64,000 bases of DNA, from positions 10,308 to 74,307 of the forward strand of contig JAAETJ010000362.1 in the NCBI GenBank assembly GCA_024228495.1. The letters are read 5' to 3'. The position numbers and the translations under genes were made by a program. Under the pieces are notes generated by a model, which was not told the DNA's origin, searched no databases, and saw only the letters and a list, made by a program, of their open reading frames with translations. This document shows, one piece after another, positions 1 through 64,000 of this stretch. Within the stretch, counting starts at the first letter, position 1. Every line of letters starts with the position of its first letter. The DNA is from a bacterium (lineage in GTDB: Bacteria; Pseudomonadota; Alphaproteobacteria; Rhizobiales; JAKIUO01).

Positions 1-780
1 TCGGAAGATAGTGATTTTTGCCGCTATATCGAGATTGCTGGAAAAACCGGTTTGGTTAATCTGGGGCGCTGTCGTCAAGACAGCTTTTTGAGTTATGGTG
101 CCTATAAATCTGATAACGATCCGGTCTTTGCAGCCGGGGCGATAAAAAAAATGCAAAAACATGATTTCTTGTCACAAAAGATCACCGAGGATTTATCACA
201 TAGTTGGATGAGCCAAAGCAATGGTGCAAAACATCCCTTTGATGGCATGACCATTCCCGACTATGGCGCTGATAACGGCTATAGCTGGTGCAAGGCACCA
301 CGACTTGATGGAGAGGTATTTGAACTGGGTGCTCTTGCTCGCCAAAGCGTTGACGGTCATCCGCTGGTACGGGATATGGTCAGGCAAAATGGAGCCAATG
401 TATTCAGCCGCACGATTGCCCGCTTACTGGAAATTGCGCTGACTATTCCTCTTATGGAACAATGGGTCGGAGAATTGCAGCCGGGGGAACGGTTCTGTAT
501 TACAGAAAAAATGCCGGATGAAGGACAAGGGGTCGGATTGGTCGAGGCCGCAAGAGGCGGGCTTGGTCACTGGATCAAGGTCAAAAACAATTACATACTC
601 AACTATCAGATTATAGCTCCGACCAGTTGGAATTTTTCTCCCCGAGATGAAGCGGGTACACCTGGAGCATTAGAGCAGGCTCTTGTTGGCACCAAGGTTG
701 ATGAGAGTGATGAAGAGCCCATATTGGTCCAGCATGTGGTTCGCTCATTCGACCCTTGCATGTTTTGTACGGTGCACTGA
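1..780 (+). CDS. [NiFe]-hydrogenase large subunit, C-terminal part (5' end lies outside the window); sensor/regulatory HupV/HoxC-like
   Basis: Frame 1 is open from nt 1, with no stop before the first Met at 52, so the CDS enters from upstream. It carries large-subunit C-terminal motifs (GLVEAARGGLGHW, APTSWNFSPRD). It ends ...VRSFDPCMFCTVH-stop, so the DPCxxCxxH Ni-Fe ligand motif forms the very last residues. Confidence 0.75.
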   Translation, partial: SEDSDFCRYIEIAGKTGLVNLGRCRQDSFLSYGAYKSDNDPVFAAGAIKKMQKHDFLSQKITEDLSHSWMSQSNGAKHPFDGMTIPDYGADNGYSWCKAPRLDGEVFELGALARQSVDGHPLVRDMVRQNGANVFSRTIARLLEIALTIPLMEQWVGELQPGERFCITEKMPDEGQGVGLVEAARGGLGHWIKVKNNYILNYQIIAPTSWNFSPRDEAGTPGALEQALVGTKVDESDEEPILVQHVVRSFDPCMFCTVH

Positions 781-3164
781 TGGAGTTGATTAGAAAAAAA
801 GGCGACTGTGCGAAAAAGACCTCAAAAAGGACTGGCCAGGAAATTCGGGTGCGTGGTCAGGTTCAGGGCGTCGGTTTCAGGCCAAATGTCTGGCGGCTAG
901 CGAAAGAATGTGAGCTGATTGGTCATGTGCTCAATGATGGCAACGGCGTTCTCATCAAGGTTTGGGGAGAAGGTCAGCGGATCAATGAGTTTATAAAGCG
1001 GCTGGAGCATGAAGCCCCGATGCTGGCCCGTATTAACCATATTGAAAGCTGTGAGATCATTGAGCCAGCGGATTGTAAAAAATTTCACATCAGACATTCC
1101 GGGCAGGGGGAAAACAATACCGGCATCGTCCCCGATGCTGCGACCTGTCCCGACTGTCTGGCCGATATCATCGATCAGCAAAGCCGTCGCTATCGCTATG
1201 CCTTCACAAATTGCACTCATTGCGGGCCGCGCCTTTCCATCATTCATACTATTCCCTATGACCGTGCCAATACGGCCATGGTTTCTTTCCCCATGTGTGA
1301 TGAATGTCAAAGTGAATATGACAATCCTGCAGACAGGCGTTTTCATGCCCAGCCCAATGCCTGTCCGGCCTGTGGTCCCAAGGTCTGGCTTGAGGACAGT
1401 GGAGGCAATGCCGTTGATATATCGGCTGATGAAGATACTATTGCGGCCGCTGCACGTTTGATTTGCGAGGGGTATATTGTAGCAATAAAGGGCATTGGTG
1501 GCTTTCATTTGGCCTGTGATGCTACCTCTGAAAATGCTGTTAACGAGCTCCGGCGGAGAAAAAATCGTTATCACAAGCCCTTCGCGCTTATGGCGAGGGA
1601 TCTTTCGATTGTTTCCCGTTATGTGAAAACCAGTAATGAGGATTGTCAATTGCTAGAGGACAGGGCTGCCCCGATAGTCCTGCTTGAGCGTGTGAAGAAT
1701 TCCCTGCTTCTGGCATCTGCTATTGCACCAGAGCAAGATTCTCTTGGTTTTATGTTGCCCTATACGCCCCTTCATCATCTCCTATTGCAAGAGCTTGATT
1801 TCCCCATTGTTATGACCTCGGGTAATATCAGTTACGAGCCGCAGGTCATTGACAATGTCGATGCCAGACAAAAGCTTTGTGCAATAGCAGACTATCTGCT
1901 GTTCAACGACCGCGATATTGTTAACCGGCTGGATGATTCAGTGGTGCGCATGGTCGCAAGCAACCAGCAGACATTGCGCCGCGCTCGTGGATATGCTCCC
2001 TCTGCAATGCTTCTGCCGCAAGGATTTAAAAATGCCCCCGCGATATTGTCAATGGGAGCGCAGATGAAGAACACATTCTGCCTGCTGAAAGATGGGAGTG
2101 CCATTCTCTCACAACATATGGGCGATATTGCTGATGCCGCTACTCATCGGGCATATCGCGAATCACTCACCCTCTATCAACGCCTGTTTGATTTTAAACC
2201 CTCATTGATTGCCATAGATTACCACTCCGGTTACCATTCCTCATTATGGGGCATGGCCCTTGCAAAAAGCAACAACTGTTCGCTTGAAAAGATCCAGCAT
2301 CATCACGCCCATATTGCTGCCTGCATGGTTGAGCACGGCCTGCCGATGGATGTAGCGCCGGTTCTGGGGGTTGTCCTTGATGGTCTGGGCCTTGGTGAAA
2401 GGGATGAAATCTGGGGCGGCGAATTTCTGCTGGCCGATTATTGCAGCTTTGAGCGTCTGGGTCATTTTGATCCTGTACCGCTTCCAGGCGGCGACATGGC
2501 CATACGCGAACCATGGCGCAATGCCTATGCCCATTTGCATACCTCCATTGGATGGGACGAGGTTTGCGCTGATTACTCTCAACTGGAGATTGTTGGCTTG
2601 CTGCAAACGAAATCACTTGGCAATCTGAAAATCATGTGCGAGCGGGGCCTCAGCAGTCCTCCTGCCAGCTCTGCCGGGCGCCTGTTTGATGCTTGTGCTG
2701 CCATGCTCGACATCCACCCCGACAAGATAAGCTATGAAGGGCAAGCTGCGATGGAACTGGAAGCACTGGCTACCGGTTGCTTTGAACATGACGCAGGTTG
2801 TTATCAGCATTCTCTAAAAGATGAACATCCGGCCAGAATTAACTGGCGGCAAATGTGGCGGGGTGTGCTCGATGATTTGTCCTCCAATATGAATAAGGTA
2901 CTCATCGCCAGGCGTTTTCACAACAGCGTTGCCGCCGCTATAGTGCAGATGGTTCAGTATTGCGCAGAACGCGAAAAATTTGAGCAGGTCTTTCTGTCCG
3001 GTGGTGTTTTTCAAAACCGGCTGCTTTTGAAATCAGTTTCCAGTGATCTTGAAAATCGGGGGTTTAATGTCCTTGTCCCACAAAAGATGCCAGCAGGTGA
3101 TGGTGGCATATCGCTGGGACAGGCTGTAATTACCGCCGCGCGTTACCAGAAAGAAAAGACATAA
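780..3164 (+). CDS. hypF: Hydrogenase maturation carbamoyltransferase HypF
   Basis: Acylphosphatase-like N-terminus (VRGQVQGVGFRPNVWRLA). Two zinc-finger pairs (CPDC..CTHCGPR, CDEC..CPACGP). YrdC-like and Kae1-like C-terminal domains. The ATG at 780 overlaps the upstream TGA; the ORF-track start at 756 is less likely. Confidence 0.95.
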   Translation: MELIRKKGDCAKKTSKRTGQEIRVRGQVQGVGFRPNVWRLAKECELIGHVLNDGNGVLIKVWGEGQRINEFIKRLEHEAPMLARINHIESCEIIEPADCKKFHIRHSGQGENNTGIVPDAATCPDCLADIIDQQSRRYRYAFTNCTHCGPRLSIIHTIPYDRANTAMVSFPMCDECQSEYDNPADRRFHAQPNACPACGPKVWLEDSGGNAVDISADEDTIAAAARLICEGYIVAIKGIGGFHLACDATSENAVNELRRRKNRYHKPFALMARDLSIVSRYVKTSNEDCQLLEDRAAPIVLLERVKNSLLLASAIAPEQDSLGFMLPYTPLHHLLLQELDFPIVMTSGNISYEPQVIDNVDARQKLCAIADYLLFNDRDIVNRLDDSVVRMVASNQQTLRRARGYAPSAMLLPQGFKNAPAILSMGAQMKNTFCLLKDGSAILSQHMGDIADAATHRAYRESLTLYQRLFDFKPSLIAIDYHSGYHSSLWGMALAKSNNCSLEKIQHHHAHIAACMVEHGLPMDVAPVLGVVLDGLGLGERDEIWGGEFLLADYCSFERLGHFDPVPLPGGDMAIREPWRNAYAHLHTSIGWDEVCADYSQLEIVGLLQTKSLGNLKIMCERGLSSPPASSAGRLFDACAAMLDIHPDKISYEGQAAMELEALATGCFEHDAGCYQHSLKDEHPARINWRQMWRGVLDDLSSNMNKVLIARRFHNSVAAAIVQMVQYCAEREKFEQVFLSGGVFQNRLLLKSVSSDLENRGFNVLVPQKMPAGDGGISLGQAVITAARYQKEKT

Positions 3165-3883
3165 TGAGTACAGTTTTGCTATTGGGGTTCCTTCTGGGTA
3201 TGCGTCATTCTCTTGAGGCCGATCATATTGCCGCTGTTGCCAGCTTGATAACCCGCAATCAGAGCATGAAAAATGCTGTTAGACAGGGGGCTGTCTGGGG
3301 TGTCGGCCATATATTGATGTTGTTTGTTTTTGGTGCAGCGGCACTTTTGTTTCATTCAACAATTTCGCAAACGCTGGCCATGTGGCTGGAATTGCTGGTC
3401 GGCGCGATGCTGGTTATGCTGGGCCTTGATGTTATATACCGCCTCATACGCGATCGTGTTCATTATCACATTCATGACCACGATAGGGAAATACACCATT
3501 TTCACGCCCATTCGCACAAAAATGAAAAAAAGCAAAAACCTCACCCCAGACATCACGCCCATGAACATCATGGGGCTTTCCCAAAGCGCGCTTTGTTTGT
3601 CGGCATGATGCACGGTATGGCCGGTTCTGCAGTTTTGATTGTCATGACCCTGCAAAGCATCAAATCTATCTGGACCGGGCTGTTCTATATAGCTTTGTTC
3701 GGTATTGGCTCAATAATCGGTATGGCTGCCCTGACGGTGATTATCGCCATTCCCTTGCAAAAATCCAGCTTTCTGACTCGCTTTCACAATGTGATGCAAG
3801 CCCTGATCGGCACAACAACCATTGTCCTTGGTTTGATGATTATGCATACTTTTTATGCAGGTATTATTTCTGTGCCCGGATAA
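3164..3883 (+). CDS. Nickel/cobalt permease, NiCoT-related (UreH/HupN-like), with His-rich loop
   Basis: About 6 hydrophobic helices. RHSLEADHIAAV resembles the HX4DH NiCoT signature. The loop is HYHIHDHDREIHHFHAHSH...HPRHHAHEHH. TAATG start/stop overlap with hypF. Confidence 0.7.
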   Translation: MSTVLLLGFLLGMRHSLEADHIAAVASLITRNQSMKNAVRQGAVWGVGHILMLFVFGAAALLFHSTISQTLAMWLELLVGAMLVMLGLDVIYRLIRDRVHYHIHDHDREIHHFHAHSHKNEKKQKPHPRHHAHEHHGAFPKRALFVGMMHGMAGSAVLIVMTLQSIKSIWTGLFYIALFGIGSIIGMAALTVIIAIPLQKSSFLTRFHNVMQALIGTTTIVLGLMIMHTFYAGIISVPG

Positions 3884-3997
3884 GCAAATTCCACTCCCCC
3901 CAATTGCATAAATAATCCAACTGCCTATAAGTAGACCTGCTTCACAATTAGTAAAACGCGTGTTTTTTCGCATATTGTCCATGCAGGAGGATTTTTC

Positions 3998-4108
3998 ATG
4001 AACACATTGAAATCTTACGAGCGAGACCCGCGTTATTTTTCCGTCTTTCGGGCAAACGGACGAACAGATCAAGTAGCTGGTGACAAAGCTTGTGCTCGCA
4101 TTCCTTGA
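3998..4108 (+). CDS. Candidate 36-codon small ORF (MNTLKSYERDPRYFSVFRANGRTDQVAGDKACARIP)
   Basis: ATG is preceded by AGGAGG with a 7-nt spacer (gcAGGAGGatttttcATG). It is below the ORF-track length cut-off. No recognisable family. Confidence 0.25.
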   Translation: MNTLKSYERDPRYFSVFRANGRTDQVAGDKACARIP

Positions 4109-4283
4109 TCAGCCAATTAACATCTCCCGCCATTGGCAGCGCTGATATGCCGGTTTTTATGGTGTTTAGAATATTTGTTAGCTTTATATCTTATAGTTCA
4201 GGCATCGTGGCTGGTTGGCTGATCGAGAGTTTGCTAAAAGGGTTCTGGAATTTGATGAATTCGAAACCTGTTGAGATTTGATT

Positions 4284-4976
4284 ATGACGCGTAACATTTT
4301 AATCGTTGATGACGACCCTCATATTTTGGAAATCATCAGTTTTGCGCTCGACAAAGCGGGTATGAAAACCGAAATGGCTGCGGATGGGCAAGATGCCCTG
4401 ACAACAATCAAAGCCCATAATTTTGATCTCATCGTGCTTGATATTTCCATGCCAGAGCTTGATGGCCTCGAGGTCTGCCGGGAGCTTCGCAAAACATCCG
4501 AAGTGCCGGTGCTATTTTTATCCTCGCGCGACGAAGAAATAGATCGTATCGTTGGCTTGGAAATCGGCGGCGATGATTATGTCACCAAACCGTTCAGCGT
4601 GCGCGAGCTGGTGGCCCGTATTAAGGCAATTTTGAAACGAACGACGTCAGTTGCGCCAAAAGAGCAGGGCGATGAGCCATTGCGTCATGGCGGTGTCGTG
4701 TTGGAACCTCGGCAGCACCGGGTACGTTTCGAAAAGTTCGATGTGCAACTGACGGCCACCGAATTTTCCATTCTCAAAGCTTTTCTGGATCAGCCCTTGC
4801 GAGCCTTTGATCGCAATAATATCATCGATAAAATCTATGATTTCAATATCCATGTTTCGGATCGTACTATTGATAGTCATGTCCGTCATATCCGCAACAA
4901 ATTTGCTGTTTTAGGTTGTGATAATCTGATCGAGACGGTGCATGGCATTGGTTATCGGCTTGGTTCGTGCAGATAA
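4284..4976 (+). CDS. OmpR-family response regulator (receiver + winged-helix)
   Basis: ILIVDDD...DLIVLDISMPELDG receiver motifs, KPF, and a C-terminal trans_reg_C-like domain (TVHGIGYRL). First ATG is at 4284; the track start at 4278 is TTG. Confidence 0.9.
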   Translation: MTRNILIVDDDPHILEIISFALDKAGMKTEMAADGQDALTTIKAHNFDLIVLDISMPELDGLEVCRELRKTSEVPVLFLSSRDEEIDRIVGLEIGGDDYVTKPFSVRELVARIKAILKRTTSVAPKEQGDEPLRHGGVVLEPRQHRVRFEKFDVQLTATEFSILKAFLDQPLRAFDRNNIIDKIYDFNIHVSDRTIDSHVRHIRNKFAVLGCDNLIETVHGIGYRLGSCR

Positions 4977-6641
4977 GTGTGGGCGAGCAATGACATGATT
5001 CCAGACTGGTATAGCGGATTGAAACGCGTGTTGACGCGGCTTGGTATTCTGCCCTTGAGCCTGTGGGTGATCCTGCTCATCGTTAATCTAACAGTGCTCA
5101 TATTGCCACTTGGCAGTATTTTCTTTTTTCGCATTTACGAGAACCAGCTGATCGCGGAAACCGAGGCCGAACTGATCTCGCAATCGGTATATATTGGCGA
5201 GATGTACAAGCGCGAGATACGTGATCAGCTTGAAGAGAAAACGAGAGACGAGTATGGCCGCGTGCTGGAAAAACCGCCACCTAAAGCTTCCGTTGATTTC
5301 TACACGCCTCTCACGCCAAAACTTGATCTGGCAACGGGGACCATTTATCCTAAACGCCCCGATGGCGGCTTGCCAACTACGCCTGCGGATACCGCCGCGA
5401 TAGCGGCTGGTAGGAATCTCAACGAGATGTTACTTGAAGCGCAAAGAACGACACTGGCGGGCATCCGGGTGCTCGATTTTAACGGCACGGTTATTGCTGG
5501 TGCCAATGAAAACGGATTATCTTTTGCCCATGTGAGCGAAGTGATCGGTGCTCTTAACGGTGATTATACCAGTGTTATTCGCCAGCGTATTTCGGACGAG
5601 CCACCACCCTCTATTGCTTCGATCAGTAGAGGCACCGGTATTCGTATTTTTACGGTCTATCCCATAATTTCAAATGATCATTTATGGGGCGCTGTGTATC
5701 TGTCGCGGACACCAAAAAGCATTCTCAAGCACATGTTTGCCGAAAGAACCAAGGTGATCCTGGCGGGGCTTAGTATGTTGGCGATGACCTTGTTCATCGT
5801 GGTTATTACTTCCTGGACCATTGTGCGCCCGATCTATCTACTGATTGAGCGTACCAAGAAGATTTCGGCGGGAGACAAAGAAGCGCTGGAGCCGATTGAG
5901 CTGCCCGGCACCAAAGAAATGGCATTACTGACGCGCAGTTTTTCAGATACCGCCCGCTCGCTGCATGAGCGCTCAAATTATATAAAAAACTTTGCGACCC
6001 ATGTCTCGCATGAGCTAAAGACGCCGCTGACTTCAATCCGCGGCGCGGCAGAACTTTTGGGAGAACATTTTGAGGAGATGACGCCGGACGAGCGATTGCG
6101 CTTCTTGACAAATATACAAGACGATAGTGATCGCTTGAAAATTTTGGTTTCTCGTTTGTTAGAGCTCGCGCAGGCGGATGGCTTTACGCCAAGTACGGAA
6201 ACAAGCGATTTGCTCGAAGTGCTAGGCACTTTGATAAAAAAGTATCAATCGGCAGAATTGAAACTGCATGTTTCGGAAAGCTCCTCCCTCATGGTCAAAA
6301 TGTCGAAAGAGGTTGTTGAGATGATTTTTACCAACCTTATCGACAATGCAAAGAAGCATCGAGCGAGTGAGATTTTTATTGAGATAGAACGGGTGGGAGA
6401 GCAGGTCGAGATCATTTTCGCGGATGATGGCGACGGCATCTCCAAAGCCAATGCGAGAAAAATATTCGATCCGTTCTTTACGACCAGAAGAGAGAGCGGT
6501 GGCACTGGCATCGGACTTGGTATCGTCAAATCGTTGATCGAAAACCATCATGGATCTATCCGCTTGCACGAAAGCGAAAAAGGCGCCCGCTTCGCCGTCT
6601 CACTTCTGGCGAAAGAATATACAGGCTTTTACGGTACGTGA
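4977..6641 (+). CDS. Sensor histidine kinase (2 TM, periplasmic domain, HAMP, HisKA, HATPase_c)
   Basis: H-box SHELKTPLTSIRG, N-box NLIDNAKKH, G-boxes DDGDGI and GGTGIGLGI. It abuts the regulator stop. The start could be GTG 4977 or ATG 4995. Confidence 0.9.
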   Translation: MWASNDMIPDWYSGLKRVLTRLGILPLSLWVILLIVNLTVLILPLGSIFFFRIYENQLIAETEAELISQSVYIGEMYKREIRDQLEEKTRDEYGRVLEKPPPKASVDFYTPLTPKLDLATGTIYPKRPDGGLPTTPADTAAIAAGRNLNEMLLEAQRTTLAGIRVLDFNGTVIAGANENGLSFAHVSEVIGALNGDYTSVIRQRISDEPPPSIASISRGTGIRIFTVYPIISNDHLWGAVYLSRTPKSILKHMFAERTKVILAGLSMLAMTLFIVVITSWTIVRPIYLLIERTKKISAGDKEALEPIELPGTKEMALLTRSFSDTARSLHERSNYIKNFATHVSHELKTPLTSIRGAAELLGEHFEEMTPDERLRFLTNIQDDSDRLKILVSRLLELAQADGFTPSTETSDLLEVLGTLIKKYQSAELKLHVSESSSLMVKMSKEVVEMIFTNLIDNAKKHRASEIFIEIERVGEQVEIIFADDGDGISKANARKIFDPFFTTRRESGGTGIGLGIVKSLIENHHGSIRLHESEKGARFAVSLLAKEYTGFYGT

Positions 6642-6675
6642 AGATGGCAGCCGGGACGAGTTGCGCTGCAGGGTG

Positions 6676-7050
6676 CTAATAGACCAGCTTGTAACAGGGC
6701 CTTGCTTCTACGGTACATGCCCAGTTTTTTAAATGGGTCTTTCCAGAGTACGGATTGCTGCGTTTTCCAGTGCGCGCCATAGCGACTGAATCGTGGCAAT
6801 TGATTGTTTTGTATCGAGCGTGATGCCAGAAATTGTATTTGAGGCCGAAGCTATCTCGTGCCTGACGTTTCCACTTTCGGACTGACAGCTTGTATGCCTC
6901 CCTTTTTGTCGAGCTTCGATCAGATCCCGAGAAGTATGATGTCTTGCAAAAAGTGGCCACTCCAGATCTGGCTGGTTTTTTTGTTGCATGGGTAATTGCG
7001 TTGACAGAAGCTATAAGAACCGCTGTCGACAGGATGGATTTTACAAACAT
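6676..7050 (-). CDS. Secreted hypothetical protein with four Cys
   Basis: Internal Met gives a signal-peptide-like N-terminus, MFVKSILSTAVLIASVNA. No family recognised. The 5' extension to 7146 is unlikely. Confidence 0.4.
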   Translation of the reverse strand: MFVKSILSTAVLIASVNAITHATKKPARSGVATFCKTSYFSGSDRSSTKREAYKLSVRKWKRQARDSFGLKYNFWHHARYKTINCHDSVAMARTGKRSNPYSGKTHLKNWACTVEARPCYKLVY

Positions 7051-7355
7051 TATATTCTCCTTCTTGAGCGGTGGTCCGGCCCTTTGGACAGCTCCCAAAA
7101 TCTCTTGTTGATTGACCTGCAGATAGGTAGTCGCGTCAAGGAACAAAGAAGTTCAAAAAAAGAATTTGTTTATTATCATAGAATTGGTCAGAGATCTTCG
7201 TTCAGGCGGAAACGGCTTTAGCCGGCCCATACCCTGTCTCCTTAAAATGAGTATACGAGGGCTACGGATGTTGCGTTTCAATGTTGAAGGGGCGAGTAAA
7301 AAAGTCCGAGAAGCAATTGCCACAATGGCTGGAAATACAAGCTAGATAGCAGTTT

Positions 7356-7844
7356 TTACCAGTCTGTTGCTTCGGTGATAATGTCTTTGACGAGCTTGAT
7401 GATTTCGCCGACAATCTTTTCAGACTCCTTGTTGGCAACAGGAATGCGGTAGGTCAGATGCACATTTTTGGGGTCATCTGTGAGTACATAGACGCTGATC
7501 GTGAATGGACACAAGACGATGTTCTCAGGATTGGCGGCGGCTAGCTTGTGCGAAATTTTGGCGCTGCAGAATTCAACTGTTTCAGCATTGATAAAAACAT
7601 TTTTCTTGATGTTGAACGCAGGGGCCGTTCGATTGAGCATTTCAGAAGCGCCCAGCGTATGAGCAATATTAATACCTTTGCCGATAATGACATCTTTCAA
7701 GCCAGCATAAACTTCGCTGAACTCGCCCTCCACGGTTTTAGTGACAAAGGGAACTTCATCAGCTTGTGCTTGTTTGTGTATTGGAGCAAGCATCAAGGTC
7801 AGAGCAAGCAAGACGAAGATGGTCAAGGATTTGGATTCTAACAT
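7356..7844 (-). CDS. Secreted DUF302-like protein
   Basis: Signal peptide (LTIFVLLALTLMLAPIHKQAQA) followed by a DUF302-like core (GINIAHTLGASEML...LCPFTISVY). Family assignment is from memory only. Confidence 0.5.
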   Translation of the reverse strand: MLESKSLTIFVLLALTLMLAPIHKQAQADEVPFVTKTVEGEFSEVYAGLKDVIIGKGINIAHTLGASEMLNRTAPAFNIKKNVFINAETVEFCSAKISHKLAAANPENIVLCPFTISVYVLTDDPKNVHLTYRIPVANKESEKIVGEIIKLVKDIITEATDW

Positions 7845-8032
7845 TTATGCTCTCGCAATCACAGAATTGGTTCGTACAGGAATTTACTCAACAAGTTTTA
7901 CTATCACACTGTTATCTGTTTAGAAACTGGCGGCAAGCAAAACTGAGCGATGAAGAAATTGAACAGCTCGCCCTTTATTGAGGTTCGCTGCCGCTTGAAG
8001 AATAGCTTTAAAAACGACTTTTACAGGGACGT

Positions 8033-8560
8033 CTACAGGGACGTCGCGGCGCGTGCAGCCTGATCATACAAGCCTGACAAGGTGCGCATAAGCCTGGCAG
8101 CCATGGTAATTTCCGATGGTACATAGCCGATGGCTTGCAGGGAATTGACAAGACATTTTTCACGAATATCACGGTAGCGCATACATGCTTCCTGACCTTT
8201 ATTGTTTGTTTTAAAAAACTTTTCCTTGCCCTTTTTTGTGCTCTCCACCAGACCGATTTTCTCAAGTTTTTTGAGGGCATAATTGACCGTGTGAGTGTCT
8301 TCAACATTCAGCACGAAGCAAATATCAGCAAGTTTTTTAGCGCGATCACGGTGATTGGTGGAGTGCAGCACCAGGACATCCAGAGCATTTAAATCGGGCA
8401 CGCCCGCCGCTGCCATACAGCGGGTCATCCAGCGTTCAAAAGCATTGTTGGCAATGATCAGGCCGAACTCGAACTCGGACAGTTCCACTGCTTTTTCTGA
8501 CACCAGATGCGAGGACGAAATTATCGGGCCGATTTCGTCTATTTTTATTTTGCTACTCAT
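8033..8560 (-). CDS. Winged-helix (MarR-like) transcriptional regulator
   Basis: wHTH pattern (LDVLVLHSTNHRDRAKKLADICFVLNVEDTHTVNYALKKLEKIGLV). It lies immediately downstream of the TRAP genes on the same strand. Confidence 0.6.
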   Translation of the reverse strand: MSSKIKIDEIGPIISSSHLVSEKAVELSEFEFGLIIANNAFERWMTRCMAAAGVPDLNALDVLVLHSTNHRDRAKKLADICFVLNVEDTHTVNYALKKLEKIGLVESTKKGKEKFFKTNNKGQEACMRYRDIREKCLVNSLQAIGYVPSEITMAARLMRTLSGLYDQAARAATSL

Positions 8561-8570
8561 TTTTCACCTG

Positions 8571-9872
8571 TTAGGCTCCCATCAGATTGGGGAGATATGT
8601 GACGATTTTGGGAAAGACGGTGATTAATGCAAGAGCCAGTAAAAGGAGCATAAAAAATGGCAGCGCGGCCTTGGCGACTTGCAAAATATTGCGGCCCGTG
8701 AGGGATTGAATGACAAACAGATTGAAGCCAACAGGGGGTGTGATTTGCGACATTTCCACGACAATCACCACGTAGATACCAAACCACAGAGGATCAATAC
8801 CGGCCTGTTCAACCATCGGCAGGATCACGGAGGTGGTTAGCACGACCACCGAAATGCCGTCGAGAAAACAACCCAGTATGACAAAGAACACGGTGAGGGC
8901 GGCCAGCAGGGCATAGGGGGACAGATGCAGAGCGCCAATCCATCCAGCTAACATACGCGGAATACCGGTAAAGCCCATTGAGACTGTGAGAAAAGCGGCG
9001 CCAGCCAGAATAAAGGCGATCATTGCCGAGGTTTTTGTGGCCCCCATCAAGCCATCCATAAAGGTCTGGCGGGTCAGTGACGAGGACGACCAGGACAATA
9101 TGAGCGCCAGCACAACACCAACAGCCGCCGCGTCCGTTGGTGAGGCGATGCCTGCATAGATTGCCCCGATGACCCCGGTAATAAGAAGCATGACAGGGAT
9201 CAAACGGCGTGATCTGCGCAGCTTTTCTCGTAACGGAATAGATGGGTCAGCTGGTGGCAGCTTATCGGGTTTGATCATCGACCAGATGATCACATAACCA
9301 ACGAACAAGGTGACCAGCAATATGCCGGGCAACACTCCAGCCACAAACAGGCGGGCGATTGATTGCTCGGTGGCAACTCCGTAGACGATCAGGATAATCG
9401 AAGGGGGAATAAGCAACCCAAGCGTCGCTGATCCGGCAAGCGTTCCAAGGATCAAGTTTTCGGGATATTTGCGCTCGGAAAGTTCAGGAATAGACAATTT
9501 GCCAATGGTGGCAGCTGTTGCGGCAGAGGACCCTGAAACAGCCGCGAAGATCCCGCATCCGAATATGTTGACATGCAACAAGCGCCCAGGCAATCGGTTC
9601 ATCCAGGGAGAAAGTCCCGTGAACATATCTTCGGATAGTCGCGACCGAAATAATATTTCACCCATCCAGATAAACAGGGGCAAGGCCGCTAATGCCCAGC
9701 TGTTACTGGCCCCCCAGACGGTCGTCGCGAGCACTTGTCCAAGGGGAGCTTCGGTAAATAAAGCCATACCGACCATGCCGACAATCATCAAGGAAAAGGC
9801 AACCCATACACCGGTTCCCAGTAGAAAAAACAAAATGCTAAGTAAGAGCAATGTGAGATATATCTGTTCCAT
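8571..9872 (-). CDS. TRAP transporter large permease (DctM family)
   Basis: 433-aa polytopic membrane protein with typical DctM composition, in the P-Q-M order. Confidence 0.9.
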   Translation of the reverse strand: MEQIYLTLLLLSILFFLLGTGVWVAFSLMIVGMVGMALFTEAPLGQVLATTVWGASNSWALAALPLFIWMGEILFRSRLSEDMFTGLSPWMNRLPGRLLHVNIFGCGIFAAVSGSSAATAATIGKLSIPELSERKYPENLILGTLAGSATLGLLIPPSIILIVYGVATEQSIARLFVAGVLPGILLVTLFVGYVIIWSMIKPDKLPPADPSIPLREKLRRSRRLIPVMLLITGVIGAIYAGIASPTDAAAVGVVLALILSWSSSSLTRQTFMDGLMGATKTSAMIAFILAGAAFLTVSMGFTGIPRMLAGWIGALHLSPYALLAALTVFFVILGCFLDGISVVVLTTSVILPMVEQAGIDPLWFGIYVVIVVEMSQITPPVGFNLFVIQSLTGRNILQVAKAALPFFMLLLLALALITVFPKIVTYLPNLMGA

Positions 9873-9881
9873 TGAATGTTC

Positions 9882-10466
9882 CTAATCCCCTTTTGCGGTT
9901 GAGTTGGGGAGAGGGGCTTCACCTTCCAGCAGATTTTCTCCCTTGCCGGTATAGCTCGGGTCGTTTCCTTTGAGGACATCGACAAATTCATCTATGAGCG
10001 CGGTGGTCAGGATCATCAGCCCGATCAACATGGCGCTTTGCGGGATCCAGACGGGCACAGCGATCATGCCGGCGGAAAGATCGTTAAATTTTAGTGATTC
10101 GTAAACAAGATGGGCGGCGTACCAGGTGAAATAGGCGCTAACCGCCAGCGCTAGAGCAAGGCACCATAATTCGATCACATGCCGGGTCTTTGGACCAGCG
10201 TTCTGGATGAATAATGATACGCGGATATGCCCACCTTCGCGCAGCGTATAAGCCAGCGCCAGAAACGAAGAGGCGGCGAGAAAGAAACCGGTAAAATCAG
10301 CATAAGAGGGGATCGCCAGACCAATCGCCGAACCGGTGGTCATTTTGGCTATGCGATCAATAAGATTGAGAATGACCTGGGCAAAAACCAGCAGACAGAT
10401 CGAGGCAATAAAAGTGGCAGCAAGCAAACCACTCCATTTGTATAAATTATTGAGAAAGGGACGCAT
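9882..10466 (-). CDS. TRAP transporter small permease (DctQ family)
   Basis: 194 aa with 4 hydrophobic helices, located between the SBP and the large permease. Confidence 0.85.
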   Translation of the reverse strand: MRPFLNNLYKWSGLLAATFIASICLLVFAQVILNLIDRIAKMTTGSAIGLAIPSYADFTGFFLAASSFLALAYTLREGGHIRVSLFIQNAGPKTRHVIELWCLALALAVSAYFTWYAAHLVYESLKFNDLSAGMIAVPVWIPQSAMLIGLMILTTALIDEFVDVLKGNDPSYTGKGENLLEGEAPLPNSTAKGD

Positions 10467-10505
10467 GAGAGATCTTTTCGCGATTAAGAGGGCTGGGTTT
10501 TAACT

Positions 10506-10532
10506 GAGGCGGCAATCAATGATTGCCGCCTC
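10506..10532 (-). promoter_or_regulatory. Intercistronic perfect hairpin between TRAP SBP and permease genes
   Basis: gaggcggcaatca-a-tgattgccgcctc has 13-nt perfectly complementary arms. No T-run follows on the minus strand. Likely an mRNA-stability or attenuation element. Confidence 0.5.
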
Positions 10533-10553
10533 AATTGATTTGTTTATATTTTT

Positions 10554-11525
10554 TTATTTTGCGTAGGCCGCGAGGATGCCCTTGCCTTCTTCTCCAGCTG
10601 TTGCTTTCCAGTCGACCATCATTTTGGCGCCGATGGCCTTCAGGCCATCCATCAAAGGAGCGCTGGGATTGACGATTTTGATACCGTTCTTTTTAAGAAT
10701 GGCGGTTTTCGTCGCCGCTTCTGCCTTACTCATTTCCCAGCCTCTTGTTTCGGCTTTTTTGGCAGAGGCGAGCACTGCATCTTGCACATCTTTATCCAGA
10801 CGGCGGAAAGCTTTTTTATTCATCACGACAACATTTTTGGGGACCCATGCCTGAATGTCCGTATAAACAGTGACATAATCCCAGGCTTTGGAGTTGGCGC
10901 CAGTTGAAGGGGAGGTGATCATTGCTTCGACCCGTCCAGTGGCAAAGGCTTGCGGAATATCTGGCACCTGCACCTGTGTTGGCGCAGCTCCGGCATGTTT
11001 GACAAATTTCTCAAGAGTTGGATTGTAAGTTCTGAACTTCAGCCCTTTTAGATCATCAACTGTGTTGATGTCTTTCTTGGTGTAAAGGCTTTGTCCGGGC
11101 CAAGGCACGGAAAACAACACCATCAAACCTTGCTTGTCGAGCAGTTTTTCAACGGCTGGTCGTTGTGCCGCCCATAGTTTGGCAGCATCGCCATAATTAG
11201 TGGCGAGGAATGGCTGAGTATCGATACCAAAGGCCGGGTTTTCATTGGCCAGTAGCCCCATGAAAAATTCGCCGATCGGTACCTGACCGCCGCGAACAGC
11301 TCCTTTGATTTCTTTATGTTTAAACAAGGAGCCAGCCGTATGAAGCTTGATTGTCAGCTTGTTCTTACTGGATTCAGCGACATCTTTGGCAAAGGAAGCA
11401 ATGTTTTGCGTATGGAATGTTTTGTCAGGATAAGGTGTTGGCATATCCCAGGACGCAGCGTGTCCCATGCTTGTTGCGCCGAGCAGCGCAATGCCGGAAA
11501 TCGCCATTTTTAAAAGGGTAGTCAT
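10554..11525 (-). CDS. TRAP transporter substrate-binding protein (DctP family)
   Basis: Signal peptide (LKMAISGIALLGATSMGHA) plus a DctP-like periplasmic domain. First gene of the P-Q-M operon. Confidence 0.9.
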   Translation of the reverse strand: MTTLLKMAISGIALLGATSMGHAASWDMPTPYPDKTFHTQNIASFAKDVAESSKNKLTIKLHTAGSLFKHKEIKGAVRGGQVPIGEFFMGLLANENPAFGIDTQPFLATNYGDAAKLWAAQRPAVEKLLDKQGLMVLFSVPWPGQSLYTKKDINTVDDLKGLKFRTYNPTLEKFVKHAGAAPTQVQVPDIPQAFATGRVEAMITSPSTGANSKAWDYVTVYTDIQAWVPKNVVVMNKKAFRRLDKDVQDAVLASAKKAETRGWEMSKAEAATKTAILKKNGIKIVNPSAPLMDGLKAIGAKMMVDWKATAGEEGKGILAAYAK

Positions 11526-11731
11526 GATACATCTCCCAAGTGTTAAGAAATATTTTTGTTGCTATAGTTGGTTACACCTTATTTTGGTAAATATGCGACA
11601 TTTTGTCAATAAAATATCGACAAAATCATTTTATTGCGCTTATATGATTGTAATTTAGTTGCCAATCGGCCCTTTGAATTTTTGCTATAAAAGAGAGCGG
11701 GGCTGCTTTCAGAATTGAATGGTTTTTTAAC

Positions 11732-12484
11732 ATGCGACCAGTCGAGGCATATGAACATCCAAGATTGTCTATGGTGGGCGAAGCCCTGCTGATTGTCGAA
11801 TTTGGGGTCAAGCTGTCTCCCGACATCAATGATATCGTCATTGCGTTTGATCATTTCCTGCAAGATAATCCCATGAGAGGTTTGCTGGAAAGCGCCCCCA
11901 TGAACAAGTCGGTTGCGCTGCGTTTTGATCCTTTGTATGTGCCACCACAACAGTTTCGAGATAGTGTTTTGGAGCTTGTAGCAGCCTTTGATGCGGCAAC
12001 CAGCGTTGCGGGCATGAAGGCAAGGCGTTGGCGTTTCCCGGTCTGTTATGGCGGCGAAATGGGACCAGATCTGGCCAAGATCGCTGACCAGGCATTTATG
12101 TCAGAGCAAGCGGTCATCGCGGCTCACTGCTCACTCGTTCAGCGAGTTTTCATGATCGGATTTGCGCCAGGGTTCTTGTATACAGGGATGCTGCCAGACA
12201 TGTTCAAACTTCCCAGATTACCAGAAATCAAACCAATGGTATCTGCTGGATCCGTTTCGGTGGCAATCTGTCAAACCGTCATATCGTCAACGCCCAATCC
12301 AACGGGATGGCATGTCATTGGCAGTACGCCGTTCCGCAATTTTGATCCGGACCGCGATCCGCCCTTTTTGATCGGAGCAGGAGACGAGATCGCGTTTTAT
12401 GCAATTGATCTGGAACAATATAAGGATTTGCGCCAGAGCGATCAGCAAGGAATGCAACAGATCGTGCGCGAGGAGGCCGTATGA
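11732..12484 (+). CDS. pxpB: 5-oxoprolinase subunit B (allophanate hydrolase subunit 1 / KipI family)
   Basis: KipI-like sequence (GFAPGFLYTG...GSVSVA..QT). ATGA overlap with the next gene. B-C-A gene order. Confidence 0.85.
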   Translation: MRPVEAYEHPRLSMVGEALLIVEFGVKLSPDINDIVIAFDHFLQDNPMRGLLESAPMNKSVALRFDPLYVPPQQFRDSVLELVAAFDAATSVAGMKARRWRFPVCYGGEMGPDLAKIADQAFMSEQAVIAAHCSLVQRVFMIGFAPGFLYTGMLPDMFKLPRLPEIKPMVSAGSVSVAICQTVISSTPNPTGWHVIGSTPFRNFDPDRDPPFLIGAGDEIAFYAIDLEQYKDLRQSDQQGMQQIVREEAV

Positions 12485-13530
12485 TCAGCGCGTTGAAAAT
12501 TCTCCGAGCTGGGCCTTATATCTCTGTGCAAGATGAGGGGCGTTCGGGTTGGCTGCGCTCCGGCGTCTCGCAAGGCGGTGCGATGGATGGGCGCGCGTTG
12601 GAAGAAGGGCGATTGCTGGTGGGTAATGAACGCGGACTTGCCGCCCTTGAAATGCTGGGGCTTGGGGGGCGCTTCGAGGTGATGGGCAGCCCGCTCACTC
12701 TGGCGCTAAGCGGGGCGAGTTTTGCGGCAAAAGTAGAGGGAAAAGCGATTGATCCCTTGACTAGCTTTACGCTTCAGCCGGGGCAGGTGCTGGAAATTGG
12801 ATCTGCCAAGAGTGGTAACTATGGTACCCTTTCTATCTCTGGCGGCATTGATGTCAAGCCAGTGCTTGGCTCGCGATCAACGCATATCCGCGCCGGGTTT
12901 GGAGGATTTGAAGGACGCCTTTTGAAGCGGGGCGATGTACTGCCCATTGGCGAAGCGGCGGGTCAATCGCGCGGATTGTCTCTCGTGCTGGAAAAGCGGC
13001 TAGCAAATGAAAAAATTCGGATTATATGGGGGGCGCAAGCTTCATTGTTTGACGAGAATGAGTTGCAGCGTTTTATCGATACAAAATTCGAGGTCACCCA
13101 TGAGATTGACCGGATGGGGGCGTGTCTTGCAACCGATGCCGCGCCCATTCATTCCGAGCAAGGGCTGGTGGCTATTTCGGGAGCCATTGCACTTGGTGAT
13201 ATTCAGGTCGCAGGGGGGGGGCGCCCGGTTGTTTTGCTGGCTGATCGCCAGCCGACCGGTGGCTACCCGCGCATCGGCACAATCATCGCCGCAGATCTGG
13301 CAGATTTTGTCCAGAGGCCAGCTGGTGCCAGCGTAGAGTTTTGCCCGGTATCTGAAGAGGAAGCCATCAAAGCCTATCATAAAATGCACATCGAACAAAT
13401 GATGTTACCTGAACAACTTGTCAGAGACTTTGGCGATCCATATGACTCGCATAGATTATTGTCGAAAAACCTGATCAGTGGAGCTGTTGGAAGCATTCGA
13501 AATGCAAGCGATAAGGATCGTTTTTCATGA
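12481..13530 (+). CDS. pxpC: 5-oxoprolinase subunit C (allophanate hydrolase subunit 2 / KipA family)
   Basis: KipA-like sequence (GPYISVQDEGR..G...GVSQGGAMD; QPTGGYPRIGTII). Overlaps both neighbouring genes. Confidence 0.85.
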   Translation: MISALKILRAGPYISVQDEGRSGWLRSGVSQGGAMDGRALEEGRLLVGNERGLAALEMLGLGGRFEVMGSPLTLALSGASFAAKVEGKAIDPLTSFTLQPGQVLEIGSAKSGNYGTLSISGGIDVKPVLGSRSTHIRAGFGGFEGRLLKRGDVLPIGEAAGQSRGLSLVLEKRLANEKIRIIWGAQASLFDENELQRFIDTKFEVTHEIDRMGACLATDAAPIHSEQGLVAISGAIALGDIQVAGGGRPVVLLADRQPTGGYPRIGTIIAADLADFVQRPAGASVEFCPVSEEEAIKAYHKMHIEQMMLPEQLVRDFGDPYDSHRLLSKNLISGAVGSIRNASDKDRFS

Positions 13531-14285
13531 TCTCAATTGACCTCAATGCCGATCTTGGTGAAAGTTTTGGCTCACTGCGGATGCACAATGATGCGGCTAT
13601 GCTGGATATTGTCACGAGCGCCAATATCGCCTGCGGATTTCATGCCGGTGATTCCTTACAAATGAGCGAGGTCACTGAGCTGGCGCTAGCCAAAAATGTA
13701 GCGATTGGTGCTCATCCGGGCTTTAATGATCGCCGCGGTTTCGGGCGCCGCCGCCTCAATGATATTCCAGACAAGCAGCTATCGGCTGATCTCATCTACC
13801 AGGTCGGCGCCTTGCAGGCGATTGCTCATGCACAAGGTGGGCAGGTCAGTCAGATAAAGCTGCATGGGGCTCTTGCCAATATGGTTTGCGAGGATTTTCA
13901 AATGGCGCAATTGTGCGTGCGCGCGATCAGTGCCATCGACAATAGTCTTGGCATATTGGTGATGCCCAACACGGAGCTGGAAAAAGCCGCCAAGCTTGAG
14001 GGCTGTCCAATCATTCGCGAAATTTATGCGGACCGCGCCTATAGTGAAGACGCAACATTGGTCTCGCGCGATCAAGTCGGTGCCATGATCGAAGATCCGC
14101 ATCTGGCGGCAGATCGCATGCTTGACGCGTTGGAAAGCGGCATGATTACCTCTATTAGCGGCAAGCGCATTGAGATGAAGGGGGATAGTATTTGCGTGCA
14201 TGGCGATAATCCGCATGCGATCAAAATGGCGCAAACAATCCGCGAGCGATTGGAGAAAGCCGGTATTCGTGTTGAAACGGGGTAG
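13527..14285 (+). CDS. pxpA: 5-oxoprolinase subunit A (LamB/YcsF family)
   Basis: N-terminus IDLNADLGESFG and motifs ACGFHAGD, IGAHPG and KLHGALAN. Confidence 0.9.
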   Translation: MISIDLNADLGESFGSLRMHNDAAMLDIVTSANIACGFHAGDSLQMSEVTELALAKNVAIGAHPGFNDRRGFGRRRLNDIPDKQLSADLIYQVGALQAIAHAQGGQVSQIKLHGALANMVCEDFQMAQLCVRAISAIDNSLGILVMPNTELEKAAKLEGCPIIREIYADRAYSEDATLVSRDQVGAMIEDPHLAADRMLDALESGMITSISGKRIEMKGDSICVHGDNPHAIKMAQTIRERLEKAGIRVETG

Positions 14286-14609
14286 GAAAACAGCCATTCC
14301 AGAACGAAAAATAGGCGCGCGTTGGCACGGTGCATGTGGATCGCCCTGGTAGGGGACGATTTGCGTGACCCGTAGCGTCTCGTTCGAGGTTTCGCCTTGG
14401 ACAAATCTTGCTCCTGGCATCGGCAACCAAGACAAGTGTTATCTCTTAGTTCAGATTTACACATGGTTGAAATCAAAGGAAAATACCTATTGTTACTTGG
14501 AGTATGAACCGACATATTTTCGTAAATACCAGAGCGCAAAGTTTCATTGCTTTTTGCTTGCACGAAATCTATCTTGCGCAAGAAGATGATTGAAAAAGGT
14601 GAAAAACTC

Positions 14610-15830
14610 ATGGTAGGTGTGGTGATTGTGGGAGCAGGGCAGGCGGGGTATCAATGCGCTGAGAGTCTGCGTCTTGAAGGCTATGGGGGAGCTATCACGT
14701 TGGTCGGGGACGAGCCACTTCTTCCCTATCAGCGGCCACCGCTTTCCAAGGATTATTTATTGGGTAAAACGGATGCCGAGCGCATCCAATATCGCCCCAA
14801 GGCCTTTTACGAACAAAGCCCGGTCACGCTTTTGCTCGATACATCAGCTGTTGCCATCAATGCGGATGCCAATAGCCTTGCGCTGTCAAATGGCCAAACC
14901 CTTGTCTATGACGCGCTCATTCTGGCTACCGGCGCGCGGGTGCGCAAACTGTCGATCAAGGGATCGGAGCTGGACGGCGTTTGCTATCTACGTACGCTCA
15001 AGGATGTGGATGATATTGGCGAGCGTCTGAAATCAGCGCGCCATGTCATGGTGATTGGCGCGGGGTTCATCGGACTGGAATTTGCAGCTGTCGCTAGCAT
15101 GCTTGGTAAAAGCGTGCAGGTATTGGAGACGATGGACCGCGTCATGGCGCGGGTGGTTGAACCAGAACTCTCAAATTTTTTTACGCAATTGCATGAAAGC
15201 CACGGGGTCGAGATCATCTGTAATGCGCAAGCCGATGAGTTGATTGGCGTAGGCGGACATGTGAGCGGCGTAAAAACGGCTGACGGGCGATTACTTCAAG
15301 CTGATCTTGTGGTGATTGGTATAGGTGTTGTACCAAATCTGGAGTTGGCCGAAGTGGCGGGGCTCTTGTGTGGCAATGGCATTATTGTCAATGAGTTCGG
15401 GCAAACATCCATTGCAAATATATACGCCTGTGGGGATTGTGCGTCCTATCAACACCCCTTTGTGGCGCAGGCCATTCGTTTGGAATCGGTTCAAAACGCG
15501 GGGGATCAGGCGCGGGCGGTTGCCGCTAAAGTTGCTGGCAAAGACAAACCCTATGGCGCGGTACCTTGGTTTTGGTCGGATCAATATGATGTCAAATTGC
15601 AAATGGCTGGCCTGACGCTGGGCTGTGATGCGTTTATCGTGCGCGGCGATATCAGTAGTGGCAGTTTTTCCTTGATGCATTTTAAGCAAGGTCGTTTGCG
15701 CGCGGTCGAAGCCATCAATCAGCCGCGCGACTATATTGTGGGCCGTAAATTACTGGAAAAGGACCTCTCTCCCACAATGGGACAGGCCGTGGACAGCTCG
15801 TTCAATTTGAAATCTTTGCTCACATTATAG
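14610..15830 (+). CDS. FAD-dependent NAD(P)H:ferredoxin/rubredoxin reductase-like oxidoreductase
   Basis: VVIVGAGQAGYQ dinucleotide fold, LPYQRPPLSK, a second GAGFIGLE fold, and the C-terminal reductase domain. The Met at 14610 sits directly before the GxGxxG motif. Confidence 0.85.
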   Translation: MVGVVIVGAGQAGYQCAESLRLEGYGGAITLVGDEPLLPYQRPPLSKDYLLGKTDAERIQYRPKAFYEQSPVTLLLDTSAVAINADANSLALSNGQTLVYDALILATGARVRKLSIKGSELDGVCYLRTLKDVDDIGERLKSARHVMVIGAGFIGLEFAAVASMLGKSVQVLETMDRVMARVVEPELSNFFTQLHESHGVEIICNAQADELIGVGGHVSGVKTADGRLLQADLVVIGIGVVPNLELAEVAGLLCGNGIIVNEFGQTSIANIYACGDCASYQHPFVAQAIRLESVQNAGDQARAVAAKVAGKDKPYGAVPWFWSDQYDVKLQMAGLTLGCDAFIVRGDISSGSFSLMHFKQGRLRAVEAINQPRDYIVGRKLLEKDLSPTMGQAVDSSFNLKSLLTL

Positions 15831-15946
15831 GGAACCTTTGACTATAATTATTCCCGAAATCTCGTTGATAAGATGCACGAGAATAGCTATGGTTAAGAAA
15901 TCCTTAACTTGGTGTTCTTGTCGTTTTTGCATCGGGGAGTTGTTTC

Positions 15947-16831
15947 GTGATGGGTAAGAGTTTCAGCCGGATCGGGTGCCTGTTTGTGTTTCTTTCGGCC
16001 CTTTGGTTTATTATGGCAACCCCCTTGCTGGCCGAAGATATTGCCCATCGGCGCATTATTGGCTTTTCTCCTGACGGCACCTCTTTTGCCTTTGAACAAT
16101 CAGGCATTGAGAATGGTTCGGGGCGGGCGTACGCGCATGTTTTCCTGATCGAGACAGGGCGCAATAAGTGGGTCAAGGGGGTGCCGTTCCGGGTCACGGC
16201 CAGAGGATCTGGGAAGTTACGTGCAGCACGGCAAAAAGTACGCCGGGGTGCCCGTAACACATTGGCGCGTTACCGCATCAACCGCAAAGGCGTGGTGCTG
16301 GCCAGCAATCCTATTACCGAGCTCAACGCCGATCCCCACAAGGTAACTGTTCTCACAAGGCGCACCATACGCGAGCTTGACGAACCACTGGTGTTTTACA
16401 TTGAAGAGGTGAGGATCAGGATCCCTCGGTGCTACCGAGCGACTTCAAAACGCATCAAGGGCATGATTATTCGCGTGCGCCGCAAAGGCGGGCATCGACA
16501 AGTGCTGCATGAAGACAAACGTATTCCCAAAAGTCGTGGTTGTCCCACCAGTTATGGGATCGAGGATATTATTCATCTTAAAAAGAGGAGCGGTGGCGCT
16601 GTTTATGCGGTGATTTACAGCTTTATTCGTGCCGGGAGTGATGTGCAAGAGCGCCGCTTTATCGCTGGCGGCTGGCATGATGATGGTGGCGACTATCAAG
16701 AACCAGAGCACTATCGCGACCTCTACGATTATTATGGCGGGTCTGAATATTCCAATCAGAATGATCGAGATGATCGTAACAGCGGTAATGACCGTAACGA
16801 CAGAAATGATCGTGACCGATATAGATGTTAA
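15947..16831 (+). CDS. Secreted DUF2259-like protein with D/R/N-rich C-terminal tail
   Basis: Signal peptide, then IIGFSPDGTSFAFEQSGIENGSGRAYAHVFLIE. GGGGAG SD lies 7 nt before GTG 15947. The tail is NQNDRDDRNSGNDRNDRNDRDRY. Confidence 0.6.
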   Translation: MMGKSFSRIGCLFVFLSALWFIMATPLLAEDIAHRRIIGFSPDGTSFAFEQSGIENGSGRAYAHVFLIETGRNKWVKGVPFRVTARGSGKLRAARQKVRRGARNTLARYRINRKGVVLASNPITELNADPHKVTVLTRRTIRELDEPLVFYIEEVRIRIPRCYRATSKRIKGMIIRVRRKGGHRQVLHEDKRIPKSRGCPTSYGIEDIIHLKKRSGGAVYAVIYSFIRAGSDVQERRFIAGGWHDDGGDYQEPEHYRDLYDYYGGSEYSNQNDRDDRNSGNDRNDRNDRDRYRC

Positions 16832-16881
16832 GCTAGCTCAAACAGCGTTCTTTGATTGCTCTAAAGATGGAGGTGATGGTG

Positions 16882-17085
16882 ATGAGTTTTGAAAAGCTTC
16901 AAACAGAAATCAGTCTGCTGCTGATGGAAATGAAGAATCAACCTCAAGATGTGCATGAATTGCATGAGGTGCTGCGCGAGAAAATCAATCAAATGCGTGC
17001 CTTTGGCATGCCTATCCCTGCAGATTTTCTCGAACTCGAAAAAAAGCTTGAAGCCAGCTTTCTCAGTGCAAAAGATGCCTCTTGA
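16882..17085 (+). CDS. Small acidic hypothetical protein (67 aa)
   Basis: MSFEKLQTEISLLLMEMKNQPQDVHELHEVLREKINQMRAFGMPIP... Coding-like codon use. No family recognised. Confidence 0.45.
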   Translation: MSFEKLQTEISLLLMEMKNQPQDVHELHEVLREKINQMRAFGMPIPADFLELEKKLEASFLSAKDAS

Positions 17086-17195
17086 CGCCGGTGGATGCTT
17101 GCTGGAAATCATTCATTAACCAAGGTTTTTAGTATTGGCGCGCTAAAGTTCAATGTTCAACCTTCATTAAGTCCTAGAGACGATACTCGTCTTTA

Positions 17196-18503
17196 ATGGG
17201 TGTTAAGCGGGTGTGCGGCCTGTCTTGTTACCATGTATTGAAGTTGCGTTTTAGGGGCCAGTTGGTTCCCAGGGGTAGTAAAGTTTTGCGTCAAGTTATC
17301 TCCTTGTTCAAGAGCCTCCAGTTTGCTCGTCCCTCTCTCTTTTCGTGGCCGATTGGCGCGTGCGCTGAGGCATCATTGGAGAGCGGGTTCTCCTTACAAA
17401 AAATAGTTCGGCTTGGCAGCGACTTTGTTACCGTGGTTCAGCGAACTGGTGAAGTCGACGATTGTTCTTTCTCAAGTAAAAATTTTCATGGCCTGGATAA
17501 ATCCGACCTGCTTGAGAATGGTTTCATGGAGCTCGTGCATATTGGTGATCGCCCTGCTGTTCTGGCGGCATTTGGTGAAGCGGTTCATGAGAAACAACAA
17601 GTGCAGGTTGAACTGCGTCTTCGTTGTCACCCCAATAAAGACACCGGTAATTATTTTCTCTGGATAGAGCTTGTCTGCTCTTCCCTGGAAAGCGCAGGAA
17701 AGGAACAGATTTTGTGTTTGGCTCGCGACATTTCCCAGTGGAAAGAACGCGAAGCCCAATTGATCGCTCGCGAACAAGCGGCCCACGATCAAATTGAAAC
17801 CAAAACCCGTTTACTCGTAAATATGAGCCATGAATTGCGTACGCCACTGAACACAATTATCGGCTTTTCCCAAATGATGAAACTGCCAGGTGTCACTTCT
17901 CAAAATGAGCGTCAAATGGTGGAATATGCAGGCATCATATTTGACAGTGGTCAAGATTTGCTAGGAGTTGTCGATGAAGTTCTTGATATGTCTCAATTTG
18001 ATGCCGGAGAATATGAGCTTGCCCCGGAGATATTTAGTGTGTCCGATCTGGTCTCGGCCAGTGTGGAGCTTGTACAACTTGAAGCAAAAGAGAAAAAGGT
18101 TCGCTTCTTGATCACCAGTCATGAAGATGATTTGCAGATGAATGCCGATTTGGCTGCCTGTAAACAGGCGCTTGCCGAGCTGCTGGCTGCGCAGATCAAA
18201 GGCGCAGCAGGTGGCAGGGTCCACTTGAAGGTCAAGATGGCTGACGGGGCGGTGCTATTTGTCGTGACCGCGTCCCTGTTCGATATCGGTGGCGAAATCG
18301 TTGGTTTTAAAGCTGGATTGCAAGTGAAGAACCTCGTTGATGTTTTGTCTGGCACTCTCGATGTGACGGACAGTCAAAGCGCTCGCAATGAAGTCGTTCT
18401 CCAACTTCCGCAAAATCTTTGTGAGAACACAAAAACCTGCAATATTGTCTCCCTTGCTCCGCAGATAGATGAGCCTGCGTCGTATTTGCGCAAAACGGCT
18501 TAG
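17196..18503 (+). CDS. PAS-containing histidine kinase-like protein with intact H-box but degenerate ATP-binding domain
   Basis: H-box MSHELRTPLNTIIGFSQMM. The expected N-box position reads LAELLAAQIKGA, the G1 position reads FDIGGEI and the G2 position reads GFKAGLQV. The true start is uncertain and is probably downstream of 17196. Confidence 0.7.
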   Translation: MGVKRVCGLSCYHVLKLRFRGQLVPRGSKVLRQVISLFKSLQFARPSLFSWPIGACAEASLESGFSLQKIVRLGSDFVTVVQRTGEVDDCSFSSKNFHGLDKSDLLENGFMELVHIGDRPAVLAAFGEAVHEKQQVQVELRLRCHPNKDTGNYFLWIELVCSSLESAGKEQILCLARDISQWKEREAQLIAREQAAHDQIETKTRLLVNMSHELRTPLNTIIGFSQMMKLPGVTSQNERQMVEYAGIIFDSGQDLLGVVDEVLDMSQFDAGEYELAPEIFSVSDLVSASVELVQLEAKEKKVRFLITSHEDDLQMNADLAACKQALAELLAAQIKGAAGGRVHLKVKMADGAVLFVVTASLFDIGGEIVGFKAGLQVKNLVDVLSGTLDVTDSQSARNEVVLQLPQNLCENTKTCNIVSLAPQIDEPASYLRKTA

Positions 18504-18577
18504 CTGAAGTCATTTGTCTTGGTGGATTACCCGATGTGATCCGTTTGTTTTAAGCGTTGTTAGTAGTTGGTGTGAAA

Positions 18578-19219
18578 ATGGAACCGCAACAGGCTCGTTT
18601 GACATTTGTCGCCTTTTTGGCGCTCTCGGGGTTTATTGTTTTTAACGCCCTTTTTATGCAAAAAGATGCAGAATTTATGCTGCGCGTCGGTACCGATAAC
18701 GCCGCGCTCAAAGGTAATACGAGCAATGTGCTTCAGACAATGAGAGGCAATCATTCCTTCAAGGGCGACAAGTTACATATCGCTATCCGGCGTGAACTTT
18801 CCCAGCTCCAGTATTTCCCTGGCGCTCGCTCAAGCAGACTTGACGGGCGTCTTGACGCCATGACAATGGGGGCGATCATGGCCTATCAATATGATCTCGG
18901 TCTGCCTGTAGACGGGGTGGCCAGCAATACTTTGCTGAAGAGCATGTTATTTGGCGCGACGAAATCGGCAGACCAACCAAAAACCATGCCACAAATGGGC
19001 TTGGAAACACGTCAGCTGGTTGCCGAGATTCAAGGTATTTTATCTGTCAAGGGACATTATCGTGGAAAAATAGACGGTATTTTCAAAGGCCAGACGATAG
19101 AGGCTGTGAAGCGCTTCGAGCGTCGCGCTGGCCTTCCTGTGACTGGCCGGGTTTCTGGTCTACTGGTTCAGGAATTGACCCGCCGGACGGGTGTTGCATT
19201 CAGCGCATCCCAGAAATAG
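18578..19219 (+). CDS. Membrane-anchored protein with two peptidoglycan-binding (PG_binding_1-like) repeats
   Basis: N-terminal TM segment (LTFVAFLALSGFIVFNALF). Repeats LDGRLDAMTMGAIMAYQYDLGLPVDG and IDGIFKGQTIEAVKRFERRAGLPVTG. Confidence 0.7.
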   Translation: MEPQQARLTFVAFLALSGFIVFNALFMQKDAEFMLRVGTDNAALKGNTSNVLQTMRGNHSFKGDKLHIAIRRELSQLQYFPGARSSRLDGRLDAMTMGAIMAYQYDLGLPVDGVASNTLLKSMLFGATKSADQPKTMPQMGLETRQLVAEIQGILSVKGHYRGKIDGIFKGQTIEAVKRFERRAGLPVTGRVSGLLVQELTRRTGVAFSASQK

Positions 19220-19287
19220 TTGTTTTTATTGCCTTTATTTAAAATGAACGCTTGCTTACAGCAAAGCGAATCAGCCATTTCTTTCTC

Positions 19288-19638
19288 ATGCGAGTGAAAA
19301 CAGAAATTTGGGTGAAAGCTTATTTGCGACGTTGCATGAGCGAAGGCTGCGCGGGATATATTATCGCGTCAGGTGACGATTACGCGGGAGCTGTGTTTAT
19401 TCATATTGATAATCTTGATGGTGAACACTGGCTTTATGGGCCAGCTCCTGCTGGCATGGCTGAAACCAATGATGAGCGCCGCTGGTGTTCGTGCTTTCCC
19501 CAATTACCCATCACGTCAGAGCAGACCCAAAGCTATCTTGCGGATCAAAAAAGATATGATCCAGACCTTTGGATCGTTGAGGTTGAAGACAAACAGGGGC
19601 GTCATTTTCTCGATGACCAACTGGTTGAGCAAGGCTGA
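19288..19638 (+). CDS. DUF1491-family protein
   Basis: MRVKTEIWVKAYLRRC...GAVFIHIDNLDGEHWLYGPAP matches my recollection of the DUF1491 N-terminus, which is conserved in alphaproteobacteria. Confidence 0.6.
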   Translation: MRVKTEIWVKAYLRRCMSEGCAGYIIASGDDYAGAVFIHIDNLDGEHWLYGPAPAGMAETNDERRWCSCFPQLPITSEQTQSYLADQKRYDPDLWIVEVEDKQGRHFLDDQLVEQG

Positions 19639-19812
19639 GAAGCGGAAAATATGGAAAAAAACCATATTCAGGTTCTGTTCAGACTGTGTTCATTATGTAT
19701 TTGTTAAGAGCCTATGGAGCTTAATAGAAAAAAGAGAGTGGTGTTGAATAGAAGACATAGAGAACCAGTTGAAGGATGTACAAGCATCGTGCAAGGTTCT
19801 GTGGAGATAAAA

Positions 19813-19956
19813 ATGGCTAATATTATTCAGTTCCCCATCGACCGGGTGAGCAGTGCAAAGAGTGTTAAAATACTTTCAGGTACAACAGCGGAAATCATTA
19901 TTTTCCCGGGTATCCGTTTTGAGCATCATGGCGTTAGTTTTGCGGTCGCAAAATAG
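19813..19956 (+). CDS. Small hypothetical protein (47 aa)
   Basis: GGAG SD 6 nt before the ATG. Sequence MANIIQFPIDRV...AEIIIFPGIRFEHH. The longer track ORF starting at 19714 is less likely. Confidence 0.35.
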   Translation: MANIIQFPIDRVSSAKSVKILSGTTAEIIIFPGIRFEHHGVSFAVAK

Positions 19957-20171
19957 CATTTGCCAGGCTTTATCGCATTTTTTGTTTGGCCGTTCATTGG
20001 GTCAAAAATTTCGAATTGAATCGAACTCGTTGCTTTTTTCAGGGGTTGATTTCTTTCCTCATTGTCTTTTTCTGGTATTTCGTCGTGGACAGTCAAGCCG
20101 TTTCCAATCGAGTATGCGTGTTGATCGCGAATACTCAATCGGTTGCCGCATTCCAGGAGGTTTATCAGGGC

Positions 20172-20864
20172 GTGCAGGACGGACCAGCTACTATTTTTTT
20201 CTATGCTTTATTGGTCGTAATGGCTTTGGGCGTCGCTGGTTGCTCTGATCGGGGCGACTATGGGCGCCATGACCCCTCTTTGTTTTCAAAAACCTATACC
20301 AGTTCCATTGCATCAGCACGCCGTTATCTGGGTGAAGAGCAAGATTATGACTTGCCTCTGACGGCCAGCGAAGATGCCTTGCGCACTCGCGCTCTCGATA
20401 TGGTTGCCATTCGAAGAACTGGAGTTGTGGCCCAGATTATCCCTGCGCGCAGTGGAGATGGTTTTGCGCATGTTGCGGCGACCATCGAGGATGTCAAAGT
20501 GGATCACCATCGCTTCTCTCGCTTTATGGAGGCCGCCAAAAAAGTCATGGCAATCGATGAGGCGCGTGCCGGCCGGTTAAAGGGACTGGATGCGTTGATG
20601 TCACAAAGGCAAGCATTTGCTGTCGTTGAGCGGCGAGGTCGCAATAACTTATTGATCAGAGATGGTGTGCGCCTGATGCGTGAGCGCTCAACCCAATATC
20701 GTGAACTATTGGTGCAATTGCCGGTGGAACGGCCTGAAGTGCCACTTGGTGAGCTGCAATCAGCTTATGATGGATTTCACGAAGAGGTGGTTTTGTTCCA
20801 TAGCGAAATCGATCAACGCGCGCATATGAGACTGGGGCAAAACGGCAAACAGTCAGCAAAATAA
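20172..20864 (+). CDS. Putative lipoprotein, function unknown
   Basis: Lipobox LGVAGC follows a hydrophobic stretch (TIFFYALLVVMA). GTG 20172 is preceded by AGGAGG 11 nt upstream. The start is uncertain. Confidence 0.4.
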   Translation: MQDGPATIFFYALLVVMALGVAGCSDRGDYGRHDPSLFSKTYTSSIASARRYLGEEQDYDLPLTASEDALRTRALDMVAIRRTGVVAQIIPARSGDGFAHVAATIEDVKVDHHRFSRFMEAAKKVMAIDEARAGRLKGLDALMSQRQAFAVVERRGRNNLLIRDGVRLMRERSTQYRELLVQLPVERPEVPLGELQSAYDGFHEEVVLFHSEIDQRAHMRLGQNGKQSAK

Positions 20865-20867
20865 GTT

Positions 20868-21476
20868 TTATCTTACGCTTGATGCTTGCTGGTCAAATGT
20901 GATCGTGCGGCAAAAGGCCTGCTCCAGAAGTGTTGATACTTCGGCTGCAAATGCTAGTTTGGGAACAGGCGCTCGGATGACGATCATGCCTGTTTGTGCA
21001 GGTGCTGCAACCGTTATCTCGCGCAATTCAACTTTGCCGGTTGCCCCCAGATTTTGTTCTTCCTGTTTTTCATTATCGATTGTTTTATCGACTACAACCA
21101 ACAGGTTGACGGCTTTGCTTTGCACGTCCCGGCCACTGATCAGATAATAGTTTTCGCCGTGCTGTGAATAAAGGGCGATGGACCACAGATCATTTGGTAG
21201 GGGGGCGCGCAATTGCAGCGGGCCGTTTGAAAGATCATAGCGGCAGATCGCATACCGGACATCGGGGGCCATGAAGGTGATGGGGGAAAGGCTATCCGTG
21301 GATGGTTCTAAAATCGCCAGTTCATTTAGTCTGGCACTGTCTTCAAGACGAGACCAGGCATTGCCCTTGGAGACATATGGCATGATCAAGATAATGCAGA
21401 TATGAACCGCTGCACCGAATATGATGAGTGTTGCTATTTTAAATAGAAGCTGTGAGATGGGAAAGTTTAGTGACAA
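20868..21476 (-). CDS. DUF1254-like membrane-anchored protein
   Basis: N-terminal TM, then FMAPDVRYAICRYDLSNGPLQL...DLWSIALY. Paired with the DUF1214-like gene upstream, overlapping it by 10 nt. Confidence 0.6.
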   Translation of the reverse strand: MSLNFPISQLLFKIATLIIFGAAVHICIILIMPYVSKGNAWSRLEDSARLNELAILEPSTDSLSPITFMAPDVRYAICRYDLSNGPLQLRAPLPNDLWSIALYSQHGENYYLISGRDVQSKAVNLLVVVDKTIDNEKQEEQNLGATGKVELREITVAAPAQTGMIVIRAPVPKLAFAAEVSTLLEQAFCRTITFDQQASSVR

Positions 21477-22111
21477 TCCAGCCTCCTGATAATAGGCAGA
21501 TTTTGTTCGATGGAATTGCTGCGTTGGGCATCTTTACTTGCGTGAATGCCATACAGGCGCAGCATCAGGGTTAATTCGGCCTCACCGGCAATTTCGATCC
21601 AGTTGCCCGGTCGCGCTCGTTGCGCGAGATTGATGGTGAAGCTGCCATTTTCAAAGCGAAGAACCGAGCCGCTATTGATGGATGATCTGGCGCTCTTGTT
21701 TTTGATGGGTTGGCCATTGGACGTATAGACAGCCAGCGACCACCAGTCTGAATCAAGTGGTTTGCCTGCCAGCGCATAATCACAGTCAGCGGCAATTTTT
21801 TCACCGTCGCTATCATGGGTCGCGGCGAAGTAAAGAGCGTTACTGGAGGTGATCGGCAAGCGCCCATTGCGCGACATGTGGGCAAGCGTGTAGGGATCGG
21901 CGCCCACATCCCCATCGTGGATCCATAATTGCCATGATCCGGTTTGCGATGTTGTCAGAGCGGAGCCGTTTTCAATCATGTACCAAGCCGAGATTGAGCC
22001 AATCGTGATGCCGCCGAGAATGAACAGAACAATGCGTCCAGCGAACGCCAGCAGAGGCGCGTGACGATAGCGGCGGATCCTGTTCTTCAAATATATAAGC
22101 CGGCTTTTCAT
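21467..22111 (-). CDS. DUF1214-like membrane-anchored protein
   Basis: N-terminal TM, then GSWQLW...GADPYTLAHMSRNGRLPI...DCDYALAGKPLDSDWWSLAVY. Confidence 0.6.
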   Translation of the reverse strand: MKSRLIYLKNRIRRYRHAPLLAFAGRIVLFILGGITIGSISAWYMIENGSALTTSQTGSWQLWIHDGDVGADPYTLAHMSRNGRLPITSSNALYFAATHDSDGEKIAADCDYALAGKPLDSDWWSLAVYTSNGQPIKNKSARSSINSGSVLRFENGSFTINLAQRARPGNWIEIAGEAELTLMLRLYGIHASKDAQRSNSIEQNLPIIRRLDCH

Positions 22112-22189
22112 TGCGAAGTTTGATTTACCTGTGTCAAATTCATTGATGCCAATATTGATATGGCTTGTCGGTATTAGTCTAAAAATCAG

Positions 22190-24316
22190 TTACTGATCAC
22201 GTGTGGTCTCCGGCTGCAGGGCTGCTCTGTTCATGCTTTTTGTCGCGAGCAGCGGCTTGGCATCTCTCATCATTTTGGCAATGGTATCGAGCACGGCTTC
22301 AGTTTTCTTTGGCAAGCCACGAACCGCGCCAATCTGGCTTGACAGATTGGGATTTGCTTTACGCTGGGCCTTCATGCGTCGCACATTGGCGACCTGTTGC
22401 GCATGAATGGCCAGTCCAGGAATTTTCGGTATGTCGGGGTTGAGATGGGCGCGCGACATATATTCATTCCAGGTGATGGCGGGGACGTTACCTCCTGTCA
22501 ATCGGTTGGTGGGACGGTAATTGTCGTTCCCATACCAGACACCGGTGACATATTTTCCAGTATAACCCATGAACCATGCATCGCGATAGCTTGAGGTTGT
22601 ACCGGTTTTGCCAGCAGCCGTTGTAAAGCTTAGGCCGGCCCGTCTTGCGGTTCCGCCGGGAAGCACCACATTACCCATCATGGCATTGAGATAGGCGATA
22701 TGTTTTTTCTTGTAAATTCTAGGTAATGGCTTGGCATTATTTTCTCGTGAATAGATCAGGTTTTCAGAACTATCCCTGATCTCAGTGACACCGTATGCGC
22801 GTGCTCGCAAGCCACCATTGGCAAAGCTGGCATAGCCCGATGTATGGCGTAACAAGGTTACGGCCTGGTCGCCAAGGGCCAGTGAACATGTCCATTTCAA
22901 ATGGTTCTTGATACCGGCTTTGCGGATATTGGCGATCACATTTTTACGACCATATTTTTGTGAGATCCGCACTGCGACTGTGTTGAGGGATTTTTTTAGT
23001 GCATACTGCAGTTGCAGCCAGCCGCGAAAACGTCCCGAATAGTTTCTAAAATGCTTACCGCGACAAGAAATGGGACCATCTTTGATACGAGAGGTCGGTT
23101 TCATGCCGCCTTGAATTGCGGTGAGATAGACATAAGGCTTGATGGAGGAGCCGGGCTGGCGCTTTGACTGGGTGGCGCGGTTAAATTGCGAGCGGCCATA
23201 ATTAATGCCGCCAACGATGACCCGCACGGCACCGTCGAGATCCATGGAGACCATAGCCCCGGCATTGATGCGTTTTGACTTGCCGAATTTGCGCACCATG
23301 TTTTTGACAATCTGCTCGCCGGTTTGCTGCAATTTCAGATCGACCGTTGTTTTTACCTTCAATACATAATTGTTTTTACCCTTCATGAGATCCTTGACCT
23401 CGCCAAAGGCCCAATCGAGAAAATAGTCAGGCGTGTAGCGCTCGGGGCGCTCTTTGACCTCGGCTGGTTGGAGACGGGCTCCGTGCACTTGTCCCTCGGT
23501 CATGAAGCCAGCTTGCACCAGATTGGTCAACACCTCGTTGGTACGCTTTCGTGAGATGCCCAGATTATTATGAGGCGCATATTTGGTAGGGGCTTTGAAC
23601 AATCCGCCAAGCAATGCAGCTTCGGCCAGCGAGACATCGCGAATGGATTTGCCGAAATAATATTGCGCAGCCGCTTCCACACCAAAGGTTCCCCCGCCCA
23701 TATAGGCCCGATCGAGATACATTTTGAGGATTTCGTCCTTGGACAGGTTGGTTTCCAGCCAGATGGCCAGAAAGGCTTCCTTGATTTTGCGATCGAAGGT
23801 CTGTTCGGACGTCAAAAACAGGTTTTTTGCCAGCTGCTGCGTAATAGAGCTACCTCCCTGCACGGATTCATTGCGGATATTATTGATAAGGGCGCGGAAG
23901 GTGCCCAGCAGATCAATGCCAAAATGGGTGTAAAAACGCCGGTCCTCGGTGGCCAGAGCGGATTTGATCATGTGGTCAGGAATTTCTGACAGGGGCACAG
24001 CGTCAGAATGCAACACTCCGCGCGTGCCAATTTCATTGCCATAGCGATCAAGGAAGGTGACGGAATACTGATTGCTGGTGCGCCATGTCTCATTGATTTC
24101 TTCAAAGGCCGGCATGGCGAACATCAACAAGACCATGAAACCGGCAGTGCCTAGAGTCATACCCTCGGACAACAATTCTGAAGAAAATTTGCCAAATCCC
24201 GAGACGTTAAAGCGCGAGAAAAACGTCGAGTAATTACTCCAGCCGTTTTTGATCGCCGACCAGGCTCTCTCGGGCATTTGCCCAATACGTTCATCAAGCC
24301 AAATCCAGTCTATCAA
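22190..24316 (-). CDS. Bifunctional class A penicillin-binding protein (PBP1A family: transglycosylase + transpeptidase)
   Basis: GT51 motifs EDRRFYTHFGID and GGSSITQQLAKN. Transpeptidase motifs SSIKP and KTGTT. N-terminal membrane anchor. Confidence 0.9.
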   Translation of the reverse strand: MIDWIWLDERIGQMPERAWSAIKNGWSNYSTFFSRFNVSGFGKFSSELLSEGMTLGTAGFMVLLMFAMPAFEEINETWRTSNQYSVTFLDRYGNEIGTRGVLHSDAVPLSEIPDHMIKSALATEDRRFYTHFGIDLLGTFRALINNIRNESVQGGSSITQQLAKNLFLTSEQTFDRKIKEAFLAIWLETNLSKDEILKMYLDRAYMGGGTFGVEAAAQYYFGKSIRDVSLAEAALLGGLFKAPTKYAPHNNLGISRKRTNEVLTNLVQAGFMTEGQVHGARLQPAEVKERPERYTPDYFLDWAFGEVKDLMKGKNNYVLKVKTTVDLKLQQTGEQIVKNMVRKFGKSKRINAGAMVSMDLDGAVRVIVGGINYGRSQFNRATQSKRQPGSSIKPYVYLTAIQGGMKPTSRIKDGPISCRGKHFRNYSGRFRGWLQLQYALKKSLNTVAVRISQKYGRKNVIANIRKAGIKNHLKWTCSLALGDQAVTLLRHTSGYASFANGGLRARAYGVTEIRDSSENLIYSRENNAKPLPRIYKKKHIAYLNAMMGNVVLPGGTARRAGLSFTTAAGKTGTTSSYRDAWFMGYTGKYVTGVWYGNDNYRPTNRLTGGNVPAITWNEYMSRAHLNPDIPKIPGLAIHAQQVANVRRMKAQRKANPNLSSQIGAVRGLPKKTEAVLDTIAKMMRDAKPLLATKSMNRAALQPETTRDQ

Positions 24317-24576
24317 GTCAGTTCCCCAAAATCAGTTATGGTTTGCCAAAACAATGGCGGTCCGTTGCGTGTCATCAAAAGTGACTTAACGCCTCATCTC
24401 AACGATTACTTAGAAACCCATACATATGGGCGGTAAGCGAATTCGCCCAAACAGTCAAGAAATGGCACTTGCCAGTCAAAACATTTGACCAAAAAACTTG
24501 AGTGTACAGTTGATTTCAAGGCATTTAGAACAAATGTTAGCGGGCATCATTGTTGAGAGAAAGATAGGATTGTCAA

Positions 24577-25053
24577 ATGGCAGAATTAAGAGCAAAATTC
24601 TGGGAGAACCTGCCGCTCGCTGAACTTAACGAGGCGGAGTGGGAGGCCTTGTGTGATGGTTGTGGTTTATGCTGTCTCGTCAAGCTCGAAGATGAAGATA
24701 CAGAACAAATCTATTTCACAAATCTCGTTTGCTCTTTGCAAGATAGCGAAGCATGCCGCTGTTCTGAATATGAAAATAGACATGTGAAGATGCCCGACTG
24801 TCGTCCTATCACGATGCAAACACTCGATGAAATTGAATGGTTGCCACCCAGCTGCGCCTATCGTTTGCGAGAGGAAGGCAAGCCCTTGTTTGCGTGGCAC
24901 CCCCTTGTCTGCGGAGATAAAGACACGGTTCACAAGGAAAATATTTCCATACTTGGCTGGACGGTCAGCGAAAAAGGCGTGCCGATAGATGACTATGAAG
25001 ACTATCTTGTGAGCGACCCATTTATTCGAAATAGGAATAAAAATAAAAAATAG
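24577..25053 (+). CDS. ycgN: YcgN-family (UPF0260) cysteine-cluster protein
   Basis: WEALCDGCGLCCLVKLEDEDT...CRCSEYENRHVKMPDC pattern. Confidence 0.8.
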   Translation: MAELRAKFWENLPLAELNEAEWEALCDGCGLCCLVKLEDEDTEQIYFTNLVCSLQDSEACRCSEYENRHVKMPDCRPITMQTLDEIEWLPPSCAYRLREEGKPLFAWHPLVCGDKDTVHKENISILGWTVSEKGVPIDDYEDYLVSDPFIRNRNKNKK

Positions 25054-25064
25054 GAAAATAATCC

Positions 25065-25093
25065 TTGACAGCGTCACGCTGTTTGTGTAGGTT
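25065..25093 (+). promoter_or_regulatory. Candidate sigma70-type promoter upstream of the GTA cluster, overlapped by a 15-bp palindrome
   Basis: TTGACA (25065-25070), a 17-nt spacer, then TAGGTT (25088-25093). Palindrome ACAGCGT-C-ACGCTGT at 25068-25082. Confidence 0.35.
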
Positions 25094-25287
25094 CATGGTA
25101 GATCAACAATGGTCCGAGGGGGGATGTCGAGCGGCCTTACAGTTTGTATGGCAGCCATTCTTCACCGAGGTTTTCCCAAACTCAATTTATCAGTGACAAA
25201 GAACTTCGAGACGCAGTAGTGGCAAGCCTGACTGTCCGCCGGGTGTTGCGCTGTCTCGCGAAGGTCGCAGCGTAGTAAGGAATTGCT

Positions 25288-25635
25288 GTGAGCAAAAAAC
25301 CAACAAGCGGTCGGGATCGAGTATCCCGGCTTTTTTTATGGCTGGATGAAAAACTTGAATTTCTCGAGCACCGTCATTTGCAAAGACATGCACCACTCAC
25401 ATCAGCCGAACATGAAAAGGATGCGCGAACGATGATTTCCCTCATCCGGGTCTATGAAAAACTCGTGGAGATGACAGCACGTCTTGATAAAAAAACGCAA
25501 GGCGAAAGCCGGGACGTCAAGGGATATGACTCCGTTGAGACGGAGCAAATGCGCCTTGAGATTGCGCAACGCATTGAGCGCTTGCAACGGCAAAGCGAAG
25601 GGCAATGCGAAACTGCTGGAAAATCTGCGAGATGA
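25288..25635 (+). CDS. Small basic/coiled protein at the g1 position (candidate GTA small terminase)
   Basis: 115 codons with a GTG start, directly upstream of and overlapping the TerL reading frame. Helical, charged sequence. The assignment rests on position only. Confidence 0.45.
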   Translation: MSKKPTSGRDRVSRLFLWLDEKLEFLEHRHLQRHAPLTSAEHEKDARTMISLIRVYEKLVEMTARLDKKTQGESRDVKGYDSVETEQMRLEIAQRIERLQRQSEGQCETAGKSAR

Positions 25636-26878
25636 AGACCTGGTTGAGATTTCTTTTGATTGGCAGCTTTGGGCGCGAGAAGATCAATTGCCGCCTCGCG
25701 GTGACTGGCATACCTGGCTGGTACTTGGGGGCAGGGGCGCTGGTAAAACGCGCACCGGGGCTGAATGGGTGCGTGGCATGGCGCTTGGTCTGCCGGGATT
25801 TTCTGACAGGCCGGTTGAACGTATCGCTCTTGTTGGCGAGACATTGGAAGATGTGCGCTCGGTGATGATTGAAGGGGAGTCTGGCCTGTTGGCCATTCAC
25901 CCGAAAGCGCAGCGCCCGCATTTTGAAATCTCGAAGCGATTGCTCACCTGGCCTAACGGCTCTATCGCGCAAATGTATTCAGGCAACCGGCCCGATGGCT
26001 TGCGCGGCCCCCAGTTTGCAGCCGCCTGGTGCGATGAGTTGTGCAAATGGCGTTATCCGCAAGAGACTTGGGACATGCTGCAATTCACGTTGCGGCTTGG
26101 CGAACAGCCACGCCAGATCGTCACGACAACCCCGCGTCCAATTGCTTTGCTTAAGCAATTGCTCAAAAGCGAGGGGCTACAAATTGATAGCAGTACAACC
26201 AGCATCAACAAGGCCTTTCTGGCAGCAGGTTTTGTAAAACGGATCAATGAGCAATTTGGAGGTACCCGGCTGGGGCGGCAAGAACTGGAGGCACAAATTC
26301 TGGATGATCGGCTTGATGCCTTGTGGCATCGCGGTTCGCTTGATCAGTTGCGGCAAAAAGAGGCGCCAGAGCTTACGCGCATTGTCGTGGCTGTTGACCC
26401 ACCTGTGACCTCGCATGCCAAGTCGGATGCTTGCGGCATCATTGTTGCGGGCCTGTGCAAACAAGGCCGAAGTTATGTGTTGTCAGATGAAACCTTGAGT
26501 AAAGCCTCACCGCTTAAATGGGCACGAGCAGTAGTTAGTGCTTTTCATCATTTTGAAGCCGACCGCATTATCGCCGAGGTCAATCAGGGCGGCGAAATGG
26601 TAGAGGCGGTGATCCGGCAGGTCGATAGATCGGTCGCCATCACATCGGTGCGGGCAACACGCGGAAAATATATCAGAGCGGAACCTGTGGCCGCTCTTTA
26701 CGAACAAGGCCGGGTTCACCATGTGGGCTCCTTGCCTTTATTGGAAGACGAATTGTGCGACTTTGGCCCCGGTGGCCTCACCAATGGCAAAAGTCCCGAC
26801 CGCCTTGATGCGCTGGTCTGGGCTCTTACCTATCTGATGCTTAACAAGGGCGCGGCACCAAGGGTTCGAAGTATATAA
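25484..26878 (+). CDS. Phage/GTA terminase large subunit (RcGTA g2 equivalent)
   Basis: SFDWQLWAREDQLPP...WLVLGGRGAGKTRTGAEWV (Walker A), followed by a nuclease domain. The start is uncertain: homology begins near 25610 and the first ATG in frame is 25526. Confidence 0.9.
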   Translation: MIKKRKAKAGTSRDMTPLRRSKCALRLRNALSACNGKAKGNAKLLENLRDEDLVEISFDWQLWAREDQLPPRGDWHTWLVLGGRGAGKTRTGAEWVRGMALGLPGFSDRPVERIALVGETLEDVRSVMIEGESGLLAIHPKAQRPHFEISKRLLTWPNGSIAQMYSGNRPDGLRGPQFAAAWCDELCKWRYPQETWDMLQFTLRLGEQPRQIVTTTPRPIALLKQLLKSEGLQIDSSTTSINKAFLAAGFVKRINEQFGGTRLGRQELEAQILDDRLDALWHRGSLDQLRQKEAPELTRIVVAVDPPVTSHAKSDACGIIVAGLCKQGRSYVLSDETLSKASPLKWARAVVSAFHHFEADRIIAEVNQGGEMVEAVIRQVDRSVAITSVRATRGKYIRAEPVAALYEQGRVHHVGSLPLLEDELCDFGPGGLTNGKSPDRLDALVWALTYLMLNKGAAPRVRSI

Positions 26879-26944
26879 TGCCCTCGCCGGGCGGACCTCT
26901 TTGCAAAGAGCATTGGGGACTAATCCTCAAACCCTATTTTAAAA

Positions 26945-26982
26945 CAGCTGGCTTCCAAAGGCTAGCGTTTGGAAGCCAGCTG
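26945..26982 (-). terminator. Perfect 15-bp-stem hairpin between convergent terL and metY
   Basis: cagctggcttccaaa-ggctagcg-tttggaagccagctg. On the minus strand it is followed by TTTTAAAA. No T-run follows on the plus strand. Confidence 0.7.
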
Positions 26983-27007
26983 AACAAGCTGCCGCCGCGC
27001 TTTGCGT

Positions 27008-27049
27008 GCCCCATCGGAGGCAGCGCGTAGCGCAATCAGCCGTGAGATC
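27008..27049 (+). repeat. Family-A repeat unit (TCGGAGGC-hairpin-AATnAGCCGTGAGA)
   Basis: catcggaggcagcgcgtagcgcaatcagccgtgagatct, abutting the metY stop codon. Confidence 0.6.
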
Positions 27050-28341
27050 TAGCCAAGAGCCTGATTGAGGTCTTTGGCGATGTCGGTGGCGTCTTCGATG
27101 CCGATGGAGACACGGATCACTTCAGGGCCGGCTCCCGCTTTCACCAGCGCTTCTTCGCTGAGTTGTGAATGGGTGGTGGAGGCCGGGTGAACGATCAAGC
27201 TGCGGGTATCGCCAAGATTTGCCAGATGGGTAAATAGTTTGACGTTATTGACGAGGTTTTTTCCGGCTTCATAGCCGCCTGTCAGTCCAAATGTGAACAC
27301 GGAACCAGCACCTTTGGGGCAATATTTTTTTGCCAGTTCGTGATTGGCGTTGCTTTCGAGACCTGAATAATTGACCCAGGCAATGCGGCTGTCTTTTTCG
27401 AGCCATTTTGCAACGGCCAGAGCATTGTCGCAATGACGTTGCATGCGCAGGGGCAGGGTTTCGATGCCGTTCAATATCAAAAAGGCGTTCATCGGGGCGA
27501 TGCATGGTCCCAGATCGCGCAAGGACAACACGCGGGCGGCGATGGCGAAGGCGATATGGCCGAAGGCTTCGCCAAACACGTCGCCGAGCACCATATTATT
27601 ATAGCTTTCGCAGGGCTGGCTGAGGGTTGGGAATTTGTCGCTGGCCATCCAGTCAAAATTTCCGCCATCGATGAGCATGCCGCCCATGCTATTGCCGTGG
27701 CCACCAAGGAATTTGGTCAGTGAATGAGTGATGATATTGGCGCCATGTTCAAACGGGCGGCACAGATAGGGCGTGGCCATTGTATTGTCGACAACCAGCG
27801 GCACTCCGCCTTTTTCCGCCACTTTTGCAATGGCTTCGATATCGGTAATCAGGCCAGCGGGATTGGCGATCGACTCGATGAATATGGCGCGGGTTTTATC
27901 GCTGACAAGCGCTTCAAAACTTGAGGGATCTTCGGCATCGGCCCATTGAACACCCCAGCCGAATTTTTTGAAGGACTGGGAGAGCTGATTGATGGAGCCG
28001 CCATAGAGCTGACGGGCGGCGATGATTTCATCGCCCGGCTTCATAAGATTGTGAAACACCATTAGTTGCGCGCCATGACCAGAAGCTGCGGCAAGTGCGG
28101 CGGTGCCACCTTCCAGGGCGGCAACGCGTTTTTCGAGAACGTCTTGCGTGGGGTTCATGATGCGCGTGTAGATATTACCAAATTCCTGCAGGCCGAAGAG
28201 GCGGGCGGCATGGTCCGCATCCTGGAATGCATAGGCGGTGGTCTGGTAAATCGGTGTTGCTCTGGCACCCGTTGCTGGATCTGGCGCGGCACCCGCATGA
28301 ATGGCAAGGGTATTGAAAGTCTGGGAGTTCTCGTCTGACAT
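27049..28341 (-). CDS. metY: O-acetylhomoserine sulfhydrylase (PLP-dependent, MetY/Cys-Met metabolism family)
   Basis: FNTLAIHAGAAPDPATGARATPIYQTTAY..., GNIYTRIMNPT, and SLTKFLGGHG (PLP lysine). 430 aa. GAGAGG SD. Confidence 0.9.
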   Translation of the reverse strand: MSDENSQTFNTLAIHAGAAPDPATGARATPIYQTTAYAFQDADHAARLFGLQEFGNIYTRIMNPTQDVLEKRVAALEGGTAALAAASGHGAQLMVFHNLMKPGDEIIAARQLYGGSINQLSQSFKKFGWGVQWADAEDPSSFEALVSDKTRAIFIESIANPAGLITDIEAIAKVAEKGGVPLVVDNTMATPYLCRPFEHGANIITHSLTKFLGGHGNSMGGMLIDGGNFDWMASDKFPTLSQPCESYNNMVLGDVFGEAFGHIAFAIAARVLSLRDLGPCIAPMNAFLILNGIETLPLRMQRHCDNALAVAKWLEKDSRIAWVNYSGLESNANHELAKKYCPKGAGSVFTFGLTGGYEAGKNLVNNVKLFTHLANLGDTRSLIVHPASTTHSQLSEEALVKAGAGPEVIRVSIGIEDATDIAKDLNQALG

Positions 28342-28482
28342 GATGGCCTCTCTTGGTTATTTCTTGTCTGTGTTAATCTGACGCATCTTTCTCGTGAAGG
28401 CAATTATTTTGTCTGCTGCATATCTCTTGCCGGGCAGGCGCCCTTTGTAGGCAACGCCAAGGGTGGGCCTTTGGAAATCATT

Positions 28483-28511
28483 TTTATAGGGGTTTGGAGA
28501 CATGTTCCTAA
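28483..28511 (-). promoter_or_regulatory. Candidate metY promoter
   Basis: On the minus strand, TTAGGA (28511-28506), a 17-nt spacer, then TATAAA (28488-28483). This leaves a leader of about 135 nt. Confidence 0.3.
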
Positions 28512-28585
28512 CGCTGTCCGCGTCGGACGCCTGTTTGGTGAAGACAGGCGCTGCAAGGCGCTCCTCGAACTGGAGATCTATCTAT

Positions 28586-29800
28586 ATGCCGTCTTTTTTG
28601 AGAAATCTGACCCGATTGTGGGAGCAAAAGCAGAGCGCTACGGGCAAGCTGATTGCCATGCAAAGTGCGGGTAATCCTGTTTGGACGCCGCGCGATTATG
28701 AAGCTCTGGCACGAGAAGGGTTTTCACAAAACGCTATATGTTATCGCTGTGTACGCATGATTTCGGAAAGCGCCGCCTCTGTTCCTTTCAATCTTTTGGA
28801 GGGCAAACAGGTGCTTGATGAACATCCTCTTCTCACATTGCTCAAGCGTCCCAATAGTGTGCAATCGGGGCGGGACTTGCTGGAAGACTGGTACGGACAT
28901 TTGATCGTGGCGGGTAATGCCTATTTGGAATCTGTCAGCCATGATGACGAAGTGATCGAGCTGCACGTGTTGCGCCCGGACCGTATGAAGGTGGTGCCTG
29001 GCACTGATGGCTGGCCGGAATTTTATGAGTATGATGTGGCTGGACTACAGATGCGTTTTCATCAAGGCGGAGAGGGGCAAAAACCCATACTGCATATGTC
29101 CTTGTTTAATCCGCTCAATGATCACTACGGTATGAGCCCCATTGAAGCGGCTGCCTTTGGTATTGATATTCATAATGCGGCGGGCAGTTGGAACAAGGCG
29201 CTACTTGATAATGCTGCGCGGCCATCGGGGGCGCTGATTTATGATGCCAGGGACGCAAGCTTAAGCGTCGAGCAGTTTGAGCGCCTCAAGAGCGAGTTAG
29301 AAAGCGCTCATCAAGGCGCGCGTAATGCAGGGCGTCCCTTGTTGCTGGAGGGCGGCCTTGACTGGAAGCCCATGGGTTATTCTCCGCGTGATATGGATTT
29401 CATTGAAGCGAAATGGGTGGCGGCCCGAGAGATCGCGCTTGCCCTTGGCGTACCGCCCATGCTGCTCGGTATTCCTGGCGACAATACATATTCTAATTAT
29501 GCCGAGGCCAATCGCACCTTTTGGCGACAAACGGTGTTGCCGCTGGTCAATCGCACAAGTAGCGCGCTGACCAATTGGCTGGATGAAACTTTTGGCGAGA
29601 GTGTTGTCCTGAAACCGGACCTCAATAATGTTGAGGCATTGGCATCAGAGCGCGAAGCTCGCTGGCAGCGCATCGCCAAGGCCGACTTTTTATCAATCAA
29701 CGAAAAACGTGAAGCACTGGGTTATAGTCCGGTTGAGGATGGAGAGGAGAGGAAATGGGACGATCGCTCAACTGAACTTGACCTGACAGACACCGCCTGA
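28586..29800 (+). CDS. HK97-family phage portal protein (RcGTA g3 equivalent)
   Basis: MPSFLRNL...WTPRDYEALAREGFSQNAICYRCVRMISE. Length is typical (404 aa from Met 28586). The track start at 28502 is an upstream extension. Confidence 0.9.
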   Translation: MPSFLRNLTRLWEQKQSATGKLIAMQSAGNPVWTPRDYEALAREGFSQNAICYRCVRMISESAASVPFNLLEGKQVLDEHPLLTLLKRPNSVQSGRDLLEDWYGHLIVAGNAYLESVSHDDEVIELHVLRPDRMKVVPGTDGWPEFYEYDVAGLQMRFHQGGEGQKPILHMSLFNPLNDHYGMSPIEAAAFGIDIHNAAGSWNKALLDNAARPSGALIYDARDASLSVEQFERLKSELESAHQGARNAGRPLLLEGGLDWKPMGYSPRDMDFIEAKWVAAREIALALGVPPMLLGIPGDNTYSNYAEANRTFWRQTVLPLVNRTSSALTNWLDETFGESVVLKPDLNNVEALASEREARWQRIAKADFLSINEKREALGYSPVEDGEERKWDDRSTELDLTDTA

Positions 29801-29867
29801 AACCCGGTAACTGTCAGATCAGGTCTGAGTTAGTACATCTGAATTAGTACAAATGCTGATGTCGGAT

Positions 29868-30074
29868 TTATTTGTCTTCCAACTGGTCCATGAGTTTTTT
29901 CCAGCTCAGTTTTTTGCCATTCTTTTTTGGCGTCTTTCCTTTGCACCAAACGATGCCGCCTTTGGTGACATGGAAATCACCTTGATGCTTGCCGTCATTA
30001 TCTTTGACGGCAATAGCTATACCTGCGGAGCCAACGTCCTGATTGACGGCAAGGTCTTTGATGTTGAGTTTCAT
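29868..30074 (-). CDS. Orphan 68-aa Lys-rich protein on the opposite strand inside the GTA cluster
   Basis: Codon third positions are GC-biased as in neighbouring genes. Sequence MKLNIKDLAVNQ...HVTKGGIVWCKGKTPKKNGKKLSWKKLMDQLEDK. No family recognised. Confidence 0.5.
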   Translation of the reverse strand: MKLNIKDLAVNQDVGSAGIAIAVKDNDGKHQGDFHVTKGGIVWCKGKTPKKNGKKLSWKKLMDQLEDK

Positions 30075-30317
30075 TTTGAAAGTCCCGTTCTTTTTATGTG
30101 GGTTGTGCGAATCATATCACGTGCACACGCACATTAGAAAAACTGCTCGTGCAAATCAATACAAGCTGACAATACAGCATTACTCCTGTGGATTTTATGG
30201 GCAGTACATCAACCGTTCAAGCAATGGTCGTAGATATATTTATGACCTGAAATGAATTTGATTTGAACTATTCAACTCGAAAACTTTTTTAACTTCCTCA
30301 AAGAGTATTGGAAAACC

Positions 30318-31007
30318 ATGAACCTGTCTGACCAACAATCTGAGTGTGAACGAAAGTTTGCGCCTCTTGATTTTAAAGGCATTAATGAGGACGGCAGCTT
30401 TGAAGGTTATGCCAGCCTGTTTGGAAAAAAGGATATAAGCGGCGATATCGTTGCACGAGGAGCCTTTGCTTCAAGCCTTCAAAAACGAGGGCCGAGCGGT
30501 ATTCGTATGCTGTACCAACACGACCCGAGTGAGCCCATCGGCGTGTGGAGAGATGTTATTGAGGATGCGTGCGGTTTGTTTGTGCGCGGCCAACTATTGT
30601 CACAAGTTGCCAAGTCGCGAGAGATATTGGCGCTGATGCGCGAGGGTGCGCTAGATGGTTTGTCGATCGGCTTTCGCACGGTGCGTGGCAAGTCCGACCG
30701 CAACAGCGGGACACGCCGATTGTTGGAGGTGGATTTGTGGGAGATCTCCATTGTGACTTTCCCGATGTTGCAACAAGCAAGGATCAGCAGCGTTAAAAGC
30801 AGTGCCTTGCCAACCATGAGAGAATTTGAGCGCTGGCTCGTGCGGGATGCCGGGTTTACGCGCTCCAATGCCAGGGCGGTGATCTGCTCTGGATTTAAAA
30901 ACCTAGCCAGCAAGCGAGACGCCGCCGGTGAGGGAAGTGAGCTGTTGGCCGACGCTATGCGCAGGGCAGCTGGAATGATGAAAAGGAAATATAATGATAG
31001 AATATGA
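30318..31007 (+). CDS. HK97-family prohead protease (RcGTA g4 equivalent)
   Basis: FEGYASLFGKKDISGDIVARGAF...MLYQHDPSEPIGVW. Overlaps the capsid gene start. Confidence 0.9.
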   Translation: MNLSDQQSECERKFAPLDFKGINEDGSFEGYASLFGKKDISGDIVARGAFASSLQKRGPSGIRMLYQHDPSEPIGVWRDVIEDACGLFVRGQLLSQVAKSREILALMREGALDGLSIGFRTVRGKSDRNSGTRRLLEVDLWEISIVTFPMLQQARISSVKSSALPTMREFERWLVRDAGFTRSNARAVICSGFKNLASKRDAAGEGSELLADAMRRAAGMMKRKYNDRI

Positions 31008-32211
31008 AAACAAGGCAGCGTCCGGCACTGATGTGGCGGGGGCATTTGATGAGTTTATGGAAGCTTTTGAAGAATTTAAAAGCACCAATGATGAACGTCT
31101 TGAGCAGGTCGAAAAGCAAGTCAGCACCGATGTGGTGACTGAAGAGAAACTGGCCCGCCTCAACAAGGCCATGGACCAGATGGTTGCCAAATCTGCGCGC
31201 CCCCCTTTGGCTGGAGGTGCGCCGAGTACCGTTGCTGGTAACCAGCATAAATCAGCCTTTGAAACCTATATACGCAAAGGCGATGTGGGTAATCTGCGTG
31301 CCCTTGAAGAAAAGGCTCTATCAGTAGGCTCTGATCCAGATGGTGGTTATCTTGTACCAAGCGAGACCGAAAACACCGTTATGCGTTCGCTCAAGGATAT
31401 TTCTCCCATCCGCGCCATTGCTGGCATCAGGCAAGTCTCTGGTACCAGTTTCAAAAAACCGTTTTCTATCTCGGGACCTGGAACCGGGTGGGTGGGGGAA
31501 AGCGCGGCGCGCCCGGAAACCACTTCGCCAAGTATTGCCGAGTTGAACTTTCCGACCATGGAGCTCTACGCCATGCCCGCGGCCACCTCGACGATGCTCG
31601 ATGATGCGGCTGTCAATGTGGATGAATGGATCGCCGAAGAAGTGCGCATCGCGTTTGCCCAGCAAGAAGGCACCGCCTTTGTATCAGGGGATGGTATCAA
31701 CAAGCCAAAAGGATTTTTGTCTTACGCCAAAGTCGCCAATGACAGTTGGACTTGGGGCAATCTTGGCTATGTGGCAACCGGAGTTGACGGAGATTTTGCG
31801 GCCACTAACCCGTCGGACAATCTGATCGATCTTATATATAGCGTCAAATCGGGCTATCGCGGCAATGCCCATTGGGTGATGAATCGCTCGACGCAGGCAA
31901 GTATCCGCAAAATAAAGGATGCGGATGGCAATTATATCTGGCAGCCCGGTAGCAAGCTTGGTGAAGCATCAACCCTGATGCATTTCCCAATCACGGAAAG
32001 TGAAGATATGCCGGGCATCGCCTCTGATAGCTGCTCGATTGCCTTCGGTGATTTTGGTCGCGGGTATCTCGTTGTTGACCGCGTAGGTCTTCGAGTGCTG
32101 CGAGACCCCTACAGCTCCAAACCCTATGTCTTGTTCTACACTACAAAACGTGTTGGAGGCGGCGTGCAGGACTTCGATGCGATCAAATTGATGAAGTTTG
32201 GGGTGTCCTAA
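30994..32211 (+). CDS. HK97-family major capsid protein (RcGTA g5 equivalent)
   Basis: N-terminal delta-like helix (FDEFMEAFEEFKSTNDERLEQVEK), followed by an HK97-fold-length body of 405 aa. Confidence 0.9.
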   Translation: MIEYENKAASGTDVAGAFDEFMEAFEEFKSTNDERLEQVEKQVSTDVVTEEKLARLNKAMDQMVAKSARPPLAGGAPSTVAGNQHKSAFETYIRKGDVGNLRALEEKALSVGSDPDGGYLVPSETENTVMRSLKDISPIRAIAGIRQVSGTSFKKPFSISGPGTGWVGESAARPETTSPSIAELNFPTMELYAMPAATSTMLDDAAVNVDEWIAEEVRIAFAQQEGTAFVSGDGINKPKGFLSYAKVANDSWTWGNLGYVATGVDGDFAATNPSDNLIDLIYSVKSGYRGNAHWVMNRSTQASIRKIKDADGNYIWQPGSKLGEASTLMHFPITESEDMPGIASDSCSIAFGDFGRGYLVVDRVGLRVLRDPYSSKPYVLFYTTKRVGGGVQDFDAIKLMKFGVS

Positions 32212-32228
32212 TATATCTCTCATTAGAT

Positions 32229-32333
32229 ATATCTCACGGCTATTTTGACGTTGTAGCGTCAAGCCTCCGATGGGGCCGCGCATTACGTGCCAGTCGGAGG
32301 CCCGGCTTTAGCCGGAATAACCGTGAGACATAT
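32229..32333. repeat. Family-A composite palindromic element (two inverted units, about 105 bp)
   Basis: The sequence is ATATCTCACGGCTATT-(GACGttgtagCGTC)-aaGCCTCCGA...TCGGAGGC-(CCGGCtttaGCCGG)-AATAACCGTGAGACATAT. The ends are inverted copies of each other. Confidence 0.75.
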
Positions 32334-32805
32334 CAAGCAACGAATTGCTCGCTTGCGAGCAATGAGGGGAAGCGGGGGTGTTTCCTCCCTGCCATCTTCG
32401 CTTCCCAGTTTTAACTTCACTTGTAATCTTCGTACTCCCAGGCATAAATTTACGGAGTTTGTCAACGCAATGATCTCGACTGTTTCGCGAGCAGCCGCTG
32501 ACGATACTATTGAGATGTTCCTCGAGCGCTGCAAAGGAATAGTCATCAAACCATTGGGTAATTGCCTTGTCGTTTTGAGAACGTTGCACATGATTTTGAT
32601 TACGAGCGGCAATGAGTAATTGGAAATCATTGCCGCTCTTATGACCACGACAACCGATTGTCAAAGTCAGCTGAAAGAACACGTTTTTGAGATTGGCTGG
32701 TGTCCAGTTGCAGATATCATCAATTTCGCTGGAATTCATGCTTTTGAGTTTCAGTTTGCAGAGAGTTGAAAATATTGCGGTTCGTTTTGACGTGGATTTT
32801 TGCAT
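32308..32805 (-). CDS. Orphan 165-codon ORF on the opposite strand between capsid and adaptor genes
   Basis: It is the longest ORF in a 691-bp gap. Its last 8 codons are read out of the family-A repeat. It contains GHKSGNDFQLLIAARNQNH, a faint resemblance to HNH_3-type motifs. The SD is weak and coding status is uncertain. Confidence 0.35.
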   Translation of the reverse strand: MQKSTSKRTAIFSTLCKLKLKSMNSSEIDDICNWTPANLKNVFFQLTLTIGCRGHKSGNDFQLLIAARNQNHVQRSQNDKAITQWFDDYSFAALEEHLNSIVSGCSRNSRDHCVDKLRKFMPGSTKITSEVKTGKRRWQGGNTPASPHCSQASNSLLDMSHGYSG

Positions 32806-32902
32806 GGCCTTGGTCTTCGTTCATTTGGGTTTTGATGAACCGGTTCAGGCGTTCCTATTTTAGAATATTCACTCGTTTTATCAGTTTCAACAAGGATAAA
32901 AA

Positions 32903-33481
32903 ATGGCGCTCGTATTGATAGCTGGCCCAGCGCTGGAGCCTGTCTCGCTGGATGAGGTCAAGGTACATTTGCGGATTGATCATGTAGATGAGGATGTGTT
33001 GCTCGCATCGCTCGTCACAACGGCGCGTATTCATCTGGAGACTATGCTTGGTCTTTCGTTCATTACGCAGCAATGGAAGCTGGTGTTGGACAAGTGGCCA
33101 GATGCGATAAACATCTCCTTGCCGCTTGGACCCGTGCAACAGATTACCGGTATCGCTCTTTATAACACAGCAGATCAGGTCAGCGTGATCGATACCTCAA
33201 GCTATGCACTTGATGCGAACTCACAGCCTCCTCGTCTGGTGTGGCGAGGCGACATGCTAAAGCCTGCGCCAGAGCGCGCCTATAATGGTATCGAGATTTC
33301 CCTGACCACAGGTTTTGGGGCCAACGCCCCTGATGTACCGCTACCATTGCGCCAGGCGATCTTGCTGCTGGTCAGCCATTGGTATGAAAATCGTGAACCC
33401 GTTGGCCTTGGCAATGAGATCAAGGAAATCCCGCAAATGGTTACCATGCTCACCAATGCTTACCGGAGGGTGCGTCTATGA
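32903..33481 (+). CDS. Phage gp6-like head-tail connector/adaptor (RcGTA g6 equivalent)
   Basis: EPVSLDEVKVHLRIDHVDEDVLLASLVTTARIHLE pattern. AAGGA SD. ATGA overlap with the next gene. Confidence 0.8.
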   Translation: MALVLIAGPALEPVSLDEVKVHLRIDHVDEDVLLASLVTTARIHLETMLGLSFITQQWKLVLDKWPDAINISLPLGPVQQITGIALYNTADQVSVIDTSSYALDANSQPPRLVWRGDMLKPAPERAYNGIEISLTTGFGANAPDVPLPLRQAILLLVSHWYENREPVGLGNEIKEIPQMVTMLTNAYRRVRL

Positions 33482-33807
33482 ATATGATGCGTGCGGGAGC
33501 TTTGCGCCACCGGGTGATATTGGAGAGCGCTACAAAAACCAGCGATGGGGGCGGCGGTTCGATGATTTTCTGGGAACAGGAAGCGACCTTGTGGGTGGCG
33601 ATCAAACCCTTGTCGGGTCGTGAGCTCTTGTCAGCGGGACAGTTCTCTTCACGTCTCACCCACCAAATTACATTACGATACATCTCGCAGATATTGCCAG
33701 AGATGCGTTTTCGTAAAGGTAATCGGATTTTCGCGATCAGGGCTGTGCTCGATGTTGAGGAAAAACAGCGCTGGTTGCGGGCTCTTTGTGAAGAAGGGGA
33801 GCTATAG
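33478..33807 (+). CDS. Head-tail adaptor / head closure protein (SPP1 gp16-like; RcGTA g7 equivalent)
   Basis: LRHRVILE...WEQEATLWVAIKPLSGRELLSAGQ...THQITLRY pattern. Confidence 0.8.
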   Translation: MNMMRAGALRHRVILESATKTSDGGGGSMIFWEQEATLWVAIKPLSGRELLSAGQFSSRLTHQITLRYISQILPEMRFRKGNRIFAIRAVLDVEEKQRWLRALCEEGEL

Positions 33808-33809
33808 GT

Positions 33810-34202
33810 ATGAAAACGTCCAGAGAATTATCTCCAGATTCGTTCGAAAATGACTTGGTGAAACAATTTGAGCACATTTCATTTGATCACGAATTGCGCT
33901 TGATTGCCGAGCGATTACGCGAGTTGGCAAAGCAAGAACTCAAGGATGGTGGTGATATATGTCTGAGAAAACAAAAGCTTGTTGACTCGATCCGCGTCGT
34001 TTCCGGGGCGCGAAAAGACCAATATCTGGTCGTTAGCTCGAGAGATTATGGCAAAGATTTGGAATTTGGTGCGAGGAATTCCCTTGAAAAGCCTTGGTTC
34101 ATCCCTGCTTTCGTCACGGTCGCAGGATCAATTGATAAGTGTCTTCAAGGGGCACTCAAGCGAGCACTCCTGAAGGCGAGAAGGCTTCATATTCGCATGT
34201 GA
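33810..34202 (+). CDS. HK97 gp10-family neck/tail-completion protein (extra relative to the RcGTA gene set)
   Basis: LVDSIRVVSG...YLVVSSRDYGKDLEFGARNSLEKPWFIPAF fits the gp10-family pattern (..Si.v....EFGt....PF..PA). By eye it is AT-richer than its neighbours. Confidence 0.6.
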   Translation: MKTSRELSPDSFENDLVKQFEHISFDHELRLIAERLRELAKQELKDGGDICLRKQKLVDSIRVVSGARKDQYLVVSSRDYGKDLEFGARNSLEKPWFIPAFVTVAGSIDKCLQGALKRALLKARRLHIRM

Positions 34203-34308
34203 AATCAGGTCCCGCGGTCATCTGCAATGTCGGTCGTCACATTTAGATCGTCCTAAGAGTATCAGGGGATCAGGCGTTTATTAATATGTATAAGTCGTAC
34301 CCTTGGTA

Positions 34309-34334
34309 GCGTTATTTGAGTTTGTAAGTTTGTT
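34309..34334 (+). repeat. Left copy of short motifs flanking g8 (GCGTTATTT + GAGTTTGTAAGTTTGTT)
   Basis: The same two motifs recur at 34778-34806 in swapped order. Confidence 0.5.
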
Positions 34335-34356
34335 CAACAGTTGTTGGAGTTTGGTT

Positions 34357-34770
34357 ATGAGTGAGAGTGCCAGTTGGTCCGTACAAAAGAGTTTGGTTCA
34401 GGCGTTAATGTCCGATGTTGCGTTGGTTGGTTTGCTGAACGGTCAAAGTGTTTATGACGCCGTTCCCCAGCGAGCCGCTTATCCGTTCATTTCGATTGGC
34501 AATGTGGTCGATCGGGACTGGAGTACCAGTAGTGAGAGTGGTTCCGAGCATGCCCTGACCTTGCATATCTGGTCAAAGGGCAAAGGTAAAATGCAGTGCT
34601 TTGAGATTATGAATGCTGTTCGGCGTGTGTTGCGTGATGGTGAGTTGGTTGTTGAAGATCATCAGTTGGTAAATTTGCGTTTTGAGTTTTCAGATGCCCG
34701 TCTCGATCCCGATGGCGAGACCTATCATGGCATCTTGCGTTTTAGAGCAGTCACTGAAGTAGCTGCGTAA
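34357..34770 (+). CDS. DUF3168-family tail terminator/completion protein (RcGTA g8 equivalent)
   Basis: VQKSLVQALMSD..L..LLNGQSVYDAVPQRAAYPFISIG...HALTLHIWSK pattern. GGAG SD 7 nt before ATG 34357. Confidence 0.8.
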   Translation: MSESASWSVQKSLVQALMSDVALVGLLNGQSVYDAVPQRAAYPFISIGNVVDRDWSTSSESGSEHALTLHIWSKGKGKMQCFEIMNAVRRVLRDGELVVEDHQLVNLRFEFSDARLDPDGETYHGILRFRAVTEVAA

Positions 34771-34777
34771 GTTTTGT

Positions 34778-34806
34778 GAGTTTAAGAGTTTGTTTGCGCG
34801 TTATTT
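34778..34806 (+). repeat. Right copy of short motifs flanking g8 (GAGTTTAAGAGTTTGTT + GCGTTATTT)
   Basis: See 34309-34334. Confidence 0.5.
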
Positions 34807-35027
34807 TTCGAATACGCCCCACGCGAAAAGTTAGTATTTTGATCCGGGCCAGTTCTTCATGTTCGTTCCAGATGGCAAGATGAAGGCCTTGGTGATCTGG
34901 TAGCGTGTTGTGCCAAGTAAGAGTGCTAAGTAGTTGCAGTATGTAGTCGCGTTAAGTTCTCGAAAAACTTTATTTTACTTCTCGCACATTGGGGATAAAA
35001 ATATCGAGTGTATCAAAGTCTTGCGTA

Positions 35028-35058
35028 TTGACTAAACGAGGTATTGATCTTGTATATG
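35028..35058 (+). promoter_or_regulatory. Candidate promoter inside the g8-g9 gap
   Basis: TTGACT (35028-35033), a 17-nt spacer, then TGTATAT (35051-35057). Confidence 0.3.
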
Positions 35059-35062
35059 GGTA

Positions 35063-35125
35063 AAATCAACCCGGTTTTTGAGCAGAGTTGTGAAACGGTC
35101 CCTCAGTCAGGGACCGTTTTTTATT
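35063..35125 (+). ncRNA. Candidate short transcript (about 60 nt) ending at the intrinsic terminator
   Basis: Bounded by the promoter-like motif upstream and the terminator at 35093-35125. No ORF with an SD lies inside. Purely predictive. Confidence 0.2.
35093..35125 (+). terminator. Strong Rho-independent terminator between g8 and the tail-tube gene
   Basis: aaacggtccct-cagtc-agggaccgttt has an 11-bp stem. It is followed by TTTTTTATTTTT. Confidence 0.85.
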
Positions 35126-35134
35126 TTTGAAAAA

Positions 35135-35203
35135 CCTCTGAGCAAGGGCGACAGCCTGCCCTCGCGGAGGCCCAGCGGCAGGTGCAATAGCCGTGAGCGA
35201 TAT
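35135..35203 (+). repeat. Family-A repeat unit
   Basis: cctctgagc...ctcgcggaggcccagcggcaggtgcaatagccgtgagcgatat. Confidence 0.6.
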
Positions 35204-35259
35204 TTTTTTAATAGGGTCCCTTTGGGGGCTCTTTTTGTTTTTATAAAAGGAGAGCCGTC

Positions 35260-35673
35260 ATGGTTGCACAAAAGGGCAAGGATCTGTTGTTGAAGGTTGA
35301 TGATGACGGGGTCGGCAGCTTCGTGACAATGGCCGGATTGCGGGCCAAAAGCCTATCGTTTAACGCCGGCACCGTCGATATTACGCATACAGAATCGGTG
35401 GGCCAATGGCGCGAACTGTTGGCTGGTGCGGGCATTAAAAGCGCAAGGGTGACAGGCTCTGGCGTCTTTAAAGATTCGGCAAGTGATGAACGTACTCGGC
35501 AGTTATTTTTCGATGGCATCATCCGCGACTGGCAGATCATAGTTCCCGATTTTGGCACTATTTCAGGTGCATTCCAGATCACTGCGCTGGAGTTTTCCGG
35601 TAATCATAATGATGAAGTGAGTTTTGAGCTTGGTCTCGAATCAGCCGGGGTGCTCTCTTTCTTAGCCGTTTAA
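35260..35673 (+). CDS. Major tail (tube) protein, TP901-1 family (RcGTA g9 equivalent)
   Basis: GKDLLLKVDDDGVGSFVTMAGLRAKSLSFNAGTVDITH...ISGAFQITALEFSGNHNDEVSFEL. AAAGGAGAG SD. Confidence 0.85.
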   Translation: MVAQKGKDLLLKVDDDGVGSFVTMAGLRAKSLSFNAGTVDITHTESVGQWRELLAGAGIKSARVTGSGVFKDSASDERTRQLFFDGIIRDWQIIVPDFGTISGAFQITALEFSGNHNDEVSFELGLESAGVLSFLAV

Positions 35674-35674
35674 T

Positions 35675-35762
35675 ATATTTAGCTGCTATTCCGCCTAACG
35701 CCAGGCCTCCGTTGTGGCACGCCATGGCACCACGGCCAGTCGGCCTTGCCGACGAGTACATA
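35675..35762. repeat. Family-A composite element, degenerate copy
   Basis: The sequence is atatttagctgctatt...aggcctccgttgtggcacgcc...gccagtcggcc...gagtacata. It is colinear with 32229-32333 but carries substitutions and a 3-nt deletion. Confidence 0.55.
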
Positions 35763-35837
35763 GGTGTTATTTTTCCATTCCATGATTTTGTTGCGGGAAA
35801 AGGAAGCTGTAGGTGTACTCACCAGGGCAAGCGTGAC

Positions 35838-35900
35838 CACGTGCCGAGATTTGCTAGCCCGTCGGAGGCCGCGCGAATGTGCGAATAGCCGCGAGACATA
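35838..35900 (+). repeat. Family-A repeat unit with centre segment
   Basis: cacgtgccgag...cccgtcggaggccgcgcgaatgtgcgaatagccgcgagacata. It covers the ATG at 35879 offered by the ORF track. Confidence 0.6.
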
Positions 35901-35917
35901 ACAAAAAGGATATTGAA

Positions 35918-36286
35918 TTGGCCAACAGGTATCGCGGTGAAATCAGCGCTGAATTTGATGGTGCCAAGCAGACTTTGTGTCTGACGCTTGGTGCACTTGC
36001 TGAACTGGAAGAAGCGTTTGGCGAACAGGATTTATTGTCGCTTGCCGAGCGTTTTTCGTCAGGGCGTATCACGTCAAAAGATGCCTTGCATATTCTTGGT
36101 GCGGGCTTGCGCGGCGCCGGACACTCGATCAGTGACAAGGAAGTTGGCAAGTTGAAAGTCGAAGGCGGGGCAACTGGTTATATTTCAATTGTCGCAAGGC
36201 TGCTAACAGCAACCTTTGGTGATAATAGTGAACCACCTTTGAGCGAGCCGGTCAAAAGAGGCGAGCCCAGCAAGCCGGGAAAGTAA
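35918..36286 (+). CDS. GTA/phage tail assembly chaperone (RcGTA g10 equivalent; G-like)
   Basis: ANRYRGEISAEFDGAKQTLCLTLGALAELEEAFG matches the GTA g10 N-terminal pattern. TTG 35918 lies just after the repeat. The ATG at 35879 would add 13 residues encoded by repeat DNA. Confidence 0.75.
   Translation: MANRYRGEISAEFDGAKQTLCLTLGALAELEEAFGEQDLLSLAERFSSGRITSKDALHILGAGLRGAGHSISDKEVGKLKVEGGATGYISIVARLLTATFGDNSEPPLSEPVKRGEPSKPGK
36277..36283 (+). promoter_or_regulatory. Candidate -1 programmed ribosomal frameshift heptamer G GGA AAG
   Basis: The zero-frame codons are CCG GGA AAG TAA, so the heptamer sits on the last two sense codons of g10. The -1 frame is open from 36232 to 36513. Confidence 0.55.
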
Positions 36287-36513
36287 CCAATGCCATCGTC
36301 CCTGAACCGTTTCCCTGGGAGCGGGTGATGGGGGTGGGACTTGGCATGCTTCAACTTCCCCCGGAACATTTCTGGTCCATGACTATTCCTGAACTGGAGG
36401 CGGCCGTCAGCGGCGCGTTTGGTGATCGCGCTTTGGCGATGCCTCTTGCGCGCAAAGAACTTGATGAGTTGATGCAGCGTTTTCCAGATGAAGGAGTAAT
36501 CACAAATGTATGA
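36283..36513 (+). CDS. -1 frame extension of the tail chaperone (RcGTA g10.1 equivalent; GT-like C-terminal part)
   Basis: The -1 frame reads ...GKVTNAIVPEPFPWERVMGVGLGMLQLPPEHFWSMTIPELEAAV. The first possible start in this frame (GTG 36325 / ATG 36328) lies after the PFPWERV residues. Confidence 0.6.
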   Translation, partial: VTNAIVPEPFPWERVMGVGLGMLQLPPEHFWSMTIPELEAAVSGAFGDRALAMPLARKELDELMQRFPDEGVITNV

Positions 36514-37066
36514 TGAAGTTGCCGGACTAACGGTTCGGATCAATGCGGACACCTCTCAGTTTAATGCCGGGATAAAGGAAGCTGCGCAACTAGGGGTGCA
36601 GTTTTCTCGTTCTATCTCATCGGCTTTTGAGGATGTGATTTTCAAGGGCAAGGATCTGGGCGATGTGTTTCGGTCCTTGGCGCTTGATATGTCCAAAATG
36701 GTTTTCAAATCTGCTTTCAAGCCTTTGGAACAAGCGGTGGGCGGTGCATTTACGCAGCTGTTTAGCGGTTTTGGCGGTGGCGGGGCACCAAGCCTGTTCG
36801 CGAAGGGTGGTGTTGTTGCAGCCCCCACTGCTTTTTCGCTGGGTAATGGCAAATCTGGTATCGCTGGTGAAGCAGGGCCTGAAGCGATTTTGCCGTTGAT
36901 ACGCGGTGCAGATGGCCGCCTTGGTGTCCGTCAAGCGGGTGGAGGGCGCAATGTTACGATCAATTTCAATGTCTCGAGCCCAGATGTTGACAGCTTTAAA
37001 CGGTCAGAAACACAGATCAATGCGATGCTCAATCGGGCGGTGGCGCGCGGGGAAAGGAATCTATAG
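36506..37066 (+). CDS. Short tail tape measure protein (RcGTA g11 equivalent)
   Basis: Gly-rich centre and FAKGGVVAAPTAFSLGNGKSGIAGEAGPEAILPL motif. 186 aa. Confidence 0.75.
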   Translation: MYDEVAGLTVRINADTSQFNAGIKEAAQLGVQFSRSISSAFEDVIFKGKDLGDVFRSLALDMSKMVFKSAFKPLEQAVGGAFTQLFSGFGGGGAPSLFAKGGVVAAPTAFSLGNGKSGIAGEAGPEAILPLIRGADGRLGVRQAGGGRNVTINFNVSSPDVDSFKRSETQINAMLNRAVARGERNL

Positions 37067-37069
37067 ACC

Positions 37070-37708
37070 ATGAATTTTCATGAGGTGCGTTTTCCAACCA
37101 GTATTTCTCGTGGCTCTATGGCCGGGACGCAACGGCGCACACAGATTGTCGTGCTGGGGTCTGGCAGGGAAGAGCGTAATAGCAATTGGGCTGATAGTCG
37201 GCGTCTCTACAATGCAGGCTATGGTATCAAGACACTGGATGATCTTTACGAAGTCATGGAGTTTTATGAAGAACGTCGCGGGCGATTGCATGGATTTCGC
37301 TGGAAAGACCGCCTTGACCACAAGAGTTGCAAGCCCTCAAAAACCCCACAACCAACCGATCAGGTTATGGGCACGGGGGATGGAGCTCGGGTGTCATTCC
37401 AACTTTCAAAGACTTACGGCGGCGCTTTTTCTCCCTGGCAACGCGATATTACAAAACCTGTAGCAGGGAGCGTACGGATCGCTGTCAACGGCATCGAACA
37501 GACGCAAGTCAATGATTTTTCAATCGATGCTGTGAGCGGTGAAATCTTGTTTCACAGCGGTGCGGTGCCAGCTATTGGCGCGCTGATCACGGCGGGCTTT
37601 GAGTTTGATGTACCGGTGCGTTTTGATGAAGACACGCTGGAAATCAATCTCGAACATTTCGACGCTGGTCAGGCACCCGGCATCTCGATTCGAGAGATTA
37701 GAGTTTAA
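37070..37708 (+). CDS. DUF2460-family distal tail protein (RcGTA g12 equivalent)
   Basis: MNFHEVRFPTSISRGSMAGTQRRTQIVVLGSGREERNSNW...FYEERRGRLHGFRWKD. Confidence 0.85.
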   Translation: MNFHEVRFPTSISRGSMAGTQRRTQIVVLGSGREERNSNWADSRRLYNAGYGIKTLDDLYEVMEFYEERRGRLHGFRWKDRLDHKSCKPSKTPQPTDQVMGTGDGARVSFQLSKTYGGAFSPWQRDITKPVAGSVRIAVNGIEQTQVNDFSIDAVSGEILFHSGAVPAIGALITAGFEFDVPVRFDEDTLEINLEHFDAGQAPGISIREIRV

Positions 37709-37716
37709 AAAAAAGT

Positions 37717-37767
37717 CCCCTCACCCCAGCCCTCTCCACCCTTGGGGAGGGGGTTAGGTTCAGGGGG
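37717..37767 (+). repeat. Family-B REP-like element (CCCCTCACCCCAGCCCTCTCC + hairpin)
   Basis: cccctcaccccagccctctccacccttggggagggggttaggttcaggggg, in the g12|g13 spacer. Confidence 0.7.
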
Positions 37768-37785
37768 TTGAAGGAAAGCAACACC

Positions 37786-38685
37786 ATGAAGCAATTACCT
37801 CAAGGCATGCAGGCGCATCTTGATAGCGGCGCGACAACCCTGTGCTGGTGTTGGCGTCTGACCCTCATTGATGAGACCGCCTATGGGTTTACCAGTCACG
37901 ACCGCAACTTGACATTTGACAACACGCAGTTCGAAGCCGCTAGCGGGTTCTCCGCTAGTGAGCTATCAGCCGGGGTCGGCCTGTCGACAGATAATCTGGA
38001 AGCTGAGGGGGCTTTGTCGTCGGATAGACTCAATGAGGACGAGCTGGCGCAAGGGCGCTTTGATGATGCACAGGTGGAGATTTTTCGAGTCAACTGGGCA
38101 GACCCGGCGCAGCGCGTGCTCATGAGTTCTGGAAGCCTGGGCGAGGTCAAACGTGGTGAAAATAGTTTTAGCGCGGAGGTACGCGGGCTTTCCCATTATC
38201 TGCAACAACCCAAAGGGCGGTTGGTGCAATATGGCTGTGATGCAGCCCTTGGCGATACGCGTTGTACGCTTGATGTGAGCGCGAGTAGCTCTTTTCGTGT
38301 CAGCGGAGCGGTCACCAATGTGCAATCTAAACATGCTTTTACGGTCACTGGTCTGGAGGGATTCGTGTCCGGCTGGTTCGCGCGCGGCAATTTGATCTGG
38401 CAAACCGGTTCCAATGCGCCGGGCCGCATGGAGATCAAGCAGCACCGGGTCCTTGAAAATGGCGATATATTTATTGAGCTGTGGCAGGACATGGCATTTG
38501 CTATCACGTCGGGGGAGACGTTTGATGCAGTCGCTGGATGTGACAAACAGTTTTCGACTTGCCGGGATAAATTTACCAATCACATCAATTTTAGAGGCTT
38601 TCCCCATGTGCCCGGCAATGATTTCATCATCTCCTATCCGGGCCGCGATGATGCCAACAATGATGGCCAGAGTTTCAGTCAGTAA
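37786..38685 (+). CDS. DUF2163-family tail hub protein (RcGTA g13 equivalent)
   Basis: MKQLPQGMQAHLDSGATTLCWCWRLTLIDETAYGFTSHDRNLTFD. The track start (TTG 37768) lies inside the repeat. Confidence 0.85.
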   Translation: MKQLPQGMQAHLDSGATTLCWCWRLTLIDETAYGFTSHDRNLTFDNTQFEAASGFSASELSAGVGLSTDNLEAEGALSSDRLNEDELAQGRFDDAQVEIFRVNWADPAQRVLMSSGSLGEVKRGENSFSAEVRGLSHYLQQPKGRLVQYGCDAALGDTRCTLDVSASSSFRVSGAVTNVQSKHAFTVTGLEGFVSGWFARGNLIWQTGSNAPGRMEIKQHRVLENGDIFIELWQDMAFAITSGETFDAVAGCDKQFSTCRDKFTNHINFRGFPHVPGNDFIISYPGRDDANNDGQSFSQ

Positions 38686-38696
38686 GAGTTCAAACA

Positions 38697-39134
38697 ATGA
38701 GTATTACACGTCAAAAAATTATCACTGTGGCGCGAAGTTGGCTCGGCACGCCCTATCATCATCAGGCCAGCGTCAAAGGCATTGGTACTGATTGCCTTGG
38801 ACTCGTGCGCGGCGTGTATCGTGAAATATATGGCCATGAAGCCGAAGCGCTTCCTGCCTATACTCCCGACTGGGCGGAAGCCAGCGGTATCGAGACCATG
38901 CTGAAAGCGGCGACCAGACATCTTGATCGGCGCTTGCTTGAGACAATGGCACTGGGGGATGTGATCATTTTCCGCCTGCGTCCCAGTATGGTTGCCAAAC
39001 ATGCAGCCATTGTTGTCGAGCCGCAAAAAATGATCCATGCCATCGAAGGTGCGCCGGTCAGCGAAGTTGTTTTGTCAAGCTGGTGGCATCGGCATATAGC
39101 GGGCGTATTTTCTTTTCCGGGCATTGAACAATAG
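38697..39134 (+). CDS. NlpC/P60-family cell-wall peptidase (RcGTA g14 equivalent)
   Basis: WLGTPYHHQASVKGIGTDCLGLVRGVY (catalytic Cys context), followed by H..IV. Confidence 0.9.
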   Translation: MSITRQKIITVARSWLGTPYHHQASVKGIGTDCLGLVRGVYREIYGHEAEALPAYTPDWAEASGIETMLKAATRHLDRRLLETMALGDVIIFRLRPSMVAKHAAIVVEPQKMIHAIEGAPVSEVVLSSWWHRHIAGVFSFPGIEQ

Positions 39135-39163
39135 TTAGAGGCTTTTAATAACAAAACCACTTA

Positions 39164-39200
39164 CCCCCTCTCCCACGGGGAGAGGGCTGGGGTGAGGGGG
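39164..39200 (-). repeat. Family-B REP-like element, inverted relative to 37717-37767
   Basis: The sequence is ccccctctcccacggggagagggctggggtgaggggg. It has a perfect 9-bp hairpin (CCCTCTCCC-acg-GGGAGAGGG). Its reverse complement shares CCCCTCACCCCAGCCCTCTCC with the first copy. Confidence 0.75.
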
Positions 39201-39239
39201 CCGATCGCGCTGTTCTGCACAAATGTAAAGGATTTTTTC

Positions 39240-42200
39240 ATGGCAACCCTTGTTTTAGCAACGGCTGGCGCGGCGGTTGGCGGCGCTCTTTTGCCTGCTG
39301 GTGTTGGCCTGCTTGGGGCGACCCTTTCAGGTGCTGTTATTGGTCGCGCCATTGGTTCGGTGGCCGGGCGCTATATTGATCAAGCCTTGTTTGGGGCGAG
39401 CGGTCAGAATAAAATCGTTGAAAATACAGGGGCACGGCTAGCGGATTTGCAGGTAACCACTTCTTCTGAAGGGTCGCCCATTCCGCGTATTTTTGGGCGT
39501 GCGCGGCTTGGCGGGCAGATCATCTGGGCGACGCGCTTTGAAGAAGACCTTATTCGTGACAGCAAGACTGCCAAACCATCCAGCAAGGGTATTGGCGATG
39601 GGCCAAGCCAGACCACAATTACCACCGGCTATCAATATTACGCCAATTTCGCGATTGCCCTTTGTGAAGGCAAGATATCGCGATTGGGACGCGTCTGGGC
39701 TGATGGTAAAGAGATCAATCTTGCACAATATACCTATCGGCTTTATCGCGGCGATGAGTCGCAATTGCCTGACAGTTTGCTGGAAGCCAAGGAGGGTGCG
39801 AGCAATGCGCCGGCTTATCGCGGCCTCGCCTATATCGTTTTTGAACGCCTGCCACTGGAGCTATTTGGCAATCGTATTCCCCAGTTCAATTTTGAAGTGT
39901 TCAAGGCGCTCGACGATGTGGAACAAAAGATTACAGCTGTGACCATGATCCCGGCAACGGGAGAATTTGCCTATGAGGTGGAGCCGGTAGAACGCGATGC
40001 CGGAAAAGGGGAGACCATATCTGAAAATACCCATCATCAGATGGGTGGCACTGATTGGTCATTGTCGATGGATCAGTTGCGTGACATGATGCCAAATTGT
40101 GGCTCGGTGTCACTTTTCGTGAGCTGGTTTGGAACGGATCTGCGTGCGGGTCAGTGTCTGGTCAAACCCGGTATCGAAAGCCGTCAGAAAATCACCACGC
40201 CCTATAGCTGGAAAACAGCAGGCCTGACGCGCTCAAATGCTTATGAAATATCAAGCATTGACGAGCGGCCCGTATTTGGTGGTACGCCTAGTGATCGCTC
40301 GGTGATCGCCGCGATCAGTGATCTCAAGGCGCGCGGTATGAGTGTCAGCTTTAATCCGTTTTTACTGCTCGATATTCAGGGCGACAATGTGCTGAGCGAT
40401 CCTTATAGCGGTTCCTATCAGCCAGCTTTTCCGTGGCGCGGACGCATCACTTGCGATCCAGCCCCAGGGCAAGTGGGAAGCCCCGACAAAAGCGCGGCTG
40501 CTGGTACTCAGCTCGACAGTTTTATTGGCACCTGCACGGTTGCAGATTTCGATATTTCCGATGGCGAGGTGGTTTATAGAGGCCCAAATGAGTGGGGCTG
40601 GCGGCGCATGATCTTGCATTATGCGCATCTGTGCAAGCTAGCGGGGGGGGTCGATGCGTTTCTGCTTGGTTCTGAACTGCGTGGTCTAACGCAAGTTCGC
40701 GAAGGTGCTTCATCCTATCCCTTTGTCAGCGCTCTCGTTCAATTGGCAGCTGATGTCAAAGCCGTGCTTGGCACCACCACCAAGGTGAGTTATGCCGCTG
40801 ACTGGTCAGAATATTATGGTCATCAGCCAACGGATGGCAGCAATGATGTATTTTTTCATCTCGACCCGCTGTGGTCGAGCAATGATATCGACATGATCGC
40901 CATGGATTGCTATTGGCCACTGGCGGATTGGCGCGATGAGGACACTCATCTGGATGCAGGCAATGGCATTTTATCCACTTATGATCCGTCCTATCTCAAA
41001 GGAAATATTGCTGGCGGCGAGGGCTATGACTGGTATTACGCCACGCAAGCTGATCGCGATGCCCAAACCCGCTCGACAATTAGCGATGGTGGGGGCAAGC
41101 CCTGGATATTTCGTTACAAGGATATCGCCAACTGGTGGGGGCAACCACATTTTGATCGCCCCGGCGGTGTTGAAGTAGCGAGCGCAACAAATTGGGTGCC
41201 ACAATCAAAACCGTTTTGGCTGATGGAAGTGGGCTGTCCCGCCATAGACAAGGGCGCCAATGAACCCAATGTGTTTTACGATGGCAAAAGTTCTGAAAGC
41301 CGCTTCCCCCATTATTCAAATGGTACCAGAGATGACACCATGCAGCGGCGTTATCTGCAAAGTTTTTACGAATATTATGACGAGGCGCATGAGGATTTTG
41401 ACGAGAGCGATAATCCTCAATCCTCTGTTTACACCGGTCGTATGGTCGATGTGGCAAAAATTCACGCCTATACGTGGGATGCGCGCGCCTTTCCCGCGTT
41501 CCCGTTTGATCGCGAGGCATGGTCGGATGGCGAAAACTGGTTTTTGGGACATTGGCTGAATGGGCGCATGGCGGGTGGTCCCTTGCAGGCGGTGGTTGAG
41601 GGGATCTTGCGCGAATATGGGTTTGATCGCTATGATCTGACGCCGCTCGATGGCATGATGGAGGGCTATATCCTCGATAGCGTGATGTCAGCGCGGGACG
41701 CGTTACAGCCTCTTGAAATGGCGTTTTTTCTTGACAGTTTTGAAAGTGGTGGTGCCATTCGTTTTTCCCATAAGGGGCAAAACGGTGTCAGCTTGTCATT
41801 GGCGTGCTCACAACTGGTAGAGTCCAGTGAAAATGCCGATCTTTATACACTGACGAGATCGCAAGAAACGGACCTGCCACTATCGGCCAAGCTCACCTAT
41901 ATCGATGGCGTGGCCGATTATCGCCAAGCCGTTGTCGAGGCGCGCAGAGATAATGTCGCCACAAATCGTATCGCAACCGCGCAGCTTCCCATTGTGCTTG
42001 GTCAAGAACAGGCGCAGGGCATTGCTGATAGCTGGCTGCACGATGTGTGGAGCGGGCGCGAAAAAGCAAGTTTTGCGCTGCCTCCCTCCAATCTGGCAGT
42101 GGAGCCGGGGGATGTGGTCCGCCTTGCGATCAAGGACCGGGAAATGGATCTGCGTGTGTCGCAAACAGCGACCGGGGACGCGCGATCCATCGAAAGCCTG

Positions 42201-43214
42201 TCCCTGCAGCCGCATATTTATAAAATGCCGGTGGCGCCAAGCCGTGTCGGCATTTCATCTGGTAGCAAGATCTTTGGCCCGTCCGTGTCGGTGTTTATGG
42301 ATTTGCCTTTGTTGCGCGGCGATGAAGTGGCCTCAAATGGTTATGTAGTGGGCTATCAGTCGCCATGGCCGGGAGCGGTCAGTTTTTTCTCGTCGCCAAC
42401 AGGTAGCGGTTATGCATTGGCTGCCAGCGCCAATCTTCTAGCACTTATGGGTGAGACCGTAAGTGTACTGGCAACTGGCCCGGCCTCTCGTTGGGATTGG
42501 GGAACGAGCGTTGATGTGATGATCTATAGCGGCGAGCTGTTGTCACGAGAGGGCGAGGATGTGTTATCGGGGGCCAATCTTGCTGCCGTTGAACATGCCA
42601 GTGGCGAGTGGGAAGTCATGCAGTTTCAAAGCGCGCAACTGATTGGCGACAAGACTTATCGCTTGAGCGGTTTGTTGCGTGGTCAGGCGGGCACGGAGCC
42701 ACATATAAGCGGCGATCTCCCGGTGGGGGCGCGTTTTGTCATTCTTGATGATGCTTTGACACCGGTTGAGCTGACGCAGGATCAAATCGGGCTCGATTAT
42801 AGCTGGAAGGTTGGACCCGCTCCCTATGATCTGGGACACCGATCCTATCGGAGTTATCAAAAGAGTTTTGCTGGTCTTGGCCTCAAACCCTTTGCCCCTG
42901 TACATTTGCAAGCTGTGGTAGATGCAGGGGGAGATATTGTCATCAGTTGGATCAGGCGCACCAGATCTGGCGGCGATAGCTGGGGATCAACCGAAGTGCC
43001 ACTTTTCGAAGATAGCGAAGCCTATGAAGTGGATATATTAGATACCGGCAATGTGGTGCGCACCTTGGCCAGTGCCAGCAGCTCGACCCTCTATAGCAAT
43101 GCTCAACAAATAACAGATTTTGGCCAGTCGAAAACGGCGCTTGATATTGCGGTCTATCAAATGAGCGCTTGCACCGGGCGTGGACATCAAGCTCTTGCGA
43201 TGCTCACATTATAA
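39240..43214 (+). CDS. Large multidomain baseplate/host-specificity protein with TIM-barrel-like glycoside-hydrolase domain (RcGTA g15 equivalent)
   Basis: 1324 aa from ATG 39240 (MATLVLATAGAAVGGALLP...), N-terminal Gly/Ala-rich segment, and g15-like size and position. The track start at 39192 lies in the repeat. Confidence 0.9.
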   Translation: MATLVLATAGAAVGGALLPAGVGLLGATLSGAVIGRAIGSVAGRYIDQALFGASGQNKIVENTGARLADLQVTTSSEGSPIPRIFGRARLGGQIIWATRFEEDLIRDSKTAKPSSKGIGDGPSQTTITTGYQYYANFAIALCEGKISRLGRVWADGKEINLAQYTYRLYRGDESQLPDSLLEAKEGASNAPAYRGLAYIVFERLPLELFGNRIPQFNFEVFKALDDVEQKITAVTMIPATGEFAYEVEPVERDAGKGETISENTHHQMGGTDWSLSMDQLRDMMPNCGSVSLFVSWFGTDLRAGQCLVKPGIESRQKITTPYSWKTAGLTRSNAYEISSIDERPVFGGTPSDRSVIAAISDLKARGMSVSFNPFLLLDIQGDNVLSDPYSGSYQPAFPWRGRITCDPAPGQVGSPDKSAAAGTQLDSFIGTCTVADFDISDGEVVYRGPNEWGWRRMILHYAHLCKLAGGVDAFLLGSELRGLTQVREGASSYPFVSALVQLAADVKAVLGTTTKVSYAADWSEYYGHQPTDGSNDVFFHLDPLWSSNDIDMIAMDCYWPLADWRDEDTHLDAGNGILSTYDPSYLKGNIAGGEGYDWYYATQADRDAQTRSTISDGGGKPWIFRYKDIANWWGQPHFDRPGGVEVASATNWVPQSKPFWLMEVGCPAIDKGANEPNVFYDGKSSESRFPHYSNGTRDDTMQRRYLQSFYEYYDEAHEDFDESDNPQSSVYTGRMVDVAKIHAYTWDARAFPAFPFDREAWSDGENWFLGHWLNGRMAGGPLQAVVEGILREYGFDRYDLTPLDGMMEGYILDSVMSARDALQPLEMAFFLDSFESGGAIRFSHKGQNGVSLSLACSQLVESSENADLYTLTRSQETDLPLSAKLTYIDGVADYRQAVVEARRDNVATNRIATAQLPIVLGQEQAQGIADSWLHDVWSGREKASFALPPSNLAVEPGDVVRLAIKDREMDLRVSQTATGDARSIESLSLQPHIYKMPVAPSRVGISSGSKIFGPSVSVFMDLPLLRGDEVASNGYVVGYQSPWPGAVSFFSSPTGSGYALAASANLLALMGETVSVLATGPASRWDWGTSVDVMIYSGELLSREGEDVLSGANLAAVEHASGEWEVMQFQSAQLIGDKTYRLSGLLRGQAGTEPHISGDLPVGARFVILDDALTPVELTQDQIGLDYSWKVGPAPYDLGHRSYRSYQKSFAGLGLKPFAPVHLQAVVDAGGDIVISWIRRTRSGGDSWGSTEVPLFEDSEAYEVDILDTGNVVRTLASASSSTLYSNAQQITDFGQSKTALDIAVYQMSACTGRGHQALAMLTL

Positions 43215-43224
43215 TCTCGACGAA

Positions 43225-43422
43225 ATGGAAAATATGAACAACTTTCTCACACCCCAGGAACAAGATGCGATCATTGCCGGGGGGTTGATCAGCTCTCCTG
43301 CCTGGGCCGGTTGGCTTGCCGATTTCAATCTGGTTTTGACGACGATTACATTGTTGCTGGGGGCTGTACTTGGTGCCACAAGGCTTTGGCGTGCATATGT
43401 GCGGCGCAAACCATTCGACTAA
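43225..43422 (+). CDS. Holin-like small membrane protein (65 aa)
   Basis: Two hydrophobic segments (AIIAGGLISSPAWAGWLA; FNLVLTTITLLLGAVLGATRLW) and a basic C-terminal tail (RAYVRRKPFD). It starts 10 nt after the g15 stop. The call is based on topology only. Confidence 0.5.
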   Translation: MENMNNFLTPQEQDAIIAGGLISSPAWAGWLADFNLVLTTITLLLGAVLGATRLWRAYVRRKPFD

Positions 43423-43452
43423 CGTCAACCAAATTAAACATCATTTTTTTAC

Positions 43453-43473
43453 ACGCCCTTTTGGCGTTTTTTT
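43453..43473 (+). terminator. Weak hairpin + T7 run between the holin-like and endolysin genes
   Basis: acgcc-ctttt-ggcgt followed by ttttttt. The stem is only 5 bp. Confidence 0.3.
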
Positions 43474-43492
43474 GTGCGAAAAGGATTAGCCT

Positions 43493-44557
43493 TTGCGAAA
43501 GCCGGTTTTATTGACTTATGCACAGCTGCGAAAGCTTGCTCCTCGCGGCAAACGAGAAATTCTGGAAAGGATCGCCGCCCATTCATCTATTTTGGGGGCG
43601 TATGGTCTGGCCGTCAATAAATTGCGTTTGTGCCATTTTCTGGCTCAGGCAGCTCATGAGACGGCGGGTTTTCGTACGCTGGTTGAATATGGCAGTACCC
43701 GCTATTTCCGGCGCCGTTACGGTCACCGGCGCGATCTTGGCAATGTCAGATTGTCGGACGGGTCGAGATATCGGGGCAGGGGGATTTTCCAACTGACTGG
43801 GCGTGCCAATTACCGCCGTTACGGGCAGCTTCTTGATGTTGACTTGGAAGCTTCTCCTTTACTAGCTAAAAAACCAGAGCTGTCGCTGCGTATCGCTTGC
43901 GAATATTGGCAGCGCCATGATCTGAACCGTTTTGCGGACCGTAATGATATTCGCGCCATCACCAAACGCATTAATGGCGGTTATAATGGCCTGCAGGACC
44001 GGCGACGCTTTTTGCAGCATGCCATGTTGATCTGGATGCCGGGCAGGAAGCCTTTGTCAGATCAGCGCATCTTGCAATTCGGCGATCATGGCAAACAAGT
44101 CGCGCGCCTGCAATCGCTATTGCGCGCAACGGGGCGGATCATCGCTGTTGATGGTCTGTTTGGCTATCAGACGTTGCGGGTGCTGAAAAATTTCCAATCA
44201 AGGAATCGCTTGCGAGCGGATGGACTATATGGACCGCTATCAAGGCAGGTGCTTGCTCGTGTCAGCCCGCAATCCAGCAAGCCAAAATCTAATAATTATC
44301 CTTTCCGCCAACCAACCAAACGTAAGGAAACGAAAATGGATCAATGGAAAAGTTATCTTTCAAGTCGGACAATTTGGGCCAACCTGATCGGTTTTGGCGC
44401 TCTGGCACTCGATATTCTCGGGTTTAACGGGTTTAGTTCCGAGGACAAGTCGCAACTTGTCGACCAGGTGCTAAAATTGGTGGAAGCTGGCGGATTTATC
44501 GCTGGCGTTATTTTTAGAGCTCTTGCCCGCAGTCGGCTTGGGCCTCGCTTGTTTTAG
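43493..44557 (+). CDS. GH19-family endolysin with peptidoglycan-binding domain and C-terminal two-TM tail
   Basis: FLAQAAHETAGF, YRGRGIFQLTGRANY and INGGYNGLQDR (GH19 core). GDHGKQVARLQSLL...DGLFGYQTLRVLKNFQ (PG_binding_1-like). TTG start with AAGGA 7 nt upstream. Confidence 0.85.
   Translation: MRKPVLLTYAQLRKLAPRGKREILERIAAHSSILGAYGLAVNKLRLCHFLAQAAHETAGFRTLVEYGSTRYFRRRYGHRRDLGNVRLSDGSRYRGRGIFQLTGRANYRRYGQLLDVDLEASPLLAKKPELSLRIACEYWQRHDLNRFADRNDIRAITKRINGGYNGLQDRRRFLQHAMLIWMPGRKPLSDQRILQFGDHGKQVARLQSLLRATGRIIAVDGLFGYQTLRVLKNFQSRNRLRADGLYGPLSRQVLARVSPQSSKPKSNNYPFRQPTKRKETKMDQWKSYLSSRTIWANLIGFGALALDILGFNGFSSEDKSQLVDQVLKLVEAGGFIAGVIFRALARSRLGPRLF
44336..44557 (+). CDS. Possible nested in-frame ORF: 73-aa two-TM protein at the 3' end of the endolysin gene
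   Basis: Internal ATG 44336 is preceded by AAGGA with a 7-nt spacer. The product is MDQWKSYLSSRTIWANLIGFGALALDILGF...GGFIAGVIFRALARSRL. Confidence 0.3.
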   Translation: MDQWKSYLSSRTIWANLIGFGALALDILGFNGFSSEDKSQLVDQVLKLVEAGGFIAGVIFRALARSRLGPRLF

Positions 44558-45115
44558 CGCCAACAGGTCATTGATAAGAGGTCAGGTAGGAAGATCAGCT
44601 CTGTAGGAAGGGGGATATTTGCGTTCAGAGGCACATGTGGGCCGGGATCTCACGCTCCATGTAAAGAGAGCCTGACCCTGTGCAAATATGTGTAGACAAT
44701 CTGCCACACTACAAAACCTGTGAATTTGTCATGAAATGGATTAGATCAGCCTCTAGCAATGCGCAAATGCACTATTGCATGAACCTGCGATTCCTTTGAT
44801 TGTTCAAACTGATATTGAAAAATACACTTTTTAAGTGTGTTATATTTGAGCAATTGGTAAGCCTGCGACAATTTATACGTGTTACCAAAGTAGATCTGCG
44901 ACAAATAGGTTTATTTTCATGAAAAGCTCTAAAAATAGTTGGTAACAATGAAATTCCTATGCTAGAAGCCCGCCACTAAGCGAGGTAATTTTTATGGGCA
45001 ATAAGTATTTTTAGTTTTACCGGTTAATTATACCTCGTGTGGTAGGAACTGTTCCTTCTAACTAGTGCCGGTAAGTAGCCCGTCGAAATGAACGAAAAAA
45101 AGCAGGGAAAGTAAG

Positions 45116-45928
45116 ATGATTACAAACAAAATATCTGTAAAGAGTAATTGGATGGGTGCATTTGCACTTGCCGTTATGGTTGTTTTTGCAGGTTCGCAAT
45201 CAGCGGACGCTGCAGTTATGCATTCCAATGACAATATTAGCTTTGCCAAAGTCGAACCGGTCGCTCAGGTAAAAAAAGCGCGTGTGAAGAGATCCTCTAT
45301 CAGAAAGAAATCTTCCTACAAGAAGAACTCTTCTGTTAAAAAGATTTACAAGAAAAAGAAATATACCAAGCGCAAAAAGCTTCGTAAATCTCTTAAAAGA
45401 GTTGCCAAACGCAGATATAGCAAACGCAAATCCGCTAAGCGTAGATATACCAAGCGGAAATATGCAAAAAAATCATATAAGAGAAAATCTTATAAGAAGA
45501 GATATGCGAAAAGATCCAGCAAGCGTAAAAGCAAAGGTAAAAGCTTTGGTCGCGGTCGTGGTTCTTTGATGGCGACACTGGCAAATGTTAAGCCTGCCGG
45601 TCTGCCACTGCGTCTTGCAGCTGCTGTTGTAACGGTTGAAAGTGGTTGGCGCGTTAATGCCAGAGGTTCTTCTGGTGAACGTGGCCTCATGCAGCTTATG
45701 CCGGCAACTGCCCGCATGATGGGTGCACGTGGCAATCTGTACAATCCTCGCATTAACATGCGTGCCGGTACAAAATATCTGAACTGGTGCTATCGTCGGG
45801 CCCGTAAAAATGTTGCAGCGACCATCGGTTGCTACAATCGTGGCCCTGGCAAGATGTGGAAATGGAGTGGAAACCCCATCACCCGTCGTTATGTAAGCAA
45901 GGTTCGCAGATATATGGGGCGTAGCTAA
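45116..45928 (+). CDS. Secreted SLT-domain lytic transglycosylase with about 100-aa K/R/Y-rich linker
   Basis: Signal peptide (AFALAVMVVFAGSQSADA), a basic low-complexity region, then an SLT core (ERGLMQLMPATARMMG...RAGTKYL). Confidence 0.85.
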   Translation: MITNKISVKSNWMGAFALAVMVVFAGSQSADAAVMHSNDNISFAKVEPVAQVKKARVKRSSIRKKSSYKKNSSVKKIYKKKKYTKRKKLRKSLKRVAKRRYSKRKSAKRRYTKRKYAKKSYKRKSYKKRYAKRSSKRKSKGKSFGRGRGSLMATLANVKPAGLPLRLAAAVVTVESGWRVNARGSSGERGLMQLMPATARMMGARGNLYNPRINMRAGTKYLNWCYRRARKNVAATIGCYNRGPGKMWKWSGNPITRRYVSKVRRYMGRS

Positions 45929-45958
45929 ACTTTAGATACGAGACCGCAATATGAAACA

Positions 45959-45989
45959 CCGCTCCCTCCATCGAGGGAGCGGTTTTTTT
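45959..45989 (+). terminator. Rho-independent terminator after the SLT gene
   Basis: ccgctccctc-catc-gagggagcgg followed by TTTTTTT. Confidence 0.85.
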
Positions 45990-46182
45990 GTCGAATGGGT
46001 TGTTAAAAACTTAATGAACTGATTGTTTTTCATTATGTTTTTACGATAATTTGGAATGGTTACGCAGTTCATGGTAGGTTCATAATTGCTACGATAAACT
46101 GCCATCAGATTGAAATTTGGCCAAAAGCCGCAATTGAGCGATTTTGGCGATTTGCGAGATGTGGGAGAGAACGACGTTGAAA

Positions 46183-46572
46183 ATGGGTGAATACTTCTTG
46201 GCAAGGGCTTTTGCACCGGTGATATTTACCGTTGCCTTGTTATTTGGCAGCGAGGCTATAGCCGGTTGTGTCAAATGGTCTAACTCCCCTTCAATCATCA
46301 AGAAAAATGGTTTGATGAAACCTGGTCCTGTGCGGGCGGGCGCTATTGGGCGTGGAGACGACGTGATCAGCATTGACCTTTGTCGCCGTGGTGGTGGATA
46401 TGTCTATCGTTTGACGGTACTTGGCAAGAAAAAGCGCGTCCGCGATATTGTCATTGATGCACGTAGTGGCAAGAGAATCGGTGGCAGATCCAGTAAACGA
46501 AAAAAACTAAAAAACCGCATCATTAACCGGGTCAAGCGTAATCTGCGACGCCACGGGATCAATTATTACTAG
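46183..46572 (+). CDS. PepSY-domain periplasmic protein with basic tail
   Basis: N-terminal hydrophobic segment, then GDDVISIDLCRRGGGYVYRLTVLGKKKRVRDIVIDARSGKRIG. Its position upstream of the RR-HK pair resembles the feuN-feuP-feuQ arrangement. Confidence 0.6.
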   Translation: MGEYFLARAFAPVIFTVALLFGSEAIAGCVKWSNSPSIIKKNGLMKPGPVRAGAIGRGDDVISIDLCRRGGGYVYRLTVLGKKKRVRDIVIDARSGKRIGGRSSKRKKLKNRIINRVKRNLRRHGINYY

Positions 46573-46613
46573 GTTACAAATTCACTCATGAGCTGAAACA
46601 GGGAAAAGGCACA

Positions 46614-47291
46614 GTGCGGTTACTCGTTGTAGAAGATGAACCTGATCTAAATCGCCAGCTGGTAGATGCCTTGAGCGATGCCGGGTATGCTGTGGATACG
46701 GCGCTTGATGGTGAAGAGGGACATTTTCTAGGAGATACGGAGCCTTACGATACTGTTGTGCTGGATCTTGGTTTGCCGCTCATGGATGGTATTAGCGTTC
46801 TGGAGCAATGGCGGCGCAATCAACGCAACATGCCTGTGTTGATCCTGACAGCTCGCGATCGCTGGAGCGACAAGGTTGCTGGCATGGACGCCGGTGCTGA
46901 TGACTATGTTGCCAAGCCGTTTCATATGGAAGAAATACTGGCGCGCGTGAGAGCACTTTTGCGTCGAGGGGCCGGACATGCCAGCAGCGAGATCGAAATC
47001 GGAACTTTGCGCCTTGATACCCGATCCTCAAGAGTGACCCTTGATGGGGCGGGTATTAAGCTGACGTCACATGAATTTCGCCTGCTCTCCTATCTGGTCC
47101 ATCATGGCGGACGGGTTGTGTCTCGTATCGAGCTCATCGAGCATCTTTATGATCAGGATTTTGACCGTGATTCCAACACTGTAGAAGTGTTCATTGGTCG
47201 ATTGCGCAAAAAACTACCTGATCAAATGATTAAAACCGTGCGGGGTCTTGGCTATTGCCTGGAAGACCCCAACGGCAAGTGCAGTGAATGA
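46614..47291 (+). CDS. OmpR-family response regulator
   Basis: GTG start. RLLVVEDEPDL...DTVVLDLGLPLMDG...KPF, winged-helix C-terminus (VRGLGYCL). ATGA overlap with the kinase gene. Confidence 0.9.
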   Translation: MRLLVVEDEPDLNRQLVDALSDAGYAVDTALDGEEGHFLGDTEPYDTVVLDLGLPLMDGISVLEQWRRNQRNMPVLILTARDRWSDKVAGMDAGADDYVAKPFHMEEILARVRALLRRGAGHASSEIEIGTLRLDTRSSRVTLDGAGIKLTSHEFRLLSYLVHHGGRVVSRIELIEHLYDQDFDRDSNTVEVFIGRLRKKLPDQMIKTVRGLGYCLEDPNGKCSE

Positions 47292-48787
47292 ATTTCATGA
47301 GAAATGCTCTGCGTCCCAATTCCCTGCGTTTTCGCCTGTTGGCCTCGACCGCCCTTCTGGTAGCCATTGTATTGCCAATTACGGCCTTCGCCCTCACATC
47401 TTATTATCGCATTGCTGTCGAGCAGACATTTGATCAGCGGCTGGAAGTGCACCTTGATAATCTTGTCGTACTTAGCTTGCGCCGGACACGCGATGATGAA
47501 AGCCGCGAAGCAGAAATCATTGTTGCCGAGGTCAAAGATGAACCCGCCGTGCCTGTTGAGGAAAAAATGGCGCAGCGCAAGGAAATTGAGCTCGGTGATC
47601 CTTTGTTTAAACGCCCGTTTTCGGGTTGGTATTGGCAGATCAGGGCGCTTGACAGCCCTTTGAGCAATACGGTCATTTCAGACAGTCTGCTTGATCACCG
47701 GCTGACCGCCCTGCCGGAACCCACCGCCCCTCAGTCAGGTGAAAAATTGAAACATGGCTATATTTCAGGACCAGAAGGTCAGCTCTTGCGGGCCGTCGAG
47801 CGCTTGATTATTGCCGGAGGAGAAGTGGCCGGGGAAAAAGCCGAGCGCTACACCTATATGGTTGCCATCAGCTCATCGCAGCTTGACGGGCAGGTCTCAC
47901 AGTTTCGCAACATGTTGTTCTTGGCGCTTGGTGTACTGGGGCTGGGGCTGATCCTCGCGGGGGTCATACAGGTCCGTTATGTTCTGGCACCACTGTCCAT
48001 TATATCTCGTAAACTCAATGATATACGGGCTGGCAAGGCTGATCATTTGCGTGGTGAATTTCCCGCAGAAATCGAACCGTTGCAAGTTGAATTGAACGCG
48101 CTTATTCGCTCTAACAAGGATATTGTAGAGCGCGCTCGGACTCATGTTGGCAACCTGGCTCATGCCCTCAAAACTCCCTTGAGTGTGCTCGCCAATGAAA
48201 TCGACAAGGCACGAGAAGATGAGGGGGCGGCAAGGGAATTCGCGGACATCATCGATAAGCAGACAAAGGTCATGAATGATCAGGTACGTCATCATCTCGA
48301 CCGCGCCCGCATGGCCGCTCAAATCAGTGTCATTGGCAGTTCCACAAGTGTGCAACCGGTGACGCGCTCGCTGTCTCGTACCTTACAAAAAATCTACAGG
48401 AAAAAAAACATAGATCTGTTTTGTGAATGTGGGGATGGTTTGTTGTTTCGAGGAGAACAGCAGGACCTTGAAGAAATGCTCGGGAATCTGCTGGACAATG
48501 CGTTCAAATGGGCGCGCGGCCAAGTGCATCTGTCCATTGTCAAAGCTCCAGACAAGCCCGGCTATCTGACGATCAATGTTGAGGATGATGGGCCGGGATT
48601 GACTGCCGACAAGCGGACGCGGGCTATGAAACGCGGTCAAAGATTGGATGAAAATCTTCCCGGATCTGGACTTGGCCTGTCTATTGTTGCTGATCTGGCA
48701 CATCTTTATAATGGCGTTTTTTTGCTTGAGGTCTCGAAAATGGGCGGACTTCGCGCCAAATTGCAGCTTCCGGTCGCTATTGGTTGA
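47288..48787 (+). CDS. Sensor histidine kinase (PhoQ/FeuQ-like architecture)
   Basis: Two TM segments with a periplasmic loop, HAMP, H-box AHALKTPLSVL, N-box NLLDNAFKW, and G-boxes DDGPGL and GSGLGLSIV. Confidence 0.9.
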   Translation: MNFMRNALRPNSLRFRLLASTALLVAIVLPITAFALTSYYRIAVEQTFDQRLEVHLDNLVVLSLRRTRDDESREAEIIVAEVKDEPAVPVEEKMAQRKEIELGDPLFKRPFSGWYWQIRALDSPLSNTVISDSLLDHRLTALPEPTAPQSGEKLKHGYISGPEGQLLRAVERLIIAGGEVAGEKAERYTYMVAISSSQLDGQVSQFRNMLFLALGVLGLGLILAGVIQVRYVLAPLSIISRKLNDIRAGKADHLRGEFPAEIEPLQVELNALIRSNKDIVERARTHVGNLAHALKTPLSVLANEIDKAREDEGAAREFADIIDKQTKVMNDQVRHHLDRARMAAQISVIGSSTSVQPVTRSLSRTLQKIYRKKNIDLFCECGDGLLFRGEQQDLEEMLGNLLDNAFKWARGQVHLSIVKAPDKPGYLTINVEDDGPGLTADKRTRAMKRGQRLDENLPGSGLGLSIVADLAHLYNGVFLLEVSKMGGLRAKLQLPVAIG

Positions 48788-48834
48788 TCGCGCGACGTCC
48801 CAATTTTGCCTGAATCTTCCAACACAGTTCTCAC

Positions 48835-48912
48835 ATATATGGATCTCATATATGGATCTCATATATGGATCTCATATATGGATCTCATATATGGATCTCA
48901 TATATGGATCTC
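48835..48912. repeat. Perfect tandem repeat, 6 x 13 bp (ATATATGGATCTC)
   Basis: Six identical head-to-tail copies were counted base by base. Each junction creates the 8-bp palindrome CATATATG, and each unit contains GATC. The array is intergenic. Confidence 0.95.
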
Positions 48913-49035
48913 AGAGTTTGTCGCTTTAGTGCAGATGTTGGTGTATGATGATCCAAAGCAAATCTGTGAGAGAACGCAGCTTCTAAGTTGAGGGCGAAAT
49001 ATCTCATGAGAACAACAAAAATCTGGAATTTGAAT

Positions 49036-49506
49036 ATGAAAACTCAGTCGATTTTAGCGGTGGTGTTGATCCCCTTGACTATTGGTTTGAGCAGTTGCGG
49101 TGGCGGCCCACGAGAAGATACCGGCACTGTTATTGGAGCGGTGGCAGGTGGCGCCATCGGCAATCAGTTCGGCAAGGGTGAAGGCAAGGTAGCCGCGACC
49201 ATTGCGGGCATTCTGATTGGTGGCATTGTCGGCAGTGATATTGGTCGCTCGCTAGACGAAAATGATCGCCGCCGGGCGTCAGAAGCCGAATTTGAAGCTC
49301 TTGAAAATGGTAGCTCTGGCAAGGCGCGTGAATGGCGCAACCCCGATAGTGGTCATTACGGACGTATTATACCGCAAAGGCCTTACAAAGTGGGGCAACG
49401 AGATTGCCGTGATTATACCCATACGATCTATATTGATGGGCAACCTGAGACAATGCGCGGGCGTGCCTGCCGCAATCGAGATGGTTCCTGGAGCCGCACG
49501 ACATAA
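49036..49506 (+). CDS. Outer-membrane lipoprotein, glycine-zipper (17-kDa surface antigen-like) family
   Basis: Lipobox LSSCGG. Glycine zipper GAVAGGAIGNQFGKG...GILIGGIVG. C-terminal RDCRDYTHTIYIDGQPETMRGRACRNRDGSW. Confidence 0.8.
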   Translation: MKTQSILAVVLIPLTIGLSSCGGGPREDTGTVIGAVAGGAIGNQFGKGEGKVAATIAGILIGGIVGSDIGRSLDENDRRRASEAEFEALENGSSGKAREWRNPDSGHYGRIIPQRPYKVGQRDCRDYTHTIYIDGQPETMRGRACRNRDGSWSRTT

Positions 49507-49567
49507 GGATCTGGCGGCTTGAACGGCTATAAACTTGCATCAAATATCGAGAAATAAGCTATTTAGG

Positions 49568-49598
49568 AGCGGCAACTTCACCAAGTGGCCGCTTTTTT
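49568..49598 (+). terminator. Putative terminator after the lipoprotein gene
   Basis: agcggc...gccgct stem with a long loop, followed by TTTTTT. Confidence 0.45.
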
Positions 49599-49729
49599 AG
49601 TTATTCCAAAGAGAACTCTTGCGGGTAATTGCTCTGCTGTGTCATTCTGCCGGTCGTATTGTGACAGGTGCTGGTTTATGGTTGTTTAAGCATGAGCGGT
49701 CCCAAAATCAGGTAACGAAATTGTGAGGA

Positions 49730-50935
49730 ATGATGCTTCTCTGGTCTATCATTATTGTGCTGCTTGTTGTGACTTTGGCGGGCCTTTTGTTGCCGCTCTA
49801 TCGAGGTGAGGATACGCTTGCCAGCAGAGAGGCGTATGACGCCAACATTTTCAAGGATCAACTCAAGGCGATTGATCGTGAACTGGATGAGGGACAACTT
49901 GAACAAACAGATGCCCAATCTGCACGCGTAGAGATCTCTCGTAAGCTTTTGGCTGCCGCTGACAAGGCGGAACAACACCCCTCCATACAGACGCAAAGCC
50001 GACAGCTTAGTCGCTATACGGCGCTCTTACTCGTGCTTGGTGTGCCCTTGTTCGCGATTGGACTTTATCTGCAGGTTGGCAGTCCTCATCAAAGGGATTT
50101 GCCGCTGGAGGCACGCGCGAAAGTTGTACCAGACAATTCCAAGCTTGTTTCCTTGATTGCGAGGGCCGAACAAAGACTTGAGGCAAATCCTGGTGATGGC
50201 AACGGTTGGGAAATTATGGCACCAATTTATCTACGGTACCAGATGTATGGCAAGGCGGCAGCGGCTTACAAGAACTCAATACGTTTGCTTGGCTCCAATG
50301 CTGATCGTTTGAGTGGTCTGGCGGATGCGATGGTTCTGGCTAATGACAATATCGTTGGTGATGATGTTTTGCCGATCCTGAAACGCGCCATTAAAGCCGA
50401 TCCCGATCATCCCAAGCCCCAGTTCTGGATGGGGCTCTATCTTGAGCAGAACAATAAATTTAAACAGGCGGAAGAAATTTTCACAAGCTTGCTGAAAAAG
50501 GCCAGTGAGCAGGTAGGCTGGCGCCCGACAGTTGTTGTCCGTCTCAATGAAGTCCGCGAGAAACAAGGATTGCCGCCGATCAATATCGCTGGTGTGCAGC
50601 CCACCAAACAACCTGCGATCAAGCTGGGTGATGCGCGCAAGCAAACCGTAGCCCCCCTCAAGGGGCCAAGCGCCGATGATATCAAGGCCGCCGGTCAGAT
50701 GAGCGCCATTGATCGCAAATCGAAGATCAATAATATGGTTATGCGTCTTTCAACTCGCCTCAGGGAAGAGGGCGGCGACCTCAAAAGCTGGATGCAGCTA
50801 GTGAGGGTTTTGAACGTGCAGGGAAAAAAGGCCGAGGCGAGAGTAGCGGTACAAGATGCCAAAAAGAATTTGCGAGATAGCAATGCTGCCGCCCAGCTTG
50901 ATGCGCTGGCCAAAAAGCTTCAACTAGGCTCGTGA
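49730..50935 (+). CDS. ccmI: Cytochrome c-type biogenesis protein CcmI (CycH)
   Basis: N-terminal TM, the motif REAYDANIFKDQLKAIDRELDEG, a second TM and a TPR-like C-terminus. First gene of the I-E-F-H order. Confidence 0.85.
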   Translation: MMLLWSIIIVLLVVTLAGLLLPLYRGEDTLASREAYDANIFKDQLKAIDRELDEGQLEQTDAQSARVEISRKLLAAADKAEQHPSIQTQSRQLSRYTALLLVLGVPLFAIGLYLQVGSPHQRDLPLEARAKVVPDNSKLVSLIARAEQRLEANPGDGNGWEIMAPIYLRYQMYGKAAAAYKNSIRLLGSNADRLSGLADAMVLANDNIVGDDVLPILKRAIKADPDHPKPQFWMGLYLEQNNKFKQAEEIFTSLLKKASEQVGWRPTVVVRLNEVREKQGLPPINIAGVQPTKQPAIKLGDARKQTVAPLKGPSADDIKAAGQMSAIDRKSKINNMVMRLSTRLREEGGDLKSWMQLVRVLNVQGKKAEARVAVQDAKKNLRDSNAAAQLDALAKKLQLGS

Positions 50936-50997
50936 CGAAGTTTGATCAAAACTTTGATGCGTTTGGCCCGACAAGAAAACAGTAAGGAACGATAGAA

Positions 50998-51462
50998 ATG
51001 ACAAGAAAACAGCGCAGATCCGCAATGATATTTACAGGACTTGGTGTGCTTGCCGTTGCTGTTGGTTTGGTTCTATGGGCATTGTCGGGCAATATCATGT
51101 TTTTCTATAGCCCCACTGACCTCGTTGAAAAACAGGTTAAACCGGGGCAGCGCTTCCGGCTTGGCGGTCTTGTGGAAGAGGGATCGCTGGTGCGCGGCCA
51201 GAGCACAAAAATCACCTTTAAAGTTACCGACAATGCCAAAACCGTGGATGTAAGCTTTGAAGGAGTGTTGCCGGACCTATTTCGCGAAGGGCAGGGCGTT
51301 GTCGCCGAAGGCAAGCTAAACACCCGTGGTGTTTTCGTCGCCGACAGTGTGCTTGCCAAGCATGATGAAAATTATTTGCCGCCAGAAGTAGCCTCCTCGC
51401 TGAAGAAAAAAGGCGTGTGGAGTGACAAAGACACTAAAGCTGCTAAGGGGACGGGCAGTTAA
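50998..51462 (+). CDS. ccmE: Heme chaperone CcmE (CycJ)
   Basis: [12 protein letters not shown]..., the heme-binding [13 protein letters not shown] motif, and an N-terminal anchor. Confidence 0.95.
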
Positions 51463-51629
51463 CAGCGCTATTTGTATGAATGCGATCCAGTCTGAGACGG
51501 CCGATAACGTAAATGTGGTTTGTTGAGATAAAAACATCCGGACTAAGCTGGTGCCAAAGAGCAAAAGCCGGATCGAAACCTGAGGGGATTTCCTCTAAAG
51601 GGTGAGTGGTTTTGAAGGGAGTTTGATCG

Positions 51630-53609
51630 ATGATCGTGGAGATAGGGCATTTCGCTCTTATTTTGGCAGCCATTGTGGCGATGGTGCAATTTGCCGTTCC
51701 TTTGTGGGGCAGTTATAAATCTGACCCGATATTGATGCACGTTGCCATCCCCGCGGCTCAGACTCACCTGATGCTGCTGGCGATTTCTTTTTTTTCGCTT
51801 ATGTGGGCGTTTGTGACATCTGACTTTTCCGTCATGAACGTGTTTGCCAACTCCCATTCTGCCAAACCTCTGTTTTTCAAAATATCGGGGGTGTGGGCCA
51901 ATCATGAAGGCTCCATGTTATTGTGGGTGCTGATTCTGGCGCTCTATGGGGTGATGGTGGCGAGCTTTGGCCGTAACCTGCCTCCCAGCCTCAAAACGCA
52001 TGTTTTATCGGTACAGGCATTGATTTCAGTCGCCTTTTTGCTGTTTATTATCTTTACCTCCAATCCTTTTGAGCGCATTCCCAATCCGCCAATGGATGGC
52101 AAGGGCCTCAATCCTATTTTGCAGGATTTCGCCCTGTCCATTCATCCGCCATTCCTTTATCTGGGATATGTGGGCTTTTCCATCGCTTTTTCCTTTGCGG
52201 TTGCCGCTTTGATTGAGGGCCGCGTTGATGCAGCCTGGGCACGCTGGGTGCGCCCTTGGACACTGGTTGCTTGGATCTGCCTGACGATTGGCATTATGCT
52301 CGGCTCATGGTGGGCTTATTACGAGCTTGGTTGGGGCGGCTGGTGGTTCTGGGATCCGGTTGAAAATGCTTCATTCATGCCTTGGCTTGCAGGCACTGCC
52401 CTGCTTCATTCTGCGCTCGTTGTTGAAAAGCGCGGCGCGTTGAAGCTCTGGACGATCTTGCTATCGATCCTGACCTTTTCCCTGTCGCTGATGGGGGCAT
52501 TTCTTGTACGCTCAGGTGTCTTGTCATCGGTGCATGCTTTTGCGGTTGATCCGGAACGCGGCATCTTTATCCTTGGTATTTTGACCTTTTTCACCGGCGG
52601 GGCCTTGTCCCTGTTCGCATGGCGGGCACCAGATCTCAAGCAAGGAGGTATCTTTGCGCCCATTTCGCGTGAAGGGGCGCTTGTCTTTAACAATCTCATT
52701 CTGGTGATTGCTTGTGGAACCGTTCTAATTGGCACGTTGTGGCCATTGGTCACCGAGGCATTTGGTCTCAAAATCTCGGTGGGCGCACCCTATTTCGAGT
52801 TGACCTTTGCGCCATTGATGCTGCCCTTGTTGCTGGCTATTCCCTTTGGTCCATTACTGGCTTGGAAGCGCGGTGATTTGCGCGGCGCAGCGCATCGTCT
52901 TTATGCAGCTGCCGGGATTGCATTGCTTGTTGTTGTCATCACCTATTCAGTGACATCAGGCGAATCCATGATTGCACCGTTGGTCATCGGAATTGGCGTT
53001 TATATTGTGGCGGGTGCAGCCTCTGAAATTCTTTGGCGTGCTAAGGCGTTTCGGGCTGACTGGAGCGAAGTCAGACGAAGACTTTTCAACATGCCGCGCG
53101 CCTCTTACGGCTCCATGCTTGGGCATATGGGCATTGGGCTGTTCGTCATTGGATCGGTTGCCACCAGCGTTTGGAATACTGAAAAAATCGTTGCCATGAG
53201 TCCGGGGGATACGCAAACCATTGCTGGCTATGACGTCCGTTTTGATGGCGTCAAAAACATACAGGGTCCCAATTTCATCGAGAAAGTCGGATCGTTTAAT
53301 GTGATGAAAAATGGTGAGCAGATCACCACGCTGCATCCGGGCAAACGTGCCTATATGGTGCAGAAAATGCCGACGACGGAAACCGGCATTTACAATGCAT
53401 GGGACGGTGATCTTTATCTGGCAGTTGGTGATGAGTTGCAAAAAGGCGCTTATACGGTGCGCTTTTATTTCAATCCGTTTATCCGGTTGATCTGGCTTGG
53501 TTGCCTGATCATGGCGTTGGGTGGTTTGGTGTCGTTGACTGATCGGCGCTTGCGGATAGGTGCTCCCAAACGGGCAAAGAAAACGCGCTCTGCAGTTGCA
53601 GCCGAGTAG
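51630..53609 (+). CDS. ccmF: Cytochrome c heme lyase subunit CcmF (CycK)
   Basis: 659-aa polytopic protein with a WGGWWFWDPVEN tryptophan-rich motif. Confidence 0.95.
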   Translation: MIVEIGHFALILAAIVAMVQFAVPLWGSYKSDPILMHVAIPAAQTHLMLLAISFFSLMWAFVTSDFSVMNVFANSHSAKPLFFKISGVWANHEGSMLLWVLILALYGVMVASFGRNLPPSLKTHVLSVQALISVAFLLFIIFTSNPFERIPNPPMDGKGLNPILQDFALSIHPPFLYLGYVGFSIAFSFAVAALIEGRVDAAWARWVRPWTLVAWICLTIGIMLGSWWAYYELGWGGWWFWDPVENASFMPWLAGTALLHSALVVEKRGALKLWTILLSILTFSLSLMGAFLVRSGVLSSVHAFAVDPERGIFILGILTFFTGGALSLFAWRAPDLKQGGIFAPISREGALVFNNLILVIACGTVLIGTLWPLVTEAFGLKISVGAPYFELTFAPLMLPLLLAIPFGPLLAWKRGDLRGAAHRLYAAAGIALLVVVITYSVTSGESMIAPLVIGIGVYIVAGAASEILWRAKAFRADWSEVRRRLFNMPRASYGSMLGHMGIGLFVIGSVATSVWNTEKIVAMSPGDTQTIAGYDVRFDGVKNIQGPNFIEKVGSFNVMKNGEQITTLHPGKRAYMVQKMPTTETGIYNAWDGDLYLAVGDELQKGAYTVRFYFNPFIRLIWLGCLIMALGGLVSLTDRRLRIGAPKRAKKTRSAVAAE

Positions 53610-53612
53610 GGG

Positions 53613-54113
53613 ATGTATATGAAAAAAATTTCACTTCGTGCAGTTTTGATGCTGGCGGCCCTCCTTTTGACCCCTGCCTTTCAAGTAATGGCCGTTGAGC
53701 CTGATGAAATATTGAGCGACCCAAAGCTTGAGGCGCGGGCGCGCGAGGTATCGGTCAATCTGCGCTGTCTTGTCTGCCAGAACCAATCGATTGATGACAG
53801 CAATGCGGAGCTTGCTAAAGATTTGCGGGTGCTGGTGCGTGAGCGATTGACCAAGGGTGACACTAATGAGCAGGTTGTCTCTTATATTGTTGATCGCTTT
53901 GGCGAATATGTGCTGTTGAAACCGCGCATAGGGCTGCACACGATGATTTTGTGGTTTGGTCCCTTGGCGCTCTTGCTGCTGGCAGGTGGGTATTTCTATA
54001 TGAGTTTTCGCTCCCGGCCAGCAGCTAGTGTTAGCGCTGCCTCCTCGCCCAAGTTGGAAGCATTATCGAGCGAAGAACAAGCGGCGTTGGACAAGCTGAT
54101 GAACAAGGACTAA
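53613..54113 (+). CDS. ccmH: Cytochrome c-type biogenesis protein CcmH (CycL)
   Basis: LRCLVCQNQSIDDSNAELA motif, a signal peptide and a C-terminal TM. Confidence 0.9.
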   Translation: MYMKKISLRAVLMLAALLLTPAFQVMAVEPDEILSDPKLEARAREVSVNLRCLVCQNQSIDDSNAELAKDLRVLVRERLTKGDTNEQVVSYIVDRFGEYVLLKPRIGLHTMILWFGPLALLLLAGGYFYMSFRSRPAASVSAASSPKLEALSSEEQAALDKLMNKD

Positions 54114-54452
54114 AGCCGATTTATGAGTTCTTTTTGTCAGGTTCTAATTATGTTTCTTGTGATAGATGCGGCGGCTCTGGCGGTTTTGCCGGCGAATGAA
54201 TTTTAGCCCGCTCTCTTCGTGTCACGACGTTATCTCTTTTGGCGCGGCGCTCCATTCGATGCACGCGCGCTTGACCGTGCAACAATTACCCCGTTTCGCG
54301 AAAGCTCAGCGAGCCATTTTGAATGCCGTTATAGATACGCGGCGACAATCGCAAATGTGAACATTAATACATGTATGGGAGGTCTTCCTTTTTGCTTCGT
54401 TTAATCTCTCTGGGGTTTGTAACCCTCCATCCGCAATATCTCCAACACGTTT

Positions 54453-54750
54453 TTAGCTAAATGCTGCCCCTAAAAGTTGGGTCAGTTTTGAATGATCATT
54501 GACACGTCTTTGCAAGGTCGAGACTTTGCAAAGATGGTTTTTCAGGTTCACTGTGCTGATGTTACCGGCAAGCCGGTATTGAAAAAGCGCATACGCCGGG
54601 GGTAGCTGCTGGCGTTTTTTGCTGGTCTCAAGCCGAGCCCTGACCGGATTGAGCGTGACGTAGGAGGTAGCGCGATACAGATGTTCTTCGTCCATGACGA
54701 CCGAGCCATAGCGCCCTTGCCAGAGATGTCCTGTCCATCTGTTGCGGGTG
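54453..54750 (-). pseudogene. Truncated IS200/RAYT-like (Y1) transposase remnant, C-terminal half only
   Basis: The minus-strand frame reads stop-TFTRNRWTGHLWQGRYGSVVMDEEHLYRATSYVTLNPVRARL, matching the conserved GHLWQGRF...NPVRA block. A TAA stop lies immediately upstream, and only about 45 bp separate it from the eamA stop. The distal part is strongly diverged. Confidence 0.6.
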
Positions 54751-54808
54751 AATGTTTATGATGCAAACCGAGTGGCTATGGAAATTCAGTGGCTACAGAT
54801 GATCACGC

Positions 54809-55660
54809 TTACAAGGGATGGTTGATCTTGAGCAAAACAATGCCTATGAGCGTTGTAAATGTTGCGACGAGTTGAACAAGGCCAAGTTTTTCTTTGAGGA
54901 AAAAGACCCCGAACAATAAGGCAAATATGATGCTCGTCTCTCTTATTGTTGCCACCAGCGCAATGGGCGCGACGGTCATCGCCCAGATGACAGCCCAGTA
55001 AGCGAGAAGGCTCATCAACCCCATCAAAAATGCTGGTTTCCAGAGATGTTGAATTTTTGAAAATGTTTGAGAGTGTTTTTTGATCGCAAAAAAAATCATA
55101 AGGGGCAGTCCTTCCAGCGCGAAGATCCATGCTGCATAGCTGTGCGAGTTTCCCGCAAGGCGTGCCCCTAATCCATCTGTGATCGTATACGAGGCAATGA
55201 AAACCCCAGTGCCAAGTGCAAAAAACACGGCTTGTGGATTTCGAAGATTTTGTGCTCCGCGGGTGAGCGACAAGCTCATAATTCCCGCCGCCATAATTAC
55301 AATCACCAGCAAGGATAGGTGGCTTAACTGCTCGCCGATCACGGTGATAGAAACCAATGCGACCATCAAAGGCGCCGAGCCGCGAGCCAAGGGATATACA
55401 TGGCCTAAATCGCCAAATTTATAGGCGAAGATCAAAAAGATCGAGTAACCGATATGCAGCAGAACAGAAAGACAAATATAGGGCCAGCTTTGCGGAGCTG
55501 GAAGAGGAAGGAACGGGATCGTCACCAATGCGCCAAAGCTGCTGGCCGCGATCAGCAGGGCCATGAATAAAACGCGATCATCATTTTTTTTGACGAATGC
55601 GTTCCACGCCGCGTGCAGCAATGCCGCAAACAGCACGATTAAAAAGACTGACAATTCCAT
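54809..55660 (-). CDS. EamA/DMT-family transporter
   Basis: 283 aa with about 10 hydrophobic helices and a duplicated EamA-like organisation. Confidence 0.85.
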   Translation of the reverse strand: MELSVFLIVLFAALLHAAWNAFVKKNDDRVLFMALLIAASSFGALVTIPFLPLPAPQSWPYICLSVLLHIGYSIFLIFAYKFGDLGHVYPLARGSAPLMVALVSITVIGEQLSHLSLLVIVIMAAGIMSLSLTRGAQNLRNPQAVFFALGTGVFIASYTITDGLGARLAGNSHSYAAWIFALEGLPLMIFFAIKKHSQTFSKIQHLWKPAFLMGLMSLLAYWAVIWAMTVAPIALVATIRETSIIFALLFGVFFLKEKLGLVQLVATFTTLIGIVLLKINHPL

Positions 55661-55733
55661 ATCGATGTTTATAGCTCATATACTGGCAGATCATAATAAT
55701 AGTTTCACAATAAATTCGATTTATGCAGGCGCT

Positions 55734-55853
55734 TCCCCGCGATATTTTTACCGCACCGGCGATGTCCGAAAAAGAGGTATGATCAAAACCGTGGCTGTAG
55801 AACAAGAGATCGGCAGCTTCAACGATCTGATAGTGTGTGATCTTGTTGTTCAT
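55734..55853 (-). pseudogene. TetR-family regulator remnant (N-terminal HTH only)
   Basis: MNNKITHYQIVEAADLLFYSHGFDHTSFSDIAGAVKISRG is a TetR_N HTH. After RG the frame runs into the AT-rich eamA promoter and start region, with no ligand-binding domain. Confidence 0.6.
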
Positions 55854-55870
55854 GGAAATACTCCTTGGCA

Positions 55871-55914
55871 TAGGATGGTCGTCCTACTATACGCTCCCCG
55901 GGACGATCATCCTA
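55871..55914. promoter_or_regulatory. 14-bp inverted repeat (candidate TetR operator or hairpin) upstream of the TetR remnant
   Basis: TAGGATGGTCGTCC-n16-GGACGATCATCCTA, with 13 of 14 positions complementary. Confidence 0.4.
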
Positions 55915-55987
55915 TGTTGTCAAGGGATCGAAAGGTGACAGGACAAAACTATTGCCCCAGCGCTCAAGGCTGCTTAGTATCTGGCCT

Positions 55988-57790
55988 ATGAGCAAAACCA
56001 GAAAACAGCCCCCAAAGGCGTCCGCAGACCAGTCAGCCTATGTGGTGCTGGCGCGCAAATACCGCCCCTCTGATTTTGATGAACTGATCGGTCAAAGAGG
56101 CATGGTACAGACGCTTGGCAACGCTTTCAAGCTGGGGCGCATTGCGCAAGGCTTTATGCTGACGGGAGTGCGCGGTGTTGGTAAAACGACGACGGCGCGT
56201 ATTCTGGCGCGGGCTCTCAATTATGAGCTTGAGGGGGCTAGCAAAAACGAGCAGGGCGCCACTATCGATATGCCGGAACCTGGCGTGCATTGTCAGGCCA
56301 TCATGGAGAGCCGTCATGTGGATGTGCTGGAAATGGATGCCGCCTCGCATACAGGCATTGACGATATTCGAGAGATTATTGAGAGTACCCGCTACAAGCC
56401 TCTGTCGGCCCGCTACAAGGTCTATATCATCGATGAAGCGCACATGCTCTCCAAGTCGGCCTTCAACGCCTTGTTGAAGACGCTGGAGGAACCTCCGGAG
56501 CATGTAAAGTTTATCTTCGCCACCACAGAGGTGCAAAAGGTGCCGGTGACGGTTTTGTCTCGTTGTCAGCGATTTGATTTGAGACGCGTCGAAATGGAAG
56601 AGCTTGTTGCGCATTTCGCCATGATTTCCAAAAGTGAAGGTGCCAAGGTTGACCCCGAGGCATTGGCCTTGATCGCGCAAGCCGCGCAAGGCTCGGTGCG
56701 CGATGGTCTGTCTATACTGGATCAGGCGATTGCCCATGCGCAAGAAGAACAGGTCAGCAGCGATGATGTGCGGGGCATGCTGGGGCTGGCCGACCGCATG
56801 CGGATATTTGATCTGCTGACAAGCGTTTTGAAGGGGGATGCTGCTGATGCGCTCGAGCAATGCCAGGCCTTGTTTACCGATGGCGCAGAACCCGCCCGTA
56901 TCTTGATTGATCTGGCCGAGACTACTCATATTCTAACGCGCAAGAAAATCCTTGATGATCGCGGTGCTGTTGCATTGAGCGAATCTGAACGTGGGCGCGT
57001 CAAGGAAATGGCGGGCAAGCTTTCCATGCCGGTACTGTCGCGCTGTTGGCAGATGCTTTTGAAGGGCATTGATGAATGTAGCAAAGCCCCCAATCAGATC
57101 GCCGCCGTTGATATGATCCTTATTCGTATTTCCTATGCGGCTGATCTGCCGTCGCCTGAAGAGCTGGCGCGTGCCATACAGGGACAGAGTGAGGGCGCAT
57201 CAAAAGCTGTAGGGGGAGCCGGAGCAGGCGCAAATCATAACGGTGCCGCACCTCGCGCTATGGATCAGGCCGGTGCACCCGGTCAACAAGCGCCTCGTGC
57301 GATGAGAGATGGTCATGGGACACCGGCATCAACAGCTGCCATCAGCACCATGCAAGCGCAGGCAAAGGCGGGGGCCTTTCACGAAGAAGCGGGCAATAGT
57401 CTCTCAAGTTTTGAAGATATTGCCGAGTTGATTGGCCGCGATGGCGGACTGGTGCTTAAAATCGCCTTCGAAGAACATGTGCGCCCCATCCGCTTTGAGC
57501 ATGGCACCATCGAGATTTCGCTTGCCAATGAAGCGCCGCGCGGGCTTGCCAATGATATCAAGCGTCTGCTGAACAATTCTACCGGTGATAATTGGATGGT
57601 GGTGGTCGCTGATCGGCAAGGCGATGAAACCCTTAATGAAAAAAAACAGCGTGAGCTTCAAAGCGAGCTTGCAAAAGTCAAACGCCACCCGCTTGTTAAA
57701 GAAGCGCTGAAACTGTTTCCTGATGCGCGCATAACCGATATCCGCGCAATCAAAAAAAATACCACTGACACGAAGGAGGGTGAGCGATGA
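55988..57790 (+). CDS. dnaX: DNA polymerase III subunits gamma/tau
   Basis: YRPSDFDELIGQ, GVRGVGKTTTARILA (Walker A), a Cys cluster and DEAHMLS. ATG at 55988; the track start at 55952 is TTG. Confidence 0.95.
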   Translation: MSKTRKQPPKASADQSAYVVLARKYRPSDFDELIGQRGMVQTLGNAFKLGRIAQGFMLTGVRGVGKTTTARILARALNYELEGASKNEQGATIDMPEPGVHCQAIMESRHVDVLEMDAASHTGIDDIREIIESTRYKPLSARYKVYIIDEAHMLSKSAFNALLKTLEEPPEHVKFIFATTEVQKVPVTVLSRCQRFDLRRVEMEELVAHFAMISKSEGAKVDPEALALIAQAAQGSVRDGLSILDQAIAHAQEEQVSSDDVRGMLGLADRMRIFDLLTSVLKGDAADALEQCQALFTDGAEPARILIDLAETTHILTRKKILDDRGAVALSESERGRVKEMAGKLSMPVLSRCWQMLLKGIDECSKAPNQIAAVDMILIRISYAADLPSPEELARAIQGQSEGASKAVGGAGAGANHNGAAPRAMDQAGAPGQQAPRAMRDGHGTPASTAAISTMQAQAKAGAFHEEAGNSLSSFEDIAELIGRDGGLVLKIAFEEHVRPIRFEHGTIEISLANEAPRGLANDIKRLLNNSTGDNWMVVVADRQGDETLNEKKQRELQSELAKVKRHPLVKEALKLFPDARITDIRAIKKNTTDTKEGER

Positions 57791-58107
57791 AAGGCTTCAT
57801 GGATATGATGTCTCAGGCCAAGGATTTACAGGCCAAAATGACCAAGATGCAGGATGAGTTGGTTCTGATGGAAGTAGAAGGGCAGGCGGGTGCCGGGCTG
57901 GTATGCGTGACCCTGGATGGTAAGGGGGTGATGAAGGGCATGAAGGTAGATGCCAGCCTTTTGAAACCCGGGGAAGCGGAGATATTGGAAGACCTGGTAA
58001 TCGCCGCACATAACGACGCCAAAAGCAAACTTGAGCAAGTGACGGCTGAAAAAATGCAGTCGATGGCAGGAGATATGCCCCTGCCCCCTGGCATGAAGCT
58101 GTTTTAG
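57787..58107 (+). CDS. ybaB: Nucleoid-associated protein YbaB/EbfC
   Basis: MMSQAKDLQAKMTKMQDEL...VEGQAGAGLVCVTLDGKG. ATGA overlap with dnaX. Confidence 0.9.
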   Translation: MKGFMDMMSQAKDLQAKMTKMQDELVLMEVEGQAGAGLVCVTLDGKGVMKGMKVDASLLKPGEAEILEDLVIAAHNDAKSKLEQVTAEKMQSMAGDMPLPPGMKLF

Positions 58108-58119
58108 GATTTGTCTCTT

Positions 58120-58142
58120 AAAGGGGGTAGCCCCCTTTGTTT
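58120..58142 (+). terminator. Hairpin after ybaB
   Basis: aaaggggg-tag-cccccttt followed by gtttg. 8-bp stem with a short T tract. Confidence 0.5.
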
Positions 58143-58361
58143 GCCTGACAGCAGTTGATATTTACCCTTTACGTGGGCGCTATATGGGCCTACACAGGTC
58201 TCGCCGACAGCCTTTTGGGAGGCACTGATTTTTGTAGAGGCCGTAAGACCACCTGTAATGATCTATCCCGTATATGGACGTGGTGGCTATTGTTCGACTT
58301 TGTGCGTTGATCCATCAATAGTGTTTACTTATGACAATGCACGGATTTGATGTGAGATCTG

Positions 58362-58616
58362 ATGAATATTTATGCAGGCAATCTTTCGTACAACACGCAA
58401 GATAACGAACTTAACGACGCATTTGCTGAATTTGGCGAAGTATCAAGCGCCAAAGTGATCATGGACCGTGACACTGGTCGCTCAAAAGGCTTTGGCTTTG
58501 TAGAAATGGCCAATGATGAAGATGGAAAAAAAGCTATCGAAGCGCTCGACGGCACTGATCTTGATGGCCGCACCATCAAAGTCAATGAAGCACGTCCTCG
58601 TCCAGATCGTCATTAA
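58362..58616 (+). CDS. RRM-type (RNP-1/RNP-2) RNA-binding protein, 84 aa
   Basis: RNP-2 IYAGNL and RNP-1 KGFGFVEM, with a single RRM fold length. Confidence 0.9.
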   Translation: MNIYAGNLSYNTQDNELNDAFAEFGEVSSAKVIMDRDTGRSKGFGFVEMANDEDGKKAIEALDGTDLDGRTIKVNEARPRPDRH

Positions 58617-58806
58617 TTCGATCTGATCGAACGAAGTGTTTTTGATCTGTTTTTTGCAGATCTAACAAGACACAAGAAACCGTTCTTTACGGAGGGCCGT
58701 CTCTTTGTGAGGAGCGGCTTTAGAATAGTCGTCGCTCGATTTCATTTTCAGCGTTATGATGTCCTGTGTTAAGATGGCTTAGGTCATAAACTCAGGGTTT
58801 TTCCTT

Positions 58807-59412
58807 ATGGTTCATAAAGTCGCCGGTCCTGAAATCGAGAGACTGATTTGGCTGTTGGCGAAATTGCCGGGACTTGGCCCCCGTTCAGCCAGGCGGGCTG
58901 CGCTACACCTCATCAAAAAACGTGAAATCCTGCTGGAGCCATTGGCTGCCAGCATGAGCGAGACGGCGAAAAAAATAGAGATCTGCTCAAGCTGTGGCAA
59001 TGTGGATGTGCTGGAGCCTTGCGCCATCTGTCGCGATGAGCGCCGCGATCATTCGATGATTGTGGTGGTGGAAGAGGTCGGCGATCTGTGGGCGCTGGAG
59101 CGGGTGCAAGTTACCAAGGCGCGCTATCATGTGCTGGGCGGTGTGCTCTCACCGCTGGACGGCATTAGTCCCGAAGATCTCAACATCGCCCGCCTCATTG
59201 AACGCGCAGGCACCAATAGCGTCAACGAAGTGCTGCTTGCCCTCAACGCCACCATCGAGGGTCAAAGCACCTCCCACTATATCATGGAACAACTCACCCC
59301 CTGCAACGTCAAAGTCTCCCAGCTAGCCCACGGCGTCCCCGTCGGCGGCGAACTGGATTATCTGGACGAGGGGACACTGGCTGCAGCGATCAAGGCAAGG
59401 AAAGAGATGTGA
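58807..59412 (+). CDS. recR: Recombination protein RecR
   Basis: [11 protein letters not shown] helix-hairpin-helix, C4 zinc finger (CSSCGN...CAICRD) and a Toprim domain. Confidence 0.95.
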
Positions 59413-59699
59413 GGGGATTAGGTAGTTGAATTTGAATACAGCTGCAAATCCTTTTGCGTTATGTCGCAAGAGAAGCTGAGCAGTAGTACCTGAGTGGGGG
59501 TGTCAACAGACCAATGCGATGACGAACATTGGTGCCTGTATAGCTTTTGAAAGCTAGTAAATCCCAGCCCACTTTGCACATTTTCGACGCTCGCCGTCAC
59601 GCCCTTTCACATGAAATTGATATACGTAGGAGGCGGTTTCATGTAAAACGAGGGTAACTTACAAGAACAATCAAAGATTAGAGGAGCGAAGATTTTATA

Positions 59700-60461
59700 A
59701 TGATGTTTGATATTACGATCTGGGGCGCGCTGATTGCGGGCCTTATCAGTTTTTTGTCACCATGCGTTTTGCCGCTTGTACCAGCTTATCTGGGGTTCCT
59801 TGGCGGCACCACCATTGATCAGCTAACCGGTGAAGATGGTAATGAAGTCGATAGCGGCGCCAAGCGCCAGGTTATCTTCGCGTCGCTGTTTTTCGTGCTT
59901 GGCCTAACTGCGGTATTTGTGTCACTTGGCGCGGCTGCTTCCTATGTTGGCGGGTTTTTGGCCGTTTATAAAAACGAGCTCGGCATGGCAGCGGGTGTCT
60001 TTATCATCATTTTCGGCCTGCATTTTTTGGGCATCTTGAAAATTCCGCTGCTCTATCGCTCCGCAAAAGTTGACGTACAGGTGGAAAGCGCCTCGCTTGC
60101 CGGGGCCTTTTTGATGGGCATGGCTTTCGCGTTTGGCTGGACCCCTTGTGTCGGGCCTGTGTTGGCGCCGATCTTGACCCTTGCGGGCAATAGCGAAACG
60201 GTCATGCAGGGGGTGGGGCTGTTGTTTGTCTATTCTATGGGGCTCGGCATTCCCTTCGTTCTCGCAGCCGTTGCCGTAACTCCGTTTATGGGTTTCATGG
60301 GCAAGTTTCGCAAGCACATGGCTAAAGTCGAAAAGGTCATGGGCCTTTTGCTGATCATCACTGGTGTGCTGTTCATAACGGGATCATTTGGCTATTTCGG
60401 CATTAATTCCATAGGCGTGTGGATCCTTGATATGTTCCCGGCTCTGGCTACTCTTGGCTAG
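59700..60461 (+). CDS. ccdA: Cytochrome c biogenesis thiol:disulfide transporter CcdA (DsbD family)
   Basis: LISFLSPCVLPLVPAYLGFLGG and GWTPCVGPVL motifs, with 6 or more TM segments. Confidence 0.9.
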   Translation: MMFDITIWGALIAGLISFLSPCVLPLVPAYLGFLGGTTIDQLTGEDGNEVDSGAKRQVIFASLFFVLGLTAVFVSLGAAASYVGGFLAVYKNELGMAAGVFIIIFGLHFLGILKIPLLYRSAKVDVQVESASLAGAFLMGMAFAFGWTPCVGPVLAPILTLAGNSETVMQGVGLLFVYSMGLGIPFVLAAVAVTPFMGFMGKFRKHMAKVEKVMGLLLIITGVLFITGSFGYFGINSIGVWILDMFPALATLG

Positions 60462-60488
60462 TGCTTTATGAACGGACATTAAAATCCC

Positions 60489-61310
60489 ATGAGCAAACCA
60501 GTTGCCCTCACCATTGCAGGCTCCGACCCCTCCGGCGGGGCCGGGCTGCAGGCTGATCTTAAAACATTTGCCGCCCACGGGGTTTATGGCGTCAGCGCTA
60601 CAACCGTACTAACGGCCCAAAATGAGCGCCGTTTCGAGATTTTACCGGTCTCACTTGCGTTCATTGGCGCGCAGATTGACGCGTTGTTCGAAGAGTTTCA
60701 AATTGATGCCATCAAGATTGGCATGCTTGCCAACCAACAAACCGTTCAAGCCGTTATTAACGCGCTACAGCGCCACAATAGGGATCGCGCGATCATGGTG
60801 GTCGTTGATCCCATACTGCGCGCCAGCAATGGTGGCATGGCGCTTGATGAGCGCGGCATGGTGCTTTTGCGCGACGAGCTGTTCCCTCTGGCCAACCTGA
60901 TAAAGCCTAATCTTGCGGAAGCGGCTTTGTTGCTTGGCGAACCAGTTGCGAACAATCCGCAGCAAATGAGTCATCAGGCAGCAAGTTTATTACAATTTGG
61001 CTGCGAGTGTGTTTTGCTGTCCGGGGGGCATCTGGCGGGACCTGATTGTGTCGATGTTCTGGCGCATGCCAGTGGCTGCGCCACTCTTTACGCCAGGAAA
61101 CTGGATGTGGGCGAGGTTCATGGCACCGGTTGCACCCTGACCTCGGCTATAACAGCAAACCTTGCCAAAGGACATGTTGCGAGCAAAGCCGTGGATCTGG
61201 CGCGGACTTATCTGCAGGGACTTTTGGCACAAAAGCATCAACTCAATCGGAATGGTGTGGCAAGATCTCTCGATCATTTATTCATAACAGTCAATAAATC
61301 TGAAAATTAG
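60489..61310 (+). CDS. thiD: Hydroxymethylpyrimidine/phosphomethylpyrimidine kinase
   Basis: [22 protein letters not shown]...IKIGML...VHGTGCTL. Confidence 0.9.
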
Positions 61311-61470
61311 CGGCGAGATGGTATGATCCTTGCTATTCTTTGGCAGTGTGTTTGGTTGTCAGGGGACGCGGAAGTGATCCTCACGGCCTTGCTTTTATTG
61401 ATGTGAATTAAAAATATCGGGTATTTCCATGAACGAAACCGGTATTTGAACCTTGAAGGTGGAGCCCCCT

Positions 61471-63807
61471 ATGGCCTCGTTAGGCTTTGGTATCGAGCGC
61501 GTCGGACTGCCGTCACTACGCAATCCCAAAACATCGATGATCGTGATCTTGCTGGTCTCGCTGGTCGCGGCACTTGGTTTGTTGAAACTGAAGCCCGCTG
61601 GCAGTCTTGGCGAGCTGTTTCGCTCCGATTCCACTGAATTTGCCAATTATCAAAAGCTCAACAAGCTGTTCCCGACCACTGAATATGACGTCATGGTACT
61701 GATCAAGGGCAAGGATCTGATGCGTCCGCAAACGCTGGATGATATTCGCAATATTCAGCTTGAGCTGGAATTTGCCGATGGCGTCGAGAACATTGTTTCC
61801 ATGTTCACCATGCGTGGCACTCCGGATAAAACCGGTTATGCACCGCCTCTGTTTGCTGCCGATATGCCAACGGGCAAAGAGTTCAATAAGCTTAAAAGAC
61901 GGATTGACGAGCATCCTCATATCACGGATAAATTCCTCTCAAAAGCTGATAGCGACGGCGAGCAAGTGGCCTTGATGGTGCTGTCGCTGAAAGAGGGGTC
62001 TACCGCAACCGGTGTTCTCTCCAAGGTTATTGGTGGCCTTCACGAGACGATCAAAGAAAACGTGGAACCTGCCAGGCTACATTATTTGATGACCGGTTCG
62101 CCCGTCATGCAGATGGAGGTCCGCAAGAGCATCAAACATGACCGCATCACCTTTAATGTCATTGGCTTTACGTTTGGCGTTTTTATTTCGCTCTATTTCT
62201 TTCGCCGTCCAACACTGGTGTTTATCAGCTCCATCTGCCCCGCCTTTGCGGTGTTATGGATCATGGGTATTCTTGGCCATGTGGGGCAACCGATCAACAC
62301 CTTTATCAATGTTCTGCCGCCCCTTATCATGGTTATCACCTTGTCGGATGCCATGCATATGGTGTTTTCAATCCTCAAGCGGATGAGGGCTGGCAAGAGC
62401 AAATATGATGCGATAAAGGAAAGTATTTTGAGCGTTGGTCCGGCCTGCGTGCTGACCTCGCTGACCACCACCATCGCCTTGCTGTCGATGGCGCTGACCG
62501 ATAGCGCTGATATCAAGGCCTTTGCTCTGGCGGCAGCTGGCGGTACGCTGATGGCCTTTTTCGCGGTGATTACGCTGGTGCCCACATTGAGCATGTTGCT
62601 GATCAAGGATGAAAAATCATTTCTCGAAGAAAAAGACACTGGTTTTAATCCACTTTTGTGGCTTGAGCAGCATTGCTTCAAGCTCTCCGATTTTGTTATG
62701 CTCAGATGGCGCCAGCTGGCGATTATCGGCATTTCGGTTGGTACGATCTTCACGGTTTTGCACACGCAGCTGGACGCGCGTTACCGCTTGTCTGATCAGG
62801 TACCCGACGCTGACGACACCTTGCTTGCGATGGATTTGATTGATGCCAGGCTTTCGGGAGCGCAGAAAATCAATATTCTGGTGAAATGGCCTGACGGCAT
62901 GAACTATCACTCGCCAAAAGTCATGGCGGCGATTGGTGAAACGCATCGTCTGCTTGAGAACCAGAAAAAAATCAATAATGTCTCATCGCTTGAAACCATG
63001 CGCCTTTATCTCAAGAAAGAGCTGGAACAAGAAAATACCGTTGCTTTCAAGACCTATGTCGATAAGCTCCCTGATCATTTGAGTGCCCGCTATATCAATC
63101 ATGATGAGCGGACAGCGCTTGTTTCAGGGCAGATCAAAAACCTTGAAGCGGCGCAGGTGGTGCCTGTTTTGCACAAAATAGAGCCTCTTTTGGACACACT
63201 TCGTCAAAAATTTCCACAGCTTGAGTTCACAACTGCGGGTCTTGCCGTGGTCTCGGCACTGCAGAGTATCAATATGATAAATACGCTTTTTCAGGGCCTG
63301 ATGCTGGCGATCGTTATTGTCATCATTTTGCTGGGTGTGGCATTTCGCTCTCTGGATGCGGCACTTTTGAGCATTGTTCCCAATCTCTTCCCTATTGTAA
63401 ACGTGGGAGCCGTTCTCTATCTGTTTGGAGAGGGGGTACAGTTTGCCAGCGTCATGGGATTGACGGTCGCCTTTGGCCTCGCGGTTGATGATACGATCCA
63501 TTTCCTCAATCGCTATGAGCTGGAACAACGTATAACCGGGACGGTGGAAAGCCATGTGCGCAATACGATAGCTCATATTGGCCCGGTGCTGATTTTGACG
63601 ACTCTTGTGCTGCTCTGCGGTTTATCCGTGACAAGTCTGAGTGATCTGCCGGTTACCCGCTTGTTTGGCCAGTTAAGCATGGCGACACTTGCCTCGGCAT
63701 TGGTCGCAGATTTGCTGATATTGCCAGCCATTATATTGGCAGCACGGAAAATAAAACCGTTTGGCCATGAATTCAAGCTTGTTAGTAAGACCAGCCAGAA
63801 GCTGTAA
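61471..63807 (+). CDS. MMPL/RND-superfamily exporter (two sterol-sensing-like 6-TM bundles)
   Basis: About 780 aa with two repeats of a large periplasmic loop plus TM bundle (GSPVMQMEV...; AFGLAVDDTIHFLNRY). ATG at 61471. Confidence 0.8.
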   Translation: MASLGFGIERVGLPSLRNPKTSMIVILLVSLVAALGLLKLKPAGSLGELFRSDSTEFANYQKLNKLFPTTEYDVMVLIKGKDLMRPQTLDDIRNIQLELEFADGVENIVSMFTMRGTPDKTGYAPPLFAADMPTGKEFNKLKRRIDEHPHITDKFLSKADSDGEQVALMVLSLKEGSTATGVLSKVIGGLHETIKENVEPARLHYLMTGSPVMQMEVRKSIKHDRITFNVIGFTFGVFISLYFFRRPTLVFISSICPAFAVLWIMGILGHVGQPINTFINVLPPLIMVITLSDAMHMVFSILKRMRAGKSKYDAIKESILSVGPACVLTSLTTTIALLSMALTDSADIKAFALAAAGGTLMAFFAVITLVPTLSMLLIKDEKSFLEEKDTGFNPLLWLEQHCFKLSDFVMLRWRQLAIIGISVGTIFTVLHTQLDARYRLSDQVPDADDTLLAMDLIDARLSGAQKINILVKWPDGMNYHSPKVMAAIGETHRLLENQKKINNVSSLETMRLYLKKELEQENTVAFKTYVDKLPDHLSARYINHDERTALVSGQIKNLEAAQVVPVLHKIEPLLDTLRQKFPQLEFTTAGLAVVSALQSINMINTLFQGLMLAIVIVIILLGVAFRSLDAALLSIVPNLFPIVNVGAVLYLFGEGVQFASVMGLTVAFGLAVDDTIHFLNRYELEQRITGTVESHVRNTIAHIGPVLILTTLVLLCGLSVTSLSDLPVTRLFGQLSMATLASALVADLLILPAIILAARKIKPFGHEFKLVSKTSQKL

Positions 63808-63833
63808 AAAGCCTGCGTGAAGAAAAGAAAGTG

Positions 63834-64000
63834 ATGATGACAATGAACGGAATAATGAAGATTAGAAGTTTTGGTCTGATCGCAGCTGCTTTTGCGGCGT
63901 TGGTAATGGTCGCTGGTGGAGTAACTGGCGCGAGTGCCGCGAGCAAGGGAAACCCGTTTCCCAAGCTCAAAGGCAATTGGAAATGTGTACGCGGTGGCTG
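63834..64000 (+). CDS. Secreted protein, 5' part only (runs off the window end)
   Basis: MMTMNGIMKIRSFGLIAAAFAALVMVAGGVTGASAASKGNPF... is signal-peptide-like. The frame stays open to nt 64000. Confidence 0.4.
   Translation, partial: MMTMNGIMKIRSFGLIAAAFAALVMVAGGVTGASAASKGNPFPKLKGNWKCVRGG

Follow-up and report, generated by a model that had tools for sequence, protein, structure and literature searches.

In the RcGTA-type gene transfer agent (GTA) cluster of Caulobacter, an internal terminator that consists of repeats is bypassed via GafZ-mediated processive anti-termination, and the GafZ-binding element is a near-perfect palindrome between the −35 and −10 elements (Tran and Le, 2024; PMC11150451). 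In Caulobacter, GafY also switches on accessory GTA genes from about 18 separate promoters (PMC11150451), and a 2025 preprint proposes that anti-termination is general for alphaproteobacterial GTAs (10.1101/2024.11.20.624540). A preliminary description of the locus analyzed here had termed an architecture of this kind undescribed for RcGTA-type clusters, a statement that the Caulobacter work has made outdated. The locus lies in a 64-kb stretch of DNA (the window, whose numbering is used throughout) from a marine lineage of uncultured Hyphomicrobiales (NCBI MAG, locus tag GY927). Together with related contigs L001-L004, L085, L090, L092, and L093, the window (W) forms a clade of nine members.

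Gene content and surroundings

The window encodes a complete RcGTA-type cluster, from g1 to the g15 "megatron", on the plus strand (25288-43214). Genes from terL to g15 were identified by Pfam and NCBIfam profile matches, and the g1-like ORF by homology upstream of terL.

25288-25635, plus: g1-like ORF, GTG start, AAGGA Shine-Dalgarno sequence
25484-26878, plus: TerL (g2), Terminase_6N/6C; ORF coordinates, true start probably later
28502-29800, plus: portal (g3), Phage_portal, 1.4e-88
30318-31007, plus: prohead protease (g4), Peptidase_S78 (S78 protease)
30994-32211, plus: major capsid protein (g5), Phage_capsid, 1.5e-89
32903-33481, plus: adaptor (g6), Phage_connect_1
33478-33807, plus: stopper or head-completion protein (g7), Phage_HCP
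34357-34770, plus: tail terminator (g8), DUF3168/Tail_completion_gp17, PF11367, 4.2e-34; start inferred from relatives
35260-35673, plus: tail tube (g9), Phage_tail_2, 2.5e-45
35918-36286, plus: tail assembly chaperone g10, Phage_TAC_11
36325-36513, plus: tail assembly chaperone g10.1, Phage_TAC_6
36506-37066, plus: short tape measure protein (TMP), top match RcGTA_tape at 157.9 bits, below the cut-off of 220
37070-37708, plus: g12, DUF2460
37768-38685, plus: g13 (hub), Gp84_N and BR0599
38697-39134, plus: g14, NlpC/P60
39240-43214, plus: g15 megatron, 1324 aa, GTA_megatron NF048004, 1737 bits against a cut-off of 800; domains GTA_TIM, Phage-tail_3, and Rcc01698_C
43234-43422, plus: 62-aa single-pass membrane protein
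43453-43467, plus: terminator 3' of the membrane ORF
43493-44557, plus: peptidoglycan hydrolase, GH19 and PG_binding_1, phrog_181 endolysin, 4.7e-54

No ORF of the cluster (25288-43214) contains an internal stop, and the earlier account of a complete set of uninterrupted ORFs on one strand holds. The g1-like ORF matched no family in profile searches. Homologs upstream of terL were identified in L001, L002, and seven other Hyphomicrobiales clusters (L005, L008, L013, L019, L025, L037, and L040), and the ORF is likely the small-terminase equivalent. The GTA system appears to extend 3' of g15. The membrane ORF directly follows g15 in L001-L004, L007, and L037 as well, the GH19 protein is syntenic in L001-L004, and homologs of its C-terminal domain lie immediately 3' of g15 in L031, L054, and L080. 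The flanks comprise chromosomal housekeeping genes, as described previously, including a ycgN gene conserved across the order. Integrase, repressor, and replication-initiator families had no matches among the 29 larger flanking ORFs scanned, which lie between about 10.5 and 59.4 kb of the window.

Content and age of the interruptions

The interruptions had been described junction by junction, and their contents were found as described in almost every detail. They comprise the following features, apart from the terminators and the noncoding sequence between g8 and the tube gene, which are given below.

26945-26982, unstranded: palindromic hairpin between the convergent terL and metY, 19-nt arms, 95% complementary, 15 contiguous pairs
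27014-27050, plus: degenerate MITE-like terminal repeat fragment
27049-28341, minus: metY, O-acetylhomoserine aminocarboxypropyltransferase, equivalog NF004650, 767.7 bits against a cut-off of 667
29868-30074, minus: orf68, lysine-rich small protein, 68 codons
30075-30317, unstranded: AT-rich divergent spacer, 243 bp, from orf68 to the protease gene
32226-32334, unstranded: MITE-like palindromic element, 109-bp short variant, 14 bp 3' of the capsid stop codon
32308-32805, minus: Imm8-family orphan immunity gene (imm8), 165 codons, PF15586, 4.1e-11
33810-34202, plus: x130, divergent HK97 gp10-family gene, 130 aa
35165-35203, plus: solo MITE-like terminal repeat between the two terminators before the tube gene
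35674-35900, unstranded: full-length MITE-like element, about 225 bp, directly 3' of the tube stop codon
37717-37737, minus: REP-like element in the g12-g13 spacer
39179-39199, plus: REP-like element in the g14-g15 spacer

The terL-portal junction (1623 bp) holds metY, a housekeeping gene that occupies an identical position and strand in L001, L002, L090, and L092, and the hairpin, which recurs in inverted orientation in L001 and L002. The portal-protease junction (517 bp) holds orf68. The minus strand is its true coding strand, because L001 and L002 keep that frame, whereas the plus frame is disrupted. Only five homolog clusters of orf68 were detected, all clade-restricted; the gene occupies the slot of RcGTA g3.5, but on the opposite strand. 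Alignment of this junction, orf68 included, among W, L001, and L002 gave 81% mean column identity, and the 243-bp spacer contains long conserved blocks in the same genomes. The capsid-adaptor junction (691 bp) combines the palindromic element (fold ΔG −60.3 kcal/mol, z −6.6) with the Imm8 gene, which is accessory cargo, intact in the window only and reduced to C-terminal remnants in L001, L002, L085, and L090.

The junction between stopper and g8 does contain an extra gp10-like gene and a 154-bp gap, but the gene is not a break in the order and was rejected as an interruption. It is colinear structural content, neck or tail-completion-like, in a canonical siphophage slot that homologs also occupy in four other lineages (L007, L050, L028, and L011). 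It aligns over almost its full length with PDB 9mu2_P (E 0.023), including the LEFGTR…PWF motif, and PF04883 matches 7 of 14 members. The 244-bp tube-g10 junction does hold repeats, but the "two copies" reported there belong to a single MITE-like element, as its terminal inverted repeats. The same junction sequence, TAATATATCTCACGG, lies 3' of both capsid and tube in L001. The REP-like hairpins were located in both spacers where they had been reported and are exact inverted copies of one another. That between g14 and g15 has an exact copy at the same site in L001; that between g12 and g13 is specific to the window, its spacer being absent from relatives. The MITE-like family is genome-wide and dispersed in non-GTA contigs too; the cluster's MITE- and REP-like repeats are mobile elements of a generic kind, not GTA-specific signals.

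The eight related contigs have most of the same breaks at whichever junctions they cover. Every one of the five genomes covering the metY and orf68 junctions (W, L001, L002, L090, and L092) carries both blocks, the noncoding sequence and terminators before the tube gene occur in all eight members with coverage there, and x130 is present in all nine members. Since this architecture recurs in independent assemblies, an assembly artefact is ruled out. The cluster is under purifying selection, as had been surmised from its intact ORFs: dN/dS against L001-L004 was 0.03-0.21 for 15 canonical genes and g1, not near 1, at dS of 0.1-1.6 against L001-L003 and largely saturated dS against L004. Values were 0.17-0.18 for the g1-like ORF, 0.13-0.14 for terL, 0.05-0.06 for portal, 0.05-0.07 for capsid, 0.03-0.05 for tube, 0.03-0.12 for g12, g13, and g14, and 0.10-0.15 for the GH19 and PG_binding protein. 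Among inserted or extra genes, they were 0.05 for metY, 0.07-0.19 for orf68, and about 0.4-0.5 for x130.

These data already contradict plain decay, that is, a dying GTA or prophage remnant with ORFs that have no lesions as yet, and we consider it very improbable. Within the g1-g15 span, 22% (about 3.9 kb) is indeed non-GTA sequence, and the gain of mobile repeats continues, with the g12-g13 REP-like element and the solo MITE-like repeat at 35165 being window-specific. However, selection has held over dS of 0.1-1.6 and beyond, the ycgN flank is conserved, and apparent stops in the relatives' genes occur at ORF ends only, the exception being L092, a 2×-coverage contig in which several matches are split by apparent frameshifts that resemble sequencing errors. 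The very recent onset of decay that had been offered as one explanation is thus refuted: synteny shows most breaks to be old and shared, and because they are common to the relatives covering each junction, the cluster is a stable variant. Nor is interruption unique to this cluster. Inserts of at least 700 bp were present in 11 of 47 other complete Hyphomicrobiales clusters in the sample (e.g., MFS transporter, HipA, trypsin-like proteases, and threonine dehydratase), and 11 of 49 Hyphomicrobiales clusters carry a strong internal plus-strand terminator.

One promoter motif and several terminators

With internal terminators and minus-strand genes in the way, transcription of the cluster needs either read-through or additional promoters, an implication of the insertions that the preliminary description had drawn correctly. 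The features that bear on this choice are as follows.

25065-25094, plus: GTA promoter-like site, TTGACA, perfect 7-1-7 palindrome ACAGCGT-C-ACGCTGT between the −35 and −10 hexamers, TAGGTT
25309-25337, plus: terminator-like hairpin, 9-bp stem and T7 run, inside g1 codons 8-17
35092-35120, plus: terminator 1, 12-bp stem, at the 3' end of the g8-tube noncoding module
35213-35232, plus: terminator 2, stem ending 27 nt before the tube ATG

The promoter-like site is near-identical in L002. Its architecture, TTGACAsCGtgaCGsTg-N5-GTAGGT, occurs once per locus at 20 loci, 350-720 nt upstream of terL at the 19 with measurable distance (the other, L020, has no terL match), with one off-target occurrence in 2.7 Mb. 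The window has a single copy, and the motif search gave no evidence there for multiple GTA-type promoters. The g1 hairpin is kept in L001 and L002 and absent from distant g1 homologs. The strong terminator reported in the 489-bp g8-tube junction was confirmed as terminator 1, and terminator 2 was found in addition. Both are kept in eight genomes, where their stems show compensatory changes (for terminator 2, in L001, L002, L004, L092, and L093). Across the eight genomes about 15-20 nt separate the end of the terminator 2 T-run, and about 20-27 nt its stem, from the start codon of tube; a ribosome-binding site lies in between, and no room is left for a promoter directly 5' of tube.

We consider a functional-looking, vertically inherited cluster with a single GTA promoter and terminator read-through to be the best model and a reasonably probable one. 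The operon has gained foreign material (metY, orf68, the Imm8 gene, genome-wide MITE- and REP-like repeats, and a noncoding module with tandem terminators) over a long time, and all structural genes have remained intact under purifying selection. Transcription would start at the conserved promoter upstream of g1, and by analogy with Caulobacter we infer that a GafA/GafYZ-type activator renders RNA polymerase terminator-resistant. The polymerase would then pass the g1 hairpin, the repeat hairpins, and the tandem terminators, and would read metY, orf68, and imm8 antisense, and particles would presumably be produced. Insertions into spacers would be near-neutral and accumulate because such a polymerase ignores terminators. 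Some inserts, in particular the g1 hairpin and the tandem terminators, may persist as locks against leaky expression.

Alternatively, each block (g1-terL, portal, protease-capsid, adaptor-g8, and tube-g15) might have its own promoter, with a common activator coordinating them and the internal terminators being true transcript ends. This arrangement, which we regard as possible but rather unlikely, would fit blocks set apart by minus-strand genes and strong plus-strand terminators, the conserved divergent spacers 5' of portal and protease, a conserved TTGACT between g8 and tube, and the many accessory-gene promoters of Caulobacter GafY. It is, however, at odds with the single GTA promoter motif. 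A scan limited to the σ70-type consensus also found no plus-strand site immediately before the portal, protease, adaptor, g8, tube, or g10 genes, its total being at chance (15 found, 17.7 expected). The 97-bp spacer 5' of the adaptor gene has promoter-like matches on the minus strand, as does the 243-bp spacer, whose sole match runs from 30220 to 30192. Moreover, the position of terminator 2 places any tube promoter upstream of both terminators, so that read-through would be needed anyway.

Several observations weigh against the read-through model. Antisense reading of 1.3 kb of expressed metY would bring head-on conflicts, and the well-conserved spacers before protease (243 bp) and portal could hold plus-strand promoters. 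Internal promoters of an unusual type, unlike the σ70-type consensus that was scanned, are conceivable. In its placement and form the promoter palindrome resembles that of Caulobacter, but the two differ in sequence.

A clade-specific noncoding module before the tail genes

The most interesting residue is the GT-rich noncoding module of about 365 nt that ends in the tandem terminators.

34771-35135, plus: clade-specific noncoding module, ending in terminator 1

In eight genomes, the noncoding sequence at this junction (about 365-510 nt) remains conserved even where overall DNA identity falls to ~70%. The junction measures only about 50 bp in compact relatives, and nhmmer matched the module in the clade alone. 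The conserved TTGACT within the module might serve as a −35 hexamer for an internal promoter lying before the terminators, a further observation that weighs against the read-through model.

It is conceivable, though unlikely in our view, that expression of the tail genes is gated by the module, which would act in cis as a regulatory RNA or form a small-RNA gene of its own. Consistent with this, the alignment revealed no conserved reading frame, an array of GCGT[TA] motifs favors the plus strand, an internal hairpin (34832-34886) has compensatory changes, and the loop of terminator 1 is invariant. However, no Rfam family matches the module, the covariation term is small (−1.8 kcal/mol, from few sequences), and its conservation could stem from DNA-level sites or from limited divergence in a young clade. 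If the module does gate the tail genes, the cluster would gain a head-then-tail checkpoint, a feature that RcGTA does not have.

Gene content and interrupted junctions

Open reading frame listing and family scans revealed a complete RcGTA-type head-tail cluster in canonical order on the + strand of the window, comprising a g1-like gene and genes for TerL, portal, S78 protease, capsid, adaptor, Phage_HCP stopper, DUF3168 terminator, and tube, followed by those for two chaperones, a 186-aa tape measure protein, DUF2460, the BR0599 hub, NlpC/P60, and a 1324-aa megatron. Homologs of g2–g15 were all present, colinear, and on one strand, including the GTA-specific genes of the distal tail (DUF2460, DUF2163/BR0599, NlpC/P60, and megatron), and no cluster ORF contained an internal stop. 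The g15 megatron scored 1737 bits against NCBIfam GTA_megatron (cut-off 800), and the top NCBIfam match of the tape measure protein was RcGTA_tape at 157.9 bits, which does not reach the cut-off of 220. Both flanks comprise ordinary chromosomal genes, namely a PBP1A-type synthase, DUF1214/DUF1254 proteins, and a YcgN-family protein upstream and a two-component system, ccm genes, dnaX, and recR downstream; the ycgN flank is common to at least 12 other loci. Among the 29 larger flanking ORFs, a set that stops short of the outer ~10 kb upstream and ~4.5 kb downstream, neither integrase, repressor, or replication genes nor a GafA or GafYZ candidate was identified. An OmpR-type regulator (46614–47291) was considered as CtrA and rejected (175.9 against a cut-off of 350). 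The nearest relatives of the window's genome are uncultured marine Hyphomicrobiales MAGs. By its gene content, the locus is classed as an RcGTA-type GTA large cluster.

Every interruption listed in the preliminary description was present at the size given, and non-GTA sequence amounts to ~3.9 kb within the 17.9-kb g1–g15 span. The elements discussed below are as follows.

25065–25094, + strand, promoter motif directly 3' of the ycgN-like gene
25309–25337, + strand, terminator-like hairpin with a T7 run, within g1
27014–27050, fragment of the MITE-like repeat family
27049–28341, − strand, metY, between terL and portal
29868–30074, − strand, orf68, a 68-codon ORF
32308–32805, − strand, Imm8-family gene, 165 codons
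33810–34202, + strand, x130, an extra 130-aa gp10-like gene between g7 and g8
34771–35135, + strand, noncoding module between g8 and tube
35092–35120, + strand, terminator 1
35165–35203, fragment of the MITE-like repeat family
35213–35232, + strand, terminator 2
43234–43422, 62-aa single-pass membrane ORF directly 3' of g15
43493–44557, GH19 + PG_binding_1 protein, after a terminator

The 68-codon ORF, the 165-codon ORF, and the "two repeat copies" noted earlier do exist, but their descriptions needed refining. orf68 codes on the minus strand, where its frame is kept in the clade members L001 (93% identity) and L002 (50%) and the overlapping plus frame breaks. A + strand 94-codon ORF (29853–30137) was rejected as a g3.5 equivalent, its plus frame being broken in L001 and L002 and the minus-strand orf68 being conserved. 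The 165-codon minus-strand ORF was identified by family scan as an Imm8-family immunity protein; this orphan gene, of a type from polymorphic-toxin systems, sits inside the GTA cluster, and its 3' end overlaps the right terminal repeat of a MITE-like element. PHROGs and NCBIfam returned no match for x130, orf68, Imm8, or g1. The convergent terL/metY spacer with its hairpin (26880–26996) is inverted relative to L001 (1857–1969) and L002 (2030–2140). A sulfur amino-acid theme linking metY, the PALP enzyme of the cluster in locus L007, and cysE, which adjoins RcGTA, was rejected because the L007 enzyme proved to be a threonine dehydratase.

What had been described as "two repeat copies" after tube is a single ~225-bp MITE-like element, seen at its two terminal inverted repeats; a short variant of this family forms the 109-bp palindrome that follows capsid. 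All copies in the 64-kb window fall inside the GTA cluster. Scanning metagenomes with the terminal-repeat pattern yielded nine contigs, seven of which carry the element in unrelated, non-GTA intergenic contexts; the other two represent a further GTA cluster from the clade and a chance intragenic match. Since it occupies these seven contexts, the family is generic and genome-wide. REP- and MITE-type intergenic palindromic repeats are known, for example the E. coli REP elements. The repeats described here resemble them in being palindromic (~110–225 bp), bounded by terminal inverted repeats, intergenic, dispersed, and often located at gene 3' ends; unlike E. coli REP, their sequence family is specific to its lineage. 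In L001 the element abuts the capsid and tube stop codons (7026–7045 and 10212–10231) with an identical junction, TAATATATCTCACGG. This points either to a preferred insertion target or to selection for hairpins at the 3' ends of the two most abundant structural genes.

The preliminary description had treated the gp10-like gene as an interruption between stopper and g8. x130 starts 3 nt after g7 and was present in all nine members of the window's clade, and four other lineages (L007, L050, L028, and L011) have homologs of it between g7 and g8 as well. Hence x130 is not a break but phage-derived content in colinear position, which most RcGTA-type clusters do not carry. Its known homologs (n = 14) all lie within the window's clade, and their profile aligned over nearly the full length of PDB 9mu2_P ("HK97 gp10 family phage protein") with an E-value of 0.023 and with a LEFGTR…P[WF] motif in register. 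Matches to PF04883 (HK97-gp10_like) were obtained for x130 of the window (E = 0.042) and for 7 of the 14 homologs (best 0.0026), all under the gathering score. Membership in the HK97 gp10 family is tentative because the AlphaFold model (pLDDT 55) is too poor for fold comparison. The dN/dS of x130 (~0.4) is above that of neighboring genes.

The 62-aa membrane ORF 3' of g15 occupies the same position in L001–L004, L007, and L037; it may encode a holin-like protein or be an accessory gene of the GTA. In the distant loci L031, L054, and L080, g15 is immediately followed by a small ORF with homology to the C-terminal ~80 aa of the GH19 protein. The membrane ORF and the GH19 gene probably serve the system in lysis or at the cell wall. 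In L054, a GH19-like segment lies between terL and portal.

Age of the interruptions and selection on the cluster

To explain intact genes in a divided cluster, the preliminary description had allowed for a very recent onset of decay. A tube-protein scan of species-representative genomes yielded 80 loci, and all window proteins were then compared by tblastn. The window's architecture was common to L001–L004, whose DNA identity to the window is ~84% (L001 and L003), 80% (L002), and ~70% (L004), and five further contigs of the clade were identified (L085, L090, L092, L093, and L094). Minus-strand metY and orf68 were present in all five genomes that cover those junctions (the window, L001, L002, L090, and L092), and the long g8–tube spacer was present in all eight clade members that cover its junction. 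These shared insertions are thus not recent. Mis-assembly can be ruled out because independent assemblies show the same layout.

Nei-Gojobori comparisons of window genes with those of L001–L004 gave dN/dS values of 0.03–0.21 for the 15 canonical genes and g1, which indicates purifying selection and agrees with the earlier proposal of continued selection on intact ORFs. Values of dS ranged from 0.1 to 1.6 against L001–L003 (about 0.5–1.1 for most genes) and were largely saturated against L004; that of g1 was lower than those of its neighbors. The few "stops" flagged by the script lie at ORF ends, and a search of the structural genes for frameshifts, internal stops, and relaxed selection did not indicate decay. 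Apparent frameshifts in terL, metY, protease, and g7 of L092 (ENA ERZ25073254, long-read, 2× coverage) most likely reflect errors of sequencing, not pseudogenes. The shared junctions, low dN/dS, and independent assemblies therefore refute recent decay, and the interrupted layout is a long-lived state.

The inserts are of unequal age. Imm8 is intact only in the window, with C-terminal remnants in L001, L002, L085, and L090, and MITE copies vary by species. An exact 21-mer of the REP-like hairpin between g14 and g15 also occurs in L001, and the REP-like hairpin between g12 and g13 and the solo repeat at 35165 are window-specific.

Promoter motif, internal terminators, and the g8–tube module

The sequence at 25065–25094 reads TTGACA-GCGTCACGCTGTTTGTG-TAGGTT, and a perfect 7-1-7 palindrome, ACAGCGT-C-ACGCTGT, overlaps the end of the −35 hexamer and fills most of the spacer to the −10. 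In 20 loci from diverse Hyphomicrobiales besides the window (L002, L005, L008–L010, L013, L016, L020, L021, L027, L031, L040, L047, L051, L056, and L062–L066), the + strand carries a single copy of a motif with the consensus TTGACAsCGTGACGsTG-N5-GTAGGT, with the palindrome between −35 and −10; the 2.7 Mb scanned contained one off-target. The motif lies 350–720 nt upstream of terL in 19 of the 20, L020 being without a terL match. Within the window the motif occurs only at 25065, and the cluster contains no further copies of the palindrome or full motif above chance. In Hyphomicrobiales GTAs, the motif may be where an activator or anti-terminator is loaded.

Three conserved intrinsic-terminator-like hairpins lie on the + strand downstream of this site. 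The first, with its T7 run, falls in codons 8–17 of g1, is kept in L001 and L002, and is missing from distant g1 homologs. Terminator 1 has an invariant loop, CUCAGUCAG, and a covarying stem. The structure of terminator 2 is kept by compensatory changes in all eight genomes covering the junction; in these, its T-run ends ~15–20 nt and its stem ~20–27 nt upstream of the tube start codon, with the ribosome-binding site between. Because terminator 2 is so close to the start of tube, no promoter fits between them, and transcription from the promoter of tube must therefore read through both terminators. A scan for σ70-type promoters found no + strand site directly upstream of any block and was at chance overall.

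The preliminary description had proposed either multiple internal promoters or anti-termination. Multiple promoters would supply each block separately, yet the motif occurs once and the σ70 scan is at chance, so this option is unsupported and less likely than read-through. The best-supported model is that transcription would start from the single promoter at 25065–25094 and that processive read-through would carry polymerase past the internal terminators; the regulator, the read-through, and particle production are what we infer. Under this model, insertions would be tolerated because polymerase reads through them.

Such control had been regarded as not described for RcGTA-type clusters; this does not hold, given that anti-termination has been shown in Caulobacter (PMC11150451). 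That study describes the GTA of Caulobacter crescentus (CcGTA) as controlled by GafYZ through activation and anti-termination, the GafZ-binding element being a near-perfect palindrome between the −35 and −10 of the sole cluster promoter and GafZ allowing polymerase to bypass an internal repeat-formed terminator (Tran & Le 2024, PMC11150451). The window's cluster is like CcGTA in being RcGTA-type, in having a palindrome between the −35 and −10 of a single cluster promoter followed by a long leader, and in having terminators inside the cluster to be bypassed. The palindromes are alike in position and form and differ in sequence (ACAGCGT-C-ACGCTGT in the window, GCGCCCG-CTGGCGC in Caulobacter). 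Moreover, the window's terminators are classical intrinsic hairpins in g1 and before tube, whereas that described in CcGTA is repeat-containing and lies after the first gene, and opposite-strand genes lie inside the window's cluster, whereas none is reported within CcGTA in the text consulted (PMC11150451). On its promoter palindrome and internal terminators, the window's cluster resembles the CcGTA type, and we infer Gaf control by this analogy.

Terminator 1 lies within the noncoding module between g8 and tube, which is ~365 nt long in the window and 430–510 nt in relatives and is conserved as far as L004 and L093. The module is G+T-rich, carries 3–11 GCGT[T/A] motifs on the + strand versus 0–1 on the minus strand, and has a hairpin with some compensatory changes. 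None of its reading frames, including those of small ORFs, is conserved. Rfam returned nothing at the gathering score in the whole window and, in 34700–35300, only terminator-driven sub-threshold matches. The module is absent from all other loci in the sample, where the junction is ~50 bp. Similar GT-rich strings, GAGTTTGTAAGTTTGTT and GAGTTTAAGAGTTTGTTTG, lie on either side of g8 (34310–34355 and 34771–34800). The module may represent an sRNA gene, a regulatory RNA, or an array bound by protein; a regulatory RNA could act in anti-termination as put or EAR RNAs do, or as an attenuator that binds protein. That it is a new cis-acting regulatory RNA gating tail-module expression within the GTA operon is an unlikely reading.

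Interrupted clusters across Hyphomicrobiales

The window's cluster shares with RcGTA (Rhodobacter capsulatus g1–g15) and the large clusters of Shakya et al. 2017 (PMC5721377) the same colinear gene set, including the GTA-specific g12–g15 and, probably, the short tape measure protein, as well as an absence of integrase and replication genes, stable chromosomal flanks, and purifying selection. Unlike RcGTA, it has three minus-strand genes within the cluster, an HK97-gp10-family-like gene between g7 and g8, tandem terminators before tube, and a membrane ORF and GH19 hydrolase after g15. Its terL–g15 span is also longer, at 17.7 kb versus about 13.8–14.2 kb typical of the 80 loci, a sample that consists of best tube-protein matches and is biased toward loci closely related to the query.

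Among the 47 complete clusters of this sample that fall outside the window's clade, 11 contain at least one insert of 700 bp or longer between adjacent core genes, and the portal–protease junction is an insertion hot spot.

Table. Genes inserted in clusters outside the window's clade (locus; junction; inserted gene; strand).
L054; g8–tube; MFS transporter; minus
L041; portal–protease; HipA; minus
L023; portal–protease; TPR protein; plus
L056 (7835–8572) and L075 (7851–8591); capsid–adaptor; trypsin-like protease, two different genomes at the same junction; minus
L007; g14–g15; threonine dehydratase; plus

As in the window, the inserts of L007 (Methyloligellaceae), L054 (Rhizobium sp. LCM 4573), L056, L075, and L041 are unrelated genes, often on the minus strand, and the core genes, as judged by tblastn matches only, are still detected across the cluster. 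The inserted genes and junctions differ from those of the window, whose clade has more affected junctions than any of these and alone carries the conserved g8–tube module. In a terminator scan with strict criteria (stem ≥8 bp, ≥4 G-C pairs, and ≥6 T within 8 nt), 11 of 49 clusters showed strong terminators between genes on the + strand, most of them directly 3' of capsid. We found no description of such inserts in RcGTA-type clusters in the literature, and Shakya et al. 2017 (PMC5721377) contains neither "interrupt" nor "inserted."

Collectively, these layouts show that the GTA operon of Hyphomicrobiales often accommodates strong terminators, mobile repeats, and foreign genes, including some in the opposite orientation, and that in the window's clade it has done so over long periods with its structural genes retained. 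These loci depart from the usual picture of a GTA cluster as a compact, domesticated phage genome organized as one operon, and GTA finders built on close gene spacing may break up such clusters or overlook them. The promoter motif and the conserved module with tandem terminators before tube are two concrete, testable elements; if the module does gate tail expression, then the clade would have a head-then-tail checkpoint that is absent from RcGTA and CcGTA. The case for anti-termination as a general mechanism has been made in a preprint on the Bartonella GTA. Were processive anti-termination general for GTAs, tolerated insertions of this kind would be predicted. The insertions match this expectation and are therefore natural test cases for it, which, together with the promoter motif and the noncoding module, would be the main value of the locus.
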